Source: Acidimicrobiales bacterium (GTDB taxonomy: Bacteria > Actinomycetota > Acidimicrobiia > Acidimicrobiales > AC-14). Taken from it: 64,000 nucleotides of DNA. The stretch covers positions 9,965 to 73,964 of the forward strand of contig DATAAD010000082.1 in NCBI GenBank assembly GCA_036260295.1, in the 5' to 3' direction. Below the pieces are notes generated by a model. It was given only the letters and a program-made list of their open reading frames with translations, was not told the origin of the DNA and made no database searches. A program made the translations under genes and the position numbers. Positions 1-64,000 of this stretch are shown piece after piece (within the stretch, counting starts at the first letter, position 1; every line of letters begins with the position of its first letter).

Positions 1-1683
1 CTGGCGGTCACCGCCGCGTCGGGACGGGTGGTCGGGGCGGTCCCCGACGTCGTCACCAACGGGTTCGACAGCCCGGCCGGCCGGCGGTTGGTGGTGGGCC
101 TCGGCGTCATGGCCGTGCTGGCCATGCTCGGCGTGTTCGTCGACAGCCTGCGCTGGCGCAGCGCCGACCTCCTCGGCCACCGGTTCCGGGCCGACCAGGG
201 GCGCCGCATCATGGCCGCCTTCCTCGGCCGGGCGGGCATCGACCACGCCGACGACCCGGCAGTCCAGGACGCGGCGGCGGCCGCGGACAACAACTGGCTC
301 CGCAGCCTCCCAGAGGGCCTGATGAACGTGGCCGGCAACCGGGTGAACGGCTACGGCGGCGCCCTCCTCGTCGCCCTGTACGAACCGATCGGCGCGCTGG
401 CGCTCACCCTGGCCTGGATGGCGGGCGGCCGCTGGAAGTGGCGGCGGGCGGTCGAGGACGCCAAGGCCAACCTCGGCCAGGTCCGGGCCCTGCGCCGGTC
501 GACGGCTACGGCCGAGCTGGCCACGTCTCCCCACGCGGCCAAGGAGATCCGGCTGTTCGGCCTCGGTGACTGGCTGGGCGCCCGCTTCGCCCGGGAGTGG
601 CACACAGCCATGGCCGAGGTCTGGCGCCTGAGGGGGGGCGGCGTCGGCGTCGGCGTCGGCGTGTTCGCCCTGCTCCTCGGCGCCCACGCCCTGGCCGTCA
701 CCCGGATCGCCACCGCCGCGGCCGCGGGCGACCTCGGCCTCGGGTCCGTCGCCGTGGCCCTCCAGGCCGTGATCGCCACCCGGGGGATCGGGGGGGTGCC
801 GTGGGGCTTCCACGAGGTCCAGTACGGGCTGACCGCCCTCCCCGCCATGGCCCGGCTGGAGGCCGTGCTGGCCGAGGCCCCCGACCTCGAGGGAACGGGG
901 CCGGCGCCCAGGCTGGCCGGGGCCATCCGGGTGGAGAGCGTCCGCTACCGCTACCCCCGCAGCGACCGCGACGTGCTGGCCGGTGTCGACTTCGAGATCC
1001 CGGCGGGCACGTCGGTGGCGATCGTGGGCGACAACGGGGCAGGGAAGTCCACCCTGGTCCAGCTCCTCGCCCGCCTCCGCGATCCGACGGAGGGCCGCAT
1101 CACCGTCGACGGCACCGACCTGGTCACCGTCGTGCCCACCGCCTGGCAGGAGTCGGTGGCCGCCGTCTCCCAGCGGGCCCTGCGCCTTCCCCTCTCCGCC
1201 CGGCGCAACCTGGCCGGGGGCCGCCACGTCGCCGACGAGCGGCTCGACGAGGCCGTGGCCGACGCCAAGGCGGCCGGCATCGTCGACGCCTTCGCCGGTG
1301 GCTGGGACACGCCGCTCTCGCGAGAGTTCACCGGGGGCGCCGACCTGTCCGGCGGCGAGTGGCAGCGGCTGGCCCTGGCCCGGGCCCTCGTCGCCCTCGA
1401 AGCCGGGGCCCAGGTGCTGGTGCTCGACGAGCCCACCGCCCACCTCGACGTGCGGGCCGAGGCCGACCTCTACGACCACTTCCTCCGCCTGACCCGGGGC
1501 CGCACGACGATCCTCGTCTCCCACCGTTTCTCGACCGTGCGCCGGGCCGACCGGATCGTGGTCCTCGACAGGGGCCGGGTCGTGGAGCAGGGCAGCCACG
1601 ACGAGCTGCTGGCCGCCGGCGGGCGCTACGCGGCCATGTTCACCCTCCAAGCGTCCCGCTTCGCCGAGATCGGGGACGCGTGA
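1..1683 (+). CDS. ABC transporter, fused permease/ATP-binding subunit (5' end outside window)
   Basis: Frame open from base 1. Hydrophobic N-half, then Walker A GDNGAGKST, ABC signature LSGGEWQRLALARAL and Walker B VLVLDEPTAHLD. Confidence 0.85.
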   Translation: MAVTAASGRVVGAVPDVVTNGFDSPAGRRLVVGLGVMAVLAMLGVFVDSLRWRSADLLGHRFRADQGRRIMAAFLGRAGIDHADDPAVQDAAAAADNNWLRSLPEGLMNVAGNRVNGYGGALLVALYEPIGALALTLAWMAGGRWKWRRAVEDAKANLGQVRALRRSTATAELATSPHAAKEIRLFGLGDWLGARFAREWHTAMAEVWRLRGGGVGVGVGVFALLLGAHALAVTRIATAAAAGDLGLGSVAVALQAVIATRGIGGVPWGFHEVQYGLTALPAMARLEAVLAEAPDLEGTGPAPRLAGAIRVESVRYRYPRSDRDVLAGVDFEIPAGTSVAIVGDNGAGKSTLVQLLARLRDPTEGRITVDGTDLVTVVPTAWQESVAAVSQRALRLPLSARRNLAGGRHVADERLDEAVADAKAAGIVDAFAGGWDTPLSREFTGGADLSGGEWQRLALARALVALEAGAQVLVLDEPTAHLDVRAEADLYDHFLRLTRGRTTILVSHRFSTVRRADRIVVLDRGRVVEQGSHDELLAAGGRYAAMFTLQASRFAEIGDA

Positions 1684-3497
1684 GCCCGACCGACGCCGGG
1701 CGCCTGCGCAGCCTGCTCCTGTTCGTGGCCACCAGCTGGCGGGCCGACCCGGCCCGGTTCCTGGGGTCCCTCGCTACGACCGTCACCGACCAGGTCACCC
1801 AGATCCTCGCCATCTACGCGGTGAAGGGCGTCATCGACGCCGCCGGCGCAGGCGACCGCGGCCGGGCCGTCACCTGGGCCCTGGTCATCGCCGCGGCCAT
1901 CGCCACCAGCTACACGGCGAACGCCGTCGGCTCCACGGTCTCCAACGGGCTGCGGGAGCGCACGGCCATGGCCTTCGAGGCCACGCTCCTGCGCCTGGTG
2001 AGCTCGCTCCCCGGCATCGAGCACTTCGAGCGTCCCGAGCTGCTCGACCGCGTCGAGCTCGTGCGTCAGGACCGGTGGTCGCTCGGCGCCGTGGTCCAGT
2101 CCAGCCTGAACGTCCTCAACGTCGTCCTCCAGCTCCTGGGCACCACGCTGGTGCTGGCCGGCGTGTCCCCGATCCTCCTGCTGCTGCCGGCCGCGGCCGT
2201 CATCCCCATGCTCACCGCCGTACGGAGCGACCGGATCTACAAGCGGGGTGAGGACGAGACCGCCGAGGCCACGCGGCTCGCCGTCCGCCTCCAGGCCCAG
2301 GCCGTGGACCCGGCGTCGGCCGCCGAGCTCCGCCTCCACGGGTTCGGCCCCGTCGTCCTCGACGAGCACCGGCGGGCCCACGAGAAGGTGGTCGACTCCC
2401 GGCGCCGGGTCGCCCTGAGGACGGCGGGGCTCAACATCGTCGGCGACGCCCTGTTCGTGGCCGCCCAGATGGCGGCCGTGGTGCTGGTGGTCAACCGGGC
2501 CGTCTCGGGGGGGACGACCGCCGGCGACGTCGTCCTCACCGTCACCCTGACCCTCCGTCTGCGCTTCCAGGTGTACTGGGTGGTCGGCAGCATCGAGTGG
2601 ATGCTGCGGGCCCTGCGCACGGTTGGGCGGGTGGGCTGGCTCGAGGCCGAGGTGGCGCGGGCCGGCCGCCGGGTGGACGAAGCCCCACCCGACGCACCGG
2701 CGCCCGAGCGGCTGACGTCCGGCATCCGCTTCGAGGATGTCAGCTTCAGCTACCCGGGGACGTCCACGCCCGTCCTGGCCGGGGTGGACCTCTTCTTCCC
2801 GGCGGGCTCGACGGTGGCGATCGTCGGCGAGAACGGCGCCGGCAAGACGACGATCGTCAAGCTGCTCTGCCGGTTCTACGACCCCACCGAGGGCCGCATC
2901 ACCGCCGACGGGACCGACCTGCGCCGCTTCCCCGTCGACGAGTGGCGGGCCCGGCTGTCGGGCGCCTTCCAGGACCACGCCCGCCTCGAGTTCGTGGCTC
3001 GCGAGACGGTGGGCGTGGGCCACCTGGCCGCCCTCGACGACGAGAGCGCCGTCCTCCAGGCCATCGAGAGCGCGGGGGCCTCGGCCGTGCTCCACAGCCT
3101 CCCCGATGGGCTGGCCAGCCAGCTCGGCACCCGGTTCGAGGACGGGATCGAGCTGTCCGGCGGCCAGTGGCAGCAGCTCGCCCTGGGGCGGGGGATGATG
3201 CGGGCGCCGGTCGCCCCGCTCCTGCTCCTGCTCGACGAGCCCACCGCCGCCCTCGACCCGGCCACCGAGCACCGGCTGTTCGAGCGCTACGCCGCCGCCG
3301 CCCGGTCGGCGTCGGCGGGCAACGGGGCGGTGACCGTGCTCGTGTCGCACCGCTTCTCGACCGTCCGCATGGCCGACCTCATCGTGGTCGTGGCCGACGG
3401 GCGGATGCTCGAGGCCGGCGCGCACGAGGAGCTCATGGCCGCCGGCGGCCTGTACGCCGAGCTGTACGGCCTCCAGGCCCGGGCCTACCGGACCTGA
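1680..3497 (+). CDS. ABC transporter, fused permease/ATP-binding subunit (probable heterodimer partner)
   Basis: GTG start overlaps the upstream stop (GTGA). The Arg/Pro-rich N-part of track ORF 597..3497 is not coding. Walker A GENGAGKTT, signature LSGGQWQQLALGR, Walker B LLLLDEPTAALD. Confidence 0.85.
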   Translation: MSPTDAGRLRSLLLFVATSWRADPARFLGSLATTVTDQVTQILAIYAVKGVIDAAGAGDRGRAVTWALVIAAAIATSYTANAVGSTVSNGLRERTAMAFEATLLRLVSSLPGIEHFERPELLDRVELVRQDRWSLGAVVQSSLNVLNVVLQLLGTTLVLAGVSPILLLLPAAAVIPMLTAVRSDRIYKRGEDETAEATRLAVRLQAQAVDPASAAELRLHGFGPVVLDEHRRAHEKVVDSRRRVALRTAGLNIVGDALFVAAQMAAVVLVVNRAVSGGTTAGDVVLTVTLTLRLRFQVYWVVGSIEWMLRALRTVGRVGWLEAEVARAGRRVDEAPPDAPAPERLTSGIRFEDVSFSYPGTSTPVLAGVDLFFPAGSTVAIVGENGAGKTTIVKLLCRFYDPTEGRITADGTDLRRFPVDEWRARLSGAFQDHARLEFVARETVGVGHLAALDDESAVLQAIESAGASAVLHSLPDGLASQLGTRFEDGIELSGGQWQQLALGRGMMRAPVAPLLLLLDEPTAALDPATEHRLFERYAAAARSASAGNGAVTVLVSHRFSTVRMADLIVVVADGRMLEAGAHEELMAAGGLYAELYGLQARAYRT

Positions 3498-3503
3498 GGG
3501 GCG

Positions 3504-4745
3504 TCAGGCCGCGAAGCGCATGCGGAGGTCGACCAGGCCCCGCAGGGTCAGGCTGTCCCGGTGCTGGGGCTGGCCGCCCACCAGCTCGATGGTGCCGAAG
3601 CGGTCGAGGAGACGGTCGAGGACCACCTGGGCCTCGAGGCGGGCCAGCGCCGCGCCCAGGCAGTGGTGGATCCCGCTGCCGAAGCTCATGGGCGGCGACT
3701 CGGCTCGGCCGACGTCGAGGCGGTCGGGGTCGGTGAAGCGGGCCGGGTCGCGGTTGGCGGCGCCGATGAGGGCCAGGACGGTGTTGTCGGCCTCGATCAA
3801 CGCGTCGCCGATCCGGACGTCCTCGTAGGTCGTGCGGGCCGTGATCTGCACCGGGCTGTCGTACCGCAGCAGCTCCTCGACCGCGGGGCGCAGGAGCGTG
3901 CGGTCCTCGCGGAGCCGGGCCAGCTGGTCGGGGGTCTGGACCAGGGCGAGCAGGCCGTTGCCGATGAGATGGGTGGTGGTCTCGAAGCCGGCGGCGAAGA
4001 GCAGGATGGCGGTGGAGATCAGCTCCCACTCGCTGAGGCGCTCACCCTCGTCCTCGGCGAGGATGAGCCGGCTGAGGAGGTCGTCGCCGGGATGGGCGCG
4101 CCGCTCGGCCACCAGCCCGGCGAAGTACCCCTCGAGGACCTCCGACGCCTCAGTCGCGGCGTTGAGGGCCTCGGGGCTGATGACCAGCTCGAGGACGGCG
4201 GTGACGGCCCGGACCAGCGAGCGGAACTGGGGCCGATCCTCCGCCGGCACCCCGAGCATCTCGCCGATCACCGTGACCGGGAGCGGGAAGGCCAGCACGC
4301 TCATGACGTCGACCTCGTGGGTGCCGACCTCGTCGAGCAGGCCGTCGACCAGCTCCACCACCCGGGGGCGCAGCGCCTCCACGCTGCGGGGCGTGAAGGC
4401 CCGGCTGGCCAGCCGGCGCAGCCGGGTGTGGTCCGGCGGGTCGGCGAAGAGCATGTTGGAGCGGTCGTTGCGGAATGCCGCTTGCTGGGCCTGCTGGGCC
4501 TCGGTGAGGCCCAGGGCGCTGGCCGCCCGGGAAAAGTCCTTGCCCACACCCGAGGCCCGGAGCAGCTGCACGCAGTCGTCGTACCGGGTCAGCACGCAGA
4601 ACCCGAAGGCGCTGCGGTGGACCGGCGCGATCTCCCGCAGCCGGGCGTACCGGGAGTAGGGGTCGGCCCGTCCCTCGGGGGTGGCGACGAGCTCGGCGAG
4701 GAGGGCGTCGGCCTGGACGGTGTCGACGGAGGCCGCGGAGGTCAT
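3504..4745 (-). CDS. cytochrome P450
   Basis: Heme-binding loop FGSGIHHCLGAALARLE, ExxR (EELLRY) and I-helix-like AAGFETT. Convergent with the ABC gene, 6 nt apart. Confidence 0.9.
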   Translation of the reverse strand: MTSAASVDTVQADALLAELVATPEGRADPYSRYARLREIAPVHRSAFGFCVLTRYDDCVQLLRASGVGKDFSRAASALGLTEAQQAQQAAFRNDRSNMLFADPPDHTRLRRLASRAFTPRSVEALRPRVVELVDGLLDEVGTHEVDVMSVLAFPLPVTVIGEMLGVPAEDRPQFRSLVRAVTAVLELVISPEALNAATEASEVLEGYFAGLVAERRAHPGDDLLSRLILAEDEGERLSEWELISTAILLFAAGFETTTHLIGNGLLALVQTPDQLARLREDRTLLRPAVEELLRYDSPVQITARTTYEDVRIGDALIEADNTVLALIGAANRDPARFTDPDRLDVGRAESPPMSFGSGIHHCLGAALARLEAQVVLDRLLDRFGTIELVGGQPQHRDSLTLRGLVDLRMRFAA

Positions 4746-4949
4746 GCCTCCAGTCCTACCAGCGTCCCTGGGCTATCACTCCTCGGCCGCGGCCCGACGG
4801 TCGATCACCGCCGGGCGGCCGGTGGACGAGAGTGGCCCCGATGCAGACGGACACGGCGGACGTCCGCTGGCACCGGGGCCGGGCGCACACTAGGCCGCGC
4901 GGGTGCCTCGGCGCCATCGTCGGGTTAAACGGGCGTTAATGGTCGACGG

Positions 4950-7900
4950 TCATGGTGACGGGACCGAAGAGGGATCCGGCGGCACGTGCACCTCGGGGTT
5001 TGTGTGTTCGGGGCCCGGGCGACGGCGGGTCCCGGCCCAAGCCCCCTCAGCGTGCCGGGTCGGAGACGGCGAGCCGGTGCCGGTCAGGCGCTCGGCTGAC
5101 GCCAGAGCCCGGTCGCGAAGGACCGTGGCTCCCTGCGCCTCGGCCTGCCGTGCCGCCTGCCGGAGGTCGGCGAGGGCTTCGCCGCACCGCTCGGGTTGCA
5201 GGGCGGCGTCCAGCTCCCCTCGCAGCCTGAGCACCTCGGGCAGGGAGAACGACGACCCCATGGCCTCCGCCTCCGCCTGCGCCTCGCCGACCAGACGGCG
5301 GGCCTCGTCCAGGCGGCCCAACCGCTGCCAGGTCTCGGCCGTCAGCGCCAGCCAGAACGGATGCCAGGGCCGGATGCCGGCGGTGAGGGCCGAGGGCAGG
5401 GCGTCGAGCAGCGGGAGGACGTCGCTCTCCGGCGCGCGCCCATGGGCCATCGCCCACGCCCGTACCACGCGGCCGTGGTAGGTGAAGTCCGTCAGCTGAA
5501 GCCTGTCGGCCTGGTCGATGAGCTCCCCGGCCAGGCGCCGGGCATCCGCCACCTCCCCCACCAGCACCCGGTCGAAAAGGGCGAAGGAGAGTGCGGTGGC
5601 TATGCCGAAGGGGCTCCCGAGCGCGCGTCCTCGTTCCAGGGCGGCGTCGACGAGCCGCCGGCCCTCCTGGTGGTCGCCCTGCAGGTGACGAGCCATGCTC
5701 AGCCAACTGTCGACCTGGACGCGCAGATCGGTGAAGGTCCCACCGGCCAGGACCTCCTCTTCGGCCGCGTCGGCGACCTCCTTCCCGGCGGCGAGGTGGG
5801 CCGCGCCGTCGACCACGTCGCCCACGCAGACGGCCACCAGTCCGAGGGCCAGGTGGGCGGTCACGGTGACCGCCGGGTCGGCGGAGGTGCGCCGCAGCTG
5901 CAGCATGTGGTCGGCGAGCACCCGCGACCCCTCCATGTCCCCCCTGGCCCAGGCGAAGGTGAACATGCCCCACAGCGAGCGAAGCAGGCCACGCCGGTCC
6001 TCCACCGCCTGGCACAGCTCGGTCGCCCGGGCCCAGGCCCCGGCGCTCTCGGGCGTCGCCAGGCCCTTGGCGACGCTCAGCAGCGTCGCCAGCCGAACCT
6101 GGAGGTCGAGCTCGTGGCGGTCGCGCTCGGGCCCGGCCGCCATGGTCGCCGCCAGCGCCAAGCCCCGGCGAAGGTGGTCTTCCGCCACGTCGTGGGCCAG
6201 CGCCGCCTCTGCTGCCGCTGCGGCGCGGCCGGCGGCGAGGACGGCAAGGACCGGGCCGCAGACGGGAACCGCCTCATAGCGGTGGTGGGCGACCTCGGTC
6301 GCTCGGGCCTGGTCGCCGCCGACCTGCTCGAGGGCGTCGGCGACCAAACCGTGCAGACGGGCCCGGCGCAGCTGGGTGAGGTCCTCGTAGATCGCCTCCT
6401 GCACGAGGGCGTGGGAGAACTGGAACCGCTCGACGGCATCCGATCGCTCCGAGACCAGGCCGGCCGCGATCGACACGTCGATCAGGTCGAGGGCCCGGTC
6501 GAGGTCCACCCCGGCGGCGCCGGCCACCGCCCTGAGGTCGAAGTCGTTCCCCGTCACGGCCGCGACCACCAGAAGCTCCTGCGTCGCCTCGGGCAGCCGG
6601 GCCATACGACGGCCGACGACCTGGCGGACCGCCCACGGCACGCCGGCGGCCGTGGGCGTCCTGCCCGTCCGCGCCCTCTCGGTGACAAGGAGGCGGGTGA
6701 GCTCGCCCACGAAGAACGGGTTGCCGCCGGCCCGGTCCCAGACGGCGGCGAGAATCTCGGCCACGGCCTCCTCCCCCGCCTCGTGAGCGACGAACTCGGC
6801 CACTTCATCACGGGTCAGGCCCTGCAGCGCGAGATGGACCCGCCCGGGCTGCCTGGCGACCGACGCCAGGACCTCCGCCAGGGCGGCACTCGGCGCGGGA
6901 TCCACGTCGCGATAGGTGACGACGAGGCAGCTGTTCGACCCTGAGAGGCGGCGGGCGACGTGGCCGGTCAGCTCGAGCGATGGGCGGTCGGCCCAGTGGA
7001 GGTCGTCCAGGATGACCGCGACCGGCTGGTGCTGGGACAGACGGGCCAGGAACCCGGCAACCGCTTCGAAGAACCGATGGCGGGCGGCGGTGGGGTCCAG
7101 CGGGGCGGGGGGCGGCAGGTCCTCGACGAGCTCCCTGACCTCGGGGACCAGCCGGCTGATCTCCGCCGCGTCCGGGCCGAGAGCGGCCCGCACCGCTCCG
7201 GTGTCGGGATGGGCGAGGAGCGCCCGGAGTGCCTGCAGCCAGGGCCAGAAGGGAGGGGCGCCGTCGCCCTCCTCGCACCGCCCCCATGCCACGACGCATC
7301 CACGGGTCGCGGCGCGCTCCGCCGCCTCCCGGGCCAGCCGCGTCTTGCCGATGCCGGGCTCACCGGCGAGCAGCGCGATGGGTCGCGAGTTCCGTCCGTC
7401 GGCGAGGGCGCCGTCGAGAGCGGCGAGCTCCGCCACCCGGCCGACGAAGACCTCGTGCCGGACGGACGTCTGCACCGGACGCGCCGCGACCGCGGGCGGG
7501 ACCACGCCCTCGGGCCGGGGCGGCTGCCAGTCCAGTGCCGGGTCCTGGGCCAGGATGTCGCTCTCCAGGCGGCGCAGATCGGGGCCGGGCTCGATCCCGA
7601 GCTCCTCCCGGAGCCGGCCCCGGGCGCTCATGTAGGCCCGCAGGGCGTCGCCCTGGCGGCCGGACCGGTACAGGGCGAGCATCAGCAGCTCCACCAGGCG
7701 CTCGTTGAGCGGCTCGGCCCGCACCAGGTGCTCGAGCTCGACCACGACGGCGCCGTGCGCGCCCAGGGCCAGGTCGGCGACGAGGCGGTCCTTGGTGGCG
7801 GCCAGCCGCAGCCCCTCCAGGCGGCCCGCTTCCATCTCGGCGAAGGCGAACTCCTCCATGGCTCGGCCCCGCCACAGCGCCACCGCCTCGGTCAACGTGC

Positions 7901-8252
7901 GACGGGCGCACTGGGGCCGGCCGTCGGCGAGGTGGCGGTGCCCTTCGGCGGCCAGTCGCTCGAAGTCGGCCGCGTCGTACTCCCCGGGACCGACGCGGAG
8001 CAGATAGCCGGGCGCCCGGGTGAGGATCCGCTCCGGCGGGGTACGCGCCGGGCGGTCGGGCTCGATCAGCCGGCGGAGGTTGGCGATGTAGACGGCCAGG
8101 CTGCCGGTCGAACGGGACACCCCGCCGTCCTGCCACAGGACGTCCGCGAACCGGTCGACGGAGACGACCTCGTTCCCGTGGATGAGCAGGGTGGCCAGTA
8201 CGGCGCGCTGCTTCGGCCGACCGACCTCGACCGGACGATCGTCGTACAACAC
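4950..8252 (-). CDS. large AfsR/SARP-family transcriptional regulator (wHTH-BTAD + P-loop NTPase + TPR-like C-terminus)
   Basis: SARP wHTH (KQRAVLATLLIHGNEVVSVDRFADVLW), BTAD (LYRSGRQGDALRAYMSARGRLREELGIEPGPDLRRLESDIL), P-loop GEPGIGKTRLA and a long helical-repeat tail. The in-frame codons upstream of the GTG at 8252 read LHFRLLGPLE, so the true start may be the CTG at 8282. Confidence 0.85.
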   Translation of the reverse strand: MLYDDRPVEVGRPKQRAVLATLLIHGNEVVSVDRFADVLWQDGGVSRSTGSLAVYIANLRRLIEPDRPARTPPERILTRAPGYLLRVGPGEYDAADFERLAAEGHRHLADGRPQCARRTLTEAVALWRGRAMEEFAFAEMEAGRLEGLRLAATKDRLVADLALGAHGAVVVELEHLVRAEPLNERLVELLMLALYRSGRQGDALRAYMSARGRLREELGIEPGPDLRRLESDILAQDPALDWQPPRPEGVVPPAVAARPVQTSVRHEVFVGRVAELAALDGALADGRNSRPIALLAGEPGIGKTRLAREAAERAATRGCVVAWGRCEEGDGAPPFWPWLQALRALLAHPDTGAVRAALGPDAAEISRLVPEVRELVEDLPPPAPLDPTAARHRFFEAVAGFLARLSQHQPVAVILDDLHWADRPSLELTGHVARRLSGSNSCLVVTYRDVDPAPSAALAEVLASVARQPGRVHLALQGLTRDEVAEFVAHEAGEEAVAEILAAVWDRAGGNPFFVGELTRLLVTERARTGRTPTAAGVPWAVRQVVGRRMARLPEATQELLVVAAVTGNDFDLRAVAGAAGVDLDRALDLIDVSIAAGLVSERSDAVERFQFSHALVQEAIYEDLTQLRRARLHGLVADALEQVGGDQARATEVAHHRYEAVPVCGPVLAVLAAGRAAAAAEAALAHDVAEDHLRRGLALAATMAAGPERDRHELDLQVRLATLLSVAKGLATPESAGAWARATELCQAVEDRRGLLRSLWGMFTFAWARGDMEGSRVLADHMLQLRRTSADPAVTVTAHLALGLVAVCVGDVVDGAAHLAAGKEVADAAEEEVLAGGTFTDLRVQVDSWLSMARHLQGDHQEGRRLVDAALERGRALGSPFGIATALSFALFDRVLVGEVADARRLAGELIDQADRLQLTDFTYHGRVVRAWAMAHGRAPESDVLPLLDALPSALTAGIRPWHPFWLALTAETWQRLGRLDEARRLVGEAQAEAEAMGSSFSLPEVLRLRGELDAALQPERCGEALADLRQAARQAEAQGATVLRDRALASAERLTGTGSPSPTRHAEGAWAGTRRRPGPEHTNPEVHVPPDPSSVPSP

Positions 8253-8358
8253 CTCGAGCGGGCCGAGGAGCCGGAAGTGCAGCGCCGGTTGCGGTATTCG
8301 CCCAGGCTAAAGGGTGACGGGCGAGTTGTGGTACCCGCGGTCCCGACCGCCCCACGAG

Positions 8359-9120
8359 CTACGGCCCCGCCGCTACGGTCAGCGACTCACCGACGCGGAT
8401 GCACTCGACCAGCCGCTCCCCTCGGTGCACGACGCCGTCCGGCCACACCACGGAGCGCACGAGCTCGCCCTCCACCCGGGCCCCGGGCCCGACCACGCTG
8501 CGCCCGCCCGAGGCGGTGAGGTTGGCGGCCAGGTAGTCGGCCGGCGTGCCGCAGTCGAAGAACGGCCCGACCTGGGGCACCAGCTCCAGGCGGCCCTCCG
8601 CCCATGCCCGCCCCCACGACACCTCGTAGAGGCCGGTGGGCGTGGCCGGGAGGGGGTCGACCTCCGGCCACGGCATGAGCGCGGCGCCGCAGTACCGCCA
8701 CGTCCCGAAGTCGCCCCGCGCTCGGTCTTCCACGACGAGCAGGCGAGTGCGCTCGCCGTCCCACCCGTCGAGCAGGACCGACAGTTCGAAGCGGTGCCAG
8801 GCGTCGGCGTTGACGACCAGGGTGGGCCGCCCGGCGATCCACTCCCGCAGCCGGCCCAGGGCGCCCGCCGTCCCCAGTGCCTCGGGCTCCTCCACGGAGA
8901 CGTGGACCGCTCGCCCGGCGAGGTGGGCCTCCATCTGGTCGCGGCCGTGGTGGACGTTCACCGCGATGCTTCCCGTGACCGGCCGCACCCGGTCCAGCGC
9001 CAGCTCCAGCAGCGGGACGTTGTCCACCGGGCACAGCGCCTTGGGCCGGATGTCGGTGAGCGGGCGCAGCCGCGTCCCCGCGCCCGCGGCGAGGACGACC
9101 GCCGCCGGCTGGGCGGTCAC
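8359..9120 (-). CDS. sugar-phosphate nucleotidyltransferase (NTP_transferase family)
   Basis: N-terminal VVLAAGAGTRLRPLTDIRPKALCPV motif typical of glucose/mannose-1-phosphate nucleotidyltransferases. Start overlaps the upstream gene's stop. Confidence 0.75.
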   Translation of the reverse strand: MTAQPAAVVLAAGAGTRLRPLTDIRPKALCPVDNVPLLELALDRVRPVTGSIAVNVHHGRDQMEAHLAGRAVHVSVEEPEALGTAGALGRLREWIAGRPTLVVNADAWHRFELSVLLDGWDGERTRLLVVEDRARGDFGTWRYCGAALMPWPEVDPLPATPTGLYEVSWGRAWAEGRLELVPQVGPFFDCGTPADYLAANLTASGGRSVVGPGARVEGELVRSVVWPDGVVHRGERLVECIRVGESLTVAAGP

Positions 9121-9686
9121 GCGGCCGGCGGCGACACCACCCCGAGGCCCTCGATGATGGTGAAGAAGCCCCGGGCGAACGGGTCGTGCTCCGTACGGCG
9201 GCGGACCGACTCCCAGTCGACCTGCTCGCGGACGGCCCGGGCCGTCTCGATCAGCCCCTCGTAGGTCATGTGGTGCTCGCTCATCGACAGCAGCTGGGTG
9301 ACGAGCACGTCGTCGATGGGGAGGACGGGCATGGTGACCGCGTGCACCTCCAGCTCCTCGGCCCGGGCCAGGACCTCAAGAGTGATCTCCAGCCCCGAGG
9401 GGTGGACCATGAGGTCGACGGTGACGCCGCCGTCGTGGGCCTTCATCAGCCACTCCTCGGGCGGGTCCTCGGTCTCCATCCCCGCCTCTTCGAGGGCGGC
9501 CATGGCCCGGGGCAGATCGTCGTCGGTCACCACGATGTCGACGTCGTCGTCGCGGACCGGCGCACCTCGGGCCCAGCAGGCCAGCCCGCCGGCCACCGCG
9601 AAGGGGACGCCCGCATCCCGGAGAGCGGCGGCGGTGCGCTTCAGCGCCCGCAGCATCTCGTCCATGCGCTCCTCGTCCTGCGGCAT
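9117..9686 (-). CDS. nucleotidyltransferase-fold protein, function unknown
   Basis: GG...x...DVDIVV pattern (AVAGGLACWARGAPVRDDDVDIVV), resembling minimal nucleotidyltransferase-fold proteins. Coupled to the downstream NTP-transferase gene. Confidence 0.5.
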   Translation of the reverse strand: MPQDEERMDEMLRALKRTAAALRDAGVPFAVAGGLACWARGAPVRDDDVDIVVTDDDLPRAMAALEEAGMETEDPPEEWLMKAHDGGVTVDLMVHPSGLEITLEVLARAEELEVHAVTMPVLPIDDVLVTQLLSMSEHHMTYEGLIETARAVREQVDWESVRRRTEHDPFARGFFTIIEGLGVVSPPAA

Positions 9687-9712
9687 CCCGATGGTTATGC
9701 CCCGCCTTACAC

Positions 9713-9752
9713 GCAGCGACCCCGCCTGCGTCGTTGGAGGCGGGGTCGCTGC
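9713..9752 (-). terminator. strong GC hairpin downstream of the PadR gene (14-bp perfect stem, 12-nt loop)
   Basis: GCAGCGACCCCGCC (9713-9726) pairs perfectly with GGCGGGGTCGCTGC (9739-9752). No clear U-tract. Confidence 0.4.
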
Positions 9753-9810
9753 TGTTGAACCTGAACGGCGGGGGGGGAACCGCTCCCCTGTTGTATCGGC
9801 AGCACGACCC

Positions 9811-10335
9811 TCACCTTGAACGGATCTCGGGCGGAAGATGGTCGAACCACTCGAGGACGGCGGTCTCGTAGCGGATGCCGAAGTCCAGGGTGGCCGACGC
9901 GTAGGCGTCGAGGTGGTCGCCGGCCTCGGCCCGCAAAGCCCGGTACTGCTCCAGGCGCTGCTCGTGCACGCCCCGGTGATCGGCGACGAACGACGCCAGG
10001 CGCCCGGGCGGCAGGTGCCGGCCGAAGGCGATGGTCAGGAGGAGCGGGTAGCGGATCTGCTCCGGCCCCGGTCGCTGCTCCAGCCAGGCCCGGAAGGCGG
10101 CCCGGCCGGCGTCGGTCAGCTCGTAGGGACGGCGGTCGCGGGGACCGGCCGGTCCGGCCGCGATCAACCCGGCCGACTCCATGGCGGCCAGCTCCCGGTA
10201 CACCTGGCTACGGGTGAGCGACCAGAAGTCGCCGATGAGGGCCTGGGCCGTCGCCACCAGGTCCCATCCGCTCATGGGCCGCTCGTGGAGGAAGCCGAGC
10301 AGTGACGCGGCGGTGGCGTTCAGTTGACAGTCCAC
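9811..10335 (-). CDS. PadR-family transcriptional regulator
   Basis: N-terminal wHTH LLGFLHERPMSGWDLV...SQVYRELAAMESAGLI, typical of PadR. GTG start. Confidence 0.8.
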   Translation of the reverse strand: MDCQLNATAASLLGFLHERPMSGWDLVATAQALIGDFWSLTRSQVYRELAAMESAGLIAAGPAGPRDRRPYELTDAGRAAFRAWLEQRPGPEQIRYPLLLTIAFGRHLPPGRLASFVADHRGVHEQRLEQYRALRAEAGDHLDAYASATLDFGIRYETAVLEWFDHLPPEIRSR

Positions 10336-10369
10336 AGTGGCATGTTATGCTCCCCTCAGTCCACAGTGG
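10329..10369. promoter_or_regulatory. two copies of AGTCCACAGTGG (palindromic core CCAC-N-GTGG) in the padR/membrane-protein divergent region; candidate PadR operator
   Basis: Exact 12-nt direct repeat at 10329-10340 and 10358-10369. Each copy contains the inverted repeat CCACaGTGG. Confidence 0.45.
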
Positions 10370-10382
10370 AAGGTAGTCGCCC

Positions 10383-10841
10383 ATGCTGCGAACCCTGCTC
10401 CTCTCCGTCCACGTCGGTGCCGGGGTCGCCGGGCTCCTCGCCGGGCCGCCGGCCATGGCCGCCGCCCTCGAGGGCCGGCGGGGGACGACGGCCGGCCGCG
10501 TCTACCTGGCCGCCGTCACCCTGCTGACGGCGACCGCCGCCGGGCTCGTGGCCCTCCGGCCCGCCGCCCTGTGGCCGTTCCTGCTCCTCGCCGTCGGAAC
10601 CGAGGCGGCCATCGTGGGCGCCGGCCGCGTCCGCCCGCACGCCCGCCACGTCCGGCTGGTCTGCGGGTCCTACGTGTCGCTGGTGACCGCGCTGCTGGTC
10701 GTCAGCTGGGGGTCGGTCCTGGCCTGGGTCCTGCCGACCGTGGTCGGCACCGTCCTGGTCGAGCGGGCCGCGTCCTCTACCCGCCTCCCACGACCCGCTC
10801 GAAGATCTTCTCGTAGCCCCGCACCATCACCTCTGCCGTGA
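10383..10841 (+). CDS. small integral membrane protein (about 4 TM segments)
   Basis: Hydrophobic throughout (LLLSVHVGAGVAGLLAG..., LLTATAAGLVAL..., LLLAVGTEAAIVGAG..., LVTALLVVSWGSVLAWVL). Divergent from padR. Confidence 0.55.
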   Translation: MLRTLLLSVHVGAGVAGLLAGPPAMAAALEGRRGTTAGRVYLAAVTLLTATAAGLVALRPAALWPFLLLAVGTEAAIVGAGRVRPHARHVRLVCGSYVSLVTALLVVSWGSVLAWVLPTVVGTVLVERAASSTRLPRPARRSSRSPAPSPLP

Positions 10842-11805
10842 AGTTGTCGGCCACGCGGGCCCGGCAGGCGGCGGGAGAGATCTCCCCCAGGCGGGCCACG
10901 CACGCCACCATCTCGTCCACGTCCTCCCGGAGGAACCCGGTCTCCCCGTCCACCACCAGCTCCGGGGCCGCCCCCATCGGAGGGACGATCACCGGAGTCC
11001 CGCAGGCCATGGACTCGGTCATCACCAAACCGAACGGCTCGGGCCACTGGATGGTGCACAGCGTGCCCTGGGCCCGGGAGAGGAGGTCGACCTTCTCGTC
11101 GTGGGAGACATCGAGGACGATCTCCTCGTCGCCGGTGAGCCTGGGCTCGACCATGCGCTCCCAGTACTGGACCTCCGCCGGCTCCGACCGCTTCACGACC
11201 ATCTTCAGGTGCTTCCCGGCCCGCTTGGCCACGTCGACCGCCACCTCGGGCCCCTTCTCGGGGTTGCAGCGGCCGAGGAAGAGCAGGAAGTCCTCCTTCT
11301 CCTCCCGGTAGGGATAGGCGTCGATGTCCAGCCCGTTGTAGACGACGCCCTCGTACCTCAGCTCGTCGTTGAAGCCGGCCTGGGACTGGCTGATGGCGAC
11401 CAGGTGGACCCGGTCGGCGAGGGCGGCGTGGAAGCGGCGGGCCTCGTCACTCCAGGGCCCGTGCAGGGTGCGGACGACGGGCGGTCTCCCGTTGAGCAGG
11501 GCGCCGAAGGCGGGGCCGAAGCCGGAGTGGTCGTGGATGACGTCGAAGTCCGAGGCCTGAAGGTACGACGTGAGCGTGTGGATGATGTCGTCGGTGACGC
11601 TGAGCCCCATGTCGGCCAGGTCGGGCGTCTCCTCGAGGGGAGTCACCAGCTTCCCTTTGGTCTTCGAGCCGCCGCTGGCGAAGAGGGTGACGTCGTGACC
11701 CCGGTCGACCAGCCCGTCGGCGATCAGGCTCACCATCAACTCGATGCCGCCGTAGCTGGGAGGGGGGACGCTCACCCATACCGGGGCGATCTCGGCGATG
11801 CGCAA
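10777..11805 (-). CDS. glycosyltransferase, GT-B fold (GT4-like)
   Basis: N-terminal GGIELMV and C-terminal EPFGLVMTESMACGTPVIV (E-x7-E type motif). Confidence 0.8.
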   Translation of the reverse strand: MRIAEIAPVWVSVPPPSYGGIELMVSLIADGLVDRGHDVTLFASGGSKTKGKLVTPLEETPDLADMGLSVTDDIIHTLTSYLQASDFDVIHDHSGFGPAFGALLNGRPPVVRTLHGPWSDEARRFHAALADRVHLVAISQSQAGFNDELRYEGVVYNGLDIDAYPYREEKEDFLLFLGRCNPEKGPEVAVDVAKRAGKHLKMVVKRSEPAEVQYWERMVEPRLTGDEEIVLDVSHDEKVDLLSRAQGTLCTIQWPEPFGLVMTESMACGTPVIVPPMGAAPELVVDGETGFLREDVDEMVACVARLGEISPAACRARVADNFTAEVMVRGYEKIFERVVGGG

Positions 11806-11838
11806 AGCTCAGCCTCCTGTTAGACCGTTCGGTAGGTC

Positions 11839-13872
11839 CTACCCCCCGGGCGGCCCCGGCATCCCGAGCTGCCAGAGGACGAAGGCCCACGTGTCGGCGG
11901 CCTCGTCGGCCTGCTTCCACGCCGGCTTGCCCACGCCGTGGCCGGCGCGGGTCTCGATCCTGACCAGCACCGGCCGCTCCTCGGGCGTCGCCGTCGCCGC
12001 CTGCAGCCGGGCGGCGAACTTCCGGGCGTGGAGCGGATCCACTCTGGAGTCCGACTCGGCCGTGGTGACGAGGGTGGCGGGGTACGCCGTCCCGTCCACC
12101 ACGTGGTGGTAGGGCGAGTAGGCGGCCAGCACGCGGAACTGCTCGGGGTCCTCCGGGTCGCCGTACTCCGGGATCCACAGGGCGCCGATGAGAAAGCGGT
12201 GGTACCGGAGCATGTCCAGCAGGGGGACGGCGCACAGCGCCGCCCGGCATAGATCCGGCCGCTGGGTGATCGCCGCCCCGACCAGCAGGCCCCCGTTTGA
12301 GCCGCCGCGGATGGCCAGCCGGTCGTGGGTGGTCCGGCCCTCGGTTACCAGCCAGTCGGCGGCGGCGTGGAAGTCGTCGAAGCACTGCTGCTTGCCGGCC
12401 AGCATCCCGGCCCGGTGCCAGTCCTCCCCGTACTCGCCGCCGCCCCGGATGCCGGCCACCGCCCACACGCCGCCGGCCTCGCAGAACGCCACCGTCCCCA
12501 CCGAGTAGCCGGGTGTGCTGGAGATGGCGAACCCGCCGTAGGCGGTAAGCAGCGTGGGCGTGTCCGGCGAGGGCACGGTCCCCGTCGACCGCACCAGGAA
12601 CATGGGGACGTCGGCCCCGTCGGTCGAGGGGAAGAAGACCTGCTCCACGACGAAGGCGTCGGCATCCACCGACGACGGGAAGTGGGTCCACGACTCGGCC
12701 GCGTCGCCGTCGGAGGTCCAGCGCCACAGGCTCGACGGGCGGGCGAAGGACGTGAAGGTGAAGAAGGCCCGCTCGGCCGCGTGGTCGGCGTCGAGCCCGC
12801 CGATCGACCCCAGCTCAGGCAGGACGACCTCCCGGCGGTCACCGCCGTCCAGCCCGTAGTGGTGCAGCCGGGAGACGGCGTGCTCGGCCGAGGCCACCAC
12901 CAATCGTCCGCCGGCGACCACGGCGGCGTCGACGACGGCGGAGCTCTCGGGGACGATCGTCGTCCAGTGGTCGGCCTCCGGCCGGGCCAGGTCGGCCGAG
13001 ACCACCCGCCCCCGTGGCGCTCCCAGGTTGGTGACCGCGAACAGCCGGTCGCCCACCACCTGGCACCACGTGGTGGCCTCCTCCCCCTCCACCAGGACCC
13101 GGCGAAGGCCGGTCTCGCGCTCGAGGAGGACGACGTCGGTCCGGGTCGGCATGTAGGTGACGTGGAAGACCAGCCACCGGCCGTCGGGCGAGATCGTCGC
13201 CGCGGGCAGGGCCGTCTTGTCGAGGTCGCCGAGAAGGAGCTGGTCACCGGCCGGGTCGTCGCCCAGGCGGTGCCACCACACCGTCTCCCAGTACCCCTCC
13301 TCCCCGGGAGGGACGGTGGCGGGGTCGGGCAGGCGGCTGTAGGCGAAGGCCGAGCCGTCGCCCAGCCAGGCCAGGGAGGGGTGGCGGATGTGGGGGATGG
13401 CGTCGCCCAGGTGGTCGCCGGTGTCGGCGTCGACCACCCGTAGCGTGCCGTGCTCGCGGCCGCCCTCGGAGACGCCGTAAGCCACCAGCCGGCCGTCGGG
13501 CGAGGGCGAGAACCAGTCGATCGACGCCGCGTGGTCGGCGGCCATGCCGTGGGGGTCGACGACCACCCGAGCCGCGGCCTCGGGGTCGACCGCGGAGCGG
13601 ACGACGAGCACGGCCTGGTCCTGGTCGCCCTCCCGCTCGAGCGTGAACACACGGTCGCCCGCCACATGAGGGGTGCCCACCATCCCCACCTGGAGCAGCG
13701 AGAGCAGCCGCTTGTGGAGCGCGGGACGGGCGGGCAGGGCGTCGAGGACGGCCCGGGTCCGGGCGTTCTGGGCCTCGACCCACGCCCGCGTCTCCTCCGA
13801 GTCGCCGTCCTCGAGCCAGCGGTAGGGGTCGTGCACCTCGGTGCCGTGCAGCACCTCGACCACGTCTCGCAC
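11839..13872 (-). CDS. prolyl oligopeptidase (S9A family serine peptidase)
   Basis: N-terminal DPYRWLED, beta-propeller region and catalytic GGSNGGLLVGA. Start placed at the GTG at 13872, because the longer track ORF overlaps the divergent GNAT gene. Confidence 0.85.
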   Translation of the reverse strand: MRDVVEVLHGTEVHDPYRWLEDGDSEETRAWVEAQNARTRAVLDALPARPALHKRLLSLLQVGMVGTPHVAGDRVFTLEREGDQDQAVLVVRSAVDPEAAARVVVDPHGMAADHAASIDWFSPSPDGRLVAYGVSEGGREHGTLRVVDADTGDHLGDAIPHIRHPSLAWLGDGSAFAYSRLPDPATVPPGEEGYWETVWWHRLGDDPAGDQLLLGDLDKTALPAATISPDGRWLVFHVTYMPTRTDVVLLERETGLRRVLVEGEEATTWCQVVGDRLFAVTNLGAPRGRVVSADLARPEADHWTTIVPESSAVVDAAVVAGGRLVVASAEHAVSRLHHYGLDGGDRREVVLPELGSIGGLDADHAAERAFFTFTSFARPSSLWRWTSDGDAAESWTHFPSSVDADAFVVEQVFFPSTDGADVPMFLVRSTGTVPSPDTPTLLTAYGGFAISSTPGYSVGTVAFCEAGGVWAVAGIRGGGEYGEDWHRAGMLAGKQQCFDDFHAAADWLVTEGRTTHDRLAIRGGSNGGLLVGAAITQRPDLCRAALCAVPLLDMLRYHRFLIGALWIPEYGDPEDPEQFRVLAAYSPYHHVVDGTAYPATLVTTAESDSRVDPLHARKFAARLQAATATPEERPVLVRIETRAGHGVGKPAWKQADEAADTWAFVLWQLGMPGPPGG

Positions 13873-14008
13873 CGGCGTCGCCGGTGCCGGGGGAACGTTA
13901 ACGGCCGGCGTTGGGCCTCTTGCCGTGGTTGGCCTTCTTGCGCCGCTTCGTTCTCCGCTTGTTCGTCTTCTTCGACATGGTCGGAGCAGGTTAGTGCACC
14001 ATTCGCCC

Positions 14009-14485
14009 ATGCCCCTCCGACCGGTCGAGCCCGCCGACGAGCCCTTCGTGGCCTACACCCAGGAGCGGGAGGTCGCCGGCCCGTTCAACTGGTTCGAGGG
14101 GCCCGGCGAGGAGCGGGTGGCGACGGCTGCCGGGCGGATGGTCGTGACCCTCGACGACGGGACGCCGATCGGCGTGGTCAGCTGGCACGGTGTCGTCTAC
14201 GGGCCCAACCGGCGCAGCGTGGCCTGGAACGTCGGGATCACCATCGTGCCCGGGCACCGAGGCCGAGGGCACGGGGCGGCGGCCCAGCGCGAGCTGGTCG
14301 AGCACCTGTTCGCCACGACCGACGTCAACCGGGTGGAGGCCACGACCGACGTCGGCAACGTCGCCGAGCAGCGGGCCCTCGAGCGGGCCGGGTTCCGGCG
14401 GGAGGGCATCCTGCGCGGCGCCCAGTACCGGGACGGGCGCTGGCACGACGTCGTGCTCTACGCCCGGCTGAGAGGCGACGGCTAG
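14009..14485 (+). CDS. GNAT-family N-acetyltransferase
   Basis: Internal ATG at 14009 (MPLRPVEPADEPF...). Acetyl-CoA motif region HRGRGHGAAAQRELVEHLF and C-terminal NVAEQRALERAGFRREG. Confidence 0.75.
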   Translation: MPLRPVEPADEPFVAYTQEREVAGPFNWFEGPGEERVATAAGRMVVTLDDGTPIGVVSWHGVVYGPNRRSVAWNVGITIVPGHRGRGHGAAAQRELVEHLFATTDVNRVEATTDVGNVAEQRALERAGFRREGILRGAQYRDGRWHDVVLYARLRGDG

Positions 14486-15051
14486 CAGGCGATGTCGCCC
14501 ACGTCCGACGACTCGGTCTGGATCCAGATGCCGCACCGGGTGTAGTGGACGAACCGGAAGCCGAGGACCTCGGGCGGCCCCGTCTCGAGGTACTGCCTCC
14601 CGAACCGGATCGGCGTCTCACACTCGAACTGGTCGCAGTTGGCGTCGAACTCCCCGACGTACCCGCGTGTCGGGAGGGTGGGCACGAACTCACCGGTGAA
14701 GAGCAGCACGTTCTCGCCGACGACGTGGCCACGCAGGCCCTCCGGGACCGTCCCCGTGCCGGCCGGGCTGGGGCCGGCGAAGGTGGTGAAGGTCCCCGCC
14801 ACGTAGGAGATGGCGCAGAACGTGTCGGGCCCGAGCTGGTACAGCCGGAAGTGGCCTATCCCCGAGCTGAGCCCCACGACCCGCCCCTGGGAGTCGAGGA
14901 TCTGGTCGTCGGCGTAGCGGTAGTAGACGTCGACGAGCTTCGGCCCGGCCTGGCACGCCTCCCTCGGGGTCTGCCCTCCTGCCGCCGGCGCGAAGGCGCC
15001 CAGTACGGCGAGAAGCGCGACCACGGCCCCGGCCATCCGACGGACGATCAC
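14482..15051 (-). CDS. secreted Cys-containing protein, function unknown
   Basis: Signal-peptide-like N-terminus MIVRRMAGAVVALLAVLGAFAPAAG and several Cys residues. No recognisable domain. Confidence 0.55.
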   Translation of the reverse strand: MIVRRMAGAVVALLAVLGAFAPAAGGQTPREACQAGPKLVDVYYRYADDQILDSQGRVVGLSSGIGHFRLYQLGPDTFCAISYVAGTFTTFAGPSPAGTGTVPEGLRGHVVGENVLLFTGEFVPTLPTRGYVGEFDANCDQFECETPIRFGRQYLETGPPEVLGFRFVHYTRCGIWIQTESSDVGDIAC

Positions 15052-15132
15052 GAGCCACCCCCTCTGTCGAACGGATGCTAGGCCCGGGGCGGGGCCTCAG
15101 GGAACGACCCCGCCCCGGTTACCCTGGCCGTC

Positions 15133-16209
15133 ATGGAGCGTCTTGGCCTGGTCGGCCTCCCCAACTCGGGCAAGTCGTCCCTGTTCAACGCCGTCACCGG
15201 CGCCTCCGTGCCCGTGGCCGCCCACCCGTTCTCGACCACCGAGAGCCACGTGGGCATCGCCCACGTCCCCGACCCCCGCCTGCTGGCCCTGTCGGAGATG
15301 AGCAAGTCGAGGAAGACGGTCCCGGCGAGCGTGGAGTTCGTCGACATCGCCGGCCTGGTCGCCGGCTCGTCCACCGGCGAGGGGATGGGGAACCGGTTCC
15401 TGGCCGGCATCCGCGAGGTCGACGCCATCGTCATGGTCCTGCGGGCCTTCGTCGACGAGAACGTGGTGGGCGACCACGACCCCCTCGGCGACCTCCACAC
15501 CCTCGAGCTGGAGCTCGTGCTCGCCGACGTCGACTCTCTCGACGCCCAGATCGTCAAGCGCCGCAAGATGGCCCGCCACGACCCGTCGCTCAAGGCCGAG
15601 GTCGAGGCCATGGAGGCCGCCCTCGTCGCCCTGAACGAGGGCACGCCGATCTACCGGTCGAACCTGCCGGCCGAACAGCGCGCCGCCCTGCGGACGACGT
15701 TCCTGCTCACCAACAAGCCGGTCCTGGCCGTGGTCAACCTGGGCGAGGACCAGGTCGCCGACGCCGACGAGCTGACCAAGCCGGTCGCCGCCGAGCTCGG
15801 GGACGCGGCCGAGGTCCTGGGCGTGAGCGTGCAGCTGGAGTCGGAGGCCGCGTCGCTCGACGAGGCCGACCGGGCCGTGCTGCTGGAGGGCCTGGGCCTG
15901 GGCGAAGGGGCGCTCCCCCGGGTGATCCGGGCCGCCTACCAGCTCCTCGGGCGGCGGACGTTCCTGACCACCGGCGACAAGGAGTCGCGGGCGTGGACGT
16001 TCCGGGCCGGCGCCAAGGCGCCCGAGTGCGCGGGCGTCATCCACTCCGACCTCCAGCGGGGGTTCATCCGGGCCGAGGTCATCCGCTGGGACGAGCTCCT
16101 GTCATTGGGGTCGTGGCAGGCGGCCAAGGACGCCGGCCGGCTACGGGTCGAGGGAAAGGACTACGAGGTCGCCGACGGCGACGTCCTCGAGATCCGCTTC
16201 AACGTATGA
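15133..16209 (+). CDS. ychF: redox-regulated ATPase YchF
   Basis: G1 motif GLVGLPNSGKSSLFNA, G3 VDIAGLV and C-terminal TGS-like FIRAEV. Typical length of 358 aa. Confidence 0.9.
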   Translation: MERLGLVGLPNSGKSSLFNAVTGASVPVAAHPFSTTESHVGIAHVPDPRLLALSEMSKSRKTVPASVEFVDIAGLVAGSSTGEGMGNRFLAGIREVDAIVMVLRAFVDENVVGDHDPLGDLHTLELELVLADVDSLDAQIVKRRKMARHDPSLKAEVEAMEAALVALNEGTPIYRSNLPAEQRAALRTTFLLTNKPVLAVVNLGEDQVADADELTKPVAAELGDAAEVLGVSVQLESEAASLDEADRAVLLEGLGLGEGALPRVIRAAYQLLGRRTFLTTGDKESRAWTFRAGAKAPECAGVIHSDLQRGFIRAEVIRWDELLSLGSWQAAKDAGRLRVEGKDYEVADGDVLEIRFNV

Positions 16210-16315
16210 ACGAACGGAGGGCTCGGCCGGCGGGGCTTGCTCCCCCGCCGGCGGCAACGGCCTGCCTCGGCCGCGAACGAAGTGGCCGTGTCCGTAGGAC
16301 CGGGGTGCCCGTCGC

Positions 16316-16651
16316 ATGAAATCGGCGTGGTTGATGCGGGACGGCGAGGTGCTCGCCGCCCTGGAGATAACCGAGTCGCGACAGGAGCGCATGCAGGGGC
16401 TGCTCGACCGCGAGGGCATCGACGGGGCCATCCTCATCCGCCCGGCCCGGTCCGTGCACAGCGTCGGCATGCAGTTCCCCCTCGACGTGGCCGTGTGCGA
16501 CAAGGACCTCGTCGTCCTGCGCACCATCTGCCTCCGGCCCGGCCGCCTGACTCGCCCGTCCCTGAAGGGCCACTCCATCATCGAGGCCGAGAAGGGGGCC
16601 TTCGACCGGTGGAACCTGCGCCCGGGCGACCGGCTCGAGATCCGGGAGTGA
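16316..16651 (+). CDS. DUF192-like protein
   Basis: Pattern RMQGLLDR...GMQFPLDVAV...IIEAEKGAF resembles DUF192 family proteins. Confidence 0.6.
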   Translation: MKSAWLMRDGEVLAALEITESRQERMQGLLDREGIDGAILIRPARSVHSVGMQFPLDVAVCDKDLVVLRTICLRPGRLTRPSLKGHSIIEAEKGAFDRWNLRPGDRLEIRE

Positions 16652-16692
16652 GCGAGCCGCGCCGGCCGCGAGCGCAGCGACCAGGAGGGACA

Positions 16693-17523
16693 GTGAGCGG
16701 CCGGCTGGTCCTCGTCGGAACGCCGATCGGCAACCTCGGCGACCTGTCCCCCCGCGCCGTCGAGGCCCTGGCCGCGGCCGACACCATCGCCTGCGAGGAC
16801 AGCCGCCGCACCCGCGCCCTGCTGTCCCACCTCGGGATTCCCGGCGGGCGGCGGCTCCTCGCCGTGCACGACCACAACGAGGCCGCTGCCGTGGGCGACA
16901 TCCTGACCCGCCTCGACAAGGGCGAGCGGGTGGTCGTCGTCACCGACGCCGGGATGCCGGGGATCTCCGACCCGGGCGAGCGGTTGGTGGCCGCGGCCGC
17001 CGCCGCCGGCCACACCGTCGAGGTCGTCCCCGGGCCGTCCGCCCTCCTCGCCGCCCTCGTGGTGAGCGGGCTGCCGACGAGCCGGTTCGTGTTCGAGGGG
17101 TTCCTGCCCCGGAAGGGCTCGACCCGGGCCCAGCGGCTGGCCGAGCTGGCCGCCGAGCCCCGGACGGTGGTCCTCTTCGAGGCGCCCCACCGCGTCCGCC
17201 AGACCGTGGCCGACCTGGCCGCCGCGGCCGGAGGGCTGCGCCGGGTGGCCCTCGTCCGGGAGCTGACCAAGCTCTACGAGGAGGTGTGGCGGGGGACGCT
17301 GGAGGGAGCGGTGAAGCACCTGTCGGACCGGGAGCCGCGCGGCGAGTACGTCGTCGTCATGGACGGGGCCCCGCCTCCGCCCCCGGTCGGGGAGACCGAC
17401 GTGGAGGAGGCGCTGCGGGCCCGCCTCGACGCCGGCGCCGACAAGCGCTCCGCCATCGCCGAGGTGGCCTCCGACCTGGGCCTGCCCAAGCGCGTGGTCT
17501 ACGACGTCGCCTTGCGCCTGTAG
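16693..17523 (+). CDS. rsmI: 16S rRNA (cytidine1402-2'-O)-methyltransferase RsmI
   Basis: GTG at 16693 preceded by AGGAGGGA. LVLVGTPIGNLGDLSPRAVEALAAADTIACEDSRRT is the typical RsmI N-terminus. Confidence 0.85.
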   Translation: MSGRLVLVGTPIGNLGDLSPRAVEALAAADTIACEDSRRTRALLSHLGIPGGRRLLAVHDHNEAAAVGDILTRLDKGERVVVVTDAGMPGISDPGERLVAAAAAAGHTVEVVPGPSALLAALVVSGLPTSRFVFEGFLPRKGSTRAQRLAELAAEPRTVVLFEAPHRVRQTVADLAAAAGGLRRVALVRELTKLYEEVWRGTLEGAVKHLSDREPRGEYVVVMDGAPPPPPVGETDVEEALRARLDAGADKRSAIAEVASDLGLPKRVVYDVALRL

Positions 17524-17648
17524 CAGCGCAGCCCTCCCGTCGCTCGAGCGGAGGAACGCGGTCGACGTGCGGGGCGGGCCCCATTCCCGAGACGTTCGTC
17601 GGCAGATTCACGGAGGGGCACGGGCAACCGGTCGGTAACGTACGAGCC

Positions 17649-19148
17649 GTGACCCGGTTCTACGCGACGACGCCGATCTACTACGTGAACGACGCGCCGC
17701 ACATCGGCCACGCCTACACGACGGTCATCGGCGACGCCCTGTGCCGCTGGCACCGGCTTCTCGGCGAGGACGTCCTCTACCTCACCGGCACCGACGAGTA
17801 CGGGCTCAAGAACCAGCAGGCGGCCGAGGCCCAGGGCGTCCGTCCCCAGGAGCTGGCCGACCGCAACAGCAAGCGGTTCCGCGACGCGTGGGACCTGCTC
17901 GGCATCGCCTACGACGACTTCATCCGCACCACCGAGGACCGCCACCGCATCGCCGTCCAGAAGTTCCTCCAAGCCGTCTACGACAACGGCGACATCGAGC
18001 AGGACACCTACGAGGGCCTCTACTGCGTCGCCTGCGAGGCCTACTACACCGAGGACGAGCTGGTCGACGGGAACTGCCCGGTCCACGGCCGGCCGGTCCA
18101 GCGCATGCAGGAGACGAACTGGTTCTTCCGGCTGTCGCGCTACGAGCAGCGCCTGCTCGACTGGTACGAGGCCCACCCCGACGCGGTGATCCCGCCGACC
18201 CGCCGCAACGAGGTGCTCGGCTTCATCCGCCAGGGCCTCCAGGACATCTCCATCAGCCGCAGCTCCTTCGACTGGGGCGTGCCCCTGCCCTGGGACCCGG
18301 GCCACGTGGCCTGGGTGTGGTTCGACGCCCTCCCGAACTACATCACCGCCGCCGGGTACGGGTCGGACGACGAGGCGTTCGCCAAGTGGTGGCCGGCGGA
18401 CTACCACCTCATCGGCAAGGACATCATCCGCTTCCACGCCGTCTACTGGCCGGCGATGCTGCTGGCCGCCGGGCTCGAGCCGCCCCGGTGCGTGGCCGCC
18501 CACGGCTGGCTTCTCGTCAAGGGCGAGAAGATGAGCAAGACGCGGCTCAACCAGATCGCGCCCGCCCAGCTGGTCGACGAGTTCGGGGTGGACGCCGTGC
18601 GCTACCACTTCCTGCGGGAGGTCCCGTTCGGACCGGACGGCGACTTCTCCCACGAGGGAATGGTCTCCCGCTACAACGCCGACCTGGCCAACAACCTCGG
18701 CAACCTGCTCTCACGGGTGGCCACCGTGGTCGGCGGCAAGTGCGGCGGCACCGGCCCCCGTCCCCCGGAGGACAGCCCCCTGGCCGCGGTGGCCGAGCGG
18801 GTCTATTCGGACGCGGCCGCGGCGTGGGACCGGCTGTCCCCGTCCGACGCCCTCGAGGCGACCTGGCAGCTGATCCGGGAGGCCAACGCCCACCTCGAGG
18901 CCAACGAGCCCTGGAAGGGCGAGCCCGGCCCCGCGGTGGACGCCGTCCTCGGGTCGGCCGTCGAGGCCCTGCGCATCGTGGCCGTGCTGGCCTCGCCCGC
19001 CGTCCCCACGGCCGCGGCCGAGGTCTGGCGCCGGCTCGGTCTGGAGGGTTCGCCGGCCGACCAGCCCCTCCCGGCCGCCGCGGCATGGGGCGGCTACCCG
19101 GGCGGTCTCCCCGTGGAGAAGGGCAAGCCCCTGTTCCCCAGGAAGTAG
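17649..19148 (+). CDS. metG: methionine--tRNA ligase
   Basis: HIGH motif (APHIGHAYT), KMSKS motif (KMSKT) and a Cys-knuckle region (CVACEAYY...CPVHG). GTG start at 17649. Confidence 0.9.
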   Translation: MTRFYATTPIYYVNDAPHIGHAYTTVIGDALCRWHRLLGEDVLYLTGTDEYGLKNQQAAEAQGVRPQELADRNSKRFRDAWDLLGIAYDDFIRTTEDRHRIAVQKFLQAVYDNGDIEQDTYEGLYCVACEAYYTEDELVDGNCPVHGRPVQRMQETNWFFRLSRYEQRLLDWYEAHPDAVIPPTRRNEVLGFIRQGLQDISISRSSFDWGVPLPWDPGHVAWVWFDALPNYITAAGYGSDDEAFAKWWPADYHLIGKDIIRFHAVYWPAMLLAAGLEPPRCVAAHGWLLVKGEKMSKTRLNQIAPAQLVDEFGVDAVRYHFLREVPFGPDGDFSHEGMVSRYNADLANNLGNLLSRVATVVGGKCGGTGPRPPEDSPLAAVAERVYSDAAAAWDRLSPSDALEATWQLIREANAHLEANEPWKGEPGPAVDAVLGSAVEALRIVAVLASPAVPTAAAEVWRRLGLEGSPADQPLPAAAAWGGYPGGLPVEKGKPLFPRK

Positions 19149-19225
19149 GGCGGGCGCGCGCCAATCCCTCCCGGCGGCTGCCAACGTAGGTATCTACGGA
19201 AGCTCGTCAACGGGAGGACGACACC

Positions 19226-20164
19226 TTGCCTACGTCGCGTCATCGCCCACGCCCTGCGGTTCTTCGGCTGGTCGCCGCCCTCGTCGCCGCGGCCGCCATG
19301 TTCGCCGCCGCCCCGCCGGCATCGGCGGAGCCGTTCCCCGAGCACATCGACCTGCCGAACAACTGGCAGCCGGAGGGGATCGCCTCGGGCCGGGGGACGA
19401 TCGTGTACTCCGGCTCCCGGCTCACCGGCGACATCCTGGCCGTCGACGTCCGCACCGGGGAGCGGGAGCTCGTGGTGGACGCCCCCGAGGGCCGGACGGC
19501 CATCGGCATCGAGCAGGACCGCTACGGGCGGTTCTGGGTGGCCGGCGGTGCGACCGGCGACGTCTACGTCTACGACGAGGACGGCACACCGCTCGCGGCC
19601 TACGACTTCCGCGACGAAGCCACGTTCGTCAACGACGTGGTCGTCACCAGGGACGCGGCCTGGTTCACCGACTCCCAGCAGCCCGTCCTGTACAAGATCC
19701 CGATCGGGCGGGACGGCTCCCTCGGCGAGCCCGAGGTGGTCCCCCTGACCGGGGAGTACGTGCACCAGCCCGGCTTCAACCTCAACGGCATCGACGCCAC
19801 CGAGGAGGGTCGCTGGCTGTTCGCCGTCCAGTCGAACACGGGCAACGTCTACCGCATCGACCCTGACACGGGTGAGGCCGTCCTCGTCGACCTCGGCGGC
19901 GCGGAGATGACGAACGGCGACGGCATCTACGTGGAGGGCCGCCGGCTCTATGTCGTCCAGAACCGGCTCAACCAGGTGTCGGTGATCAGGCTCGACCGCA
20001 CCTACACCTCCGGCGAGGTGGTCGACGTGCTGACCTCGCCGGACTTCGACGTGCCCACGACCATCACCCGCTTCGGGAACCGCTTCTACCTGGTCAACGC
20101 CCGGTTCACCACGCCGCCGGGACCGGACACCGAGTACTGGATCACCGCCCTCGACCGCTCTTAG
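19226..20164 (+). CDS. secreted beta-propeller-like protein, function unknown
   Basis: Signal peptide (LRLVAALVAAAAMFAAAPPASA) followed by repeated blade-like segments reminiscent of SMP-30/gluconolactonase-type folds. Confidence 0.5.
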   Translation: MPTSRHRPRPAVLRLVAALVAAAAMFAAAPPASAEPFPEHIDLPNNWQPEGIASGRGTIVYSGSRLTGDILAVDVRTGERELVVDAPEGRTAIGIEQDRYGRFWVAGGATGDVYVYDEDGTPLAAYDFRDEATFVNDVVVTRDAAWFTDSQQPVLYKIPIGRDGSLGEPEVVPLTGEYVHQPGFNLNGIDATEEGRWLFAVQSNTGNVYRIDPDTGEAVLVDLGGAEMTNGDGIYVEGRRLYVVQNRLNQVSVIRLDRTYTSGEVVDVLTSPDFDVPTTITRFGNRFYLVNARFTTPPGPDTEYWITALDRS

Positions 20165-20871
20165 GCCGAGCCCTCGCCGGCCAGGCGCCGGCGGCGCGCC
20201 ACCTCCTCGTCGGTGGGGTCCTCGAAGGCGAAGGACCCGAGCGGCACGGCTCCGGCGCGCCGGTACGTCGCCATGAGCACGCCGGTGGTCGACGTCTTGA
20301 CGTCGACGAGCTCCATCCCGCCCGGGACCGTACCCCGCCCGAACAGCCGCTTCCCGGGGCCGACGACGACCGGGAACGTCCATATCCGGAGCTCGTCGAC
20401 CAAGTCGTGCTCGAGCAGGGTCTGGATGAGGTCGCTGCTGCCCTGGACCATGAGCTCGGGACCGTCCGCGTCCTTCAAGGCGCGGACGGCCTCGGCCGCG
20501 TCGCCCCCCAGGAGAACGGAGTTGTTCCACTCCACCGCCTCGAGGGTCCGGGAGGCGACGTACTTCCTGGCCGTGTTGAGGACGTTGGCCACGGGGTTGT
20601 CGACGTCGCTCGGCGTCCCGCCCCGCTGGGCGCGCTCCTGCTCGTCGACGTGGGGCCAGTGGGCGGCGAAGATCTCGTAGGTCCGGCGGCCGAGCAGCAG
20701 GTCGAACGGGCTGGCGAGGCTCTCCGTCATGGTCGCGGCCATGACGTCGTCCCAGTAGTTGACCGACCAGCCGCCCTGGGTGAAGCCGCCGGTGGGGTCC
20801 TCCTCGGGGCCGCCGGGCGCCTGCATGACCCCGTCGAGGGTGACGAAGGCGGAGACGACGAGGCGCCTCAT
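20161..20871 (-). CDS. dihydrofolate reductase-family protein (RibD C-terminal domain type)
   Basis: MRRLVVSAFVTLDGVMQAPGGPEED... and ...LMVQGSSDLIQTLLEHDLVDELRIWTFPVVVG are typical of this family. Confidence 0.75.
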   Translation of the reverse strand: MRRLVVSAFVTLDGVMQAPGGPEEDPTGGFTQGGWSVNYWDDVMAATMTESLASPFDLLLGRRTYEIFAAHWPHVDEQERAQRGGTPSDVDNPVANVLNTARKYVASRTLEAVEWNNSVLLGGDAAEAVRALKDADGPELMVQGSSDLIQTLLEHDLVDELRIWTFPVVVGPGKRLFGRGTVPGGMELVDVKTSTTGVLMATYRRAGAVPLGSFAFEDPTDEEVARRRRLAGEGSA

Positions 20872-21662
20872 CGGACCGCCTCGGCCACGAACTCGGCCAC
20901 CACCGGAGCGACCACGTCGGCCGGCGCCCCGTGGTCCTGCCCCTCGAGCACGGTGTAGCTGGCGTTCGGCAACAGCCCGGACAGCCGGACAGCCGTGTCC
21001 CGGAAGAAGTCGGGGCTGGCCGTGCCGGCGAGGACCAGCGTGGGGACGTCCACACCGCGCACCAGGTCCTCGGGGATGGTCCCGCCCCGGCTCCTGCCGC
21101 CCATGACCGCGAAGTCGTAGGGCATGGTGTGGGCCACCGCCTGCATCCCGGGGTCGGCCGCCGCCTGCTCGGCCATCTCGGCGGACACGCCCGAGGCGGC
21201 GAGGAACAGCCTCACGGCGTCGGCCCAGCGGTCCTCCGAGACCGCCGTCCGGATGTCTTCGGCAAGTCGCCGGGCCCGCTCCTTCTCCTCGTCGTCGTCG
21301 GGCCCGTACGGCGGCTCGTGCAGGACGAGGGCGGTGATCGCCACGCTGCGGGCGGCGGCCTCCAGGGCCAGGCCGGCTCCCGAGGAGTGGCCGTACACCG
21401 CCGCTGCGCCTCCGACCTCCTCGATCAGGGCGGCGAGGTCCTCGACCTCGCGTTCCACCGCGTAGGGCGCGGTGTCGCCGCTCTCACCCCGGCCACGGCG
21501 GTCGTAGTGGACCACGGTGAAGTCCGCGGCCAGCGCCTCGGCCAGCGGCTGTGTCATCGGCCGGTGGCAGAACAGGCCGCTCACCAGCACCAGCGGTGGA
21601 CCTTCGCCGAGCCGGTCGAAGGCGATCTTGGTCCCGTCGCGCGAAGTCACGTAGTTGCTCAT
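20868..21662 (-). CDS. alpha/beta hydrolase
   Basis: Internal ATG at 21662 (MSNYVTSRDGTKIAFDRLGEGPPLVLV), nucleophile elbow GHSSGAG and C-terminal His region GQDHG. The upstream part of track ORF 20868..22298 looks non-coding. Confidence 0.8.
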   Translation of the reverse strand: MSNYVTSRDGTKIAFDRLGEGPPLVLVSGLFCHRPMTQPLAEALAADFTVVHYDRRGRGESGDTAPYAVEREVEDLAALIEEVGGAAAVYGHSSGAGLALEAAARSVAITALVLHEPPYGPDDDEEKERARRLAEDIRTAVSEDRWADAVRLFLAASGVSAEMAEQAAADPGMQAVAHTMPYDFAVMGGRSRGGTIPEDLVRGVDVPTLVLAGTASPDFFRDTAVRLSGLLPNASYTVLEGQDHGAPADVVAPVVAEFVAEAVR

Positions 21663-22285
21663 GCAGGAAAGACGGTCGCCACGGCGCGAAATCATCGGTC
21701 GGGCGAAGGACGTGCAGTGACCGCGGGGCCAGCTGGGGACACCTGTCCCCGGCGGCGGCCGCCCCCGAGTCCTCGAGGCGCCCTTTTGCGGCATTGCCGC
21801 GCCGGGCGTGCTCCACGCCGTCGGACCGTTGCTCGTGCGCGAAAACGTACCCGCGAGGCAGGTCTCCGGCTCGTTGCCGGGCAGGTTGCGCCCGTCGATT
21901 GCCTTCGGGGTCGCCCCGCCCTGGGCGCGGCACTCTGGGCCATCTCGGAGGCGATCGGGCTCCAATAGGAGCCGAAGGTCCACCACCAGCGCCATGCCGT
22001 TGCATCCCCATTCCCCGGGGACCGCTCCGCTGCGGCACGGTCCTTTGCTCCTGCCATTGCCATGATCTCTCGCACGTCTGCGGACCGTACGTGGGCGACG
22101 AAGGACGATCGGCTCGCGCCACTGCTCGTAGGCACTCCAGGAACGGATCATTCTTACGGCAGAGCCGTGCCACCTGAGCGCAAGCCGGTCGGGGGAAGTT
22201 CCTGTCGGCGATCTATTTCGTTGTTGGCGCAACGACGACCGGCAACAACTTGCGCGTACAACCTTTGACAAACTTATTAGATTTT

Positions 22286-22323
22286 TTGATGTCTCCACCC
22301 GTCGCCCGGCTTATACTCCAGCC
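22286..22323 (+). promoter_or_regulatory. candidate promoter giving a leaderless or near-leaderless transcript of the diiron oxygenase gene
   Basis: -10-like TATACT at 22312-22317, 6 nt before the ATG at 22324. No Shine-Dalgarno sequence. TTGATG at 22286-22291 and TTGACA at 22265-22270 lie further upstream in a locally AT-richer stretch. Confidence 0.25.
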
Positions 22324-23436
22324 ATGGTTGACGCGCGGGACGACCTGTCACGTGCCGCGCGCTCCGACCATGTCGGGACGGCCGCCACGATCAAGGCGGT
22401 TCACGACAACGCCGACGCGGTGTTCACCTGGCGGTACGAGCGAGACCGTCCGAAGCTGGCCAACCTCTGCCAGCGCGCCGTCGCGTCCCAATGGAACAGC
22501 GAGACCGATCTGGACTGGTCGACCGACGTCGACCCCGAGCGGCTGGCGGCCGAGATGAGCGCCGACCTGGTGCCTCCGATCGTACGAGCGGCGGCCGAAG
22601 TCCCGGGCTCACCGATCGCCAACTGGGGTGAGCCGGAGTTCAACGCCCTGGGCGTCGAGCTGCTCCGGGCCCGGACGAGCCAGTTCATGCACGGCGAGCA
22701 GGGGGCGATGATGGTCGCCGCCAAACTGGTCGAGACCGTGCCGTGGATCGACGCCAAGTACCTGGCCGCGACCCAGACGATCGACGAGGCCCGCCACACC
22801 GAGGTGTTCGCCAGGTACCTCACCACCAAGCTCGAGGGTGGGTACCCGTGCAACCTCGACCTCGAGCAACAGCTCACCGCCCTGGTCGGCGACAGCCGCT
22901 GGGACATCTCCTACCTGGGGATGCAGATCGTGATCGAGAGCCTGGCTCTCGCCGCCTTCGGCTCGCTGCACGGCATGACGCGCGAGCCACTCCTGAAGAC
23001 GATGCTGCGGTACATCATGGCCGACGAGGCCCGCCACGTCGCCTTCGGCGTCATCAGCCTCGGTGAGCTCTACGTCCATCTGTCGTCGGCCGAGCTGCGG
23101 GAACGCCAGGAGTTCCTCCTGGAGGCCAGCCTGAGCCAACAGGCCCGGTCGTTCATGCCCGAGATGTGGGAACGGCTCGGAGTGCCGATCCCACCCCTGC
23201 TGGCCGCGCTGGCCGAGGCCGCGGCATCGGGCGCCGACCGAGGCTTCTACGCCACGTTCCCGCAGCAGTTCTACGCCAAGCTCGTTCCCAACGTGCGAAG
23301 GCTCGGCCTGCTCGACGCCAACGATGGCTGGCTGCGGAACAGGTGGCGTGACGCCGGGCTGCTGGCCTTCGAGTTCTCGGACGACACTTCCCGAGCCGAC
23401 GACCTCGTCGGCGAACGCGCCATGGCGGCCAGTTGA
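22324..23436 (+). CDS. ferritin-like diiron oxygenase (AurF/p-aminobenzoate N-oxygenase-like)
   Basis: Two E...ExxH-type diiron motifs (HGEQGAMM...IDEARHTEVF and IVIESLAL...MADEARHVAFG). Confidence 0.65.
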   Translation: MVDARDDLSRAARSDHVGTAATIKAVHDNADAVFTWRYERDRPKLANLCQRAVASQWNSETDLDWSTDVDPERLAAEMSADLVPPIVRAAAEVPGSPIANWGEPEFNALGVELLRARTSQFMHGEQGAMMVAAKLVETVPWIDAKYLAATQTIDEARHTEVFARYLTTKLEGGYPCNLDLEQQLTALVGDSRWDISYLGMQIVIESLALAAFGSLHGMTREPLLKTMLRYIMADEARHVAFGVISLGELYVHLSSAELRERQEFLLEASLSQQARSFMPEMWERLGVPIPPLLAALAEAAASGADRGFYATFPQQFYAKLVPNVRRLGLLDANDGWLRNRWRDAGLLAFEFSDDTSRADDLVGERAMAAS

Positions 23437-24032
23437 CGGACCAGGCCCGCGGCGAGGGCGTCGGCGCGCCGCGCCCGGTGTTCCCGAGCCTCAGCACCTC
23501 TCGCGTCCGGCTCCGGCCGGCCACGAGGGCCGACGGCGAGGCCTTCTACTCGCTGCTGCTCGAGCTCGGCCTCAGCACCCTGCCCACCCTCGACCAGTGG
23601 CTCGACGGAGGCCTCGGCATGCGGGACGCGGCGGCGCAGTTCGCCGTCTACCGGAGGTCCGACGACGCCCTCCTGGGGTTCACCACGCTGTACCAGCTCG
23701 ATCCGAACGCGCGCCACGTGAAGGCCGGCGTCTACGCCAGGTTCGAGCAGGCGCCCGGCCTGGCCGCCGAGGCGTCCGTCCTGACGCTCAACTACGGGTT
23801 CGCCATGTGGGACGTACGCAAGATCTACTTCCACACGACGGAGGCGAGCCTGCCGCACTACGGCGGGGCGATCGCCAAGGTCGCCCGTCGGGAGGCGGTG
23901 CTTCCGAATCACCTCTTCTTCCGGGGCCAACTTTGGGACGTGCACGTCTTCGCCATCTACCGCGAGGACTGGGCCGGTGCGGGTGCCAGGTTGGTCGAGC
24001 GGCTCACCCGGCACGTGCAGGCCGCGTCGTGA
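23433..24032 (+). CDS. GNAT-family acyl/acetyltransferase (RimJ/RimL-like)
   Basis: TTG start overlapping the upstream stop. RLRPATRADGEAFYSLL... and ...IYFHTTEASLPHYG... resemble RimJ-like GNATs. Confidence 0.7.
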   Translation: MTDQARGEGVGAPRPVFPSLSTSRVRLRPATRADGEAFYSLLLELGLSTLPTLDQWLDGGLGMRDAAAQFAVYRRSDDALLGFTTLYQLDPNARHVKAGVYARFEQAPGLAAEASVLTLNYGFAMWDVRKIYFHTTEASLPHYGGAIAKVARREAVLPNHLFFRGQLWDVHVFAIYREDWAGAGARLVERLTRHVQAAS

Positions 24033-24034
24033 CC

Positions 24035-24340
24035 ATGTCGTCCGAGCGACGCCCCGTGCTGACCAGGGAGGACGTCGAGCGCCGGGCCCTCGAGCTGGCC
24101 AACTCGGTGCGAGCGGACAACGCGGTGAACGGCGCCACGTACCGGCCGGCGGCCGACGGCCCCCTCGACCTCAGCGACCTCGACTCTTTCTCCCTCCTGG
24201 AGCTGATGGTGGCCTGTGAAGACGAGTTCGACGTGTCCTTCGAAGCGATCGAGCTCGAAGGCCGGACGCTGGACGAGTTGATCGACTACATCGTCGCCAA
24301 CGGCTCGCCGCCGAAAGGGGAGGTCGGACGATCACCTTGA
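24035..24340 (+). CDS. acyl/peptidyl carrier protein-like
   Basis: About 101 aa. LDLSDLDSFSLLELMVACEDEFDV matches the carrier-protein DS(L/F) phosphopantetheine-attachment helix. ATG lies 3 nt after the GNAT stop. Confidence 0.6.
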   Translation: MSSERRPVLTREDVERRALELANSVRADNAVNGATYRPAADGPLDLSDLDSFSLLELMVACEDEFDVSFEAIELEGRTLDELIDYIVANGSPPKGEVGRSP

Positions 24341-24453
24341 AGCAATAAGCCGCGCTGGTGCGAGGCTTGATTGCCAAGTAGGGTGCGGTTGACCCTGCGC
24401 ATTACGCTGGACATGTCGGGCTGGGCGGACGTCTTTCTCAAAATGGAGGAACG

Positions 24454-25389
24454 ATGAGCCTTTTCGGGTCCCTTGACGGGCTGCCACCTCTTGCCGGCGG
24501 TCGGGAGTTCACCGTCGTCGCCGACGACCCCGTGGTGGTCGAAAAGCTACGCGAAGAAGGATTGCCGAGCGTCCTATGGTCGCCCGACCTCGTCGTACCG
24601 GACGGCGCAAGGATCCTGCTGGCGTTGTGCCACCAACTGGTGAGCCGCGCCGTGCGGAAGCAGTTCAGCGAGGCCGCAGTCCTCGTCCTTCCCATCTACA
24701 GCTTCGACGACGACTACGCGTCCATCCTCTATACGCTGCGCATGGTTTTCGAGACCGACTACCTCGACGCGTGCCAGAACAACAGGGACTGGCTCGACAT
24801 GCTGGCCAACAAGCCTGATGGGACGCTCCACTTCACCGGCGGGAACTCCGACCTCCGGGCCCGGCTCCACGACAACATCCGCGCCAACACTTCGCTCGAC
24901 TTGGAGATCGGCAAGGGGGAGTGGGTAAGTGTGGCCGACTACTGCGAGGTGTCGGTCACGGCCCCGTCGCAGTCGGACTGGCTCGGCGCCTTCACGATCG
25001 ACGGGTACGCCGAGGCGGTGGGCGTCCTGGTGGCCGAGGACTCTCGCGTCACCCCCCTCGGGAAGGAGCGCATCCTCGCCGCCAAGCAGCTGCGCTCGGA
25101 GCTGGTGGAGAACGGGCCGGTGCGCCTGGTGGTCAAGGAGGGCGTCCTCCAAGAGGCGATCGTCGCCGGCCGCGACCGCTCGAAGGAGATCTCCGAGGTC
25201 GTCAACCCCGAGTACGGGCTCCACACGCTCGAACTGGGCCTCGGGAGCAACCCGAGCATCGCCCCTCTGGTCGACTGGCAGTTCAACTCCCAACTCAACG
25301 AGGGCGTGGGCAAGGTGCACCTCGGTTTCGGTGAGGGGATCACCGGCGCCCACATGGACTTCATCATCGATCAAGTCTCCGTCAGCTGA
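24454..25389 (+). CDS. hypothetical protein, C-terminus reminiscent of M29 (aminopeptidase T/PepS-like) fold
   Basis: GGAGGA RBS. C-terminal LGLGSNP...GKVHLGFGEGITGAHMDFIIDQVSV resembles the HxALG...H.D motif region of M29 peptidases. The N-half is unrecognisable. Confidence 0.4.
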   Translation: MSLFGSLDGLPPLAGGREFTVVADDPVVVEKLREEGLPSVLWSPDLVVPDGARILLALCHQLVSRAVRKQFSEAAVLVLPIYSFDDDYASILYTLRMVFETDYLDACQNNRDWLDMLANKPDGTLHFTGGNSDLRARLHDNIRANTSLDLEIGKGEWVSVADYCEVSVTAPSQSDWLGAFTIDGYAEAVGVLVAEDSRVTPLGKERILAAKQLRSELVENGPVRLVVKEGVLQEAIVAGRDRSKEISEVVNPEYGLHTLELGLGSNPSIAPLVDWQFNSQLNEGVGKVHLGFGEGITGAHMDFIIDQVSVS

Positions 25390-25404
25390 GCGCTGGGGCC
25401 GTCA

Positions 25405-25422
25405 TCCCCCGGTCGCGGGGGA
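25405..25422 (+). terminator. short hairpin after the M29-like gene
   Basis: TCCCCCG (25405-25411), loop GTCG, CGGGGGA (25416-25422). Confidence 0.3.
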
Positions 25423-25453
25423 CCGAACAACCACCGAGAGGAGGTGAAGTTCC

Positions 25454-25591
25454 TTGCGCAAGGTGATCCTGGAAGACCGGTCATGGAGTGCCAACGACAA
25501 CGACACGACCACGACCGAGAAGACTGACCGACGGACGTCCGAAGACCCCGTCACCGCAGCTGGCGTCGATTACGGGTACGCCCGGATCTAG
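25454..25591 (+). CDS. unannotated 45-codon ORF (candidate small or precursor peptide)
   Basis: TTG start 9 nt after GGAGG (25440-25444). Translation M(L)RKVILEDRSWSANDNDTTTTEKTDRRTSEDPVTAAGVDYGYARI. About 80% G/C at third codon positions. Followed 10 nt later by a very strong hairpin. Below the ORF-track length cut-off. Confidence 0.3.
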   Translation: MRKVILEDRSWSANDNDTTTTEKTDRRTSEDPVTAAGVDYGYARI

Positions 25592-25600
25592 CCCTGATCC

Positions 25601-25637
25601 ATCCCCGGCCCCGTCCTCTCAGGAGGGGGCCGGGGAT
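25601..25637 (+). terminator. very strong GC stem-loop (12 bp + 4 bp stem, 3-nt loop) between the small ORF and the amidohydrolase gene
   Basis: ATCCCCGGCCCC-G-TCCT-CTC-AGGA-G-GGGGCCGGGGAT. No U-tract. Could be an intrinsic terminator, an attenuator or an mRNA-stabilising element. Confidence 0.55.
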
Positions 25638-25690
25638 GAACTCGTGACCCCGGCCCTCGGTGCATTCCGAACGGGTGGAAAGGAGGGTGG

Positions 25691-26977
25691 ATGAGCGTCG
25701 ACGTCGAGAAGTCCTACGTGGTGATATCAGCCGACTGCCACGCGGGCGCGGATCTGTTCGGGTACCGCGACTACCTCGACCCCGGCTATCGCGACGAGTT
25801 CGACGCGTGGGCCGCCGACTACGAGATCCCCTACGAGGACCTGAAGGGCGAGGAGGGCGGGAGGAACTGGGACTCGGAGCGCCGGCGGCGCGACCTCGAG
25901 TCCGACGGGATCGTCGCCGAGGTCGTCTTTCCGAACACGGTGCCGCCGTTCTTCCGCAACTCCTCGCTCGGGAGCCAGCTGGCCCCGGACAGCCAGACCG
26001 AGCTCGACCGGCGGTGGGCCGGGTTGCGGGCCCACAACCGGTGGCTGGCCGACTTCTGCGCCGCGGAGCCGGGCCGTCGGGCCGGAGTCATCCAGCTGAC
26101 GCTGCACGACATCGAGGGATCGGTACGCGAGATCGAGTGGGCTCGCTCGGCCGGCCTCACCGGCGGAGTCCTCCTGCCGGGTGCTCCTCCGGGGTCGGGC
26201 CTGCCGCCTCTGCACGACCGCGACTACTACGAACCGCTCTGGTCGGCGTGCGAGGACGCGGAGTTCCCGGTCAACTGCCACAGCGGTGGGGCGGCCCCGC
26301 GCCCCAGCGACACGCCCGAAGGCCATGTGCTGTTCATGCTGGAGCTCTCGTGGTGGGACCAGCGGGTCCTCCGCCACCTTCTCCTGGGCGGGGTGCTCGA
26401 ACGGCACCCGGACCTCCACTTCGTGTTCACCGAGGCGGGCATGTCGTGGATCCCGAGGGAGATCCAGACCATGGAGTACTTCTTCGACTCCATGAAGCGG
26501 CCTCGCGGCGCGTCGGATCTCAGCTTCGGAGAGCAAGTGGTCTCCGGCCTCTCGTGCCGCCCGAGCGAGTACTGGCGCCGGCAGTGCCACGTCGGCGCCA
26601 GCTTCATGCACCCGTCGGACAAGGCGTTCTGGGACCAGGTCGGTATCGAGTCGATCATGTGGGGCAGCGATTACCCCCACGTGGAGGCGAGCTTCCCGTT
26701 CTCACGCCAGGCCATCGCCCTGACCTTCGGAGGCGTCGTCCCGGACGCCGTGGCGCTGATGCTGGGTGGGAATGCCGCGTTGCTGTACGGGTTCGACGCG
26801 GCCGAGCTCGCCCGGGCCGCGGAAGGGATCGGCCCCCGGCAGTCCGACGTGAGCCGGGGGATCACCCCGTCGGAGGTGCCGCCGGCGGCCGCCAAGTGCC
26901 CGGCGTTCGCCGGCCTGCTCTCCGACTCCGGGCGTCTGCGGTGGGCCGACAACCGCAAGGGCGCCGCCGACGAGTAG
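25691..26977 (+). CDS. amidohydrolase-2 family metal-dependent hydrolase/decarboxylase (ACMSD-like)
   Basis: AAGGAGG RBS. N-terminal VISADCHAG (metal-binding HxH-type site) and C-terminal IMWGSDYPHVE, typical of Amidohydro_2. Confidence 0.8.
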   Translation: MSVDVEKSYVVISADCHAGADLFGYRDYLDPGYRDEFDAWAADYEIPYEDLKGEEGGRNWDSERRRRDLESDGIVAEVVFPNTVPPFFRNSSLGSQLAPDSQTELDRRWAGLRAHNRWLADFCAAEPGRRAGVIQLTLHDIEGSVREIEWARSAGLTGGVLLPGAPPGSGLPPLHDRDYYEPLWSACEDAEFPVNCHSGGAAPRPSDTPEGHVLFMLELSWWDQRVLRHLLLGGVLERHPDLHFVFTEAGMSWIPREIQTMEYFFDSMKRPRGASDLSFGEQVVSGLSCRPSEYWRRQCHVGASFMHPSDKAFWDQVGIESIMWGSDYPHVEASFPFSRQAIALTFGGVVPDAVALMLGGNAALLYGFDAAELARAAEGIGPRQSDVSRGITPSEVPPAAAKCPAFAGLLSDSGRLRWADNRKGAADE

Positions 26978-26993
26978 CGCTGGCCGGGCCCGT

Positions 26994-27848
26994 TCAGGCC
27001 ACGGCCGGTGCCACCTCGCCCATGAACGTCTCCATCTGCTGCATGAGCTGGCCGATGCGCACGAACTGGATGTTGAACAGCTCGACACCGAGCGCGCCGT
27101 CGGCCACCAGGGCGTCGGCGATCGCCGCCGGGCCGCCCAGAAGGACCGGGGCGTACGGTCTCCCGGAGAGCCGGACGGTGCCGGAGGACTCGTCCTCGAT
27201 GGCCAGCGAGTAGTTGGCGGAGACACGGGCGCGACCGGCCGCGGGTACGAGCGTGGACAAGTCCTTGCGTCCGGCGGACGGGCAGTTCCACCAGTCGGCG
27301 TAGTCGCGAACCAGCTCCATCGTCGCCGGGCCGGTCCCCCCGATGAACAACGGCACTGGCGACTGGACGGCGGTAGGACCGGAACAGGTCGCTCGAACGG
27401 TGTAGTGCTCGCCCTCGAAGTCGATCTCACCGCCGGTCAGCATCGACCGGACGATGGCGATCGTCTCGACGAGCTTGGCCCGGCGGGTGGCGCCTGGCTC
27501 GGTCGAGACACCGAACGCCCGCAGCTCCTCCGGCGACGACCCCCACCCCAGACCCAGGTCGAGGCGACCGTCGCTGATGCGGTCGAGCGTCGCCGCCATC
27601 TTCCCCAGCAACGACGGATGGCGCACCCCGGCGCAGAGCATGAGGTGCCCGACCCTGATGCCGGGGACGGCGGCGGCGACCGCGGTGGCGACCGTCCATC
27701 CTTCCATCACACCGGCGTAACCGGGGATCTCGAAGTGGTCGATGAACCAGATGTGCCGGAACCCGAACGACGCAGCCGCGGACGCGGCCTCGACGATCTG
27801 CCCGAAGCCGAGCCCGACCTGCGGCAGATAGAGGCCGAACTCCGTCAC
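26994..27848 (-). CDS. LLM-class (luciferase-like) flavin-dependent oxidoreductase
   Basis: VTEFGLYLPQVG...FGFRHIWFIDHF...RLDLGLGWG... are typical LLM motifs. Start at GTG 27848 (or TTG 27857). The upstream part of track ORF 26994..28313 overlaps the P450 gene. Confidence 0.75.
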   Translation of the reverse strand: MTEFGLYLPQVGLGFGQIVEAASAAASFGFRHIWFIDHFEIPGYAGVMEGWTVATAVAAAVPGIRVGHLMLCAGVRHPSLLGKMAATLDRISDGRLDLGLGWGSSPEELRAFGVSTEPGATRRAKLVETIAIVRSMLTGGEIDFEGEHYTVRATCSGPTAVQSPVPLFIGGTGPATMELVRDYADWWNCPSAGRKDLSTLVPAAGRARVSANYSLAIEDESSGTVRLSGRPYAPVLLGGPAAIADALVADGALGVELFNIQFVRIGQLMQQMETFMGEVAPAVA

Positions 27849-27859
27849 GCCGTGCAAGG

Positions 27860-29143
27860 TCAGGAGCCGCGCCGGGTGGCCGCGGCGAGCCGGCTGGCTA
27901 CGGGATGGACCCGTACGGGCAGCGATCGGACGCCTCGCACCGCACCCGACATCGGGCTGTGGGCCGCGGGCGGGTTCTCGTCGAGGAGCTCCGGCCAGAA
28001 CCGCTCGCGCATGTGGCCGAACACCATCTGGCCCTCCATCCGGGCGAGCGCGGCGCCGAGGCAGTAGTGGATGCCCCACCCGAAGGCAAGGGGCTTGTTG
28101 TCCGGGCGAGCCACGTCGAAGCGGTCGGGCTGCGGAAAGCGCTCCGCGTCGCGATTGGCAGCCCCCAGGAAGACGACGACCATGTCGCCGACCTGCAATC
28201 GCTCGCCGTCCACGTCGGCCGGCTCGAGCACCCTGCGCGTCACCCATTGGAACGGGGTGTCCCACCGCAGCATCTCCTCGACCGCCGAAGCGACGAGAGA
28301 GGCGTCCCCCCACAGGCGGGCCATCTCCTCGGGATGCCGGAAGAGGGCCAGCAGCCCGTTGCCGATGAGGTTCGTCGTGGTGACGAAGCCGGCCAGGAAG
28401 AGCACCAAGGCCATGGCCATGATGTCGCGCTCCGGCAGCCGATCACCGTCTTCGTCGACGGCGAGGAGGTCGGAGATCAGATCCTGCCGAGGGTGTCGGC
28501 GCCGATCGGCGATGACGTCCTGCAGGACGGACTCGAGCTCCTGCAAGGTGGCTTCGGCTCGGTCCAGATCCTCGTCGCCGGGGTCGACCCCGTAGACCAG
28601 GTCACCACCGTGGATGAACGGGCGCCGGAACCGGTCCTGCTCCTCGCGCGGTATCCCGACCAGGTCGCCGACCACCCCTACCGAGAGCGGCAGACCGAGA
28701 TCCACCATGAGGTCCGCATCCCCCATGCCGGCGATGCGGTCCAGGCAGCCGTCGACGATACCGATGACCGACGTCCGCAGTCCCGCCAGCCGCCCAGGTG
28801 TGAGCCCGGAGCCCAGGAGCCGGCGCATCCTGGTGTTCTCGGGTGGGTCGAGGTTGAGCTTTGTCAGGCCGACGCGCCGCTGGAACTCGAACCGCCTCTC
28901 CAACCGGCGCAGCTCCGCGTGGCTCAGGTCCCGCCGGGAGACCCGCTGCCCGCAGTGGCCCAAACGAGGGTCGAGGAGCAGTTGTCGGCACGTCCGATAT
29001 CCCACCGCGCACCAGATGCCGTCCTCGCCGCTGCGATGCAACGGCCCGTGCTCGAGAAGGGCGCGATACAGGGGGTACGGGTCGATCCGTCCGGCGTTGG
29101 TGAACCGGAGCTGATGGAGCGCGTCCTCAGCGGTAAGGGTCAT
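27860..29143 (-). CDS. cytochrome P450
   Basis: Heme loop FGWGIHYCLGAALARME, ExxR (EEMLRW) and I-helix LAGFVTTT. Confidence 0.9.
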   Translation of the reverse strand: MTLTAEDALHQLRFTNAGRIDPYPLYRALLEHGPLHRSGEDGIWCAVGYRTCRQLLLDPRLGHCGQRVSRRDLSHAELRRLERRFEFQRRVGLTKLNLDPPENTRMRRLLGSGLTPGRLAGLRTSVIGIVDGCLDRIAGMGDADLMVDLGLPLSVGVVGDLVGIPREEQDRFRRPFIHGGDLVYGVDPGDEDLDRAEATLQELESVLQDVIADRRRHPRQDLISDLLAVDEDGDRLPERDIMAMALVLFLAGFVTTTNLIGNGLLALFRHPEEMARLWGDASLVASAVEEMLRWDTPFQWVTRRVLEPADVDGERLQVGDMVVVFLGAANRDAERFPQPDRFDVARPDNKPLAFGWGIHYCLGAALARMEGQMVFGHMRERFWPELLDENPPAAHSPMSGAVRGVRSLPVRVHPVASRLAAATRRGS

Positions 29144-29189
29144 CGGAATCGCCTCTCCGCCGCCTGTCCGAACAGGTGCTCTTACTCTA

Positions 29190-29276
29190 CCAGAACCACC
29201 ACCGTCGCTGCAGTTCTGGAGCCACTTCTTTTCTTCCGACGACCTTGCATCGGGCCGGCATTAGAACTAGGTTCTA
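29190..29276. promoter_or_regulatory. two AGAAC/GTTCT inverted repeats in the AT-richer region upstream of the P450 gene and the small-protein/ABC genes
   Basis: CCAGAAC (29190-29196)-N16-GTTCTGG (29213-29219), and the perfect palindrome TAGAAC-TAG-GTTCTA (29262-29276). Confidence 0.35.
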
Positions 29277-29393
29277 GGGGAATCACCTTTCGTCAGGCAC
29301 AGTGGGCGATGCAGGCTGGCATCACACTCGGTGCATGATGCGTAGTCACATCCCTAGCGGCGAATGGGTCGCCCTGGTACGGAGGTGTTCAGC

Positions 29394-29669
29394 ATGGCCG
29401 AAGGTTCGGACCCGGTCCGGAATATCGTGGCTCTTGGAAGTGAGGCGCTTGTCCCGGGCGGCAGCCACTGGGTCAAGGGCGACATACCGTCGGGGCTCCT
29501 GCACACCGTTGCGGGATTGCTGGCGACCGCGGTCTGGGGCCTCCCGGGCCGAGCGCTCGTCTCAGCCAGCTCGTACAGCAAGGCGACGACGGGGAAGCGG
29601 CTGTTCGAGCACGTGCTCGGCCAGATCGGGAACAACTCCGGCACCACCCCGCCTCCTCCTGCCGGGTAA
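29394..29669 (+). CDS. small membrane protein, function unknown
   Basis: ATG at 29394, 8 nt after GGAGG (29381-29385). One clear hydrophobic segment (LLHTVAGLLATAVWGL). Confidence 0.35.
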   Translation: MAEGSDPVRNIVALGSEALVPGGSHWVKGDIPSGLLHTVAGLLATAVWGLPGRALVSASSYSKATTGKRLFEHVLGQIGNNSGTTPPPPAG

Positions 29670-29681
29670 GGGCAACCGCAA

Positions 29682-30023
29682 GTGCTTCCGAGCAAGTTCA
29701 AGCTCTATCTCGTCGGCGTGTGCTCCGGTGCCGTCCTGGTTGCCAACTACCGGCCGATCACCAAGGAGACCATCAAGGTCGGCGTTCGCAGCCTGACCAC
29801 GTTGCGGCGGATGGCCGCGCAGGGGGCCGAGAGCCTGTCCGACCTGACGGCCGAGGCTCTGTGGGAGATGGACGACAACGGCAGCAACGTCAACGCCCGG
29901 CCGGCGGGTGCGGCGTCACCCGCCGGCGGGAACGGTTCCGACGGGCGCCCGTCGAACGGGGCGGTCGTGAACGGGAACGGCGAAGCACCGAAGGAACAGG
30001 TGACGATTCGCTCCGAGGCATAG
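29682..30023 (+). CDS. small membrane protein, DUF5132-like architecture
   Basis: N-terminal TM (LYLVGVCSGAVLVA), then an amphipathic KxxIKVGV...AEAL region and a Gly/Asn-rich tail. Confidence 0.45.
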   Translation: MLPSKFKLYLVGVCSGAVLVANYRPITKETIKVGVRSLTTLRRMAAQGAESLSDLTAEALWEMDDNGSNVNARPAGAASPAGGNGSDGRPSNGAVVNGNGEAPKEQVTIRSEA

Positions 30024-30060
30024 CCGTTCGTCCCCGGCGGGGCGGTCCGAGCACAGCACA

Positions 30061-32070
30061 GTGACCGGGCCCGTCGCTCCGCGGTCGAGCATCCCGGGTC
30101 GAATCCGACTCGAAATACCTGGCCTCCGTTCGAAGGCAGCGTTGGCTCACGCGCTCGAGGACGCGGTGCGGGGCGTGCCTCATGTCAGGAGCGCGAAGGC
30201 GAACCCGGTGTCGGGCACGCTCCTCGTCACCTTTGACGACGATGCCGACCTCACCGCCCTGCTCGCCGGCATCCGGTCGCAGCTGGAAGCGCTCGAACGT
30301 TCCGAAGAGTGGGGTCTGAGGCGGTACCGTCCACCGCTGTCGCGCGTTCTCGGGCTGGGGGTTTCGGGACTGAAGGAGGCGGGCCCCTCGCTCCTCTTGA
30401 CCGCCGGGGCCCATTCGCTGAACATGCTCCAGGGCTTCTCCTTCATCGTGAGCGTCAATGTGGCCGGCGGGGACACCCTGGTATTCCTCCGCAAGCTGGG
30501 CGTCGAGAGCGTCGAGTCGCAGCTCAAGGCCGTCACCGCGGCCAGCATCGCTCTGACCTTCGGGGAGGTGTGGGCGCAGCATGCGAGGAACAAGTCGTGG
30601 CGCCGACTGGCCCGTACGACCGAGCACCGCCTTCGCACCACGATGTTCACCCACATCGAAGGTCAGGATCTCGCCTTCTTCGACCAGTACGGCACGGGAC
30701 AGCTCCTCAACCTGCTCACCGGTCAGGTCGACAACATCGGTGCGCTGGTCGAAAAGGCCGACGGCCTGTTCGAGTCGTGTATCACGGTGATCGTGGCCGG
30801 CACCACGCTGCTCAAAGCATCACCGGGATTGGCCCTTATCGCCGCCAGTGCCCTCCCATTGGTTGCCCTCCCGGCACGTGTATTAGGGCGTAGAGCAGAG
30901 GTTCTTTTCTCGAAAAGGGTGGAGCCTACGGCCACCCTGAACCAGGCATTGGAGAACATCCTCGGCGGCATGGTGGAGGTGAAGAGCTTCACCGCCGAGG
31001 ACCAGGAGACCGAGCGGGTCACGCGGCTGAGCGAGCAGGTCGTCGATGCGTCGGTCGACGCCTCGTCGGCCGCGTTGTTGCAGTCGACGGTGGTGCAGAA
31101 CCTGCTGTACCTGAGCGCGGCGCTGGCCATCGGGCACGGCGCCGGCCGCGTGGTCGCCGGCAGGATGCCCCACGCCCAGCTCATCCGGGCCGTGTACTGG
31201 ATCCCCCTGATGATGAGGGCGTTCGGCTTCACCGTCCACTCGTCCAACACGTACTACGGGGCCACGGCGGCCGCCCAGCGGCTCAGCAAGGTCCTCGATT
31301 CCACCCCCCGTATCCGCAGCGGCCCGGTCCGGCTCGAGCCCGGCGCCGTACGGGGGGAGATCGAGTTCCAGAACGTGACTTTCGCATATGACCCCGCCCG
31401 CCCCGTCCTGCGTGACGTCTCCTTTCGAGTTCCGGCGGGCACGAGCCTGGGCATCGTCGGGCCCAACGGGTCGGGCAAGAGCACGATGCTCCGCCTCCTC
31501 CTTCGCTTCTACGAGCCGGACGCGGGCCGGATACTCCTCGACGGCCACGACCTGCGAGACCTCGATCTCCGCGACCTGCGGACCGCGGTGGCCCTCGTGA
31601 ACCAGGACATCTACCTCTTCGAGGGGACCATCGGGCACAACGTGCGCTACGGGCGGCCCCGCGCCACGGACGAGGAGGTCGCACGAGCCCTCCAAGCGGA
31701 CGGCGTCGACCTCGCCGGCCTTGGGGCAGCCGACCTCGATGTGCGGGTGGGCGAGCGTGGGCAACGCCTCTCCGGCGGCCAGCGCCAGAGGGTGGCCCTC
31801 GCCCGGGCCCTGGTGAAGGACGCCCCCGTCCTGGTCCTCGACGAGGCGACCTCCCAGCTCGACGCCCAGACCGAGGCGGCCATGAGAGAACGGTTGCGAA
31901 GGGCGACCTCGGGCCGGACCTTGCTGCTCGTCGCCCACCGGCTCGGGACCATCCGCGACGCTGGCAAGATCGTCGTGCTCGACGGGGGCACGATCGTCGA
32001 GGAAGGTACGCACGCCAGCCTGGTCGAGCGAGGAGGTCTGTATTCCCACCTCTGGGGGTTGCAGGTGTGA
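30061..32070 (+). CDS. ABC exporter (fused TMD-NBD) with N-terminal HMA-like (ferredoxin-fold, no CxxC) domain
   Basis: N-terminal PGRIRLEIPGLRSKAALAHALEDAVRGVPHVRSAKANPVSGTLLVTFDDD. Walker A GPNGSGKST, signature LSGGQRQRVALARAL, Walker B VLVLDEATSQLD. Confidence 0.85.
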   Translation: MTGPVAPRSSIPGRIRLEIPGLRSKAALAHALEDAVRGVPHVRSAKANPVSGTLLVTFDDDADLTALLAGIRSQLEALERSEEWGLRRYRPPLSRVLGLGVSGLKEAGPSLLLTAGAHSLNMLQGFSFIVSVNVAGGDTLVFLRKLGVESVESQLKAVTAASIALTFGEVWAQHARNKSWRRLARTTEHRLRTTMFTHIEGQDLAFFDQYGTGQLLNLLTGQVDNIGALVEKADGLFESCITVIVAGTTLLKASPGLALIAASALPLVALPARVLGRRAEVLFSKRVEPTATLNQALENILGGMVEVKSFTAEDQETERVTRLSEQVVDASVDASSAALLQSTVVQNLLYLSAALAIGHGAGRVVAGRMPHAQLIRAVYWIPLMMRAFGFTVHSSNTYYGATAAAQRLSKVLDSTPRIRSGPVRLEPGAVRGEIEFQNVTFAYDPARPVLRDVSFRVPAGTSLGIVGPNGSGKSTMLRLLLRFYEPDAGRILLDGHDLRDLDLRDLRTAVALVNQDIYLFEGTIGHNVRYGRPRATDEEVARALQADGVDLAGLGAADLDVRVGERGQRLSGGQRQRVALARALVKDAPVLVLDEATSQLDAQTEAAMRERLRRATSGRTLLLVAHRLGTIRDAGKIVVLDGGTIVEEGTHASLVERGGLYSHLWGLQV

Positions 32071-32119
32071 GGGTCGTCATCCGCGCCGACGGCCGCCCAG
32101 ACAGCTACGGTCCCGGGAC

Positions 32120-32680
32120 GTGTTCGGCGAGCTGGACGGGCAGCACTTCACCACGGTCCTGGCCGACCCACCGTGGCGGTTCCTGAACCGAACGGGCAAG
32201 GTGGCGCCCGAGCACCGGCGCCTGTCCCGGTACGACACCATGGACGCCAAGGAGATCGCCGCCCTCCCGGTCGCCGACCTCATGGCGTCCCGGAGCCACT
32301 GCTACCTGTGGGTCCCGAACGCGCTCATGGCCGACGGGCTCGCCGTGCTGGAGGAGTGGGGGTTCACGTACAAGTCGGTGCTCGTGTGGCACAAGGTCCG
32401 CAAGGACGGCGGGTCCGACGGTCGGGGCGTCGGCTTCTACTTCCGCAACGTGACCGAGATGGTGCTCTTCGGCGTGCGGGGCGGCATGCGGACGCTCGAC
32501 CCGGGGCGCCGGCAGGTGAACCTGTTCGCCAGCCGAAAGCGGGAGCACTCCCGCAAGCCGGACGAGCTCTACGACATCGTCGAGGCCTGCTCGCCCGGCC
32601 CCTACCTCGAGCTGTTCGCCCGCCATCCCCGGGAGGGGTGGGCGCGGTGGGGAGCGGAGGCCGCGCCCGCCTACGGTTGA
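32120..32680 (+). CDS. MT-A70-family N6-adenine methyltransferase (orphan)
   Basis: Catalytic DPPW motif (VLADPPWRF) and later HSRKPDELY, both typical of MT-A70. No restriction endonuclease gene nearby. Confidence 0.8.
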   Translation: MFGELDGQHFTTVLADPPWRFLNRTGKVAPEHRRLSRYDTMDAKEIAALPVADLMASRSHCYLWVPNALMADGLAVLEEWGFTYKSVLVWHKVRKDGGSDGRGVGFYFRNVTEMVLFGVRGGMRTLDPGRRQVNLFASRKREHSRKPDELYDIVEACSPGPYLELFARHPREGWARWGAEAAPAYG

Positions 32681-32686
32681 CGGCCT

Positions 32687-33442
32687 GTGTGGGCCGACAG
32701 CCACTGCCACCTCCAGTACGAGGGGATCACCGACGACGCACTGGCCACGGCCGCCGCCGCCGGCGTAGGGCGCGTCATCTGCGTCGGCACCGACGCGCCC
32801 CAGTCGGCGCGGGCGATCGAGGTGGCCCGGGCCCACCCGGACGCGGTGTGGGCGACGGTCGGCCTGCACCCCCACGACGCCAAGGACGGCGTGGAGGGCA
32901 TCCTCGGTCTCCTCGAAGCCCCGGAGGTCGTGGGCGTCGGCGAGTGCGGCCTCGACTACTACTACGACCACTCGCCCCGCGAGGTCCAGCGGGAGGCGTT
33001 CGCGGCCCAGATCGCCCTGGCCCACCAGCGGGACCTCGCCCTCGTCATCCACACCCGCGACGCGTGGGACGACACGTTCGCCATCCTGCGAGCCGAGGGC
33101 GTACCCCGCCGGACGGTCGTCCACTGCTTCACCGGTGGGCCGGCCGAGGCGCGACTGGCCCTCGACCTCGGCGCCAGCCTGTCGTTCAGCGGGATCATGA
33201 CGTTCAAGAACGCCGGGGACGTACGGGATGCGGCGGCGCTGGCCCCGCTCGACCGGGTCCTCGTCGAGACGGACGCCCCGTACCTGGCGCCTGCCCCCCA
33301 CCGCGGGAAGCCCAACCAGCCGGCCAACGTGACCCTCGTGGGGGCGGCGCTGGCGCAGGTCAAGGGGGTGCCGGTGGAGGACGTGGAGCGGGTGACGTGG
33401 GCCAACACGGCCGCCCTGTTCGGGCTGGCCGACGGCGGATGA
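32687..33442 (+). CDS. tatD: TatD-family metal-dependent hydrolase/DNase
   Basis: WADSHCHL, GECGLDYYY, VIHTRDA, VVHCFTG and ETDAPYLAP motifs. Confidence 0.85.
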   Translation: MWADSHCHLQYEGITDDALATAAAAGVGRVICVGTDAPQSARAIEVARAHPDAVWATVGLHPHDAKDGVEGILGLLEAPEVVGVGECGLDYYYDHSPREVQREAFAAQIALAHQRDLALVIHTRDAWDDTFAILRAEGVPRRTVVHCFTGGPAEARLALDLGASLSFSGIMTFKNAGDVRDAAALAPLDRVLVETDAPYLAPAPHRGKPNQPANVTLVGAALAQVKGVPVEDVERVTWANTAALFGLADGG

Positions 33443-33774
33443 GCTTGCTTCCCGGGGAGGCCCCTTCCTGGGTCCGGGCTGTCCGAGCCGGCGGAGGAGG
33501 AAGCGGGAGCCCCGGCCGTCTCGCCTCCCACGACCACGCCGCTGACCCCACTCGCACGCTGGTGGAGGAGAAGGTGGTCCCGCGGGCGGCGGAGGTCAGC
33601 CGCGCCTTGACGAGGTCGGTCACCCGGGTGTCGCGCGGCGCCACCGCGAGCTGCAAGGTCGACGACCCGGGGTCGACGGTGGCGACCGGGCGGCTGATCG
33701 ACCTGTCCCTGGACAACTTGGAGAAGCTGGCCCACCCCGACACCGGCCTGGTCGACGCCACCATCGACTGGTAG
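33439..33774 (+). CDS. hypothetical protein (weak call)
   Basis: ATG overlaps the tatD stop (ATGA). Third-position G/C bias is consistent with coding. No recognisable domain. Confidence 0.3.
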   Translation: MSLLPGEAPSWVRAVRAGGGGSGSPGRLASHDHAADPTRTLVEEKVVPRAAEVSRALTRSVTRVSRGATASCKVDDPGSTVATGRLIDLSLDNLEKLAHPDTGLVDATIDW

Positions 33775-33796
33775 GGCGCGGGCCTAGCCTGCGGCG

Positions 33797-34630
33797 GTGA
33801 CGCTCAGCGGCGCCGACGTCCGCCGTCTCCTCGACCGGCACGGGCTGGCGCCGAGCCGGGCCCGTGGGCAGAACTTCGTGGTCGACCCCAACACCGTCCG
33901 CCGCATCGCTCGCCTGGCCGAGGTGGGCCCCGGTGACCGCGTGGTCGAGATCGGGGCCGGTCTCGGGTCGCTGACCCTGGCCCTGGCCGAGACGGGGGCG
34001 TCGGTCACGGCCATCGAGGTGGACTCGCGGCTCGTGCCTGTGCTGCGGACGGTCGTCGAACCGGTAGGGGTGGCCGTGGTCGAGGGCGATGCCCTGCGCC
34101 TCGACTGGGCCTCGTTGCTCGGCGAGGAGTCCTGGGTGCTCGTCGCCAACCTGCCCTACAACGTGGCCACGCCGCTGGTCGCCGACCTGCTGGACGAGGT
34201 GCCGGCCATCGGCCGGATGCTGGTGATGGTCCAACGGGAGGTCGCCGAGCGGCTGGCCGCCGGCCGGGGCGAGGAGGCCTACGGGGCGGTCTCGGTGAAG
34301 GTCGCCTACTGGGCCACGGCCAAGGTGGTCGGTCGGGTCCCGCCCACCGTCTTCCACCCGGTGCCCAAGGTGGAGTCCGCCCTGGTACGCATCGAGCGCC
34401 GCGCCGCACCCGCGGTCGGGCCCGAGGTCGACCGGGAGTGGCTGTTCAGGCTCGTCTCCGCCGGGTTCGGGCAGCGCCGCAAGATGCTCCGCCGTTCGCT
34501 GGCCGCGCTGGTGACGCCGGAGGCGTTCGCAGCCGCCGAGGTGCGCCCGGAGGCCCGGGCCGAGGAGCTGTCGGTCGTCGACTGGGGGAGACTGGCCGCG
34601 TGCACGTCGAGCGGGCGCCCGCCAAGCTGA
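33797..34630 (+). CDS. rsmA: 16S rRNA (adenine1518/1519-N6)-dimethyltransferase RsmA/KsgA
   Basis: GQNFVVDPN, SAM-binding VVEIGAGLGSLT and NLPYNVATP. Confidence 0.9.
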   Translation: MTLSGADVRRLLDRHGLAPSRARGQNFVVDPNTVRRIARLAEVGPGDRVVEIGAGLGSLTLALAETGASVTAIEVDSRLVPVLRTVVEPVGVAVVEGDALRLDWASLLGEESWVLVANLPYNVATPLVADLLDEVPAIGRMLVMVQREVAERLAAGRGEEAYGAVSVKVAYWATAKVVGRVPPTVFHPVPKVESALVRIERRAAPAVGPEVDREWLFRLVSAGFGQRRKMLRRSLAALVTPEAFAAAEVRPEARAEELSVVDWGRLAACTSSGRPPS

Positions 34631-35310
34631 CCGTCTCCCTGCGGGTGGCCGGCGTGCGGGACGACGGCCACCACCTCCTCGACGCCGAGATGGTGACGCT
34701 CGACTACGGCGACGTCCTGGAGATCGGCGAGGGCGACGGGCTGGAGGTGGTCGGTCCGTGGGCCTCGGGTGTCCCTGTCGGGGAGGAGAACCTGGTCCGC
34801 CGGGCGCTGGCGGCGACAGGGCGCCGGGCCTTCGTGCGGCTGGACAAGCAGGTGCCGGCGGGCGCCGGGCTGGGAGGGGGGTCGGCCGACGCCGCCGCCG
34901 TGTTGCGCTGGGCGGGCTGCCGCGACGTGGGCGTAGCCGCCCGGCTGGGGGCCGACGTCGCCTTCTGCGTGGTCGGCGGACGGGCCCGGGTGCGGGGTGT
35001 GGGCGAGGTGGTCGAGCCCCTTCCGTTCGTCGACCGGACGTTCACCTTCCTCGTGCCCCCGCTGGCGGTAGACACCGGCCGCGTCTATCGGATGTGGGAC
35101 GAGTTGGGCGGCCCGGCGGCGCCGGAGGGGTCGGTCAACGACCTCGAGGTCGCCGCCCTCGCCGTCGCGCCCGAGCTGGCCGGGTGGCGGGACCGGCTGG
35201 CCCGGGCCACCGGGGAGCGGCCGCAGCTGGCCGGCAGCGGTGGGAGCTGGTTCGTGGAGGGCGACTTCCCCGGGGAGGACAGGATCGTCGCCCGTACCGT
35301 CTCGCGCTGA
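34600..35310 (+). CDS. ispE: 4-(cytidine 5'-diphospho)-2-C-methyl-D-erythritol kinase
   Basis: APAKLTVSLRV start and GHMP-kinase motif KQVPAGAGLGGGSADAAAV. GTG at 34600 overlaps the rsmA 3' end. Confidence 0.8.
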   Translation: MHVERAPAKLTVSLRVAGVRDDGHHLLDAEMVTLDYGDVLEIGEGDGLEVVGPWASGVPVGEENLVRRALAATGRRAFVRLDKQVPAGAGLGGGSADAAAVLRWAGCRDVGVAARLGADVAFCVVGGRARVRGVGEVVEPLPFVDRTFTFLVPPLAVDTGRVYRMWDELGGPAAPEGSVNDLEVAALAVAPELAGWRDRLARATGERPQLAGSGGSWFVEGDFPGEDRIVARTVSR

Positions 35311-35399
35311 CCGGGACCGGCGCGGCGCACCGCCGCGGCGCCACCTCGCCTCGGCTCCCGGGAGGTGCAAGACTCGGCGGTTCGGCGACGGAGGATCAC

Positions 35400-36782
35400 A
35401 TGGTGAGCTCGCTGGCGAGCGCGAACGAGAAGTTCTGTGGCCCCGCCCGTCCGTGCGCCAGCACCGTTGCCGCCCGGACCACGTCGGCCATCGGCCGTCG
35501 GCCGGCGCCGGCCTGGTCGCCCCGCCCGTCGACGATCGGACCGGAGCCGGGCTCGGCGGTCCCGTCGCTGTCAGGGCCGGTCCGGCTCCAGCGGGCGTGC
35601 ACGTGCGCCTCCGGCGGGAGCGGCGGTGGCTGCTCCGCCTGTCAGGACACGGACGCAGGGTCCCTGCGACGTGTGCCCGTCACCGCCGGGGGCCGGCCCG
35701 CGACCGCCCCGCCCGAGGTGCTCTCGGTGCTTCGTGGCCCCGGGGCCCCCCTGGCACCGCCCAGCCGTGTCTTCATGGAGTCGCGACTGGGGCGCGACCT
35801 CGGAGCCGTCCGCGTCCACACCGGGCCGGCCGCCGCCTCCTCGGCCGCAGCGGTCAGGGCGCGGGCCTACACGGTGGGGGCCGACATCGTCTTCGGGGCC
35901 GGGCAGTACGCCCCCCTCACCGTCGACGGCCGCCGGCTCCTGGCCCACGAGCTGGCCCACGTCGCCCAGCAGGGGGCCCGGCGGGTGCCGGAGCCCGCCT
36001 CACTCGAGGTGGGCGCTCCGGGCACCGCGCTCGAACAGGAAGCCGACCGAGTCGCCGACGCAGTCGCCGGAGGAGGGCCGGCCCCGGCGGCCACGACCGC
36101 CCCTCGGGGAGTGTCGAGAGCGGACACCGGCCCCCTCGTTTCCGCGCCGGTCGCGGCCCCGGTCTGCCCGGCGCTGCCGGCGTCGACCCCGGCATCGTGT
36201 TCCGCGCGCCACGACGCGTACTGCCTGGCCGCCCGTTGCCGTCCCGACAACCCCTGGCTGGCGTGCGCGTGCCGGGCTTCCGGCGACGTCTGCCGCGCCG
36301 TCGACGCCTTCCTCTTCCGAGGCCTCGAGGGGGCCGGACTGCTGCTCTGCATCCAGTCCACGGTGCCGATCTGGAACACGTTCTCGGCCGTCAGGGACAC
36401 CGTCGCCAAGGGCGCCTGGCTGCTTGCCACCAACGCGTGCATCTGGCCCCACTGGCGGGCTGCCTTCGACGCCATCCATGACCCGACCTCGCCGGTGCCG
36501 ACCGGCCTCACCGCGGAGTGGGCGACGGCGGTGACCACGTGCCGGACAGCGGGTGTGGCCAGCACGGCCTGCTGCCGGGCCCACGTCACCGCTGAGCAGA
36601 CGGCCATCGACCGTTGCGGTTTTTACCCGACGGCGCGATTCGGCCGGCTGCCGACGAACGTCCCGTATGCGCCGGCGTGCGGGTATGTCGTCGCGTTCCT
36701 CGCCCCGCCGCCCCCGTTCACGGGCGACTTCGGCGTGGTCGGCGACCGCATCAGCTACGGGAACGCCCGCTGCTGCTCCTAG
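35400..36782 (+). CDS. DUF4157 (HExxH) domain protein with Cys-rich C-terminal domain of unknown function; candidate CIS cargo/effector
   Basis: GGAGGA RBS. LQRACTCASGGSGGGCSAC motif. DUF4157 core MESRLGRDLGAVRVHTG...ARAYTVGADIVFGAGQYAP...GRRLLAHELAHVAQQG. About 220-aa C-terminus with many Cys and no recognisable family. Confidence 0.75.
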   Translation: MVSSLASANEKFCGPARPCASTVAARTTSAIGRRPAPAWSPRPSTIGPEPGSAVPSLSGPVRLQRACTCASGGSGGGCSACQDTDAGSLRRVPVTAGGRPATAPPEVLSVLRGPGAPLAPPSRVFMESRLGRDLGAVRVHTGPAAASSAAAVRARAYTVGADIVFGAGQYAPLTVDGRRLLAHELAHVAQQGARRVPEPASLEVGAPGTALEQEADRVADAVAGGGPAPAATTAPRGVSRADTGPLVSAPVAAPVCPALPASTPASCSARHDAYCLAARCRPDNPWLACACRASGDVCRAVDAFLFRGLEGAGLLLCIQSTVPIWNTFSAVRDTVAKGAWLLATNACIWPHWRAAFDAIHDPTSPVPTGLTAEWATAVTTCRTAGVASTACCRAHVTAEQTAIDRCGFYPTARFGRLPTNVPYAPACGYVVAFLAPPPPFTGDFGVVGDRISYGNARCCS

Positions 36783-36807
36783 AGCTGGGCGCCACCGCCC
36801 CCGGACC

Positions 36808-36847
36808 GAGGCGGCGGTGCACGGAGGCCGACCTCGGCCGCCTCTTT
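36808..36847 (+). terminator. GC hairpin followed by TTT after the first DUF4157 gene
   Basis: GAGGCGGC (36808-36815) pairs with GCCGCCTC (36837-36844), with an inner GGCCGA/TCGGCC stem, then TTT. Confidence 0.4.
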
Positions 36848-36930
36848 GCCGTAATGCCCATTGGTCGGTAGCGTCACCGCCGGCCGAGTCCGGGAGGCTC
36901 GAGAGAACGGCGGCGAGCGGAGGGAACACC

Positions 36931-37686
36931 ATGAACATGGCGGTGCCGGCTCGGCGACGGGCGAGCCGGGAGGCGGAGCACCCTTCGGCCCACCTGCAGC
37001 TCCTCGGTGGCTTCGAGCTCGTCTGCGACGGCGAGGCCGCCTCCCTGCCGCTCGGCGCCCAGCGGCTCATCGCCTTTCTCGCCATCCGGCGCCAGCGACT
37101 CCTCAGAGCCCACGTCGCCGGTGCCCTCTGGTTGGAGCTCCCCGACAGCCGGGCGGGTGCCAACCTCCGCTCGTCGCTGTGGAGGTTGAACTGCATGGAC
37201 CGCCACCTGGTGGAGGCGTCACCGACGTCGCTGCGCCTGTCCGACTCGGTGTCCGTCGACCTCTGGGAGGCGGAGCGGAGCGCGTACCACGTCCTGCGGG
37301 GTGACGCCCGGACCGAGGACGTCGACGACCTGGAGGTCCGCGTCCTGGTCCTCGACCACGAGCTGCTCCCGGACTGGTACGAGGAGTGGATGGTGTACGA
37401 GCAACAGCGCTTCCACCAGCTCCGCCTTCACGCCCTCGAGACCCTGTGCCTGCGGCTCACCGCCGCCAGGCGCTTCGCCCAGGCCATCGACGCCGGCCAG
37501 CGCGCCGTTGCCGCCGAACCGCTTCGAGAAACCGCCCACCGGGCGCTGATCCTCGCCCACCTGGAGGAGGGGAACCGGAGCGAGGCCGTCAAGCACTACA
37601 GGCGCTTCGCCGAGCGGCTCCACGACGAGCTCGGCTGCCATCCGTCCGAGTCGATGGAACGACTGGTGGCGCCGCTCGCCATGTGA
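36931..37686 (+). CDS. SARP-type regulator (wHTH + BTAD), CIS-locus associated
   Basis: LQLLGGFELVCDGEAASLPLGAQRLIAFLAI (SARP wHTH) and BTAD ...AHRALILAHLEEGNRSEAVKHYRRFAERLHDELGCHPSESM. Confidence 0.75.
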   Translation: MNMAVPARRRASREAEHPSAHLQLLGGFELVCDGEAASLPLGAQRLIAFLAIRRQRLLRAHVAGALWLELPDSRAGANLRSSLWRLNCMDRHLVEASPTSLRLSDSVSVDLWEAERSAYHVLRGDARTEDVDDLEVRVLVLDHELLPDWYEEWMVYEQQRFHQLRLHALETLCLRLTAARRFAQAIDAGQRAVAAEPLRETAHRALILAHLEEGNRSEAVKHYRRFAERLHDELGCHPSESMERLVAPLAM

Positions 37687-37785
37687 GGCAGCCCGCCCGG
37701 GGGACCGAGACGCGACCGCGACGCGGCGGTGACGGCAACGTGATGCGCCGGTGCGAGAGTCGCCTGGCGTCGGTGAGGAGGGGAC

Positions 37786-38628
37786 ATGGCGAATGCGGTT
37801 GCTCGGGGGAACGGCCCCGTCGAGGTCGTCAACGCGAGCGGAGCCCTGATCTCGATCCCGTTGAGCTCGATCACGTTCGACGACACCGGCCGCGCCGTCG
37901 GCAGCGGTCAGCTCTATGCCGACAACCAGGCCCTCCTCGACCCCTACCTGGCCCGCCTGGTCCGCGACGGGTTGCTGGAACCGGGACCGCAGCCACCGCC
38001 GGTGCCGATCCTCGTCATCACGGCCAAGACCGCAGGTGCCATCGGCAACGACATCAGCATCGGCTTCGCCAACCTCCGCCCCGACCCGTCGGACAACACC
38101 AGGAAGGTCTTCGACGCCACCCTCACGCAGGTCGACACGTACCGCGACCTCGTGGCGGACAACTCGATCAAGGCCGTCCTCGGCAGCTCCACCGGCACCG
38201 GCAGTCGCCCCGGACTGGTGTTCGTCTCCAGCGGGGCTGCCCCCATCTCGCTTCCCAAGGTCGGCACCTACGCCCCGGACGGCGGGGGTGAGTTCACGAT
38301 CCCGAAGAGCACGGGGGCGGGCAACGCCTTCAAGCTGAAACTGCGAGCGGTTGACGCGGCGGCGACGAGCTCGGTCGAGATCCTGTCCTCGACGGAGGAC
38401 CCCGCGCCCGGCCGGTTTACCTTGGTCGCCAGCTGGTCCCGGACCATCGTCGGGGTGAAGGTGACGGACCTCGACTCCGCGGCCAACTTCGGGCCCTTCA
38501 TCACGGTGAAGGGCCCCGACGGCACCTCCCCACCGACCACGCCGCCACCCCCAGGGTCGGTGGTGCTCTCCGGCGGCTCCGACCAAGCCGCCGCCCAGCC
38601 CGCATCGGCAACGGTGACCGCCCCCTGA
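37786..38628 (+). CDS. hypothetical protein, first gene of the CIS operon
   Basis: GAGGAGGGG RBS. 280 aa with a Pro/Thr-rich C-terminal tail. I recognise no family. Confidence 0.6.
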   Translation: MANAVARGNGPVEVVNASGALISIPLSSITFDDTGRAVGSGQLYADNQALLDPYLARLVRDGLLEPGPQPPPVPILVITAKTAGAIGNDISIGFANLRPDPSDNTRKVFDATLTQVDTYRDLVADNSIKAVLGSSTGTGSRPGLVFVSSGAAPISLPKVGTYAPDGGGEFTIPKSTGAGNAFKLKLRAVDAAATSSVEILSSTEDPAPGRFTLVASWSRTIVGVKVTDLDSAANFGPFITVKGPDGTSPPTTPPPPGSVVLSGGSDQAAAQPASATVTAP

Positions 38629-38668
38629 GGGGCACGCCACAACAGCACCGGCCGCTCGAGGAGGACCC

Positions 38669-40210
38669 ATGCCAGTCACCCCCACCTATCCGGGCCTCTA
38701 CTTGGAGGAGCTGCCGAGCAACGCCCGCACCATCACGGCCGCGCCGACGTCGGTGGCCGTGTTCGTGGGCTACGGGCACCCGTACAAGACCCGGCAGCCC
38801 GACGTCGCCGTCCGGATCTTCAGCTTCACGGAGTACGAGCGCGAGTTCGGAGGGCTCTTCGCCAGCGGCGTCTTCGACCCCAACCTGGGGCACGCCGTCA
38901 ACCAGTTCTTCCTCAACGGCGGCTCCGTGGCCTGGGTGGTCGGCGTGCAGGCCAGCTATCGGACGAACACGGGCAGCATCATCGCCCCCGACCCACCGCC
39001 CGGGCCGACGGCGACGATCGGCGGTCTCGTCTTCACCGGCCGGGAGCCGAGCGACATGGTCGAGATGCGGGTGACGATCGACAACGTGAGCGGCACCACG
39101 GGCGACATTACCGTCACCTACGGGGCGGTGATGTTGGAGACGTACCGCGGCGTGAGCGTCGACCCGGCGGATGCGAACTTCGTCGAGACGGTCCTCGGCA
39201 CCGCTTCGAGTCCGAGGTCGGCTCTCGCCACCGTGGCCCCTACTCCGGGACCCGCCTACCCGGCGACGATGCCGGCGGGCTCCCAGCCGTTCAGCATGAA
39301 CCTCCCGGCCAACCTGGCGACGACGTTCAGCGCCGCCGACTTCGGCCCGGTCTTCGCCGCCGACAGCTCGCTCGACAAGGTCGACATCTTCAACATCCTG
39401 TGCGTCCCCGGCATCGCCGATCGCGACGTGCAGAGCAGGGCGCTGGTCTTCGCCGAGCGCAAGCTCGCCTTCATGGTCGTGGACCCTCCCCCCCAAGCCA
39501 TCGCCGACGGCGGGAGCCCGGCTTCGATGGAGACGCTGGTCGGGATCGTCCCGAAGAGCACGAACGGCGCCCTCTACTTTCCGTACCTGATGACGACGAA
39601 CCCGCTCACGGGCCTGCCGATGGCACTCCCGCCGAGCGGCTTCGTCGCCGGCAGGTACGCCGACACCGACCTCCGGCGGGGGGTCTGGAAGGCCCCGGCC
39701 GGGCTGGAGACCCAGATCGCGACGGCGTCGGGTGTGGCCCCGACCGGGCAGATGACGAACCAACGGCAAGGTGTCCTCAACGAGCTGGGGGTCAACTGCC
39801 TCCGGACGTTCCCCGATTCCGGCACCGTCGTCTTCGGAGCGCGAACTCTCGTGACGGCGAACGACGCCTTCCAGCAGTGGCGCTACGTGCCCGTCCGGCG
39901 CATGGCTCTGTTCGTCGAGCAGACCCTGCTGCGCAACCTCGGGTGGGCGGTGTTCGAGCCGAACGACGTGCCCCTCTGGGACGCGCTGCGCACGACGGTG
40001 AACGACTTCATGCTGGGCCTGTTCAACCAGGGGGCGTTCCAGGGGGAGGCGCCCAGCCAGGCGTTCAAGGTGGTCTGCGACCGCACGACGACCACCCAAG
40101 CCGACGTCGACAACGGGATCGTCAACATCATCGTCGCCTTCCGTCCGTTGAAGCCGGCCGAGTTCGTCATCATCAAGATCGCCCAGCTCGCCGGCCAGAC
40201 GCCGGGATGA
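38669..40210 (+). CDS. contractile tail sheath protein (Afp2/Pvc2/Cis2-like)
   Basis: Canonical sheath N-terminus MPVTPTYPGLYLEELPS...VAVFVGY and C-terminal domain GVNCLRTFPDSGTVVFGARTL. Confidence 0.9.
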   Translation: MPVTPTYPGLYLEELPSNARTITAAPTSVAVFVGYGHPYKTRQPDVAVRIFSFTEYEREFGGLFASGVFDPNLGHAVNQFFLNGGSVAWVVGVQASYRTNTGSIIAPDPPPGPTATIGGLVFTGREPSDMVEMRVTIDNVSGTTGDITVTYGAVMLETYRGVSVDPADANFVETVLGTASSPRSALATVAPTPGPAYPATMPAGSQPFSMNLPANLATTFSAADFGPVFAADSSLDKVDIFNILCVPGIADRDVQSRALVFAERKLAFMVVDPPPQAIADGGSPASMETLVGIVPKSTNGALYFPYLMTTNPLTGLPMALPPSGFVAGRYADTDLRRGVWKAPAGLETQIATASGVAPTGQMTNQRQGVLNELGVNCLRTFPDSGTVVFGARTLVTANDAFQQWRYVPVRRMALFVEQTLLRNLGWAVFEPNDVPLWDALRTTVNDFMLGLFNQGAFQGEAPSQAFKVVCDRTTTTQADVDNGIVNIIVAFRPLKPAEFVIIKIAQLAGQTPG

Positions 40211-40226
40211 GCTGAGGAGGGGCGCC

Positions 40227-40739
40227 ATGTCCAAGCCGTTCAGCGTCAACGCCAACCGGTTCGAGCCGTATTCGACGTCGCGCTTCGTGATCTTCTTCGA
40301 GAAGTCGACCACGCCGGTGGCCGGCGTGAGCAAGGTGACGGGGATCAAGCGGTCGACGGACCCCATCGAGTACAAGGAGGGAGGGAACCCCCTGGCCCGC
40401 AAAGGGCTGGGACGTACCAAGTACGAGCCGATCACCCTCGAGCGGGGGGTCACCCACGACACCACCTTCGAGGAGTGGGCCAACGCTCCCCAGGTGCTTG
40501 ACACCGGAGCGGCGACGGCAAGCCTGAAGAACCTGAGGAAGAACATCCAGATCGTGTTGCAGAACGAGCGCGGCCAGATGGTGCACCGCTACCTCGTGTA
40601 CCGCTGCTGGGTGTCGGAGTACCAGGCGTTGCCCGACCTGGACGCCGGGGCCAACGCGGTGGCCATCGAGCACATCAAGCTCGAGCACGAGGGATGGGAA
40701 CACGACCTCAGCGTCTCCGAGCCGAACCAGAACGTGTGA
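40227..40739 (+). CDS. tail tube protein (T4 gp19 / Afp1-like)
   Basis: FVIFFEKSTTPVAGVSKVTGIKRSTDPIEYKEGGNP...KYEPITLERGVTHD, typical of the conserved phage tail region/gp19 family. Confidence 0.85.
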   Translation: MSKPFSVNANRFEPYSTSRFVIFFEKSTTPVAGVSKVTGIKRSTDPIEYKEGGNPLARKGLGRTKYEPITLERGVTHDTTFEEWANAPQVLDTGAATASLKNLRKNIQIVLQNERGQMVHRYLVYRCWVSEYQALPDLDAGANAVAIEHIKLEHEGWEHDLSVSEPNQNV

Positions 40740-40740
40740 C

Positions 40741-41520
40741 ATGCCCTCGGTCCGCCTGCACGTGAGCGGGCTGGAAGTCGAGGTCCGCCAGCCGGCAGGC
40801 GCCGAGGACGTCCTCCTCGCCGAGGCCTGGTCGTTGGACGCGGCGCTGGCGGTCGAGCTCGTCAGCCGGGTCGCGGCACCGGCGGGCGCCGGCGCGCCGG
40901 AGTGGGCCGACCTCGTCCACACCGACCTCGATGCGCTCCTCCTGGTCGTGCGAGCAACGGTCTTCGGCGACGTCATCCGGTCGGACGTGGTGTGCCCTGC
41001 GGTCGACTGCCAGGCCCGGGCCGACATCACGTTCGGCATCGGCGACTACCTCCGGCACCACCGGCCCCGCCCGCCCCGCCGGGTCCATCCCGCCGCCGAG
41101 CCGGGCTGGTACCTGCTCGACGGCGCCGCCGTCCGGTTCCGGCTCCCGACCGCCGCCGACCTGCTGGCCGCCGCCGCCGAGCCGCGACCGGACGAGGTCC
41201 TCCGCGCCCGCACCACCTCTCCGTCCCGACTACCCGCGCCGTTGCGCCGACGGGTGGACGCGGCCATGGCGGCCCTGGCCCCCCCGCTGGTCGACGACCT
41301 GCTGGCCGCCTGCCCCGAGTGCCACCAAGCGTTCACCGTCCGGTTCGACCCGCGGGAGTACTGCCTGCGCGAGCTCCGCGCCCAGGCACTGTCCGTCTTC
41401 GAGGACGTCCACCTGCTGGCGTCCGCCTACAACTGGCCAGAGCAGGAGATCCTCGCCCTTCCCCGCTCGCGTCGCCTGCTCTACGCGGAGATGGCGAGGG
41501 AGGAACGCGGGCCGGCCTAG
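40741..41520 (+). CDS. hypothetical CIS protein with two Cys pairs (zinc-ribbon-like)
   Basis: Starts 2 nt after the tube gene. CPAVDC...and...CPECHQAF...C. Occupies the position of a tail assembly chaperone in phage tail modules. Confidence 0.6.
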   Translation: MPSVRLHVSGLEVEVRQPAGAEDVLLAEAWSLDAALAVELVSRVAAPAGAGAPEWADLVHTDLDALLLVVRATVFGDVIRSDVVCPAVDCQARADITFGIGDYLRHHRPRPPRRVHPAAEPGWYLLDGAAVRFRLPTAADLLAAAAEPRPDEVLRARTTSPSRLPAPLRRRVDAAMAALAPPLVDDLLAACPECHQAFTVRFDPREYCLRELRAQALSVFEDVHLLASAYNWPEQEILALPRSRRLLYAEMAREERGPA

Positions 41521-41521
41521 C

Positions 41522-42346
41522 GTGGCGCGGACCGGCTACCTCGCGCTGGTCGCCCGGGTGCCGGGTGGCACGGGGCCGGTGCTGGCTCCCCCGCGGCCGG
41601 CGTTCCGGCGGCCGGAGGCCCGCCCCACCGGCCCGGCGCGCCCACCCGCGCCCCGCCCACCCGCGGGCCGGACGAGCCCACGCTCGGCGGTACCGGTCAC
41701 GGCCGGGCCGGCCGAGGTGGGAGCACGGCCCCTCCCGGCGGTCCCGCCGCCGGGAGAAGCCTCCCGAGGCACCAGGGGGTCGCCGCTCGCCACCGCGGGG
41801 GTGGCGGCACCTCCCGCCCCCCTCCCACCGCACGTCGTCCTGCCGGCGATCGACCCGCCTCGGTCGCGCGCCGACGTCCGGCGGCCGCGCCCGGGGTCGC
41901 TCCAGCCCAGCGGAGCCGACCGCGTGGTGGCCGGACCGGCCCCGAAGACGGGCGCGGGCCGCGAGGCGGTGGCGACGACCGGCGGGCCACGGCCGCCCGT
42001 TCCCGCCGCGTCCCCGGCGGCCGGCCCTCGCGGCCCTGAGGAACGCTCGCCCGGGGCGCTCTCGCCCACCCCTGCGGCCCCTGCACCCGCGGTCGCCCAG
42101 CCCCCGGCCGAGCCGCGCCGCCCGACCGTGCTCGAACCTCCCGCCCCGGTCGCACCCGCCATTCCGTCCGGACGCCCGCCGGAGGTGCGGATCGGGTCGA
42201 TCGAGGTGATCGTGGAGCCTCCGGCGGCGGCCGCCTCGCCGCTGCCGCCCGCGCCGCGGCCGGCCCCGCCGGCCGCGGGGCCCGGAGCCGGCTCCACCCC
42301 CCTCTCCCGCGGCTACTCCGCCCGATTCGGCCTCCGGCAGAGCTGA
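41522..42346 (+). CDS. proline-rich CIS protein (possible tail length determinator / tape-measure analogue)
   Basis: GTG 2 nt after the upstream stop. Short structured ends (YLALVARV...; EVRIGSIEVIVE...SRGYSARFGLRQS) flank a long Pro/Ala-rich low-complexity region. Confidence 0.5.
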   Translation: MARTGYLALVARVPGGTGPVLAPPRPAFRRPEARPTGPARPPAPRPPAGRTSPRSAVPVTAGPAEVGARPLPAVPPPGEASRGTRGSPLATAGVAAPPAPLPPHVVLPAIDPPRSRADVRRPRPGSLQPSGADRVVAGPAPKTGAGREAVATTGGPRPPVPAASPAAGPRGPEERSPGALSPTPAAPAPAVAQPPAEPRRPTVLEPPAPVAPAIPSGRPPEVRIGSIEVIVEPPAAAASPLPPAPRPAPPAAGPGAGSTPLSRGYSARFGLRQS

Positions 42347-42357
42347 GGAGGTGGCAC

Positions 42358-43638
42358 GTGGCCCTCGCCCCGCTCGGCACGCTCGACCTCTCGGTGGTCA
42401 CCGACCGCCTGCTGGCGATCATCCGCGGCGGCATCACCACCTGGCCGCTCTGGGACGTGAACGGTGGGCCGATCGCCAGGTTCGACATCACCTCGACCGG
42501 CTCCATGCCCGAGACCGTCCGGGTGGCCGGGGGCTGCCACCTCAACCTCTACCTCCTCCATGTCCGAGAAGACCCCTACCAACGCAATGCGCCGGTGACC
42601 GGGCGCAGCCTCCCGGTCCCCCTGCAGCCCATGAGCCTGCAGCTCACCTACCTGCTCACCGCCTTCAGCGGCGAGGACTACCGCCAGGAGCAGCGGGCCA
42701 TGAGCATCGCCCTGCGCGCCCTGTACGAGAACCCGATCGTCCGGATGACCGTCGTCATCGCCGGCGTGAACGTCGACGAGGAGTTCACCGTCCAGATGCA
42801 GGCCGAGAGCCCCGACGAGCTCGGCCGTGTCTGGCAGGCGATCAGCGCCCCCTTTCGCCTGGCCACGGTGTACCGGGCGAGCGTGGTCTTCGTCACGCCC
42901 GAAGCCCCGGCGACGGCGTCCGCGCCACCGCCGGAGCGGGTCGTCCTGGCTGCGGCGCCGGCATCGCTCCCGTTCCTCGCCGGGGGGCAGGTGACGGGGA
43001 CGTCGTCCGTCGTCACGTACAAGGCGCCGGACAGCACGGTGGCCGACCCTCGGGAGCTGACCTACCACCTGTCGCCGGCGACGGTGGCGCGTGGCGGCCG
43101 GTTCCGCCTGCTCGGCGGCAACCTCGGCGGCTCGACCTCGGCGCGGGTCTTCCTGCTCCCGGCCTCCGGCGGCGAGCAGGAGGTCACTGCGTGGGTGGAC
43201 TCGGCCGAGTCGACGCCGTCGAGCATCACCTTGGAGGTCCCGGCGGCAGGTGCGGTGCCCCCGGCCGGGGTCCACCGGCTCTCGGTCGGAAGCGACGCCG
43301 CCCTCGGCGACCCGGAGACCTTCCGGTCCAACACCACGCCGTTCAGCATCTCCGCCCGGGTAGGGCCGGCCGCCAACCCACCCCTGCTCGCCCCGGTCGC
43401 CGGCACCTACACCCTGTCCGGGGGCGGCTTCGTGGCCGCCGCCACCGACGTGCTGGTCGGAACCGTATCCCTGTCCCGGGTGACGGTCGCGCCCGGGCCC
43501 GGGGAGTTCCGCGTCGTCAGCCCGGCGACGATCACCTTCCAACTCCCGGCCGGGATGCCTTCCGGCACCCGCCACGACGTGCGGGTCCGGGTGAACGACG
43601 TCGAGTCGGCGCCGGCTTGGTGGGTGGTCGTGCCATGA
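42358..43638 (+). CDS. DUF4255 (Pvc16/Afp16-like) tail terminator/cap protein with C-terminal Ig-like extension
   Basis: N-terminal LDLSVVTDRLLAII...LNLYLLHVREDPYQRN...LQLTYLLTAF, typical of DUF4255. An extra ~220 aa carries two IPT/TIG-like repeats. Confidence 0.75.
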   Translation: MALAPLGTLDLSVVTDRLLAIIRGGITTWPLWDVNGGPIARFDITSTGSMPETVRVAGGCHLNLYLLHVREDPYQRNAPVTGRSLPVPLQPMSLQLTYLLTAFSGEDYRQEQRAMSIALRALYENPIVRMTVVIAGVNVDEEFTVQMQAESPDELGRVWQAISAPFRLATVYRASVVFVTPEAPATASAPPPERVVLAAAPASLPFLAGGQVTGTSSVVTYKAPDSTVADPRELTYHLSPATVARGGRFRLLGGNLGGSTSARVFLLPASGGEQEVTAWVDSAESTPSSITLEVPAAGAVPPAGVHRLSVGSDAALGDPETFRSNTTPFSISARVGPAANPPLLAPVAGTYTLSGGGFVAAATDVLVGTVSLSRVTVAPGPGEFRVVSPATITFQLPAGMPSGTRHDVRVRVNDVESAPAWWVVVP

Positions 43639-45710
43639 GCGTCGGCGACGTCCTCGAGGCCACATGGCGCCCGGACGCGCCGGCCCTCCTGACGCGGGTA
43701 CGGGCCCGGGCCCGGCGCCGGGCGCTCTGGCTGCGCCACCTGTGGTCGCACTGGCGGGTGGAGGGCGACCAGTGGCTGGCCATCTCCCACGGCGAGGTCG
43801 ACCGAATCCTCATCGGGTGCGAGGAGCTGGCCGCGAGCGAGCTGTCGTTCTACGCCACCGATCCAGGCTGCCTGGAGCTGTCGGCGGCTGTGAACGCCTC
43901 CGATCGCGCCGTCGCCGCCGACCCGGCCTGGGCCTGGCTCCAGCAGGACCTCGGCCTCGACCCGGCCGAGGCCGATCTTCTCGCCCTGGCCCTGGCCGCG
44001 GAGATCGACCCCTTCCTGCGCCGGGCCTACGGCTACCTCCTCGACGAGACCGGGCCGGCCGACGCCAGCCCGCTGCTGGCCTCGGCGCTCTTCCAGTGGG
44101 CGCCTGAGCACGACCCGCGGGTGCCGGCCGCGCTGTTGCGATGGGCTCTGGCCAGACCGTCGGACCCCGGCGCCGACCCGGCGGCACGGTCGACCGGATG
44201 GGTCGCCGACCCCCTGCTCGTTCCCTGGCTCGCCGGGAGGGGAGACGGCCTGGGCACGGACGAGGAAGGCGCGGTGCGGCGGGTGGCGGCCGGCGGGCAA
44301 CGGGACGGTCACTGCCTCTACCCGGACCTCCTCGACGCCATGGTGGCCTTCGTCCACGCCGTCGGCGGCCCGACGCTCCCGGCGGTCGAGCTCGAGCTGG
44401 CCGGCCGGCCCGGCGACGGCAAGCGCACCCTGGCCGGCCAGCTCGGCGACCGTCTCGGCCGCGCCGTCCTGGCCATCGACGTGGCCCGGCTCCTCTCGGG
44501 CGACCTGCTCGGCCACCAACCGATCCAGCAGGTCGTCAGGGTGGGCCGCAGCGCCCGCTTGAGTGGGGCCATCCCCTACTGGCACGGCCTCGGCGGCGTG
44601 GACGCGGCGGTGATCGACCGCCTCCGGGGCCTGGCGCCCATCGCCGTCCTCGGCGTCGTCGACCCCATGCCGGTGGCCGCCCGCCCGGACGTGGTCCGGC
44701 GGGCCTTCCGGCTCCCGCCCCTGCGCCGAGCGATGCGGCTCGGGCTGTGGCGTCGGCTCTCGCACCTCCCGCCCCCACCCGTGGTCGACTGGGACCTGAC
44801 CCCGGCCGAGTTGGCCGCCGCAGCCGCAGCCGCGCCCGCCGGCCCGGAGGCCGTGGCCGAGTCCTGCCGACGCGTCCTGTCCCTCGGGCCGGGCGAGCTC
44901 TTCAACCCCCTTCCGTGCCCCTACGCGTGGGACGAGCTGGTGCTGACCCCGCCCGTCCGTCGCCATCTGGAGGAGTTCGAGGTCCAGGCCCGGCTGCGGC
45001 GGACCGTGTACGAGGAGTGGGGATTCGGGCGGCTGACGCCGCTGGGCGGCGGGGTCACCGCCCTGTTCGCAGGGCCGAGCGGCACCGGCAAGACGATGGC
45101 CGCCCAGGTCGTGGCCCGGTCGCTGGGGATGAACCTCTACCGCGTCGACCTGGCCGGCGTGGTGAACAAGTACATCGGCGAGACGGAGAAGCGGCTCAAG
45201 CGGGTCTTCGACGCCTGCGAGCGCAGCGACGTCGTCCTCCTGTTCGACGAGGCCGACGCCCTGTTCGGGCAGCGTACCCAGGTCCGAGAGGCCAACGACC
45301 GCTTCGCCAACATAGAGATCGACTACCTGCTCCAGCGGATGGAGCAGTTCGAGGGCGTCGCCGTCCTGACCACCAACCGCAAGAGCGACATCGACAAGGC
45401 CTTCCTGCGACGCCTGCGGTTCATCGTCGACTTCATCGCGCCGGGGCCGGAGGAGCGGCGGCGACTCTGGCACCTGGCGTTGCCGGACCGGGCGCCCGAC
45501 GGCACGCCGCTGCTGGAGGACATCGACTGGGACCTCCTTGCCACCCGCCTGGAGATGTCGGGAGCGGACATCAAGGCGGCCGCTCTCGCAGCTGCCTTCT
45601 TGGCCCGCGACGAGGGGGCCAGGATCGGCATGGGCCACGTGATGCACGCCGCCCGGCGGGAGCTGACCAAGCACTCCGCAGAGCTCCACCACGGCAGCTG
45701 GGAGGTCTGA
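43635..45710 (+). CDS. AAA+ ATPase (Afp15/Pvc15/Cis15-like)
   Basis: ATG overlaps the upstream stop. Walker A GPSGTGKTMAA, Walker B VVLLFDEADALFG and second region of homology TNRKSDIDKAFLRRLRF. A long N-terminal region lacks a P-loop. Confidence 0.9.
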   Translation: MSVGDVLEATWRPDAPALLTRVRARARRRALWLRHLWSHWRVEGDQWLAISHGEVDRILIGCEELAASELSFYATDPGCLELSAAVNASDRAVAADPAWAWLQQDLGLDPAEADLLALALAAEIDPFLRRAYGYLLDETGPADASPLLASALFQWAPEHDPRVPAALLRWALARPSDPGADPAARSTGWVADPLLVPWLAGRGDGLGTDEEGAVRRVAAGGQRDGHCLYPDLLDAMVAFVHAVGGPTLPAVELELAGRPGDGKRTLAGQLGDRLGRAVLAIDVARLLSGDLLGHQPIQQVVRVGRSARLSGAIPYWHGLGGVDAAVIDRLRGLAPIAVLGVVDPMPVAARPDVVRRAFRLPPLRRAMRLGLWRRLSHLPPPPVVDWDLTPAELAAAAAAAPAGPEAVAESCRRVLSLGPGELFNPLPCPYAWDELVLTPPVRRHLEEFEVQARLRRTVYEEWGFGRLTPLGGGVTALFAGPSGTGKTMAAQVVARSLGMNLYRVDLAGVVNKYIGETEKRLKRVFDACERSDVVLLFDEADALFGQRTQVREANDRFANIEIDYLLQRMEQFEGVAVLTTNRKSDIDKAFLRRLRFIVDFIAPGPEERRRLWHLALPDRAPDGTPLLEDIDWDLLATRLEMSGADIKAAALAAAFLARDEGARIGMGHVMHAARRELTKHSAELHHGSWEV

Positions 45711-45711
45711 G

Positions 45712-45960
45712 GTGGGCGACGTCGCCATCGACCGCCTGACCCTGCGCCTCCCGGGGGGGACGCCTGCGGGGACGGCGAGGATCCTCGGGTCGCTGGTCGG
45801 CCGAGGCCTTGCCGGTGCCGGCTTCGCCGGAGGCTCGCACGGCAGCGGGGTGGCCGGCACGGTGCGGCTACGGGTCCGGGCCCTCCCGGGGGAGAGCGCC
45901 GAGCGGCTCGCCGCCCGCATCGCCGCCGAGATCGCCGCCCACGTCGACGGGGGCCGCTGA
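45712..45960 (+). CDS. small hypothetical CIS ORF (82 aa)
   Basis: GTG 2 nt after the ATPase stop. Its own stop overlaps the next ATG (TGATG). No recognisable domain. Confidence 0.35.
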   Translation: MGDVAIDRLTLRLPGGTPAGTARILGSLVGRGLAGAGFAGGSHGSGVAGTVRLRVRALPGESAERLAARIAAEIAAHVDGGR

Positions 45961-46694
45961 TGGCCAACAAGTTCATCCGCGGCGCGCTCATCCAGTTCAT
46001 GGACGCCTTCGGCCTGCCCGTGCCGAACGTCATCGTGTTCCAGCTCAACCCCGAGACCATGACCCACACCTGGACCCAGCCCGAGGCCCCGGCGACGCCC
46101 GCGGGCGGGCCCGCGGGCCGGGTCAACCCGTTGGCCGTCCGCAGCCTGCCCGGCGAGACGTTCTCCTTTACCCTGGTCATGGACTCGAACGAGTCCATCG
46201 CCGACGACGAAGCCGTGGCCGGAAGCCTGGCCACCGTCTCCGGCGTGTACAGCCGCCTCGCCGCCCTGGAGATGCTCCAGTACCCGGTGCCCTCCGCCGG
46301 CGGAGGGCTGCTCGGGTCGGTGTCGGTCTCGGTCGGGCCCGGGGGCGTGGCGGGCGCCGTCGGCGGTGGGGCGGCAGCCGAAGCGAGCCGGCCCGTCCCT
46401 GCCAGCCAGGTGCCGACCGTGCTCTTCGTCTGGGGACCGGGCCGGGTCGTGCCGGTACGGGTGACGGCGCTCACCGTCACCGAGACGCTCTACGACGCCC
46501 TCCTCAACCCCACGCACGCCGAAGCCACGGTGACGCTGCGGGTGCTCACCCCCGAGGAGCTCGTGTTCGTCACCGGCCCCCTGGCAACGGTCGCCAAGGG
46601 CGCGTACGCGTACTCCCACGGCCTGCGCCAGGTCCTCGCCCTCGCCAATCTCGGGAACGCCACCGAGTCGATCATCGGCATGCTGCCGATCTGA
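45960..46694 (+). CDS. tube-initiator-like protein (Afp7/Pvc7 N-domain-like)
   Basis: VIVFQLNPETMTHTW resembles the F-x-F-N-P-E motif of CIS tube/tube-initiator proteins. Lies directly upstream of a LysM-like ORF. Confidence 0.6.
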   Translation: MANKFIRGALIQFMDAFGLPVPNVIVFQLNPETMTHTWTQPEAPATPAGGPAGRVNPLAVRSLPGETFSFTLVMDSNESIADDEAVAGSLATVSGVYSRLAALEMLQYPVPSAGGGLLGSVSVSVGPGGVAGAVGGGAAAEASRPVPASQVPTVLFVWGPGRVVPVRVTALTVTETLYDALLNPTHAEATVTLRVLTPEELVFVTGPLATVAKGAYAYSHGLRQVLALANLGNATESIIGMLPI

Positions 46695-46704
46695 GGGGTC
46701 CCGC

Positions 46705-46989
46705 ATGTTCTTTCCCGGAAGCCGGTACGAGAAGGTGGGCACCTACCTGTTCACCGTGCCCGACGGCACTCAGGTCGCGGTCTCCCGCCTGCCCCTCCCG
46801 CCCCTGCCCGGACGTCAACGTCTGCTCGGGTTCCACCGCCGGCTGGAGGGCCAGCGGCTCGACCACGTCGCCAACCACTACCTGAATAACCCCACGACCT
46901 TCTGGCGGCTGTGCGACGCCAACGGCGCCGTCTCGCCCGACGCCCTCGGCCGGCGGGCCCTGATCGCCGTGCCCGCCCCGGAGGGGTGA
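46705..46989 (+). CDS. LysM-like domain protein
   Basis: EGQRLDHVANHYLNNPTTFWRLCDANG...LIAVP fits the LysM pattern (GDTL..IA..Y......W..I...N......L.IP). Confidence 0.6.
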   Translation: MFFPGSRYEKVGTYLFTVPDGTQVAVSRLPLPPLPGRQRLLGFHRRLEGQRLDHVANHYLNNPTTFWRLCDANGAVSPDALGRRALIAVPAPEG

Positions 46990-46992
46990 CGG

Positions 46993-48123
46993 ATGCCGGG
47001 CACCTACACGCTGCTGCTCGATGGGGAGCCGGTCGACGAGGTCCTGCACGGGGCGCTGTCGTCACTCGAGGTGGAGGAGAACTGCGACCTCCCGGACGCC
47101 GTCCAGCTCAACCTGGCCGTCAACCGCACGCCGTCCGGCGAGCCCGACTTCCCGAGCGATGCCCGCCTCGGCCCGTTCGCCAACGTCGCCGTGGTGGCCG
47201 CCGTCGAGGGCGGCTCGCCCGAGTGCATCTTCGACGGCTTCGTCCTGTCCCACCGGCTGCACCTCGAGCCCGGCCTCACCGCCTCGACCCTGGCCGTGTG
47301 GGGCCAGGACGCGTCGTGGCTGATGAACCTGGAGGAGAAGGTCCGGGAGTGGGTCGACGTCTCCGACGCCCAGGTGGCGAGCGTGATCTTCGGCGAGCAC
47401 GGCTTCACCCCGTCGAGCGACAACACCGAGGACGACTCACCCTCGCACACCGAGGACGGTCACAGCCTGATGCAGCGGGGCTCGGACATCCGCTTCCTCC
47501 GGGATCTGGCCCGTCGCAACGGCAAGCTCTGCCGGGTGGTCTGCGGCCCGCAGCCCGGCCTCCGGACGGGCTACTTCGCCAGGCCCAACGTCGAGGGGGA
47601 CGTCAGGGCCACCATCGCCCTGAGCGACGCGGCGACCAGCACCGCCGACTTCATGGACTTCGAGTGGGACGTGGCCCGGCCGAGCGCGGTCCGGGCCGCG
47701 CAGGCCCTCTTCGACGACGACGACCCGGATGGCGCCAGGGCGGAGGTACGCAGCTCCGGGTTGGCTCCCCTGGACGAGCGCGACCTGGCCACCTTCGCCG
47801 GCCGACCTGTCACAGTGCTCCTCGCCACCCCGGTCGACGACGCCGGGGAGCTGGCCTTCCGGGCCACGGCCGTCGTCCGGGAGGCGGGTTGGTTCGTGCG
47901 CTGCGAGGGCCAGGCCGAGGTGTCCCGCGTCGGCGCGGTGCTGAGGGCCAACACGGTCGTGCAGCTCGAAGGCGTCGGCACGCTTCACTCCGGAAAGTAC
48001 CTGGTCTGGAGCGTCCGTCACACCATCACGCCGGAGTCCCACCAGATGCGCTTCGTCCTGTGGCGCAACGGCATGGGGCCCCAGCCCACCGGAGCCGGCG
48101 CCGGGCTGGGAGGGCTGCTGTGA
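46993..48123 (+). CDS. baseplate hub protein (phage late control gene D / VgrG N-domain-like)
   Basis: LSSLEVEENCDLPDAVQLNL..., ...RFLRDLARRNG..., ...LHSGKYLVWSVRHTI, typical of gpD-like proteins. Confidence 0.8.
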   Translation: MPGTYTLLLDGEPVDEVLHGALSSLEVEENCDLPDAVQLNLAVNRTPSGEPDFPSDARLGPFANVAVVAAVEGGSPECIFDGFVLSHRLHLEPGLTASTLAVWGQDASWLMNLEEKVREWVDVSDAQVASVIFGEHGFTPSSDNTEDDSPSHTEDGHSLMQRGSDIRFLRDLARRNGKLCRVVCGPQPGLRTGYFARPNVEGDVRATIALSDAATSTADFMDFEWDVARPSAVRAAQALFDDDDPDGARAEVRSSGLAPLDERDLATFAGRPVTVLLATPVDDAGELAFRATAVVREAGWFVRCEGQAEVSRVGAVLRANTVVQLEGVGTLHSGKYLVWSVRHTITPESHQMRFVLWRNGMGPQPTGAGAGLGGLL

Positions 48124-48635
48124 CCGGGGGCCAGGAGCAGCTGCAGGACCTGCTCGACCGGTTCCGGAACCGGTTCTTCGGCAAGTACCGGGGGACGGTC
48201 ACCCAGGTCGACGAGGCCACGCTCCGGCTGAAGGCCAAGGTACCCGCGGTGCTGCTCGACCAGGAGTCGGGCTGGTGCCTGCCCTGTGTGCCCTACGCCG
48301 GCAAGGACGTCGGTTTCGTCTTCCTCCCCGAGCCGGGCGCCGGGGTGTGGATCGAGTTCGAGGGCGGCGACCCGTCGTACCCCATCTGGTCCGGGTGCTA
48401 CTGGCGGGCGGACGAGGCGCCAGCCGACGGGACGGCTTCGGTGAAGGCGATCGTGACGCCGGCCAAGCAGAAGATCCTCCTCGACGGCGACGGCGGGACG
48501 GTCACGATCAGCGACGACAACGACAACGTCGTCACACTGGCGTCCAGCGGGATCACCGCCGAGCGAGGGGGCAAGAAGGTCGAGATCGGCACGGCCGCGG
48601 TCAAGGTCAACGACGGCGCCCTGGAGGTGACATGA
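48120..48635 (+). CDS. spike protein, gp5/gpV OB-fold type
   Basis: GTG overlaps the hub stop. FGKYRGTVTQVD...WCLPCVPYAGKDVGFVFLPEPGAGVWIEFEGGDPSYPIWSGCYW is the classic gp5/VgrG OB-fold signature. Confidence 0.7.
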   Translation: MTGGQEQLQDLLDRFRNRFFGKYRGTVTQVDEATLRLKAKVPAVLLDQESGWCLPCVPYAGKDVGFVFLPEPGAGVWIEFEGGDPSYPIWSGCYWRADEAPADGTASVKAIVTPAKQKILLDGDGGTVTISDDNDNVVTLASSGITAERGGKKVEIGTAAVKVNDGALEVT

Positions 48636-48967
48636 CCGTGGGCATGCTGCTCAACGCCTCCACCCAGCTGCTCTGCCCCCACGGGGGCACGGTGACGGTG
48701 GTCACGACCAACACGCGGGCCAAGGCCGCCGGCGCCTTCATCCTGAGGTCCTCCGACACCTTCGTCGTCGCCGGGTGCCCGTTCACGGTCGGCCCCGTCG
48801 CCCACCCCTGCGTCAGCGTCAAGTGGGTGCAGCCGACGCTGCAGAGCAAGGAGGAGGGCGTGGCGACGCTGAGCGCCGACAGCGTCGGGGTGTGCCACGC
48901 CGCCGACCAGGCCGTCCAGGGGACGGTGACGGTGGCGTCGACGCAGTCCCAGGTCGGCGGGCGGTAG
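48632..48967 (+). CDS. PAAR-like / DUF4280-like spike tip protein
   Basis: ATG overlaps the upstream stop. 111 aa with LLCPHGGTV...AGCPF...HPC... conserved Cys/His spacing, as in PAAR-like cones. Confidence 0.55.
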   Translation: MTVGMLLNASTQLLCPHGGTVTVVTTNTRAKAAGAFILRSSDTFVVAGCPFTVGPVAHPCVSVKWVQPTLQSKEEGVATLSADSVGVCHAADQAVQGTVTVASTQSQVGGR

Positions 48968-48970
48968 GGG

Positions 48971-49345
48971 ATGGACCGCCGCGACTACGCCTACCCCTTC
49001 CGGATCGGCCCGTCGGGCCAGGCCGCGCAGTCGGGATACGCGGCCCACGTGGCCCAGATGGTGCACCAGGTGCTGCTGACCGCTCCGGGCGAACGGATCG
49101 ACGTGCCCGAGTTCGGGTGCGGCCTGCGCCGCATGCTGTTCGCGCCGCACACCGAGAGCCTCGACGCCACCACCCAGATCCTCGTGCGGTCCGCGCTCGA
49201 CCGGTGGCTGGGCGCCCACATCGACGTGCGCGACGTCCGGGTCGGGACCGGCGAGGGGGGCGACGAGGCCGAGCTCGTCGTGGTCGTCGAGTACGTCCTC
49301 CGGGAGGATCTCACCGCCGCCGAGACCCGGGTGCGGGTGCTCTGA
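48971..49345 (+). CDS. baseplate wedge protein GPW/gp25
   Basis: YPFRIGPSG...VHQVLLTAPGERIDVPEFGCGLRRMLFAP, typical GPW_gp25. Confidence 0.85.
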   Translation: MDRRDYAYPFRIGPSGQAAQSGYAAHVAQMVHQVLLTAPGERIDVPEFGCGLRRMLFAPHTESLDATTQILVRSALDRWLGAHIDVRDVRVGTGEGGDEAELVVVVEYVLREDLTAAETRVRVL

Positions 49346-49346
49346 G

Positions 49347-51782
49347 ATGGCGAGCCAGAGGGACCGCCTGAACGCGCTGCTGGGCCCCGCCAACACCACC
49401 TTCAACGGCATCGACTTCGTGGAGGTGGCGAGCGCCGACCAGCGCACGTTGCGGGTGCACTTCCACACCACGGTGCCGCTGGTGGGGACGGTGAGCGGGG
49501 CCGAGATCACGGGGGGCCAGGCCGTGCCGACCGTTGCCGTCCACCCCATCGACGACGCCACCGACTGGGCGACCGACGCCGCCGGCCGGCCGGTCCTCAC
49601 CCTCACCGTTCCCGTCGAGGGCGACTTCTCGTATTACACGCTCGGGCTGGCCAGCCCCGTTCTCGACCGCTACTTCGACCACGCCGTCTTCTCGTTCAAG
49701 GCCAACTGCCCGTCCGACGTCGACTGCGCCGACCTGATCCCGCCCTGCCCGTCGGACGACGGCGACCGGCCGCCCATCGACTACCTGGCCAAGGACTTCG
49801 AGAGCTTCCGCAAGGCACTCTCCGACTTCTCGGCGCTGCGGTACCCCGAGTGGCGGGAACGCGCCGAAGCCGACTTCGGCGTGATGTTCCTCGAAGCCCT
49901 GAGCGCGGTGGCGGACGACTTGAGCTACACCCAGGACCGGGTGGCCGCCGAGGCCACCCTGGCGACCGCGACCCAGCGGCGGTCGGTCGTCCGCCACGCC
50001 CGCCTCGTCGACTACGAGCCGGCGCCCGCCCGGTCGTCGTGCGTGACGCTGCAGTGCAACGTCACGACCGGCCCCGTTCCCGCGGGCGTCGTCGTCTCCG
50101 CGGACGGCCCGGACGGGGTGGCGGTCGAGTTCGAGACCGGCACGGGCCTGTCCGACACGAGCACCTACCAGGTCAGCGGCCTGTGGAACGGCGCACGCAA
50201 CGGCGCCGGCGGCATCGTCCCGTACTTCTGGGACGACAGCGAGCGCTGCCTGCCCGCCGGCTCGACCGAGATGTGGGTGCTCGGGCACGGCTTCTCCTTC
50301 TTCGAGGGCCAGGCCCTGCTCGTCGACACCCTCGGCGACACACCCGCCGACCCCCCCACCCGCCAGGTCGTCCGCCTCTCCCCCAGCCGGCCGACGTTGA
50401 CCGACTTCGCCGTGGAGGAAACGGACCCTCTGTTCCTCGACGGCACCGGGCAGCCCACCAAGGTGACCCATCTCCGGTGGGCTGCCGCGGACGCCCTGAC
50501 CGCGGCGCGCGACCTCACGCGCACGACGCTGGCGGGGAACCTCGTGCCGGCCACCCAGGGGCGCCGGTTCGTGGAGGCGTTCACCATCGAGCCGGCGCCG
50601 GTCGCGCCAGCGCCGGCGCTCCCGGTCGCGGCTCGACGGAGCGGCCCGAACGGAGGATGGGACGCTCCTGTGCCGCAGTACCTCTTCACCCTTCGCTTCG
50701 GGCGGCTGGCGTGGCTCGACGTCGACGCCGGCGACCGAGAGCACCGGCCCGTCCCCGAGATCTCCCTGTCCGAGCCACCGGTCCCGCCCTCGACCCAGGC
50801 AACCGACTGGACGTGGCGGCGCTCCCTGCTGGACGCCGACCCCTTCGAGCTGGCGTACACGGTCGACAGCGCTGCGTACCCGCCGATCGGGACGAACGCC
50901 GACGGGACCACTGCGTTCGACTACGACGGCGACGGGGGCGACACCGTCCGCTTCGGGGACGGCGTGTTCGGCGAGATCCCCGACGAGGGCGCCGTCTTCC
51001 ACGTGGCCTACCGGGTCGGATCGGGCGCGGCGGGCAACGTGGCGGCCGATTCGATCACGAGGGTCGACGCCTCGTCACCGCTCCCGGGCCTCGACGTCAC
51101 GAACCCGTTCCCGGCGGTCGGAGGAGGCGACGAGGAGCCCGACGAGACGGTCCGCCGCCTCGCCCCGGACGCGTTCCGGGCCCGCCAGTTCCGCGCCGTC
51201 CGCCGCCGCGACTACGAGGCCGCAGCCGAGACGCTTCCGTGGGTCCGCAGCGCGGGGACCACCTTCCGGTGGACGGGCAGCTGGCTCACCGTCTTCACGA
51301 CCGCCGACCCTCAGGCGAGCGAGCACATCCCGCCGGACCGCCACGCCCTGCTCGTCCGGCTGCTGAACCGCTACCGGTTGGCCGGCTACGAGTCCTACGT
51401 CCCCTCTCCGCGGTTCGTCGCCGTCGACCTGGAGATCGAGCTGTGCGCCCGCCCGGACGCCTTCCGGTCGGACGTCAAGCTCACCCTCCTGGCCACCCTC
51501 GGCACGGGCGTGCTGTCCGACGGCGGCCTCGGCTTCTTCCACCCCGACCGGTTCACGTTCGGCACCCCGCTGGAGCGCAGCGCCCTGGCCGCGGCCGTGC
51601 AGGGGTCGTTCGGAGTGGCCGGGGTGCTGGCCATCAGGTACCGCCGGCGGGGGCTGACCTCGACCTACGAGGACATGCCCGAGACCGTGGTCGTCGGGCC
51701 CGACCAGATCCTGCAGGTCGACAACGACCCCAACCGGCCGGGAGCAGGGTCGATCCGCCTGCTCGTGAAGTGCGGGAAGTGA
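49347..51782 (+). CDS. baseplate J-like protein (Afp11-like), paralog 1
   Basis: NPFPAVGGGDEEPDETVRRLAPDAFRARQFRAVRRRDYEAAAETLPWVRSA matches the Baseplate_J signature (GG.D.E....R..AP......RAVT..DYE). Confidence 0.8.
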   Translation: MASQRDRLNALLGPANTTFNGIDFVEVASADQRTLRVHFHTTVPLVGTVSGAEITGGQAVPTVAVHPIDDATDWATDAAGRPVLTLTVPVEGDFSYYTLGLASPVLDRYFDHAVFSFKANCPSDVDCADLIPPCPSDDGDRPPIDYLAKDFESFRKALSDFSALRYPEWRERAEADFGVMFLEALSAVADDLSYTQDRVAAEATLATATQRRSVVRHARLVDYEPAPARSSCVTLQCNVTTGPVPAGVVVSADGPDGVAVEFETGTGLSDTSTYQVSGLWNGARNGAGGIVPYFWDDSERCLPAGSTEMWVLGHGFSFFEGQALLVDTLGDTPADPPTRQVVRLSPSRPTLTDFAVEETDPLFLDGTGQPTKVTHLRWAAADALTAARDLTRTTLAGNLVPATQGRRFVEAFTIEPAPVAPAPALPVAARRSGPNGGWDAPVPQYLFTLRFGRLAWLDVDAGDREHRPVPEISLSEPPVPPSTQATDWTWRRSLLDADPFELAYTVDSAAYPPIGTNADGTTAFDYDGDGGDTVRFGDGVFGEIPDEGAVFHVAYRVGSGAAGNVAADSITRVDASSPLPGLDVTNPFPAVGGGDEEPDETVRRLAPDAFRARQFRAVRRRDYEAAAETLPWVRSAGTTFRWTGSWLTVFTTADPQASEHIPPDRHALLVRLLNRYRLAGYESYVPSPRFVAVDLEIELCARPDAFRSDVKLTLLATLGTGVLSDGGLGFFHPDRFTFGTPLERSALAAAVQGSFGVAGVLAIRYRRRGLTSTYEDMPETVVVGPDQILQVDNDPNRPGAGSIRLLVKCGK

Positions 51783-51846
51783 GCGAGCACCGAAGTGGAG
51801 CGGAGGAACGAGGCACGGAGGAACGCGGCCCGGAAGGCGGCGGGGC

Positions 51847-54291
51847 GTGACCGAGACCGTCTGCCCGTGCGACGTGTTCGTCCATCCCCGGCTCCCCCTG
51901 AACCCGCCTGGGCGGTCCTCGATCTCCTACCGGGCGGGTGAGTTCGCCTCCTTCCGCCACGCCCTGTTGCTGGCCCGGCCCGGCGAGAGACAGCTGACCC
52001 GTTGGCGACCCAGCCCCAACCGGGAGCTTCCGGTCCACGACCTGGCGCTGCAGATGGTCGAGTGGTGGGCCTACGTGGCCGACGTCCTCACCTTCTACAA
52101 CGAACGAATCGCCAACCAGGCGTACCTCCGTACTGCCGACCTGCCCGAGAGCGTGAGCCGCCTCATCCGGCTGCTGGGCTACCGGCCCCGCCCGGGGATC
52201 GGCGCGACGGGCGTCGTCGCCGCCCTGCTCGGCGCCGCCGGCCCAGGGACCGGCACGGTCACGCTGCCCGAGAACTTCCAGATCCAGAGCAAGCCGGGGC
52301 CCGGGCGGCGACCGCAGATCTTCGAGGTCGACACCGGCACCGTCGTCGGGCGGCCCGAGGTCGTCGCCGTCGACCCGCCGCCCGACCCGGCCCTCGTCAC
52401 CGTCGTCGCGGGCGACGAGACGGTGCTGCTGTCGGGTGCAGCCTCGAACCTGGAGGCGGGCGACCGCGTCCTCGTCCTGCCCGCCGGCTGGACCGGGTCG
52501 GGGGCGTTGACGCTGGCCACGGTCAAGTCGGTCACCGAGGAGCGCTTGCCTCGAGGCGCGCCGGCGACCCGGGTCGCGTTCTCCTCCCCGCTCGGGTTGG
52601 GCGGGGCGCAGGCCGCCGGCTACCGCGTGCTGCGGTCTACTCTGACCGCCCGATTGTGGCCCTACGCGGCCAACGCCGCCGTGGTCGTCACCTCGGCGAG
52701 CGCCCACCTCGACTCGGTGCACCGGCTGCTCGCGCCCGGCGACCCCGTCGTCCTCGAGGTGCCCGGAGGGGCCGCCGAGGAGCGGCGGCTGCTCAGGGTG
52801 GGAGCGACCAGCGAGCTGGTGTGGTTCGCCAACGGCAACCCGGCCGATCCGGCCACACCGCGGACGTCCCCGCCGCTCGACGCCAAGGAGACGCTCATCG
52901 GCATCCCCCACACCGTCGTGGGCTTCGCCGACCCGCTCCCCGGCGCCGACGTCAGCGCCCTCGGCGCGGTCAAGTCGAGCCTGGTGGCTGCCTTCGGGTG
53001 GCAGGAGGTCGGCCGGCCCATCCCCCGCCCGGCCCGCTCGATGGCCGTCGGCGACGCCCCCCTCGTGCTCACCGCCGTCGACGGCGCCGCTCTCCCGCCC
53101 ATGGGAGCCGGCGTGCCCGTGCTGGTCGAGGACGGGAGCGGCGCGGGCGTCCGGGGACTGGCCGCGGCCGGGACGGCCCCCGGTTCGGTCTCGGTGAGGG
53201 CCGCCACCCCCGCCACGACGCTGCACCCGCCCCTCCGGGCCCTCTTCGGGGTGGTGGGCGTCTCCCGGGGGGAGACCGTCCCGTTCGAGGTGCTCGGCAG
53301 CGGCGACGCCACCAAAGCCGTCCAGGTCTACACCCTCAAGCAGTCGCCGCTCACCTACCTGCCCGATCCCGACCCGTCGTCGTCCTCGCCGTACCGCAGC
53401 ACGCTGGAGGTGTTCGTGGACGGGGTTCGCTGGACGGAGGTCCCCAGCTTCTACGACCGGGGCCCCGGGGATCGCGTCTTCGTGACGCGCGAGATCGAGG
53501 ACGGGCACACCCAGGTGGTGAGCGGCGACGGCGTGCACGGGGCCCGGTTCCCATCGGGCTCCAACAACGTCACCGCGGCGTACCGGCACGGCAGCGGCGC
53601 CGTCTCGCCCGGCCCCGGCGGCCTCAGTGTGATCGTGAGGCCCCGGCCCGGGCTGAAGGCCATCCGCAACCCCGTCGCCGTCGGCGGCGGGTCCGACCCC
53701 GACCCGCCCGACCAGATCCGGCGTTACGCGCCGAAGTCGGTGCTCACCTTCGGCCGGGCCGTCTCGGCCGACGACTACGAGACCATCGCCGTCCAGGCCC
53801 CCGGCGTGGCCCGGGCCCGCTCCTACTGGGGGTGGGACGGGGGGCAGCAGCGTGCGGTGGTCACCGTCTTCGTCGGCGACGACGATGCCGCGGTCAGCTC
53901 CGCCGAGGTCGCCTTGGCCGCGGCCGACGACCCCAACCGGCCGGTCGTCGTCCGCCTGGCCACGCCCGTGACCGCCGGCCTGTTCCTCGCCTTCCGGTCG
54001 GACGGCTCCCGGCCGCGCGCCGCTCTGACGGCCGAGGTGCGAGCCGCGCTCTCGGCGCCGAGCGGGTTGTTCGGCGGCGAGGCGACTCGCATCGGCCACG
54101 GCGTCTACGAGAGCGAGGTCGACGGTGCCTGCCTGGCGGTGCCCGGCGTGGTGGCCGTCCACCGCCTCGTCTTCTTCGTCGACCGCGGGACGGGGTTCCA
54201 GCTCGAACCGGGGCCCCGGTTCGATCCCGGCGTCGGCGCCTTCTTCACCCTCTCACCCCAGCTGCTGTTCGTGTTCCAGGAGGGAGGCTGA
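51847..54291 (+). CDS. baseplate J-like protein, paralog 2
   Basis: NPVAVGGGSDPDPPDQIRRYAPKSVLTFGRAVSADDYETIAVQAPGVARA is a second Baseplate_J signature. GTG start. Confidence 0.8.
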   Translation: MTETVCPCDVFVHPRLPLNPPGRSSISYRAGEFASFRHALLLARPGERQLTRWRPSPNRELPVHDLALQMVEWWAYVADVLTFYNERIANQAYLRTADLPESVSRLIRLLGYRPRPGIGATGVVAALLGAAGPGTGTVTLPENFQIQSKPGPGRRPQIFEVDTGTVVGRPEVVAVDPPPDPALVTVVAGDETVLLSGAASNLEAGDRVLVLPAGWTGSGALTLATVKSVTEERLPRGAPATRVAFSSPLGLGGAQAAGYRVLRSTLTARLWPYAANAAVVVTSASAHLDSVHRLLAPGDPVVLEVPGGAAEERRLLRVGATSELVWFANGNPADPATPRTSPPLDAKETLIGIPHTVVGFADPLPGADVSALGAVKSSLVAAFGWQEVGRPIPRPARSMAVGDAPLVLTAVDGAALPPMGAGVPVLVEDGSGAGVRGLAAAGTAPGSVSVRAATPATTLHPPLRALFGVVGVSRGETVPFEVLGSGDATKAVQVYTLKQSPLTYLPDPDPSSSSPYRSTLEVFVDGVRWTEVPSFYDRGPGDRVFVTREIEDGHTQVVSGDGVHGARFPSGSNNVTAAYRHGSGAVSPGPGGLSVIVRPRPGLKAIRNPVAVGGGSDPDPPDQIRRYAPKSVLTFGRAVSADDYETIAVQAPGVARARSYWGWDGGQQRAVVTVFVGDDDAAVSSAEVALAAADDPNRPVVVRLATPVTAGLFLAFRSDGSRPRAALTAEVRAALSAPSGLFGGEATRIGHGVYESEVDGACLAVPGVVAVHRLVFFVDRGTGFQLEPGPRFDPGVGAFFTLSPQLLFVFQEGG

Positions 54292-54293
54292 CG

Positions 54294-56402
54294 TTGGCCG
54301 GCGACCACGACCACTACGAGGCGTACTACGCCGACCGGCTCTGGGCCCTGGTCCCCGCCGTGTACCGGGAAGAGGACGCCGGCCCGGACGGGACCACCGG
54401 CCCCTTGCGGGAGCTGGTGGACCGCGTCGGCGCCCAGGTGGCCGTCGTCCGGCGCAGCGTCGACCGGCTGTGGGAGGACCAGTCGATCGAGACGTGCGAC
54501 GACTGGGTCGTCCCGTACATCGGCGACCTGCTCGCCACCAACCTGGTCGCCGCCCTCGACGGCCGGGGCCAGCGCATCGACGTGGCCAGGACGATCTACT
54601 ACCGGCGCCGCAAGGGGACGCTGGGGATCCTGGAGGAGATCGCCTCCGACATCACGGGGTGGCACGCACGCGTCGTCGAGTTCTTCCGCACGATGGAGCG
54701 GAACCGGCACTGCCTCGACCCGGCGATCGGCCGTCCCGCCGACACCGCCGAGCCCGCCGCCCACCGCGACCTCCAAGCCGCGCAAGGGCTCGTCGGGCGG
54801 CGGACGTCGACCCCGCTCGGCGGGTACGCCGACCTGCGCGACGCGTACGGCTCCAGCCGGGCCCACTCGGCGTTCGACGAGTACTCCCACACCGCCGACC
54901 TCCGGGCCCCCCGGGGCCGGTCGGGGTGGCACAACATCCCCCGGCTCGGCGTCTTCCTGTGGCGCCTGCGCAGCTTCGCCGTCGTACTCGGGACGCCGGT
55001 CCCGGTCGCCGGCTGTCCCGGTCACTTCACCTTCGACCCGACCGGGCGCCTCGTCCCCCTCTTCGCCAAAGGGGGGCACCGCTTCGGCGACGACTGGGTC
55101 TCGCCGGAGGAGTGGCAGCTGCCCACCCCGATCGACCGGCGACTCCTGGACGCAGAGCGGGACCGCCTGTACCCGGCGTCGATCGAGGCCCTGCACCTCC
55201 AAGGCACCTTCTTCGACGGCGTGCCGTCGAGCATGGTGACCCTGCACCCGGAGCTGGGACGCTTCTCCGTCGGGCCCCCGCTGGCCGGCGACACCTTCCG
55301 GGTGGACTACCACTACGGCTTCTCGGCCGCCATCGGTGCCGGGCCCTACGACCGGCGGGTGGCACGGCGCAGCGTCGAGCCGCCGCCCTCGCCGGTGACG
55401 ACGGTCTCCGGCGGGGGCAACGTGCTCGCTGCCGCGGTCACGGGCCTCACCACCGGCACGGTGGTCGTCGGCGACTCGGCCACGTACGACGCGGTCGCCG
55501 ATGTCGGCACCGCGGCCGCCGGCATCCAGCATGTCCGCGTCGCGGCCGGCAACCGGGAGCGGCCGGTCGTCCGCCTGGCCGGCCCCGCGGCCTGGGCGTT
55601 CACCGGCGAGGACGGGTCCCGCCTCGATCTCACGGGCCTGCTGGTGAGCGGGGCCGATGTCGTCCTGCGGGGTCGCTTCGACACCGTCCGGATCTCCTCC
55701 TGCACCTTCGACCCCGGTGGCTCGGGCCTCGACCACCTTCCCCCTGCCGTCCTGGCCACCGCGGTCGACGGACGCGCCCTGGCGCCGACCAGGCTGTGGG
55801 TAGAGGCCCAGGTCCGGCGGCTGGAGGTCGCCGACTCCATCCTCGGTCCCGTCCGCACCCGAGCCGGCGGCGACGTCGGCGAGCTCGTGGTCCGCGACAG
55901 CATCATGCAGGCCGTTCGAACCACCGACCAGGGGTCCGGCCAGCCTCCCGACACGGTGCTCGACCTGGCCAGCGGCGGTGTCGTCCTCGACCGGTGCACC
56001 GTGCTCGGTCCGGGCCGGGTGCACCGCCTCGACGCCAGCGAGTGCGTCCTCGACGACGTTCTGGCGGTCGAGGACCGCCAGAACGGCTGCGTCCGCTTCA
56101 CGGCCTGGGCCACGGGCAGCACCCTGCCCCGCCGGTACGAGTCGGTGGAGGTCGCACCCGGAGCGTCGCTCTTCACCAGCCGGGTCTACGGCCACCCCGG
56201 CTTCTGCCAGCTGCTGGGTCACGTGGACCGGCGGATCGTCGCCGGCAAGACCGGCGCGTCGATCGCCGAAGGCGGCCCCCTGGGGTCCGAGATGGGTGCC
56301 TTCGCCCGCGAGCTGGGACCGGTCCGCCAGCGCAGCATCCGCATCAAGTACCAGGAGTTCATGCCGCTCGGCCTCGACCCTGCCGTCGTGAACGTGACGT
56401 GA
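54294..56402 (+). CDS. baseplate wedge protein (P2 gpI / Afp12-like phage tail protein)
   Basis: TTG at 54294 after AGGAGGGAGG. YYADRLWALVPAVYREED...CDDWVVPYIGDLLATNLV... is typical of the gpI-like family that follows Baseplate_J. Confidence 0.7.
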   Translation: MAGDHDHYEAYYADRLWALVPAVYREEDAGPDGTTGPLRELVDRVGAQVAVVRRSVDRLWEDQSIETCDDWVVPYIGDLLATNLVAALDGRGQRIDVARTIYYRRRKGTLGILEEIASDITGWHARVVEFFRTMERNRHCLDPAIGRPADTAEPAAHRDLQAAQGLVGRRTSTPLGGYADLRDAYGSSRAHSAFDEYSHTADLRAPRGRSGWHNIPRLGVFLWRLRSFAVVLGTPVPVAGCPGHFTFDPTGRLVPLFAKGGHRFGDDWVSPEEWQLPTPIDRRLLDAERDRLYPASIEALHLQGTFFDGVPSSMVTLHPELGRFSVGPPLAGDTFRVDYHYGFSAAIGAGPYDRRVARRSVEPPPSPVTTVSGGGNVLAAAVTGLTTGTVVVGDSATYDAVADVGTAAAGIQHVRVAAGNRERPVVRLAGPAAWAFTGEDGSRLDLTGLLVSGADVVLRGRFDTVRISSCTFDPGGSGLDHLPPAVLATAVDGRALAPTRLWVEAQVRRLEVADSILGPVRTRAGGDVGELVVRDSIMQAVRTTDQGSGQPPDTVLDLASGGVVLDRCTVLGPGRVHRLDASECVLDDVLAVEDRQNGCVRFTAWATGSTLPRRYESVEVAPGASLFTSRVYGHPGFCQLLGHVDRRIVAGKTGASIAEGGPLGSEMGAFARELGPVRQRSIRIKYQEFMPLGLDPAVVNVT

Positions 56403-56414
56403 GGAAGGAGCGGC

Positions 56415-59400
56415 ATGGGCAGTGACCGAGCTCGCGTGTCCTACGACAAGACCCGGCAGTACCGCGCCGTGGTGGCGCAGCAGGGGCGGGTGGCGTTGGA
56501 GGCCGACACCAACGAGGGATGGACGATCGGCGCCGAGGAGGCCCGCGAGGAGGCCCTCGACTTCGTCGGACCGGTGGGGACACCCGACGACGGCTACGCC
56601 CTGTCCCCTACCGGCGGCGGGACGTACGACTTCGTCATAGGGCCCGGGACCATGTATGTCGGCGGCGTCCGGACGTCCCTCGCCGACTTTGTGAAGTACA
56701 GCGCCCAGGACGAATGGCTCGACCGCGACGGCGACCCCGACTGGGTGCCCGTCTCCCCGCCGGCCGATCACGGGAGCGCCAGCGAGCTGATCTACGAGGA
56801 GCTGCGCGAGGTCGAGGTGAGCGCCACCGAGGACCACGCCCTGCGCGAGGTGGCCCTCGGCGGTCCCGACACCTCCCAGCGGAGCCGGCTCGTCCAACGG
56901 ACGAAGCGATTCGCCACCGACGCCCGTACCTGCAGTGCAGCCCTGGACGACCTCGCCGCCCACTGGCTCCAGCGCGGCCTGCAGTTCGACCCGGGCACCA
57001 TGCGGCTGCGGTCCTCGGCCACACTGAAGGCGTCGTACCCACCGGTGCCCGCCCCCGCCGACCCCTGCGAGCCCGACGCCCAGAACGGCTACCTGGGCGC
57101 CGACAACCAGCTCATCCGCGTGCAGATCGCGTCGTGGGACGAGGCCAACCACCGAGGGACACTGCTGTGGGGCTTCGACGGCGCATCCTTCCTCTACCGG
57201 GTGACGGTGGTGAACCCCAACCTCGTCCGCCTTCTGTCGAGGCCACCCGACGACGCCCACCAGCCCCGGCCCAACCAGGCGGTCGAGGTCCTGCGGACGG
57301 CGGCCCGGCTCAGCCCCGCCGAGCCCGGCAACGTGGTGGCGTCGCCAACCGGAGCGGTCTTCACCCTCACCGGCGCCTACGTCCCGGACACCCAGCAGGT
57401 CGCCCTCCCGGGGGGAGGCCTGCCGGCCGCCTACCTCGACGGGGCCAAGACGCCCGCGGTCTTCCTGCGGGTCTGGGAACAGGCACTGCCCTTCACCCGG
57501 GGGACGGCCGTCCCCCTCGGCGGGACCGGGCTGCGGGTCACGCTCGACATCACGGGGGCCGGGACCTTCAGCCCGGGCGACTACTGGCTGGTGGCGGTAC
57601 GGCCCAGCACGCCCGAGCTGGTCTACCCCCACCGGTTCCTGGACGTCCCTCAGCCCCCTGACGGCCCCCGGCTGTGGGCCTTCCCGCTGGGCGTCGTCGA
57701 TTTCGTGCCTCGACCAACCGGCACCGACAAGGTGGTAATGACCGTCCTCGAGGACTGTCGGAACCGCTTCGAGGGGTTGGTGGAGCTGACCCGACGACGC
57801 GACACGGGATGTTGCGACGTCGTGGTGCGCGCCGAGGACCTCGACGACACCAGGACACTGCAGACCGTCCTCGACCGGTTCGCCGACCGAGAGGCGGTGA
57901 CGATCTGCCTCAAACCCGGGCGCTACGAGCTCCGGGCGCCGCTGAAACTCGGCCCCGAGCACTCCAACTTCACGATCGAGGCCTGCCACGACGGCGCCGT
58001 CCTGGCTGCCGCCCCGGGCACGGCCGACCGTTTCGGGGAGGGCCTGGTGGTGCTCAACCGGGCCAACAACGTGACGCTCAGGGGCCTGCGGTTCCTCCTG
58101 CCCCAGGTCCGGCTTCGAGCCGCCGACCATCTGACCACGGCTGCGGGGATGCGGCGGGCCGCGGGCGACCAGTTCGCCAACTTCAACATCTCGATCGGGA
58201 TCCGGCCCGTCCATTGCGCCGTCCTGACCGTCGAGAGCTGCCTGTTCCGCTTCTCGGTCGAGCCCGAACGTGACTGCTTCTCGGCCGGGATCTTCGCCGC
58301 CAGCGAGTGCTGGGGCCACGTCGTCCGCAACAACCGCTTCATCCGGGACGAGGACGCCCTCCGTGTCGACGAGTCGCCGGTTCGCCTGCTGTACGGCTAC
58401 CTCCTCACGTCCTCCCTGTTCAGGACGGCCAGGCAGGACTACGTGGAACCCTGTCTGCTCCAGGACGCATCCTTCCAGGACAATCGGTTCGAGGGGCTGG
58501 CGGGGGCGGTGCTGGTGCAAGGCGAGCTCGGGCTCATCGAGCTCGAGAGCAACACGGTTCGCGACTGCATCAACGGGTTCGTGTTCCTGACCGACGCGGC
58601 GGCCGCCGCGCCGGTGATCACTCGCAGCGTCGTCGTCCTCGCCCACCAACAGGACGAGGCCAAGGAGCTGCAGTCGGGGATCGTCAGCCCGCTGCAGTCC
58701 CCGGTGGCCAAGCTGGGGACCCAGCTGGCCCGCGCGTACACCCTCCCCGCGGACTACACCAAGGCCGGCATCGCCGTCGACGACGAGGTGGGGGCCAAGG
58801 CCGAGGAAGCGGTCCTGGCCGCCTACCAGCACTTCTTCGACAGCACGCTGTCGGCCGGCCCGCCGAGGGCGGCGACGGACGAGGCGGCCGCCGGCGGCAA
58901 GAAGCTGGGGCCGGCATCGGGTCCGCCCGAGTACGACTGCCTGTACAGGAGCCGGGCCATGGCCAAGAACGAGTCCCTGGACTCCCGGCTGGTACGCGCC
59001 AGCCGGGTGGTCTTCGGCGGGTTCAGACGCCACGGCCTCCGACTGTCCCTCCGGGTCACCGGGAACGACGTCGCTTCGCTCCTCGAGGACGGCGAGTCGG
59101 GGTCGAGCCTGCTGGTCTACGGCGAGCGGGGCCAGCCCGGCAACCTGACCATGGTCGGCGGCCGGTTCCGCAATCGCTCGCCGCACTCGGTCACGGTCGG
59201 CGCCTTTCTGGTCGACACCTGTGCGGTGGCCGGCAACGTCGTGGTGAACGAGACGGGCGTCAGCATCTTCCTCCTCCCGGGCTCGGGTGGAATCGCCGCC
59301 CGAGGCAAGGAGACCGTTGCCGTGACCGGCAACGTCTTCGAGGGACGGACCCAGCTGCCGCCGCGTCCCGGCGCCCTTCCTCCTCCCATGAACCAGTGGA

Positions 59401-59423
59401 ACTCCTACAACGCCGTCGTCTGA
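56415..59423 (+). CDS. DUF6519-like N-domain fused to right-handed beta-helix repeats (candidate distal baseplate / target-recognition protein)
   Basis: N-terminal YDKTRQYRAVVAQQGRVALEADTNE (QQGRV.L.AD.NE motif). The C-half has repeated NN-x-T/V-hydrophobic-x-G/N turns (NNVTLRGLRF, RNNRFIRDE, QDNRFEGL, ESNTVRDCINGF, VAGNVVVNE, VTGNVFEG). Confidence 0.65.
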   Translation: MGSDRARVSYDKTRQYRAVVAQQGRVALEADTNEGWTIGAEEAREEALDFVGPVGTPDDGYALSPTGGGTYDFVIGPGTMYVGGVRTSLADFVKYSAQDEWLDRDGDPDWVPVSPPADHGSASELIYEELREVEVSATEDHALREVALGGPDTSQRSRLVQRTKRFATDARTCSAALDDLAAHWLQRGLQFDPGTMRLRSSATLKASYPPVPAPADPCEPDAQNGYLGADNQLIRVQIASWDEANHRGTLLWGFDGASFLYRVTVVNPNLVRLLSRPPDDAHQPRPNQAVEVLRTAARLSPAEPGNVVASPTGAVFTLTGAYVPDTQQVALPGGGLPAAYLDGAKTPAVFLRVWEQALPFTRGTAVPLGGTGLRVTLDITGAGTFSPGDYWLVAVRPSTPELVYPHRFLDVPQPPDGPRLWAFPLGVVDFVPRPTGTDKVVMTVLEDCRNRFEGLVELTRRRDTGCCDVVVRAEDLDDTRTLQTVLDRFADREAVTICLKPGRYELRAPLKLGPEHSNFTIEACHDGAVLAAAPGTADRFGEGLVVLNRANNVTLRGLRFLLPQVRLRAADHLTTAAGMRRAAGDQFANFNISIGIRPVHCAVLTVESCLFRFSVEPERDCFSAGIFAASECWGHVVRNNRFIRDEDALRVDESPVRLLYGYLLTSSLFRTARQDYVEPCLLQDASFQDNRFEGLAGAVLVQGELGLIELESNTVRDCINGFVFLTDAAAAAPVITRSVVVLAHQQDEAKELQSGIVSPLQSPVAKLGTQLARAYTLPADYTKAGIAVDDEVGAKAEEAVLAAYQHFFDSTLSAGPPRAATDEAAAGGKKLGPASGPPEYDCLYRSRAMAKNESLDSRLVRASRVVFGGFRRHGLRLSLRVTGNDVASLLEDGESGSSLLVYGERGQPGNLTMVGGRFRNRSPHSVTVGAFLVDTCAVAGNVVVNETGVSIFLLPGSGGIAARGKETVAVTGNVFEGRTQLPPRPGALPPPMNQWNSYNAVV

Positions 59424-59501
59424 GCAGTGATGTTCGCCGTCGACTCCCCGCCGGTGAGGTGCGCCAGTGATTGCTCCCGCAGTGCATAGACGGGTGCCGC
59501 C

Positions 59502-61313
59502 GTGCTGAGTGCGCCGACGACCGAGTCGTCCGCCCGGGCCAGCGCCCCTCGGGCGGCTGCGCCTCGCTCCGTCCCCGCCCGCGCCCGTCCCGTCCTCCGG
59601 GCCAGCGCCGTCCCCACCGGTGCTCACCTCCTGCAGCGGGCGTGCTCGACGAAGGGGCCCGTCGACGCGGCCCACGAATGCGCCGAGTGCCGCGCCGGCC
59701 GGGCCTCTCGGGCCGGCGGCCGGGCCGGGCCGCCGGTGGTGGCCCCCTCTCGGGCCCCCATCGCCGTGCAGCGAGCCTGTGCCTGCGGGCCGGGTGCCGG
59801 AGGCAGTTGTGACGGCTGTGCCCAGGAGGTGTCGCCGTTGAGGCGGCGGGCTGTCGACGGCCATGCCATCGGCGCACCGGCCGCCCCCCCAGTGGCCGCG
59901 GCCGCCCTCCGCGCGGGCGGCGTTCCCCTCGACGGCTCGACCCGGGCGTCGCTCGAACCCCGCTTCGGCCGAGACCTCGGTGCCGTCCGGGTGCACTCGG
60001 ACTCGGTCGCCGCCGCCGGGGCGGCCGCTGTCGGTGCTCGGGCCTACACCGTCGGGGCCCACATCGTCTTCGGAGCCGGCCAGTACGCCCCAGCCACCGC
60101 CGAAGGCCGCCGGCTGCTGGCCCACGAGCTCACCCACGTGCTCCAGCAGGGCCCGGTGGCGGCTCCGGGCGGGTCGTCGCTCGAGGTCGGCGCGGCCGAC
60201 AGCCCCTTCGAGCGGGAGGCCGACCGGGTGGCGGATGCCGTGGTGCGCGGGCTCGACCTCCCTGTCGTCGTCCCGGGCGGCCCGCCCGCGCTACGGAGAG
60301 CGTGCGGGGAGGCTGCCATCGGGCCGCCGCCTCCCGGGTGCAACCTCACCTTCGCCACCCCCAGCGGCGCACGGTTCCTCTTCAACCGCGCGTGCGACGA
60401 CTGGGCGCCGGGGCAGCAGGCCGCGTTCGAGAGCGCGGTCGACGCGGTGGTTCCCGGAGCCACCGTCAACCTCTTCGGGATCGCCAGCACCGACGGGCCG
60501 GTCGGGTTCAACCTCAGCCTTTCGTGCGCCCGGCTGGCGGAGGCCCGCGCCATCGTCGTCGCCAAGGGCAAGAGTGGTCAGCTGCGGAGGAGCGAGGCCG
60601 TCGGCCCGCAGGGGTTGGCCGGGGACGTCACATTCCGGGCCGTGGCCATGGAGGTCATCGGGCCGGCGCCCCCGCCTCCGCCGGCGGCGACCACGACCCG
60701 GACCTTCGAGGTCGTCGTGAAGAGCTTCATCCGCACCATCGGCACGACCGCGGGCGCGATGTTCTGCCCGACCTTCCTCGGCGACCCGTTCGTCGGTCCT
60801 ACCGCTCGGCTGCAGGGCTTGGCCGTGGCGACCGACCTCATGTTCAGCGAGACCGCTCCGACCGCGGCCAAGGACACGCACTACAGGCTGTTCTCCCGGC
60901 GGACGTTCACGTTGACGTGCCGCCACGGCGTCCCGGTCTCGGCCCGGGCCTCGGCCCTGGACACCGACGTGGGCCTCGAGGGCCCGTTGGTGCCGCCGCC
61001 GCTGATCATCTTCACCGACACCGTCACACCGACACCGACCGGCGGGCTGCACTTCTCCTGGTCGGGGGAGGGCCGGCCCCATCTGGCCGCCGAGCCCGCG
61101 TTCCAGAGCATCTGTCCCCGGCTCTCGGTCTTCATCTGGCACCACATCGAGGGCGACGTGGATTGCGGAGGCGTTCGCATCACCGCCTTCAGCGGGAGCC
61201 GCTTCCCGAGCCGCCGGGCCTACGTCGACGGGGTGGTGACGCGCGACGTCCATCAGGGGACGTTCAACCGGCTCTGGGAATCGGCCCCGGGCGCACCGAC
61301 CCGGGTCCGCTGA
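59502..61313 (+). CDS. DUF4157 (HExxH) domain protein with OmpA-like segment and unknown C-terminal domain; candidate CIS cargo/effector
   Basis: LQRAC...C..C and VQRACAC...C..C motifs. LEPRFGRDLGAVRVHSD...ARAYTVGAHIVFGAGQYAP...GRRLLAHELTHVLQQG. VNLFGIASTDGPVGFNLSLSCARLAEARAIVVAKG resembles OmpA/MotB C-domains. Start codon uncertain. Confidence 0.75.
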   Translation: MLSAPTTESSARASAPRAAAPRSVPARARPVLRASAVPTGAHLLQRACSTKGPVDAAHECAECRAGRASRAGGRAGPPVVAPSRAPIAVQRACACGPGAGGSCDGCAQEVSPLRRRAVDGHAIGAPAAPPVAAAALRAGGVPLDGSTRASLEPRFGRDLGAVRVHSDSVAAAGAAAVGARAYTVGAHIVFGAGQYAPATAEGRRLLAHELTHVLQQGPVAAPGGSSLEVGAADSPFEREADRVADAVVRGLDLPVVVPGGPPALRRACGEAAIGPPPPGCNLTFATPSGARFLFNRACDDWAPGQQAAFESAVDAVVPGATVNLFGIASTDGPVGFNLSLSCARLAEARAIVVAKGKSGQLRRSEAVGPQGLAGDVTFRAVAMEVIGPAPPPPPAATTTRTFEVVVKSFIRTIGTTAGAMFCPTFLGDPFVGPTARLQGLAVATDLMFSETAPTAAKDTHYRLFSRRTFTLTCRHGVPVSARASALDTDVGLEGPLVPPPLIIFTDTVTPTPTGGLHFSWSGEGRPHLAAEPAFQSICPRLSVFIWHHIEGDVDCGGVRITAFSGSRFPSRRAYVDGVVTRDVHQGTFNRLWESAPGAPTRVR

Positions 61314-61366
61314 CCCCTGCTCGTCTACCCCGGACGGCGCACCGGAGCGTCACCCCCGGCGGGAGG

Positions 61367-61465
61367 CTACCGCCCGGCGCGCCGCTGCCAGCGGGTGGCC
61401 TTCAGCATCTTCTTGTGCTTCTTCTTCCGCATCCGCTTGCGGCGCTTCTTGATGAGCGATCCCAT
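61367..61465 (-). CDS. 30S ribosomal protein bS22 (actinobacterial small basic protein)
   Basis: MGSLIKKRRKRMRKKKHKKMLKATRWQRRAGR closely matches the mycobacterial bS22 pattern MGSVIKKRRKRM.KKKHRKLL. 32 codons inside a long artefactual ORF. Confidence 0.8.
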   Translation of the reverse strand: MGSLIKKRRKRMRKKKHKKMLKATRWQRRAGR

Positions 61466-61587
61466 GAGCGGCGACAGGCTAGCGGGTGGCGCCGCGCCGC
61501 GGACAGCCGGGAACGAGGGCACCGCGCCCATGGCGAACCGGCGGGCACCTTCAGATGCCCGCCGCCGGGTAGGTTCGAAGTCAGCGC

Positions 61588-61661
61588 TCGGGAGTCGTCC
61601 AACGGCAGGACATCTGGTTTTGGTCCAGAGAATGGGGGTTCGAGTCCTCCCTCCCGAGCCA
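61588..61661 (+). tRNA. tRNA-Gln (anticodon UUG)
   Basis: Hand-folded cloverleaf. Acceptor TCGGGAG/CTCCCGA, D-arm GTC..GAC, anticodon stem TCTGG/CCAGA with loop TTTTGGT, T-arm GGGGG-TTCGAGT-CCTCC, discriminator G and encoded CCA. 74 nt. Confidence 0.9.
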
Positions 61662-61703
61662 ACCCTCCCCCTCCTCGTCGGCCGGGCGCGGTAGAAAAGG
61701 TGG

Positions 61704-62813
61704 ATGCGTCTTCGTCCGCTGTCGGCGGTGGTCATGGCGGCCGGAGAGGGCACGCGGATGCGGTCGGCGCTGCCCAAGCCCCTGCACCCCCTGTGCGGGC
61801 GTCCCATGCTGCTGCACGTCCTCGACGCCCTGAGCGAGCTGCTCGTGGACCGGGCGGTGGTCGTGGTCGGCCACGGTGCCGAGCGGGTCACCAAGACGCT
61901 GCAGGAGTACGGACCGCCCGACCTGGTGATCGACTTCGTCGACCAGCACGTCCAGCGGGGGACGGGCGACGCCGCCTCGGTGGCGCTCACCGTCTTCCCC
62001 GACGACGACAGCGACGACGAGGACATCGTGGTCCTCCCCGGCGACACACCCCTCGTGCGCCCGTCCACCCTGGGCACGCTGGTCCACGCCCACCGCGAGG
62101 CCAACGCCGCGGCGACCCTGCTCACCGCCCGCCTGCCGGACACCTCGGGGATGGGGCGGATCGTGCGAACCAAGGACGGCCGGGTCAGCCGGATCGTGGA
62201 GGAGCTCGACGCCACCGAGGCCGAGCTCGACATCGACGAGGTCGGCACCTCCATCTACTGCTTCCGGCGGAGCCTCCTGGCCCCCGCCCTGCGCCGGCTG
62301 TCCCCCGAGAACGCCCAGGGCGAGTACTACCTCACCGACGTGGTGGGCGTCCTCCACGACGCCGGCCACAAGGTCGTCGCCGTGGAGAGCGAGGACCCGG
62401 CCGAGGCGGTGGGGGTGAACGACCGGGCCCAGCTCGCCGCGGCCGAGGCCGAGCTGCGCCGGCGCATCAACCACCGGTGGATGCAGGCGGGGGTCACCAT
62501 GGTCGACCCCGAACGGACCTACGTCGACGCGTCCGTCCGGCTGGCGGCCGACGTCACCCTCTTCCCGGGCACCATACTCCAGGGCCGCACGGTCATCGGC
62601 GAGGGCGCCCGCCTGGGCCCGCACGTCCGCCTCGTCGACTGCGCGGTGGGCGAGGGGGCCAACGTGGAGCAGTCCGTGGGCTACGACGCGGTCGTGGGCC
62701 AGTCGGCGATCGTCGGCCCCTTCGCCGTGCTCCAGCCGGGCAGCCATATCCCCACCGGCTCGACCACCGGCTCGTTCTACACTGCTACCTCCGGCGACGA
62801 AGAGAGCGTGTAG
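61704..62813 (+). CDS. glmU: GlmU-like UDP-N-acetylglucosamine pyrophosphorylase with truncated left-handed beta-helix (acetyltransferase) domain
   Basis: AVVMAAGEGTRMRSALPKPLHPLCGRPML (uridyltransferase motif). Hexapeptide repeats start about residue 260, but the protein ends at 369 aa, just after GPFAVLQPGSHIP. Confidence 0.75.
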   Translation: MRLRPLSAVVMAAGEGTRMRSALPKPLHPLCGRPMLLHVLDALSELLVDRAVVVVGHGAERVTKTLQEYGPPDLVIDFVDQHVQRGTGDAASVALTVFPDDDSDDEDIVVLPGDTPLVRPSTLGTLVHAHREANAAATLLTARLPDTSGMGRIVRTKDGRVSRIVEELDATEAELDIDEVGTSIYCFRRSLLAPALRRLSPENAQGEYYLTDVVGVLHDAGHKVVAVESEDPAEAVGVNDRAQLAAAEAELRRRINHRWMQAGVTMVDPERTYVDASVRLAADVTLFPGTILQGRTVIGEGARLGPHVRLVDCAVGEGANVEQSVGYDAVVGQSAIVGPFAVLQPGSHIPTGSTTGSFYTATSGDEESV

Positions 62814-62822
62814 CAGCCGACC

Positions 62823-63794
62823 ATGGAGCTGGTAACCCGGAAACGACTCGAGCTGTTCACCGGTCGTTCCAACCCGGACCTGGCCGCCGACATCGCCGCC
62901 GCCCTCGGCGTGGAGCTGGGCGAGAGCAACCTATCGCAGTTCGCCAACGGCGAGATGTACTGCCGGTTCGGCGAGTCCATCCGGGGGGCCGACGTCTTCA
63001 TCGTCCAGAGCCACAGCAGCCCGGTGAACGAGCAGATCATGGAGCAGCTGATCATGGTCGACGCGGCCAAGCGGGCCTCGGCCAAGCGGATCACCGCCGT
63101 CTGCCCCTACTACGGCTATGCCCGCCAGGACCGCAAGGCGTCGGAGCGCGAGCCGATCACGGCCAAGCTGTTGGCCGACATGCTGACCGTGGCCGGCGCC
63201 GACCGGATGGTCAGCGTCGACCTCCACTCGGGCCAGATCCAGGGCTTCTTCGACGTCCCGGTCGACCACCTGACCGCCATGCCCGTGCTGACCGACTGGG
63301 TCTCCGCCAACCTGGGCAGCGACGTGGTGGTCGTCTCCCCCGACGCCGGCCGCTTCAAGGTGGCCGAGCGCTTCGCCCAGATGCTGCACTCCGACGTGGG
63401 CTCGGTGGCCAAGCGCCGGCTGCGGGGGACGGCCAACCAGGTCGAGGCCCTCGACGTCATGGGCGAGGTGGAAGGCCGGATCTGCGTCCTGGTCGACGAC
63501 ATGATCGACACGGCCGGCACGGTCTGCGCCGCGGCCGAGCAGCTGGTGGCCCACGGGGCCACCGACGTGTACGCCATGGCCACCCACGCCGTCCTCTCGG
63601 ATCCGGCCCTGGACCGCCTCAAGAACTCGGTGATCTCCAAGGTGGTGATCACCGACACCCTGCCCCTCTCGGAGGACCGGCGCATCGACAAGATCGAGAT
63701 CCTCTCGGTGGCCAGCATCATCGCCGACGCCCTGCGCGCCGTGTTCGAGGACCGGTCGGTGTCGGAGATCTTCGGCGGGGCCAACCAGGCCTGA
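62823..63794 (+). CDS. prs: ribose-phosphate pyrophosphokinase
   Basis: DLHSGQIQGFFDVPVDHL and the PRPP-binding loop VLVDDMIDTAGT. Confidence 0.9.
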   Translation: MELVTRKRLELFTGRSNPDLAADIAAALGVELGESNLSQFANGEMYCRFGESIRGADVFIVQSHSSPVNEQIMEQLIMVDAAKRASAKRITAVCPYYGYARQDRKASEREPITAKLLADMLTVAGADRMVSVDLHSGQIQGFFDVPVDHLTAMPVLTDWVSANLGSDVVVVSPDAGRFKVAERFAQMLHSDVGSVAKRRLRGTANQVEALDVMGEVEGRICVLVDDMIDTAGTVCAAAEQLVAHGATDVYAMATHAVLSDPALDRLKNSVISKVVITDTLPLSEDRRIDKIEILSVASIIADALRAVFEDRSVSEIFGGANQA

Positions 63795-63822
63795 CTTTCG
63801 AAAGCCCCTAGACTGGTCCGCC

Positions 63823-64000
63823 ATGGATGAGGTCTCTCTGGTCGCGGACGTCGGGCGGGTCAAGGGCAGCGCCGAGGCGCGCCGCCTCCGCCGGGCCGGC
63901 AAGGTGCCCGCCGTGCTGTACGGGCACGGCATCGAGCCGCTCCCCCTCGCCGTCGGCCAGCGCGACCTGCGGGCCGCCCTGACCTCCGACGCCGGGCTCA
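63823..64000 (+). CDS. rplY: 50S ribosomal protein L25/general stress protein Ctc (3' end outside window)
   Basis: GSAEARRLRRAGKVPAVLYGHG is the typical L25 N-terminus. Follows prs, as in other actinobacteria. Confidence 0.8.
   Translation, partial: MDEVSLVADVGRVKGSAEARRLRRAGKVPAVLYGHGIEPLPLAVGQRDLRAALTSDAGL

What the first reader, a model, noticed from the sequence alone, without database searches (positions are those of the whole stretch)
35400..36782. Upstream DUF4157 (HExxH) protein with a Cys-rich C-terminal domain I cannot assign to any family: candidate novel CIS cargo
Seen in sequence: an N-terminal disordered region is followed by LQRACTCASGGSGGGCSAC and then the DUF4157 core (RLGRDLGAVRVHTG...YTVGADIVFGAGQYAP...LLAHELAHVAQQG, which contains HExxH). 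The last ~220 aa carry roughly 17 Cys by eye (CPALPASTPASCSARHDAYCLAARCRPDNPWLACACRASGDVC ... CCRAHV ... GNARCCS). Established knowledge: DUF4157 is reported as a recurrent N-terminal module of toxins encoded next to eCIS loci. Inference: the C-terminal module is the payload and may be a new toxin fold. The gene lies outside the structural operon, has its own RBS and is followed by a hairpin terminator.
Basis: partly seen in the sequence, partly recalled or inferred. Interest (0 to 1): 0.7.

Follow-up and report, generated by a model that had tools for sequence, protein, structure and literature searches.

The report
CIS cargo with new cysteine-rich toxin domain
This gene beside a phage-tail-like injection machine encodes a modular cargo protein whose last ~210 residues are an undescribed, cysteine-rich, all-helical toxin domain that other bacteria place at the tip of secreted RHS toxins, so it is very probably a real payload, most likely acting on the target cell envelope.

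Summary
Window 35400-36782 (+) is a real 460-aa gene (GC3 0.89). It has a disordered N-terminus, a 4-Cys LQRACxC…CxxC motif, a DUF4157/eCIS_core domain (PF13699, E=2e-29, HELAH) and a 211-aa C-terminal module with 16 Cys, about 7x the local background. It sits at the 5' edge of a complete contractile injection system (CIS) locus.

The C-module has no Pfam, NCBIfam or PDB-sequence match. Confident AlphaFold models (pLDDT 89-98, nine helices) have no Foldseek match in PDB or BFVD.

An exhaustive profile search found 94 representative proteins carrying the module, all metagenomic. The module follows DUF4157 in CIS loci (all informative loci). In other carriers it starts ~5 residues after the RHS core-end DPxGL motif of Sec-secreted RHS proteins, the canonical toxin-tip position.

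RHS copies are followed by membrane-anchored BamE-like, exported HEAT-like or 4-TM candidate immunity proteins. CIS copies have none. Cysteines are gained and lost in pairs, and peptidoglycan-binding modules are often inserted.

Best reading: a CIS-loaded toxin needing disulfide formation that acts outside the target cytoplasm; its biochemical activity is unknown. This is a new toxin family in a known architecture, of moderate interest.

The parts
35390..35395 (+). Shine-Dalgarno-like GGAGGA, 4 nt upstream of the ATG
   Evidence: Read directly from the sequence.
35400..36782 (+). Whole gene: 460-aa modular CIS cargo candidate (stop codon included)
   Evidence: Translation; GC3 0.89; 50-64% identical homologues.
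35400..35747 (+). N-terminal region, residues 1-116: predicted disordered, basic (pI 10), rich in Ala/Gly/Pro/Ser; inferred loading signal
   Evidence: AlphaFold pLDDT <50 for 1-58 and 68-96; composition. By analogy with AlgoCIS Cgo1/Cgo2, whose disordered N-terminal domain is required for loading (bioRxiv 10.64898/2026.05.27.728243).
35586..35642 (+). Conserved 4-Cys motif LQRACTCASGGSGGGCSAC (residues 63-81; C67, C69, C78, C81)
   Evidence: Recurs in the window's second DUF4157 protein and in more than 12 homologues. Local rise in pLDDT and a short strand at 62-65. Function unknown.
35748..35978 (+). DUF4157 / eCIS_core domain (PF13699), residues 117-193, with HELAH at 183-187 (nt 35946-35960)
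   Evidence: hmmscan E=2.1e-29, covering profile positions 1-77 of 79. Confident alpha/beta model with HELAH on helix 175-191.
36027..36071 (+). Helix after the core, LEQEADRVADAVAGG (residues 210-224), a recurrent 'E(R/Q)EADRVA' element of DUF4157 proteins
   Evidence: Helix 210-224 in the model. The same motif occurs in the paralogue and in homologues.
36075..36146 (+). Ala/Pro/Thr-rich linker, residues 226-249
   Evidence: pLDDT <50 for 227-239; composition. Other family members insert an OmpA-like module here.
36147..36779 (+). Cys-rich all-alpha C-terminal toxin module, residues 250-460 (16 Cys; family-wide conserved Y274, W286, C289, S294, K337, W340, C347, W374, C381, C391, C392, E399, Q400, C406, D443, R450, G454, C458, C459)
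   Evidence: AlphaFold pLDDT 88.6 and pTM 0.83 alone, 92-98 within the full-length model. 94 representatives found by profile search. Conservation map. RHS toxin-tip position.
36823..36842 (+). GC-rich hairpin followed by UUUG, 41 nt after the stop codon; possible terminator, not significant
   Evidence: Present in the minimum-free-energy fold, but z=-0.6 against shuffles. Not called by the consensus scan.
36931..37686 (+). BTAD/SARP-type transcriptional activator between the cargo gene and the CIS operon
   Evidence: PF03704 E=5.6e-18. BTAD regulators next to eCIS loci are noted in PMC8213781.
37786..59423 (+). CIS structural operon: sheath 38618-40210, tube 40152-40739, Pvc16_N from 42040, AAA ATPase to 45710, tube-initiator-like 45711-46694, GPD-like hub 46990-48123, gp25 48968-49345, Baseplate_J to 51782, DUF6519 56403-59423
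   Evidence: Pfam scans.
59490..61313 (+). Second DUF4157 cargo-type gene at the 3' edge of the island (coordinates are the stop-to-stop frame): same N-terminal layout, an OmpA-like stretch, and a different unassigned C-terminus
   Evidence: PF13699 E=1.7e-31; translation. Its OmpA-like stretch recurs between DUF4157 and the Cys-rich module in L009, L011 and L013-L015. No Pfam hit for its C-terminus.

Best explanation
The gene encodes a modular effector (cargo) of the adjacent contractile injection system. Inferred from AlgoCIS Cgo1/Cgo2: the disordered basic N-terminal region (residues 1-116, including a conserved 4-Cys LQRxCxC…CxxC motif) is the loading signal, recognised with the help of the locus's Pvc15-like AAA ATPase. 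Shown: it is followed by a DUF4157/eCIS_core domain with an intact HExxH; the role of that domain in cargo biology is still unknown in the field. Shown: a flexible linker leads to a ~210-residue all-alpha C-terminal module. This module belongs to an undescribed polymorphic-toxin domain family, used as the tip of DUF4157 CIS cargo and as the C-terminal tip of Sec-secreted RHS proteins immediately after their DPxGL self-cleavage motif. Inferred: its 16 cysteines form about 8 disulfides, so the domain folds into its active state only in an oxidising compartment. It therefore acts outside the target's cytoplasm, on the cell envelope (peptidoglycan, its lipid-linked precursors, or the outer face of the membrane). 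It stays inert in the producer's reducing cytoplasm, which would explain why CIS-borne copies have no immunity gene. Candidate catalytic or binding residues are the invariant E399-Q400 with D443, R450, K337, S294 and Y274, plus four conserved Trp. The exact biochemical activity is unknown.
For: Domain layout. CIS locus including an AAA ATPase. Precedents: DUF4157 proteins with a disordered N-terminal domain and a variable C-terminal domain are loaded into the AlgoCIS tube, and the N-terminal domain is required for loading. A DUF4157 protein co-purifies with Streptomyces CIS baseplate proteins (PMC11126660). DUF4157 is strongly enriched in eCIS toxins (PMC8213781; PMC11297309). Toxin module: of 68 full-length carriers, 24 have DUF4157, 9 have RHS repeats, 1 has PT-HINT and 1 has SLH. 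In seven RHS carriers the module starts 4-9 residues after DPxGL, and it ends within 0-3 residues of the C-terminus in nearly all close members. CIS linkage: the window, L001, L002, L003, L004-6, L011 and L012 all have CIS genes flanking the gene. Extracytoplasmic action rests on five lines. (i) The RHS carriers P0046 and P0064 have Sec signal peptides, and P0046 has SLH domains. (ii) The downstream partners are a membrane-anchored BamE-like pair (L018 and L019, E~1e-12), an exported HEAT-like pair (L016 and L007, E=4e-16) and a 4-TM protein (L017). (iii) Peptidoglycan-binding modules occur in carriers: OmpA in 11, PG_binding_1 and PG_binding_3 in 1 each. (iv) Cys residues are gained and lost in pairs (both present / both absent / discordant): 275-291 (46/13/0), 317-427 (34/25/0), 347-406 (56/3/0), 256-280 (32/26/1), 267-298 (43/14/2). 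The pairs 275-291 and 267-298 sit symmetrically about the turn of the helix 267-280 / helix 285-304 hairpin. (v) Precedents: the DUF4157 cargo BDI_2459 is toxic in E. coli only when sent to the periplasm (PMC12210884), and T6SS effectors can need DsbA in the target cell (PMC5792426, listed). No immunity homologue occurs in the window or in CIS loci.
Against: No toxicity, loading or disulfide data exist for any family member. The pairwise Cys pattern is partly confounded by phylogeny: 256, 280, 317 and 427 all travel together with the close clade. Cys counts per domain are even in only 38 of 59 sequences. The gene is at the 5' edge of the locus, upstream of the regulator, whereas eCIS toxins usually lie at the 3' end or inside the operon, as the homologues do. 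CIS of Actinomycetota studied so far (Streptomyces) act inside the producer and are not released, so delivery to another cell's envelope is an assumption. In P0087 the module is internal and followed by PT-HINT, and a few DUF4157 carriers have 50-110 residues after it. Two RHS loci (L008, L020) show no clear immunity gene. The BamE match is below Pfam's cut-off (18.7 against 23.2 bits).
Confidence: 0.6

Rival explanations
1. The module is a toxin that acts in the target's cytoplasm, and its cysteines bind metal (Zn, Fe-S or Cu) instead of forming disulfides. The delivery logic is the same (CIS cargo or RHS tip), but the site of action is intracellular.
For: CIS cargo is made in, and usually delivered to, reducing cytoplasm. 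The only recurring, though insignificant, Foldseek hits with similar chemistry are Cys-lined helical copper storage proteins (Csp/Ccsp; E 4-9, probability 0.03-0.06). The N-terminal CxC…CxxC motif looks like a metal knuckle.
Against: Cysteines are lost in twos, not in sets of three or four ligands. The RHS carriers are Sec-exported. All five candidate immunity proteins are membrane-anchored or exported. Peptidoglycan-binding modules are fused to the family. The Csp matches have TM-scores of at most 0.27.
Confidence: 0.15
2. The protein is a producer-directed lysis or cell-death factor, not an inter-cellular weapon. It damages the producer's own envelope to release CIS particles, or executes CIS-mediated programmed death as described for Streptomyces.
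For: There is no immunity gene next to any CIS-borne copy. The gene lies beside the BTAD regulator, outside the structural operon. Geller et al. speculated that eCIS toxins may contribute to lysis. Streptomyces CIS act within the producer (PMC11126660, plus established knowledge). Peptidoglycan-binding modules occur in relatives.
Against: The protein has no signal peptide or TM segment that would take it to its own envelope (maximum KD-19 of 1.5). The same module serves as an RHS tip with cognate immunity genes, which is the signature of inter-cellular antagonism. The disordered N-terminal domain plus DUF4157 layout is that of loaded cargo.
Confidence: 0.15
3. The C-terminal module is not a toxin. 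It is a binding, adhesion or structural module (for example a cell-wall or receptor-binding domain), or a chaperone-like accessory to other cargo.
For: No catalytic motif of a known enzyme class was recognised. The protein is helical, rich in Trp and disulfide-stapled, as some binding domains are. DUF4157 proteins have been proposed to act as chaperones in trans (PMC11297309).
Against: The position directly after the RHS DPxGL cleavage motif is, by established knowledge of RHS systems (PMC3482391, PMC8636562), the encapsulated toxin position. Conserved adjacent membrane or exported partner genes fit immunity proteins. Family-wide invariant polar residues (E399, Q400, D443, R450, K337, S294, Y274) suggest an active site.
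Confidence: 0.08

Closest known systems
AlgoCIS cargo proteins Cgo1/Cgo2 (Algoriphagus machipongonensis) and the wider class of DUF4157-containing eCIS-associated toxins (EATs)
   Same: Three-part layout: a disordered N-terminal domain, DUF4157 with HExxH, and a variable ordered C-terminal domain. Encoded in or next to a CIS locus that has a Pvc15-like AAA ATPase.
   Different: The C-terminal domain is unrelated to any tested EAT domain. It is exceptionally Cys-rich (16 Cys) and is shared with Sec-secreted RHS toxins. The gene is at the 5' edge, upstream of the regulator. It carries a conserved 4-Cys motif in the N-terminal domain that is not mentioned in the papers read. The host is an uncultured Acidimicrobiales bacterium.
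RHS / polymorphic toxin C-terminal 'toxin tip' domains (Zhang et al. 2012, PMC3482391; Rhs autocleavage, PMC8636562)
   Same: The module is a C-terminal cassette exchanged between different delivery scaffolds. In RHS carriers it begins just after DPxGL and is followed by small, rapidly diverging membrane or exported partner genes.
   Different: The window's copy is on a DUF4157 scaffold, not RHS, and has no adjacent immunity gene. The domain family itself is not in Pfam or NCBIfam.
Lipocone superfamily toxins (TelC, Min-Wnt, CapCone; Burroughs, Nicastro & Aravind 2025, PMC12419801)
   Same: Soluble all-alpha toxin tips of polymorphic toxins, often fused to peptidoglycan-binding domains and active only outside the cytoplasm. 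Their immunity proteins include membrane-anchored BamE-like and 4-TM proteins, the same classes found downstream of RHS-borne copies here. An invariant Glu on one helix and Asp…Arg…Gly near the last helix loosely recall the Lipocone Glu(H3)/Asp(H4)/Gly pattern.
   Different: No detectable similarity. TelC, SAA and Wnt structures are absent from the Foldseek hits. hhalign against SAA gives 0.45% probability. There are no Pfam hits to Wnt, SAA, VanZ or the DUF families named in the paper. The canonical H2 histidine is not conserved across the family. The domain has 9 helices and about 210 residues, not a 4-helix cone. The paper does not describe a Cys-rich bacterial family or any DUF4157/CIS link.
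BDI_2459, DUF4157 cargo of the Parabacteroides distasonis CIS (PMC12210884)
   Same: A DUF4157 CIS-encoded protein whose toxicity in E. coli appears only when it is directed to the periplasm. This is a functional precedent for envelope-acting DUF4157 cargo.
   Different: No sequence relationship of the C-terminal parts was found or tested. BDI_2459 reportedly lacks the disordered N-terminal domain.

Membership tests
DUF4157-type CIS effector (eCIS-associated toxin, Cgo-like cargo) | PF13699 (DUF4157/eCIS_core) domain above the curated cut-off, with HExxH | tested here: met
   101.9 bits against a cut-off of 22, E=2.1e-29, residues 117-193; HELAH at 183-187.
DUF4157-type CIS effector (eCIS-associated toxin, Cgo-like cargo) | Encoded within or next to a CIS gene cluster | tested here: met
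   Sheath, tube, Pvc16_N, AAA ATPase, hub, gp25 and Baseplate_J lie 1-16 kb downstream on the same strand. Homologues sit in CIS loci.
DUF4157-type CIS effector (eCIS-associated toxin, Cgo-like cargo) | Intrinsically disordered N-terminal region upstream of DUF4157 (loading sequence) and a loading AAA ATPase in the locus | tested here: met
   pLDDT <50 for residues 1-58 and 68-96 (this is a prediction). AAA domain PF00004, E=5e-28, in the ORF ending at 45710.
DUF4157-type CIS effector (eCIS-associated toxin, Cgo-like cargo) | Physical presence in purified CIS particles, and toxicity of the C-terminal domain | not testable with these tools
   Requires proteomics of particles and expression assays. 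The organism is an uncultured MAG.
Polymorphic-toxin C-terminal toxin domain (RHS-CT type) | The same C-terminal module is found on unrelated delivery scaffolds, at the extreme C-terminus | tested here: met
   24 DUF4157, 9 RHS, 1 PT-HINT and 1 SLH among 68 carriers. A tail of 0-3 residues after the module in nearly all close members. Exceptions: P0087, P0048, P0050, P0052.
Polymorphic-toxin C-terminal toxin domain (RHS-CT type) | In RHS carriers the module starts directly after the core-end PxxxxDPxGL cleavage motif | tested here: met
   DPxGL position followed by module start: P0046 2468/2473, P0064 746/751, P0071 1271/1276, P0063 187/192, P0070 150/156, P0051 364/373, P0088 124/130.
Polymorphic-toxin C-terminal toxin domain (RHS-CT type) | Cognate immunity gene immediately downstream | tested here: inconclusive
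   RHS loci have two conserved pairs (L018/L019 BamE-like anchored; L016/L007 HEAT-like exported) and one 4-TM protein. No clear candidate in L008 or L020. None in the window or any CIS locus. Immunity function is untested.
Lipocone superfamily (TelC/Min-Wnt/SAA/CapCone) | Four-helix cone fold resembling TelC, SAA or the Wnt core | tested here: not met
   Foldseek against the PDB with two confident models gave best E=2.2-3.8 and TM of at most 0.26 for the C-domain model. No TelC, SAA or Wnt entry appears among the 41-56 listed hits.
Lipocone superfamily (TelC/Min-Wnt/SAA/CapCone) | Conserved His (H2) / Glu (H3) / Asp (H4) active-site positions, and profile similarity to member families | tested here: inconclusive
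   E399 is invariant and D443 is 90% conserved, but no His is conserved family-wide (H351 only in the close clade). No Pfam hits to Wnt, SAA or VanZ. The authors' 30 family alignments were not available.
Zincin-like metallopeptidase (for the DUF4157 part) | HExxH on an active-site helix within a zincin fold similar to solved metallopeptidases | tested here: inconclusive
   HELAH lies on helix 175-191, preceded by beta strands. The full-length Foldseek search returned no metallopeptidase; the query included long disordered parts, which weakens the test.
Cys-rich helical copper storage proteins (Csp/Ccsp) | Four-helix bundle with a Cys-lined core, with significant structural similarity | tested here: not met
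   Only insignificant Foldseek hits (E 4-9, probability of at most 0.06, TM of at most 0.27).
Secreted phospholipase A2 | Pfam PLA2 family match, CCxxHDxCY catalytic motif and Ca-binding loop | tested here: not met
   No Pfam hit at E<=1 in 30 members. The CC motif here reads CCxA(H/Q)VxAEQ, with no HD dyad.

The most novel reading that the evidence does not exclude
The Cys-rich module is a new protein fold and a new class of envelope-targeting toxin whose activity is gated by oxidative folding. It is synthesised and loaded reduced and harmless, and it becomes toxic only after about 8 disulfides form in the target's periplasm or wall compartment. This would explain why CIS-borne antibacterial toxins can lack immunity genes. 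It would also imply that this actinobacterial CIS delivers cargo into the envelope compartment and not into the cytoplasm.
Probability: 0.25. Interest if true: 0.7.

Novelty: new variant of a known kind. Interest (0 to 1): 0.5.

Why it matters
What eCIS particles inject is still largely unknown. About half of predicted eCIS toxins are DUF4157 proteins whose C-terminal domains are unannotated (PMC11297309). This case turns one such 'dark' C-terminus into a defined family of at least 94 sequence clusters. The family now has domain boundaries, conserved residues and a confident model. It also has independent evidence of a toxin role (RHS tips with immunity-type partners) and a testable site of action. 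If the redox-gating idea is right, it would answer a question raised by Geller et al. 2021: how antibacterial eCIS toxins are made without immunity genes. The domain would also add a new disulfide-stapled helical scaffold to the toxin repertoire, and a useful pairing of cargo and loading sequence for engineered CIS delivery.

Tried and rejected
(1) Known-family assignment of the C-domain failed in every library tried. These were Pfam and NCBIfam with the single sequence and with 30 diverse members at E<=1, PDB sequences by phmmer and by profile, and Foldseek against PDB and BFVD. All returned nothing, or only noise.

(2) The word-indexed homologue search found only 7 clusters, which would have suggested an orphan. 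The exhaustive HMM search corrected this to 94.

(3) The GTDB species-representative scan found no relatives, and the broad alignment A4 was too divergent for pattern design. The metagenome scan gave 7 mostly short loci.

(4) Lipocone membership was considered seriously because the immunity types and peptidoglycan-binding fusions match. It is not supported by structure or profile tests.

(5) A phospholipase A2-like 'CC..H' idea was rejected, because the His is not conserved and there is no HD dyad.

(6) A copper-storage or metal-cluster reading rests only on insignificant Foldseek hits.

(7) A pore-forming toxin is unlikely, because no segment reaches TM-level hydrophobicity (maximum KD-19 of 1.5).

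(8) The hairpin terminator is not distinguishable from shuffled sequence.

(9) P0005 was suspected to be a truncated DUF4157 protein. In-frame stops upstream show it is a stand-alone OmpA-like + module protein, and it still lies in a CIS locus.

(10) P0007 looked like a divergent short member but is a frameshift artefact.

(11) Cys-pair geometry could not be checked in 3D, because model coordinates are not exposed by the tools.
Full report
OBSERVATION. Third-codon-position GC is 0.89 over the ORF and stays high in every 150-nt block, which marks a real gene in this 72-76% GC window. GGAGGA lies at 35390-35395, 4 nt before the ATG. Pfam places PF13699 (DUF4157, now named 'eCIS core domain') at residues 117-193 with E=2.1e-29 and finds nothing else. 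NCBIfam and PDB sequences give nothing. HELAH is at residues 183-187. The protein has 22 Cys, and 16 of them fall in residues 240-460. That is 7.4% against 1.0% in 23 other ORFs of the window, P~9e-10.

A full-length AlphaFold model built on 25 homologues gives the following layout:
- Residues 1-58 and 68-96 have pLDDT below 50, so they are predicted disordered.
- DUF4157 (about residues 100-225) is a confident alpha/beta domain, with HELAH on helix 175-191.
- Residues 227-239 form a floppy linker.
- The C-terminal module (residues 250-460) is a nine-helix domain with pLDDT 92-98.

The hairpin after the stop codon exists, but it folds no better than shuffled sequence (z=-0.6) and the consensus scan did not call it as a terminator. 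The identical public protein (P0001, an Acidimicrobiales MAG) is annotated as 351 aa, starting at codon 110. It has the ribosome-binding site, high GC3 upstream of codon 110, and the motif LQRxCxC…CxxC (residues 63-81). That motif is conserved in the window's second DUF4157 protein and in more than 12 homologues.

CONTEXT. Downstream on the same strand lie a BTAD/SARP regulator (36931-37686) and a complete CIS operon. The operon encodes sheath, gp19-like tube, Pvc16_N, AAA ATPase, a tube-initiator-like protein, a GPD-like hub, gp25, Baseplate_J and DUF6519. A second DUF4157 protein sits at about 59490-61313, at the far edge. The roughly 26-kb island lies between rsmA/ispE and glmU-like/prs housekeeping genes, so the two cargo-type genes bracket it.

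THE C-TERMINAL MODULE IS A FAMILY, NOT AN ORPHAN. A word-indexed search found only 7 clusters. An exhaustive HMM search of 1.84 billion representatives with a six-sequence profile found 94 at E<=1e-3 and 35 at E<=1e-30, and the module is nearly always at the extreme C-terminus. All sampled clusters are metagenomic singletons or doubletons. None of 185,579 GTDB species representatives has a close relative.

Pfam on 68 full-length carriers shows these partner domains:

| Partner domain | Carriers (of 68) |
|---|---|
| DUF4157 (eCIS_core) | 24 |
| OmpA | 11 |
| RHS repeats | 9 |
| PT-HINT | 1 |
| SLH | 1 |
| PG_binding_1 | 1 |
| PG_binding_3 | 1 |

Many of the unannotated carriers are visibly RHS C-terminal fragments. 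In seven RHS carriers the module begins 4-9 residues after the RHS core-end DPxGL motif. From established knowledge of RHS systems (PMC3482391, PMC8636562), that is where the encapsulated toxin begins. The RHS carriers P0046 and P0064 have Sec signal peptides, and P0046 also has SLH domains.

CIS LINKAGE OF THE DUF4157-BORNE COPIES. Every non-RHS locus with informative flanks is a CIS locus:
- L001 and L002 carry the gene at the 3' end, after DUF6519, among tandem DUF4157 genes.
- In L003, L011 and L012 the gene lies between the ATPase or DUF4157 genes and the tube-initiator and baseplate genes.
- In L004-6 a stand-alone OmpA-like + module protein is followed by a tube-initiator-like gene.
- The remaining short contigs carry tandem DUF4157 genes.

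Several carriers insert, between DUF4157 and the module, the same OmpA-like stretch that the window's second DUF4157 protein has.

NO KNOWN RELATIVE. Pfam and NCBIfam scans of 30 diverse module sequences at E<=1 show no recurrent family. A family profile against PDB sequences gives only noise. Foldseek gave nothing significant with the confident module model (pLDDT 88.6, pTM 0.83) or with the full-length model. Best results were E=2.2-3.8 in PDB and E=0.64 in BFVD, and the module model had TM of at most 0.31. AlphaFold DB was not available, so 'new fold' remains provisional.

CLUES TO MECHANISM.

(a) Conservation. Family-wide conserved residues are Y274, W286, C289, S294, K337, W340, C347, W374, C381, C391, C392, E399, Q400, C406, D443, R450, G454, C458 and C459. 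Eight Cys are near-universal, and eight more characterise the CIS-borne clade.

(b) Cysteine pairing. Cys residues appear and disappear in pairs:

| Pair | Both present | Both absent | Discordant |
|---|---|---|---|
| C275-C291 | 46 | 13 | 0 |
| C317-C427 | 34 | 25 | 0 |
| C347-C406 | 56 | 3 | 0 |
| C256-C280 | 32 | 26 | 1 |
| C267-C298 | 43 | 14 | 2 |

The pairs 275-291 and 267-298 lie symmetrically about the turn between helices 267-280 and 285-304, as disulfide staples of a helical hairpin would. This is inference.

(c) Downstream partners of the RHS-borne copies are all membrane-bound or exported:
- L018 and L019 have homologous proteins of about 125 aa with N-terminal anchors (E~1e-12). 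One has a sub-threshold BamE match.
- L016 and L007 have homologous proteins of about 345 aa with signal-like N-termini and weak HEAT matches (E=4e-16).
- L017 has a 4-TM protein.

None of these has a homologue in the window or in any CIS locus.

(d) The module has no TM-like segment, so it is unlikely to be a pore-former.

(e) Precedents. The DUF4157 cargo BDI_2459 is toxic only in the periplasm (PMC12210884). T6SS effectors can depend on DsbA in the target cell (PMC5792426, listed). Lipocone toxins such as TelC act only outside the cell and have BamE-like or 4-TM immunity proteins (PMC12419801).

BEST EXPLANATION (confidence about 0.6 overall). The protein is CIS cargo: an N-terminal disordered loading region, DUF4157, a linker, and a disulfide-dependent toxin module that acts on the target's envelope.
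- Shown: the architecture, the CIS linkage, membership of an RHS-shared toxin-tip family, and the absence of any known relative.
- Inferred: loading through the N-terminal domain and the AAA ATPase (by analogy with AlgoCIS), the disulfides, the extracytoplasmic site of action, and redox-based self-protection that makes immunity genes unnecessary in CIS loci.
- Unknown: the chemistry. The invariant Glu-Gln, Asp and Arg, the four conserved Trp and the peptidoglycan-binding fusions point to a cell-wall glycan or a lipid-linked precursor as substrate, but this is a guess (about 0.3).

RIVALS. The alternatives are a cytoplasmic toxin whose Cys residues bind metal (0.15), a producer-directed lysis or death factor (0.15), and a non-toxic binding or accessory module (0.08). 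Evidence for and against each is given in the rival entries.

COMPARISON WITH KNOWN SYSTEMS. The protein meets every computationally testable criterion for a DUF4157-type eCIS effector, and two of three criteria for a polymorphic-toxin tip; the immunity criterion is only partly met. Lipocone membership was tested and is not supported. There is no Foldseek hit to TelC, SAA or Wnt, hhalign against SAA gives 0.45%, the canonical His is not conserved, and the paper describes no Cys-rich bacterial family or DUF4157 link. Lipocone toxins remain the closest functional analogue. Copper-storage proteins and phospholipase A2 were rejected.

NOVELTY AND SCORE. The architecture is the commonest class of predicted eCIS toxin: 983 of 1130 DUF4157 EATs have no other annotated domain (PMC11297309). 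The overall kind is therefore known. What is new:
- The payload family itself, which is undescribed and has no fold match.
- Its sharing between CIS cargo and Sec-dependent RHS toxins.
- The paired-cysteine signature.
- The contrast between immunity-bearing RHS copies and immunity-less CIS copies.

This is a new variant of a known kind, with interest 0.5. The most novel reading not excluded is a redox-gated envelope toxin that explains immunity-less eCIS toxins and implies envelope-compartment delivery. I give it a probability of about 0.25 and an interest of about 0.7 if true.

Noticed in passing
window 59490-61313 (+): A second DUF4157/eCIS_core protein (PF13699, E=1.7e-31) sits at the 3' edge of the CIS island. 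It has two LQRAC…CxxC motifs, an OmpA-like stretch that recurs in many carriers of the Cys-rich module, and a further ~250-aa C-terminus with no Pfam match. It is probably a second cargo with another unassigned payload.
   Followed up: partly
window 35586-35642 (residues 63-81); also in the 59490-61313 protein and in P0008-P0035: A conserved 4-Cys motif, LQR-x-C-x-C-(Gly-rich)-C-x-x-C, lies in the otherwise disordered region upstream of DUF4157 and is sometimes duplicated. It looks like a metal knuckle and is not mentioned in the eCIS cargo papers read. It may be part of the loading signal.
   Followed up: partly
window 35400-35727 compared with public protein P0001: The public annotation of the identical protein (351 aa, Acidimicrobiales MAG) starts at codon 110 and cuts off the conserved N-terminal motif and the disordered region. 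This is probably a mis-called start.
   Followed up: yes
window 33797-35310 and 61695-63794: The ~26-kb CIS island lies between the housekeeping genes rsmA/ksgA-ispE and glmU-like-prs, and the two DUF4157 genes form its outermost genes. In other Actinomycetota these housekeeping genes are close neighbours (from memory, not tested), which suggests the island is an insertion.
   Followed up: no
L018 1251-1634, L019 1299-1676; L016 4861-5886, L007 7317-8378; L017 3265-3771: Three unrelated classes of candidate immunity proteins follow RHS-borne copies of the module: a membrane-anchored BamE-like protein, an exported HEAT-like protein and a 4-TM protein. All are extracytoplasmic or membrane proteins, and none has a homologue in the window.
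   Followed up: partly
L002 10181-10706: The homologue P0007 is split by a frameshift: the module continues in a second frame. This is probably a long-read assembly error, so its apparent truncation is an artefact.
   Followed up: yes
P0087 (1168 aa), residues 826-977 and 1108-1167: In this RHS protein a weaker match to the module is internal and is followed by a Pretoxin-HINT domain at the protein's end. This is an exception to the 'always at the tip' rule, and may be a cassette array or a truncated gene.
   Followed up: no
window 22000-32000: This stretch has lower GC (0.66-0.71) than the rest of the window (0.72-0.76). It was not examined.
   Followed up: no
window 37786-38628 (+): The first gene of the CIS operon (280 aa, directly upstream of the sheath gene and overlapping it) has no Pfam match.
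   Followed up: no

Follow-up and report, generated by a model that had tools for sequence, protein, structure and literature searches.

[quoted passage not shown] We consider it probable that the island is a horizontally acquired eCIS of the lineage with DUF6519/eBAP5 fibres and that it makes a released particle targeted by its fibre.

The island lies in a stretch of 64 kb, the window, which was searched as a whole. When the syntenic locus L079 was compared with the window by blastn, the flanks were 79-96% identical and positions 35337-61364 had no counterpart. In the relatives L078-L081, ispE is followed by bS22 8 nt on. The island is an insertion relative to these close relatives, whose matching site is empty, and horizontal acquisition is the best explanation for it; att-like repeats were not found for the island. 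An earlier note on this DNA had set the boundaries at 37786-59423 (about 21.6 kb). The 18-gene operon in this span stands, but the true unit is larger, 26.0 kb, and includes a conserved BTAD regulator and two flanking DUF4157 genes. BTAD regulators are reported beside eCIS loci (PMC8213781), and in the loci L001 and L002 BTAD genes adjoin the g1-sheath genes. The features are as follows.

35337..61364, no strand, whole island, 26.0 kb, between the convergent genes ispE and bS22 (blastn against L079)
35400..36782, + strand, upD, DUF4157/eCIS_core protein of 460 aa, cargo/toxin candidate 1 (PF13699 2e-29, HELAHVAQQ)
36931..37686, + strand, BTAD (SARP-type) transcriptional regulator (PF03704 3e-18)
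37786..38628, + strand, g1, conserved 280-aa protein, first gene of the operon
38669..40210, + strand, g2, sheath (PF04984 9e-11, PF17482 1e-6)
40227..40739, + strand, g3, inner tube of the gp19 type (PF06841 1.2e-35)
40741..41520, + strand, g4, T4_baseplate-family protein with two Cys pairs, assembly or hub-associated (PF12322)
41522..42346, + strand, g5, Pro/Ala-rich protein with a conserved C-terminus
42358..43638, + strand, g6, tube/sheath cap, Pvc16_N = DUF4255, with an Ig-like C-terminal extension (PF14065 5e-25)
43635..45710, + strand, g7, AAA+ ATPase in the Afp15/Pvc15 position (PF00004 1.3e-28)
45712..45960, + strand, g8, conserved 82-aa protein in the Afp6/Cis6 position
45960..46694, + strand, g9, CIS_tube-family protein, tube initiator or adaptor (PF19266)
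46705..46989, + strand, g10, conserved 94-aa protein (LysM-like residue pattern only)
46993..48123, + strand, g11, hub half of a split VgrG, gpD/gp27-like (Phage_GPD 6e-4)
48120..48635, + strand, g12, spike half of the split VgrG, gp5/gpV OB domain (PF04717, Phage_base_V, 2.6e-21)
48632..48967, + strand, g13, PAAR-like tip, DUF4280 family (PF14107 in orthologues)
48971..49345, + strand, g14, gp25-type sheath initiator/wedge (PF04965, GPW_gp25, 2e-13; 9gtp_V 1.7e-13)
49347..51782, + strand, g15, Baseplate_J/gp6-like wedge 1 (PF04865 7e-5)
51847..54291, + strand, g16, Baseplate_J/gp6-like wedge 2 (TIGR02243 1.7e-43; phrog_219, baseplate wedge, 6e-21)
54294..56402, + strand, g17, wedge/fibre-adaptor candidate with a gpI-like N-terminus and a beta-helix-like C-terminal half
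56415..59423, + strand, g18, tail fibre/tailspike, DUF6519 = eBAP5 anchor and right-handed beta-helix (PF20129 2.7e-11)
59502..61313, + strand, dnD, DUF4157/eCIS_core protein, cargo/toxin candidate 2 (PF13699 1.4e-31, HELTHVLQQ)

Third-position GC analysis and translation gave 18 plus-strand genes at 37786-59423. The re-measured intergenic distances from g1 to g18 were, in order, 40, 16, 1, 1, 11, -4, 1, -1, 10, 3, -4, -4, 3, 1, 64, 2 and 12 nt, in agreement with the 18 co-directional genes and gaps of -4 to +64 nt described earlier. The starts of g13 and g17 were corrected to 48632 (ATG) and 54294 (TTG), respectively. All motifs quoted before were found, namely MPVTPTYPGLYLEE at the N-terminus of the sheath g2, GPSGTGKT (Walker A, residue 480) and VLLFDEADALF (Walker B, residue 534) in g7, the Cys pairs CPAVDC and CPEC in g4, and the high proline content (25%) of g5. 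HMM searches recovered the sheath, gp19-type tube, Pvc16_N cap, AAA+ ATPase, spike OB domain, gp25, Baseplate_J and DUF6519 families. Sheath, tube, cap, ATPase, split spike, tip, gp25 and wedge families are all present. As had been proposed, this is a complete gene cluster of the eCIS/CIS type and not a T6SS. Capsid, portal, terminase, integrase, lysis, TssJLM and ClpV genes, reported as missing, are indeed absent from the whole 64-kb window, and no prophage is visible within it.

A defective myophage tail or an R-type tailocin, which would be free of cargo and kill by puncturing the membrane, is very improbable. The sheath, tube, baseplate and tailspike are phage-derived, and the fold of g18 matches phage tailspikes. 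However, the Pvc16_N cap, the dedicated AAA+ ATPase and the two eCIS_core proteins are markers of eCIS and not of tailocins or phages (PMC8213781, PMC12210884), and neither a lysis cassette nor an integrase, a head gene or a pair of helical tape measure and chaperone lies in the window. In addition, about 70 genomes carry the same block, again free of phage genes. Colinear orthologous clusters were found in at least 70 genomes from many phyla, among them Acidobacteriota, Cyanobacteria, Proteobacteria, Myxococcota, Chloroflexia, Planctomycetes and Actinomycetota, and with the g15 protein as query 75 related loci were recovered.

The first gene, g1, had no match in Pfam, NCBIfam or PHROG. In L001, L002, L030 and L032 the sheath gene is preceded by a g1 orthologue. 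Residues 74-266 of g1 show about 28% identity to an internal, distal domain that DUF6519 fibres carry in L007, L010, L015 and L022. The best solved relatives of g2 are the S. coelicolor CIS sheaths 8bky/8bl4 (3e-56, 1e-53) and then 9ezm (4e-51), followed by Pvc2 and further CIS sheaths of known structure, among them Afp2/3 and All3325. Among the matches listed, orthologous sheaths from other phyla were 57-72% identical to g2, with E values of about 1e-183 to 1e-237. The g4 protein matched PF12322 at 0.014, as did 15 of 22 orthologues (best 8e-9), and also weakly phrog_150 (baseplate hub). In g5, the C-terminal motifs vHIGsIEV...LSRGFxSxFGLRQG are kept in about 30 loci with variable length, up to about 360 aa, and the protein is a tape-measure-like candidate. 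The cap g6 has a TIG match (4e-4) at residues 350-414. Many loci have an orthologous small ORF like g8 between the ATPase and g9, with the common motif IDRLTL...GL...A.rLA; its position is what suggests an Afp6/Cis6-like role. PF19266 was matched by g9 at 0.0025 and by 23 of 29 orthologues. The LysM-like residue pattern seen earlier in g10 is there, but the protein has no match in Pfam or PDB profiles; its mean column identity is 61% over 53 orthologues.

In the baseplate, g11 and g12 joined together align over their full length with VgrG/Afp8-type spikes that consist of a single chain, including 9rce_F residues 15-504 (2e-13), the AlgoCIS spike 7aef_q and the tCIS spike 7b5h_AJ. For g13, PF14107 was found in 16 of 29 orthologues (best 4.5e-6), while the window protein itself is under the threshold. 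The PF04865 score of g15 is above Pfam's cut-off, and the profile matches of g16 include the S. coelicolor Baseplate-J-like chain 9gtp_1K (5e-7) and gp6. The gpI-like assignment of g17 has to be softened, as its TIGR02242 matches are weak (0.006 for g17 itself, and a match in 15 of 44 orthologues) and tail_P2_I was found in one orthologue. The protein is conserved across 69 loci and has a weak beta-helix lyase match at profile positions 360-466.

The locus had been described as having no recognisable tail fibre, which is contradicted by g18. Its domain DUF6519 has been defined as eBAP5, one of five baseplate-anchor domains in eCIS fibres (PMC12923769, 2026). According to the same paper, 658 genes have eBAP5, and a beta-helix often comes after it. 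We found 1221 homologues of g18, and PF20129 was present in nearly all of the 120 listed. Of 65 orthologous loci, more than 60 retain the N-terminal ~500 residues and just 13-25 the C-terminal third. The AF2 model (pLDDT 86.7) shows a beta-helix of the tailspike type, for which Foldseek gave matches to the Sf6, HK620 and CBA120 tailspikes, to polysaccharide lyases and to 110 viral models. A profile match to the beta-helix adhesin 3zpp_A (3e-7) was also observed.

The same gene could instead be the anchor of a contact-dependent CIS that fires outward from the producer membrane, as T6SSiv, tCIS or the haloarchaeal system do. The proteins at the fibre position of the Anabaena tCIS are anchors, eBAP3-5 and the tCIS crown share a 'shoulders' substructure (PMC12923769), and g11 and g12 align to the tCIS spike. 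We regard this arrangement as rather improbable because neither g15-g18 nor the rest of the island encodes a transmembrane segment, membrane-complex genes are absent, and the distal part of g18 is a soluble tailspike-type beta-helix that varies between loci.

From the family association of DUF4157 we infer that upD and dnD are cargo. For upD, an ATG with a GGAGGA ribosome-binding site gives 460 aa, whereas the NCBI call has 351 aa from 35727. Beyond residue ~250 follows a Cys-rich all-alpha C-terminal domain that is 55-63% identical in more than 20 DUF4157 proteins and has 14 invariant cysteines, which suggest folding in an oxidising compartment. Its AF2 model (pLDDT 95) had no fold match in the PDB. 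The domain is rare, with 77 matches in 1.84 billion representatives, and is always C-terminal. It ends DUF4157 proteins bearing OmpA or PG_binding_1 modules and is also found at the extreme C-terminus of RHS-repeat proteins (P0322, P0330, P0343), the usual place of exchangeable toxin tips in RHS/polymorphic toxins. The NCBI start of dnD is 59838 (491 aa), and an upstream LQRACxC...C motif suggests an earlier one. The homologues P0268 and P0280 have OmpA (PF00691) where dnD residues ~190-265 align, and the final ~210 aa are rare. In both proteins only the first 100-150 residues are conserved across loci, and no immunity gene was seen beside either. For a DUF4157 cargo from a different CIS, activity in E. 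coli required a periplasmic tag (PMC12210884). The earlier statement that the target cannot be predicted is too pessimistic: the peptidoglycan-binding modules of the cargo relatives and the disulfide-rich tip common to RHS proteins suggest bacterial cell envelopes as a possible target.

Since a fibre is present, the proposal that a cytoplasmic role is as plausible as secretion has lost its premise. Moreover, when all proteins of the island were checked, none had a transmembrane segment, so a CisA/Sco4242-like adaptor is missing from it. In the manner of the Streptomyces system CIS-Sc, particles would stay in the producer, fire under stress and kill or lyse it, with the DUF4157 proteins hitting its own envelope for altruistic death, eDNA release or abortive defence. 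The actinobacterial host, the S. coelicolor chains as best solved matches of sheath and gp25, the absence of both lysis cassette and immunity gene, peptidoglycan-binding modules that could serve self-lysis and the CBASS defence system beside the orthologous cluster in L002 would fit. Such a role is nevertheless unlikely. The fibre gene is conserved with a variable distal part, membrane-spanning proteins are lacking, the lineage is common to many unicellular diderm bacteria, the sheath is far closer to its cross-phylum orthologues than to that of Streptomyces, and the disulfide-rich toxin domain would hardly be active in the cytoplasm. Taken together, the fibre and the absence of transmembrane segments and of a CisA-like adaptor make a released, fibre-targeted particle more likely than a cytoplasmic one.

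Some observations speak against the reading as a released, fibre-targeted eCIS. The island has no holin, endolysin or any other release function and no immunity genes, the gpI-like assignment of g17 is weak, and the closest solved sheath belongs to the cytoplasmic Streptomyces system. It is also conceivable that the beta-helix protein at the baseplate binds the wall of the producer itself from within a lysing cell.

The working of a released particle can be proposed with dynamics taken throughout from Afp, PVC and AlgoCIS. The BTAD regulator would turn the operon on. The baseplate would be built round the split spike (hub g11, OB spike g12, PAAR-like tip g13) and hold gp25 (g14), the gp6/gpJ-like wedges g15 and g16, and g17. 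Probably onto g17, g18 would dock via its conserved DUF6519 N-terminal half, and its variable beta-helix, presumably as a trimer, may bind and perhaps cleave surface polysaccharide. The tube would be started by g9, g10 and g8 and polymerised from g3, possibly along the Pro-rich g5. The sheath of g2 would be capped by g6, and the ATPase g7 may aid assembly or the loading of cargo, putatively both DUF4157 proteins. After exit by lysis, fibre binding would trigger sheath contraction and drive spike and cargo into a neighbouring cell, where the cargo would most likely act on the bacterial envelope.

CIS-Sc (PDB 8BKY, 8BL4, 9GTP) has no conventional fibre, depends on the membrane protein CisA/Sco4242 and is cytoplasmic (PMC10066040, PMC12237407). 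It shares with our locus the actinobacterial host, the best solved matches for sheath, gp25 and one wedge, the AAA+ ATPase and cap, and the lack of an Afp13-type fibre and a typical helical tape measure. In contrast, the locus here has a DUF6519 fibre, a split VgrG, flanking putative DUF4157 cargo and no membrane protein, and its sheath matches that of CIS-Sc at just 3e-56, whereas the cross-phylum orthologues listed reach about 1e-183 to 1e-237. With Serratia Afp and Photorhabdus PVC (eCIS class I) it shares sheath, tube, cap (Afp16/Pvc16), ATPase (Afp15/Pvc15), gp25, a gpJ-like wedge, a spike with its tip protein, and (candidate) cargo genes placed at the edge of the operon. It differs in its gene order with cap and ATPase mid-operon, one sheath gene instead of three, a VgrG split in two genes, a PAAR-like tip of the DUF4280 family, two large gpJ-like wedges in addition to g17, and a beta-helix tailspike on an eBAP5 anchor instead of the adenovirus-like Afp13.

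The CIS of Streptomyces davawensis is described as one of a clade across Actinobacteria, Proteobacteria and Chloroflexota that is distinct from CIS-Sc. Its DUF4157-bearing effector Tme is a tape-measure-like protein of 2247 aa that contains transmembrane helices as well as an EndA-type nuclease, and both the spike and the tube initiator are its interaction partners (PMC11126660). A spread across distant phyla and DUF4157 proteins are common to both, but those here have 460-600 aa, no transmembrane helices and other C-terminal domains, and S. davawensis is absent from the 75 loci recovered with g15. Some RHS-repeat proteins of RHS/polymorphic toxin systems resemble upD in their C-terminal domain, whereas the carrier here is the DUF4157 eCIS cargo module and not an RHS cage, and no adjacent immunity gene was seen.

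The nearest likeness is to the computationally defined eBAP5 (DUF6519) subtype of eCIS (PMC12923769, Nat Commun 2026), for which no experimental study of any member was found in the literature searched. As in that subtype, the post-baseplate gene has DUF6519 first and a pectin-lyase-type beta-helix last, the preceding gene is gpI-like and not a clear Afp12, DUF4157 and Pvc16_N markers are present, and the host belongs to the Actinomycetota, with which eBAP5 is reported to correlate (PMC12923769). Here, however, the Tail_P2_I adaptor is weakly supported and the orthologues of the locus are mostly from other phyla (Acidobacteriota, Cyanobacteria, Proteobacteria). In conclusion, the injection machine is of a widespread and already catalogued type, of which the locus is a solid but fairly ordinary example, and the cargo domain of upD is its sole fresh lead.

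The window has a GC content of 72%, which made lists of open reading frames noisy, and the genes were therefore called from third-position GC bias. The sequence comes from a metagenome-assembled genome (MAG) labelled Acidimicrobiales bacterium. The earlier note had claimed a complete operon of 18 genes for an extracellular contractile injection system (eCIS) without a recognisable tail fibre. The 18 co-directional genes (g1 to g18, 37786-59423, + strand) were borne out, with intergenic distances of -4 to +64 nt after two starts had been corrected (g13 at 48632 and g17 at 54294), and every sequence motif quoted for them was present. Exact protein look-up placed g1-g18 at HEX2047665 to HEX2047681, with one gene, small or of low complexity, left without a PGAP call.

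Profile searches, which had been proposed as a check, recovered the sheath, tube, cap and baseplate families directly from Pfam. Matches were obtained for the sheath g2 (PF04984 and PF17482, with PDB matches to CIS sheaths), the gp19-type tube g3 (PF06841), the Pvc16_N cap g6 (5e-25), the AAA+ ATPase g7 (1e-28, with Walker A and B motifs), the gp5/gpV OB domain of the spike g12, gp25 (g14), one Baseplate_J protein and DUF6519 (g18). For genes without a clear Pfam match, orthologues were gathered from 75 related loci and then scanned. A CIS_tube-family match was found in 23 of the 29 orthologues of g9, a PAAR-like DUF4280 match in 16 of the 29 orthologues of g13, and a match to the Pfam T4_baseplate family in 15 of the 22 orthologues of g4; the three genes were assigned to these families. 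g16 matched TIGR02243 (1.7e-43) and a PHROG baseplate wedge (6e-21), and its profile matched the Baseplate-J-like chain of S. coelicolor at 5e-7; by these profiles, g16 is a second gp6/gpJ-like wedge. When the hub g11 and the spike g12 were joined, they aligned end to end with the spikes of VgrG/Afp8 type that are single chains in solved CIS; here, then, two separate genes encode the hub and the spike. PHROGs contributed only the wedge, hub and tailspike labels. Single-sequence searches of the PDB with g15-g18 and g1 gave nothing useful, and no PDB sequence match was obtained for the cap.

The claim that no tail fibre is recognisable fails on the last of the 18 genes, g18. In a 2026 catalogue of eCIS receptor-binding proteins, DUF6519 figures as eBAP5, which belongs to a set of five domains that anchor eCIS fibres to the baseplate and occurs in 658 genes; it correlates with Actinobacteriota, and the fibres that carry it often terminate in a beta-helix of the pectin-lyase fold (PMC12923769). 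g18 lies directly after the baseplate genes and carries PF20129 (DUF6519) at residues 1-65. Its homologues number 1221, and PF20129 occurs in nearly all of the 120 matches listed. Conservation extends over the first ~500 residues in more than 60 of 65 orthologous loci, and over the last third in only 13-25. In a confident AlphaFold2 model built from 80 sequences (pLDDT 86.7), the C-terminal half of g18 forms a right-handed beta-helix, and the protein combines two features of the eBAP5 subtype: an N-terminal DUF6519 following the baseplate genes and a C-terminal beta-helix. A Foldseek comparison of the model with the PDB returned the phage tailspikes Sf6, HK620, CBA120, Dettilon and phi29 gp12 as well as polysaccharide lyases and a beta-helix adhesin. 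The model also matched 110 viral predicted structures, many of them labelled tail spike, pectate-lyase or beta-helix, and the sequence profile independently matched a beta-helix adhesin at 3e-7. By its place in the operon, its anchor domain, its pattern of conservation and its modelled fold, g18 is a fibre or tailspike.

The eBAP3 and eBAP5 systems have Tail_P2_I-type adaptors (PMC12923769). g17 had been described as gpI-like. Matches to TIGR02242 did recur, but they were weak (0.006 in the window protein, and 15 of 44 orthologues), and the label is unconfirmed. One g17 orthologue matched tail_P2_I, none matched the Pfam family Tail_P2_I, and the g17 profile found only a weak beta-helix lyase match in the PDB. 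An adaptor role for g17 is conjectural. The description of g10 as LysM-like comes down to a LysM-like residue pattern; none of its orthologues matches LysM, and the g10 profile search returned neither LysM nor another match.

For g5 and g8, no family match was found. Both are nevertheless real genes, with conserved features that recur across many loci. An IDRLTL motif is conserved in g8. g5 (41522-42346, + strand) has 25% proline and differs in length between loci, reaching about 360 aa; its body is Pro/Ala-rich and variable and its C-terminus strongly conserved (vHIGsIEV ... LSRGFxSxFGLRQG, nearly invariant). The position of g5 is plausible for a tape measure, and it might conjecturally have this role; no family match to an Afp14-like tape measure was obtained in the cluster. 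PGAP may have left g5 (or g8) without annotation.

Residues 74-266 of g1 (37786-38628) share about 28% identity (E 1e-6 to 6e-10) with a domain that several Acidobacteria have within the distal part of their DUF6519 fibres, as in the loci L007 (18669-19268), L010, L015 and L022. In the window and in the loci L001, L002, L030 and L032, this domain is a separate gene that heads the operon.

The limits of the 18 genes proved too narrow, as a BTAD regulator and two DUF4157 proteins also belong to the unit. The BTAD (SARP-type) regulator lies immediately upstream of g1, and L001 and L002 have retained it beside their orthologues of the g1-sheath genes. Upstream of it is the first DUF4157 protein (upD), with a likely start at 35400 behind a GGAGGA site, and downstream of g18 is the second (dnD). 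Both match PF13699 (2e-29 and 1e-31) and both have HExxH. DUF4157 is an eCIS core domain with HExxH and is N-terminal in, or adjoins, eCIS toxins, and BTAD regulators adjoin eCIS loci (Geller et al., PMC8213781). In both proteins and many homologues, a zinc-ribbon-like Cys motif (LQRxCxCG...C..C) lies upstream of the DUF4157 domain (35400-35700 and 59502-59840; Zn_ribbon_6 matches weakly in the homologue P0270), which would place the starts of upD and dnD upstream of the start codons given by NCBI. An AfsR-like regulator of 1110 aa (Trans_reg_C, BTAD and AAA_16; 4950-8282, - strand), from the same superfamily as the small BTAD protein, is encoded 27 kb upstream. In L002, from a different MAG of the Acidimicrobiales, a CBASS-like defence system (SMODS, ThiF/JAB and SAVED; 1046-5679) adjoins the orthologous CIS cluster, a setting that differs from the genomic context of the window.

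The extent of the unit was determined by comparison with the close relatives L078-L081, which have prs at least 90% identical and the same housekeeping neighbourhood as the window. In these relatives 8 nt separate ispE from the bS22 gene that comes after it, and 26.0 kb of the window (35337-61364) is absent from the site by blastn, which marks the system as a discrete island. Two features lie at its right end:

61367-61477, - strand: bS22, 36 aa, MGSLIKKRRKRMRKKKHKKMLKATRWQRRAGR, Pfam COX24_C, the right-hand insertion boundary
61588-61661, + strand: tRNA-Gln (anticodon TTG), directly right of the island

The bS22 DNA is 96% identical to that of the relatives. The tRNA-Gln lies 220 nt beyond the island, and site-specific integration at this tRNA was considered. 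It is unsupported: where att-like repeats, direct or inverted, were looked for at the ends of the island, only GC-rich 10-mers turned up. The island also has no integrase. Chimerism of the contig is unlikely, as GC and GC3 are uniform over the junctions and synteny with the same relatives holds on both sides. An Rfam scan detected tRNA only, and promoter and terminator scans were uninformative in DNA of 72% GC. The empty-site comparison gives exact island limits that can be used for cloning the whole system.

Two other differences from the relatives were observed. A ~12-kb block (20161-32112), where GC dips to 0.66-0.68, is absent from the syntenic L079. It encodes an AurF-like N-oxygenase, a GNAT protein, a PP-binding carrier protein, an amidohydrolase, a luciferase-like monooxygenase, a P450, DUF6072 and DUF5132 proteins and an ABC exporter with an HMA_2 domain, and looks like a small acquired biosynthetic and export cluster. 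Between tatD and ksgA, the relatives encode a DPBB_1 (Rpf-like) protein of 214 aa; at this site, the window (33448-33797) has only an 84-aa ORF without a family match, which suggests that the DPBB_1 gene is truncated or diverged.

Only the first 100-150 residues of upD and dnD are conserved across loci, a pattern that would be expected of exchangeable toxin carriers. The end of upD forms a domain:

36144-36779, + strand: C-terminal domain of upD (last ~205 residues), Cys-rich and all-alpha

This domain is 55-63% identical in more than 20 other DUF4157 proteins and has 14 invariant cysteines. Its model is all-helical (pLDDT 95.1) and found no credible Foldseek match in the PDB (best E 0.34); a copper-storage or TenA-like helical bundle was rejected at probabilities of just 0.02-0.16. 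Searched exhaustively with HMMER, 1.84 billion representatives yielded only 77 matches, and in the full-length ones the domain is C-terminal in its host protein. Three of these are RHS-repeat proteins (P0322, P0330 and P0343, one with SLH domains) that carry it as their C-terminal tip. The upD domain has the signature of a polymorphic-toxin tip and is a candidate for one. Being confidently folded in the model, rare, and present in RHS proteins too, it makes the cargo the practical lead.

In many DUF4157 proteins with the upD-type tip, an OmpA or PG_binding_1 module separates DUF4157 from the tip. dnD can be aligned with homologues in which the matching region is an OmpA domain, and it ends in a rarer domain of ~210 residues. 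In E. coli, a DUF4157 cargo from another CIS needed a periplasmic tag for its activity (PMC12210884). The peptidoglycan-binding modules and the disulfide-rich tip suggest that the cargo may act on the bacterial envelope. A tentative and on balance rather unlikely scenario is that this monoderm, unicellular actinobacterium releases a fibre-bearing antibacterial eCIS, and that the upD tip would be an undescribed toxin fold, swapped between DUF4157 cargo and RHS proteins and inactive until its disulfides form in the target envelope; g1 might be a second exchangeable subunit for targeting or decoration. Activation only in the target envelope would, if true, explain why an immunity gene is not needed.

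With g15 as the query, colinear orthologues of g9-g18 were found in about 70 genomes. The hosts include Acidobacteriota, Cyanobacteria (Nostoc, Microcoleus, Leptolyngbya), Alpha-, Beta- and Gammaproteobacteria (Bradyrhizobium, Nitrosospira, Caulobacter, Paraburkholderia), Archangium, Chloroflexia, Planctomycetes, Rhodococcus spelaei and a Kribbellaceae MAG. This eCIS lineage is widespread and horizontally mobile and has already been catalogued by recent surveys. A full-text literature search found no paper naming Acidimicrobiia together with contractile injection systems, and no experimental study of a DUF6519-fibre system was found in the searched literature. The fresh elements are modest: the exact island limits, the split spike, the Pro-rich g5, g1 and the toxin-tip candidate of upD. 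Otherwise the locus matches the eCIS loci described in the 2021-2026 surveys.

The set of genes is that of an eCIS: a sheath with a gp19-type tube, a Pvc16_N cap with a dedicated AAA+ ATPase, a baseplate with gp25, a gpJ/gp6-like wedge, a VgrG-like spike in two genes and a PAAR-like tip, two DUF4157 proteins at the edges and g18 downstream of the baseplate genes. The exclusion of a T6SS by the earlier note stands for types i-iii, with a single phage-type sheath gene and no TssB/TssC, TssJLM or ClpV families in the window. An R-type tailocin or defective myophage was rejected, as the window has no lysis genes and the AAA+ ATPase and DUF4255 cap are present. The prophage reading was likewise rejected within the 64-kb window, where no head, portal, terminase, T6SS membrane complex or ClpV gene was found and no phage, lysis or T6SS-related genes occur elsewhere; beyond it, the absence of these genes is inferred solely from the synteny with L078-L081.

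The cytoplasmic CIS of Streptomyces has no conventional fibre and needs the membrane protein CisA/Sco4242, which is encoded beside the baseplate genes (PMC10066040, PMC12237407). The locus differs in both traits. A fibre-like protein, g18, follows its baseplate genes, and a CisA/Sco4242-like adaptor with a transmembrane segment and a sugar-binding domain was not seen beside them; in a hydropathy scan, no island protein had a convincing transmembrane segment. The Streptomyces sheaths form a monophyletic clade (dbeCIS IId). The sheath of the island matched the Streptomyces sheath 8bky only at 3e-56; the cross-phylum orthologues listed are 57-72% identical to it, with E of about 1e-183 to 1e-237. 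The fibre, the lack of a transmembrane segment and the sheath distance favour a released, fibre-targeted particle. Against this stands that neither a lysis function nor an immunity gene is visible, and a cytoplasmic or self-directed role retains a minority probability. Assembly, release, targeting and toxicity are predicted from homology. Taken together, our results present the locus as a complete, cleanly bounded example of a DUF6519-fibre eCIS in Acidimicrobiia, and a released particle that is targeted by its fibre is favoured. It should not be assumed that the CIS of actinobacteria are fibre-less and cytoplasmic, as in Streptomyces.
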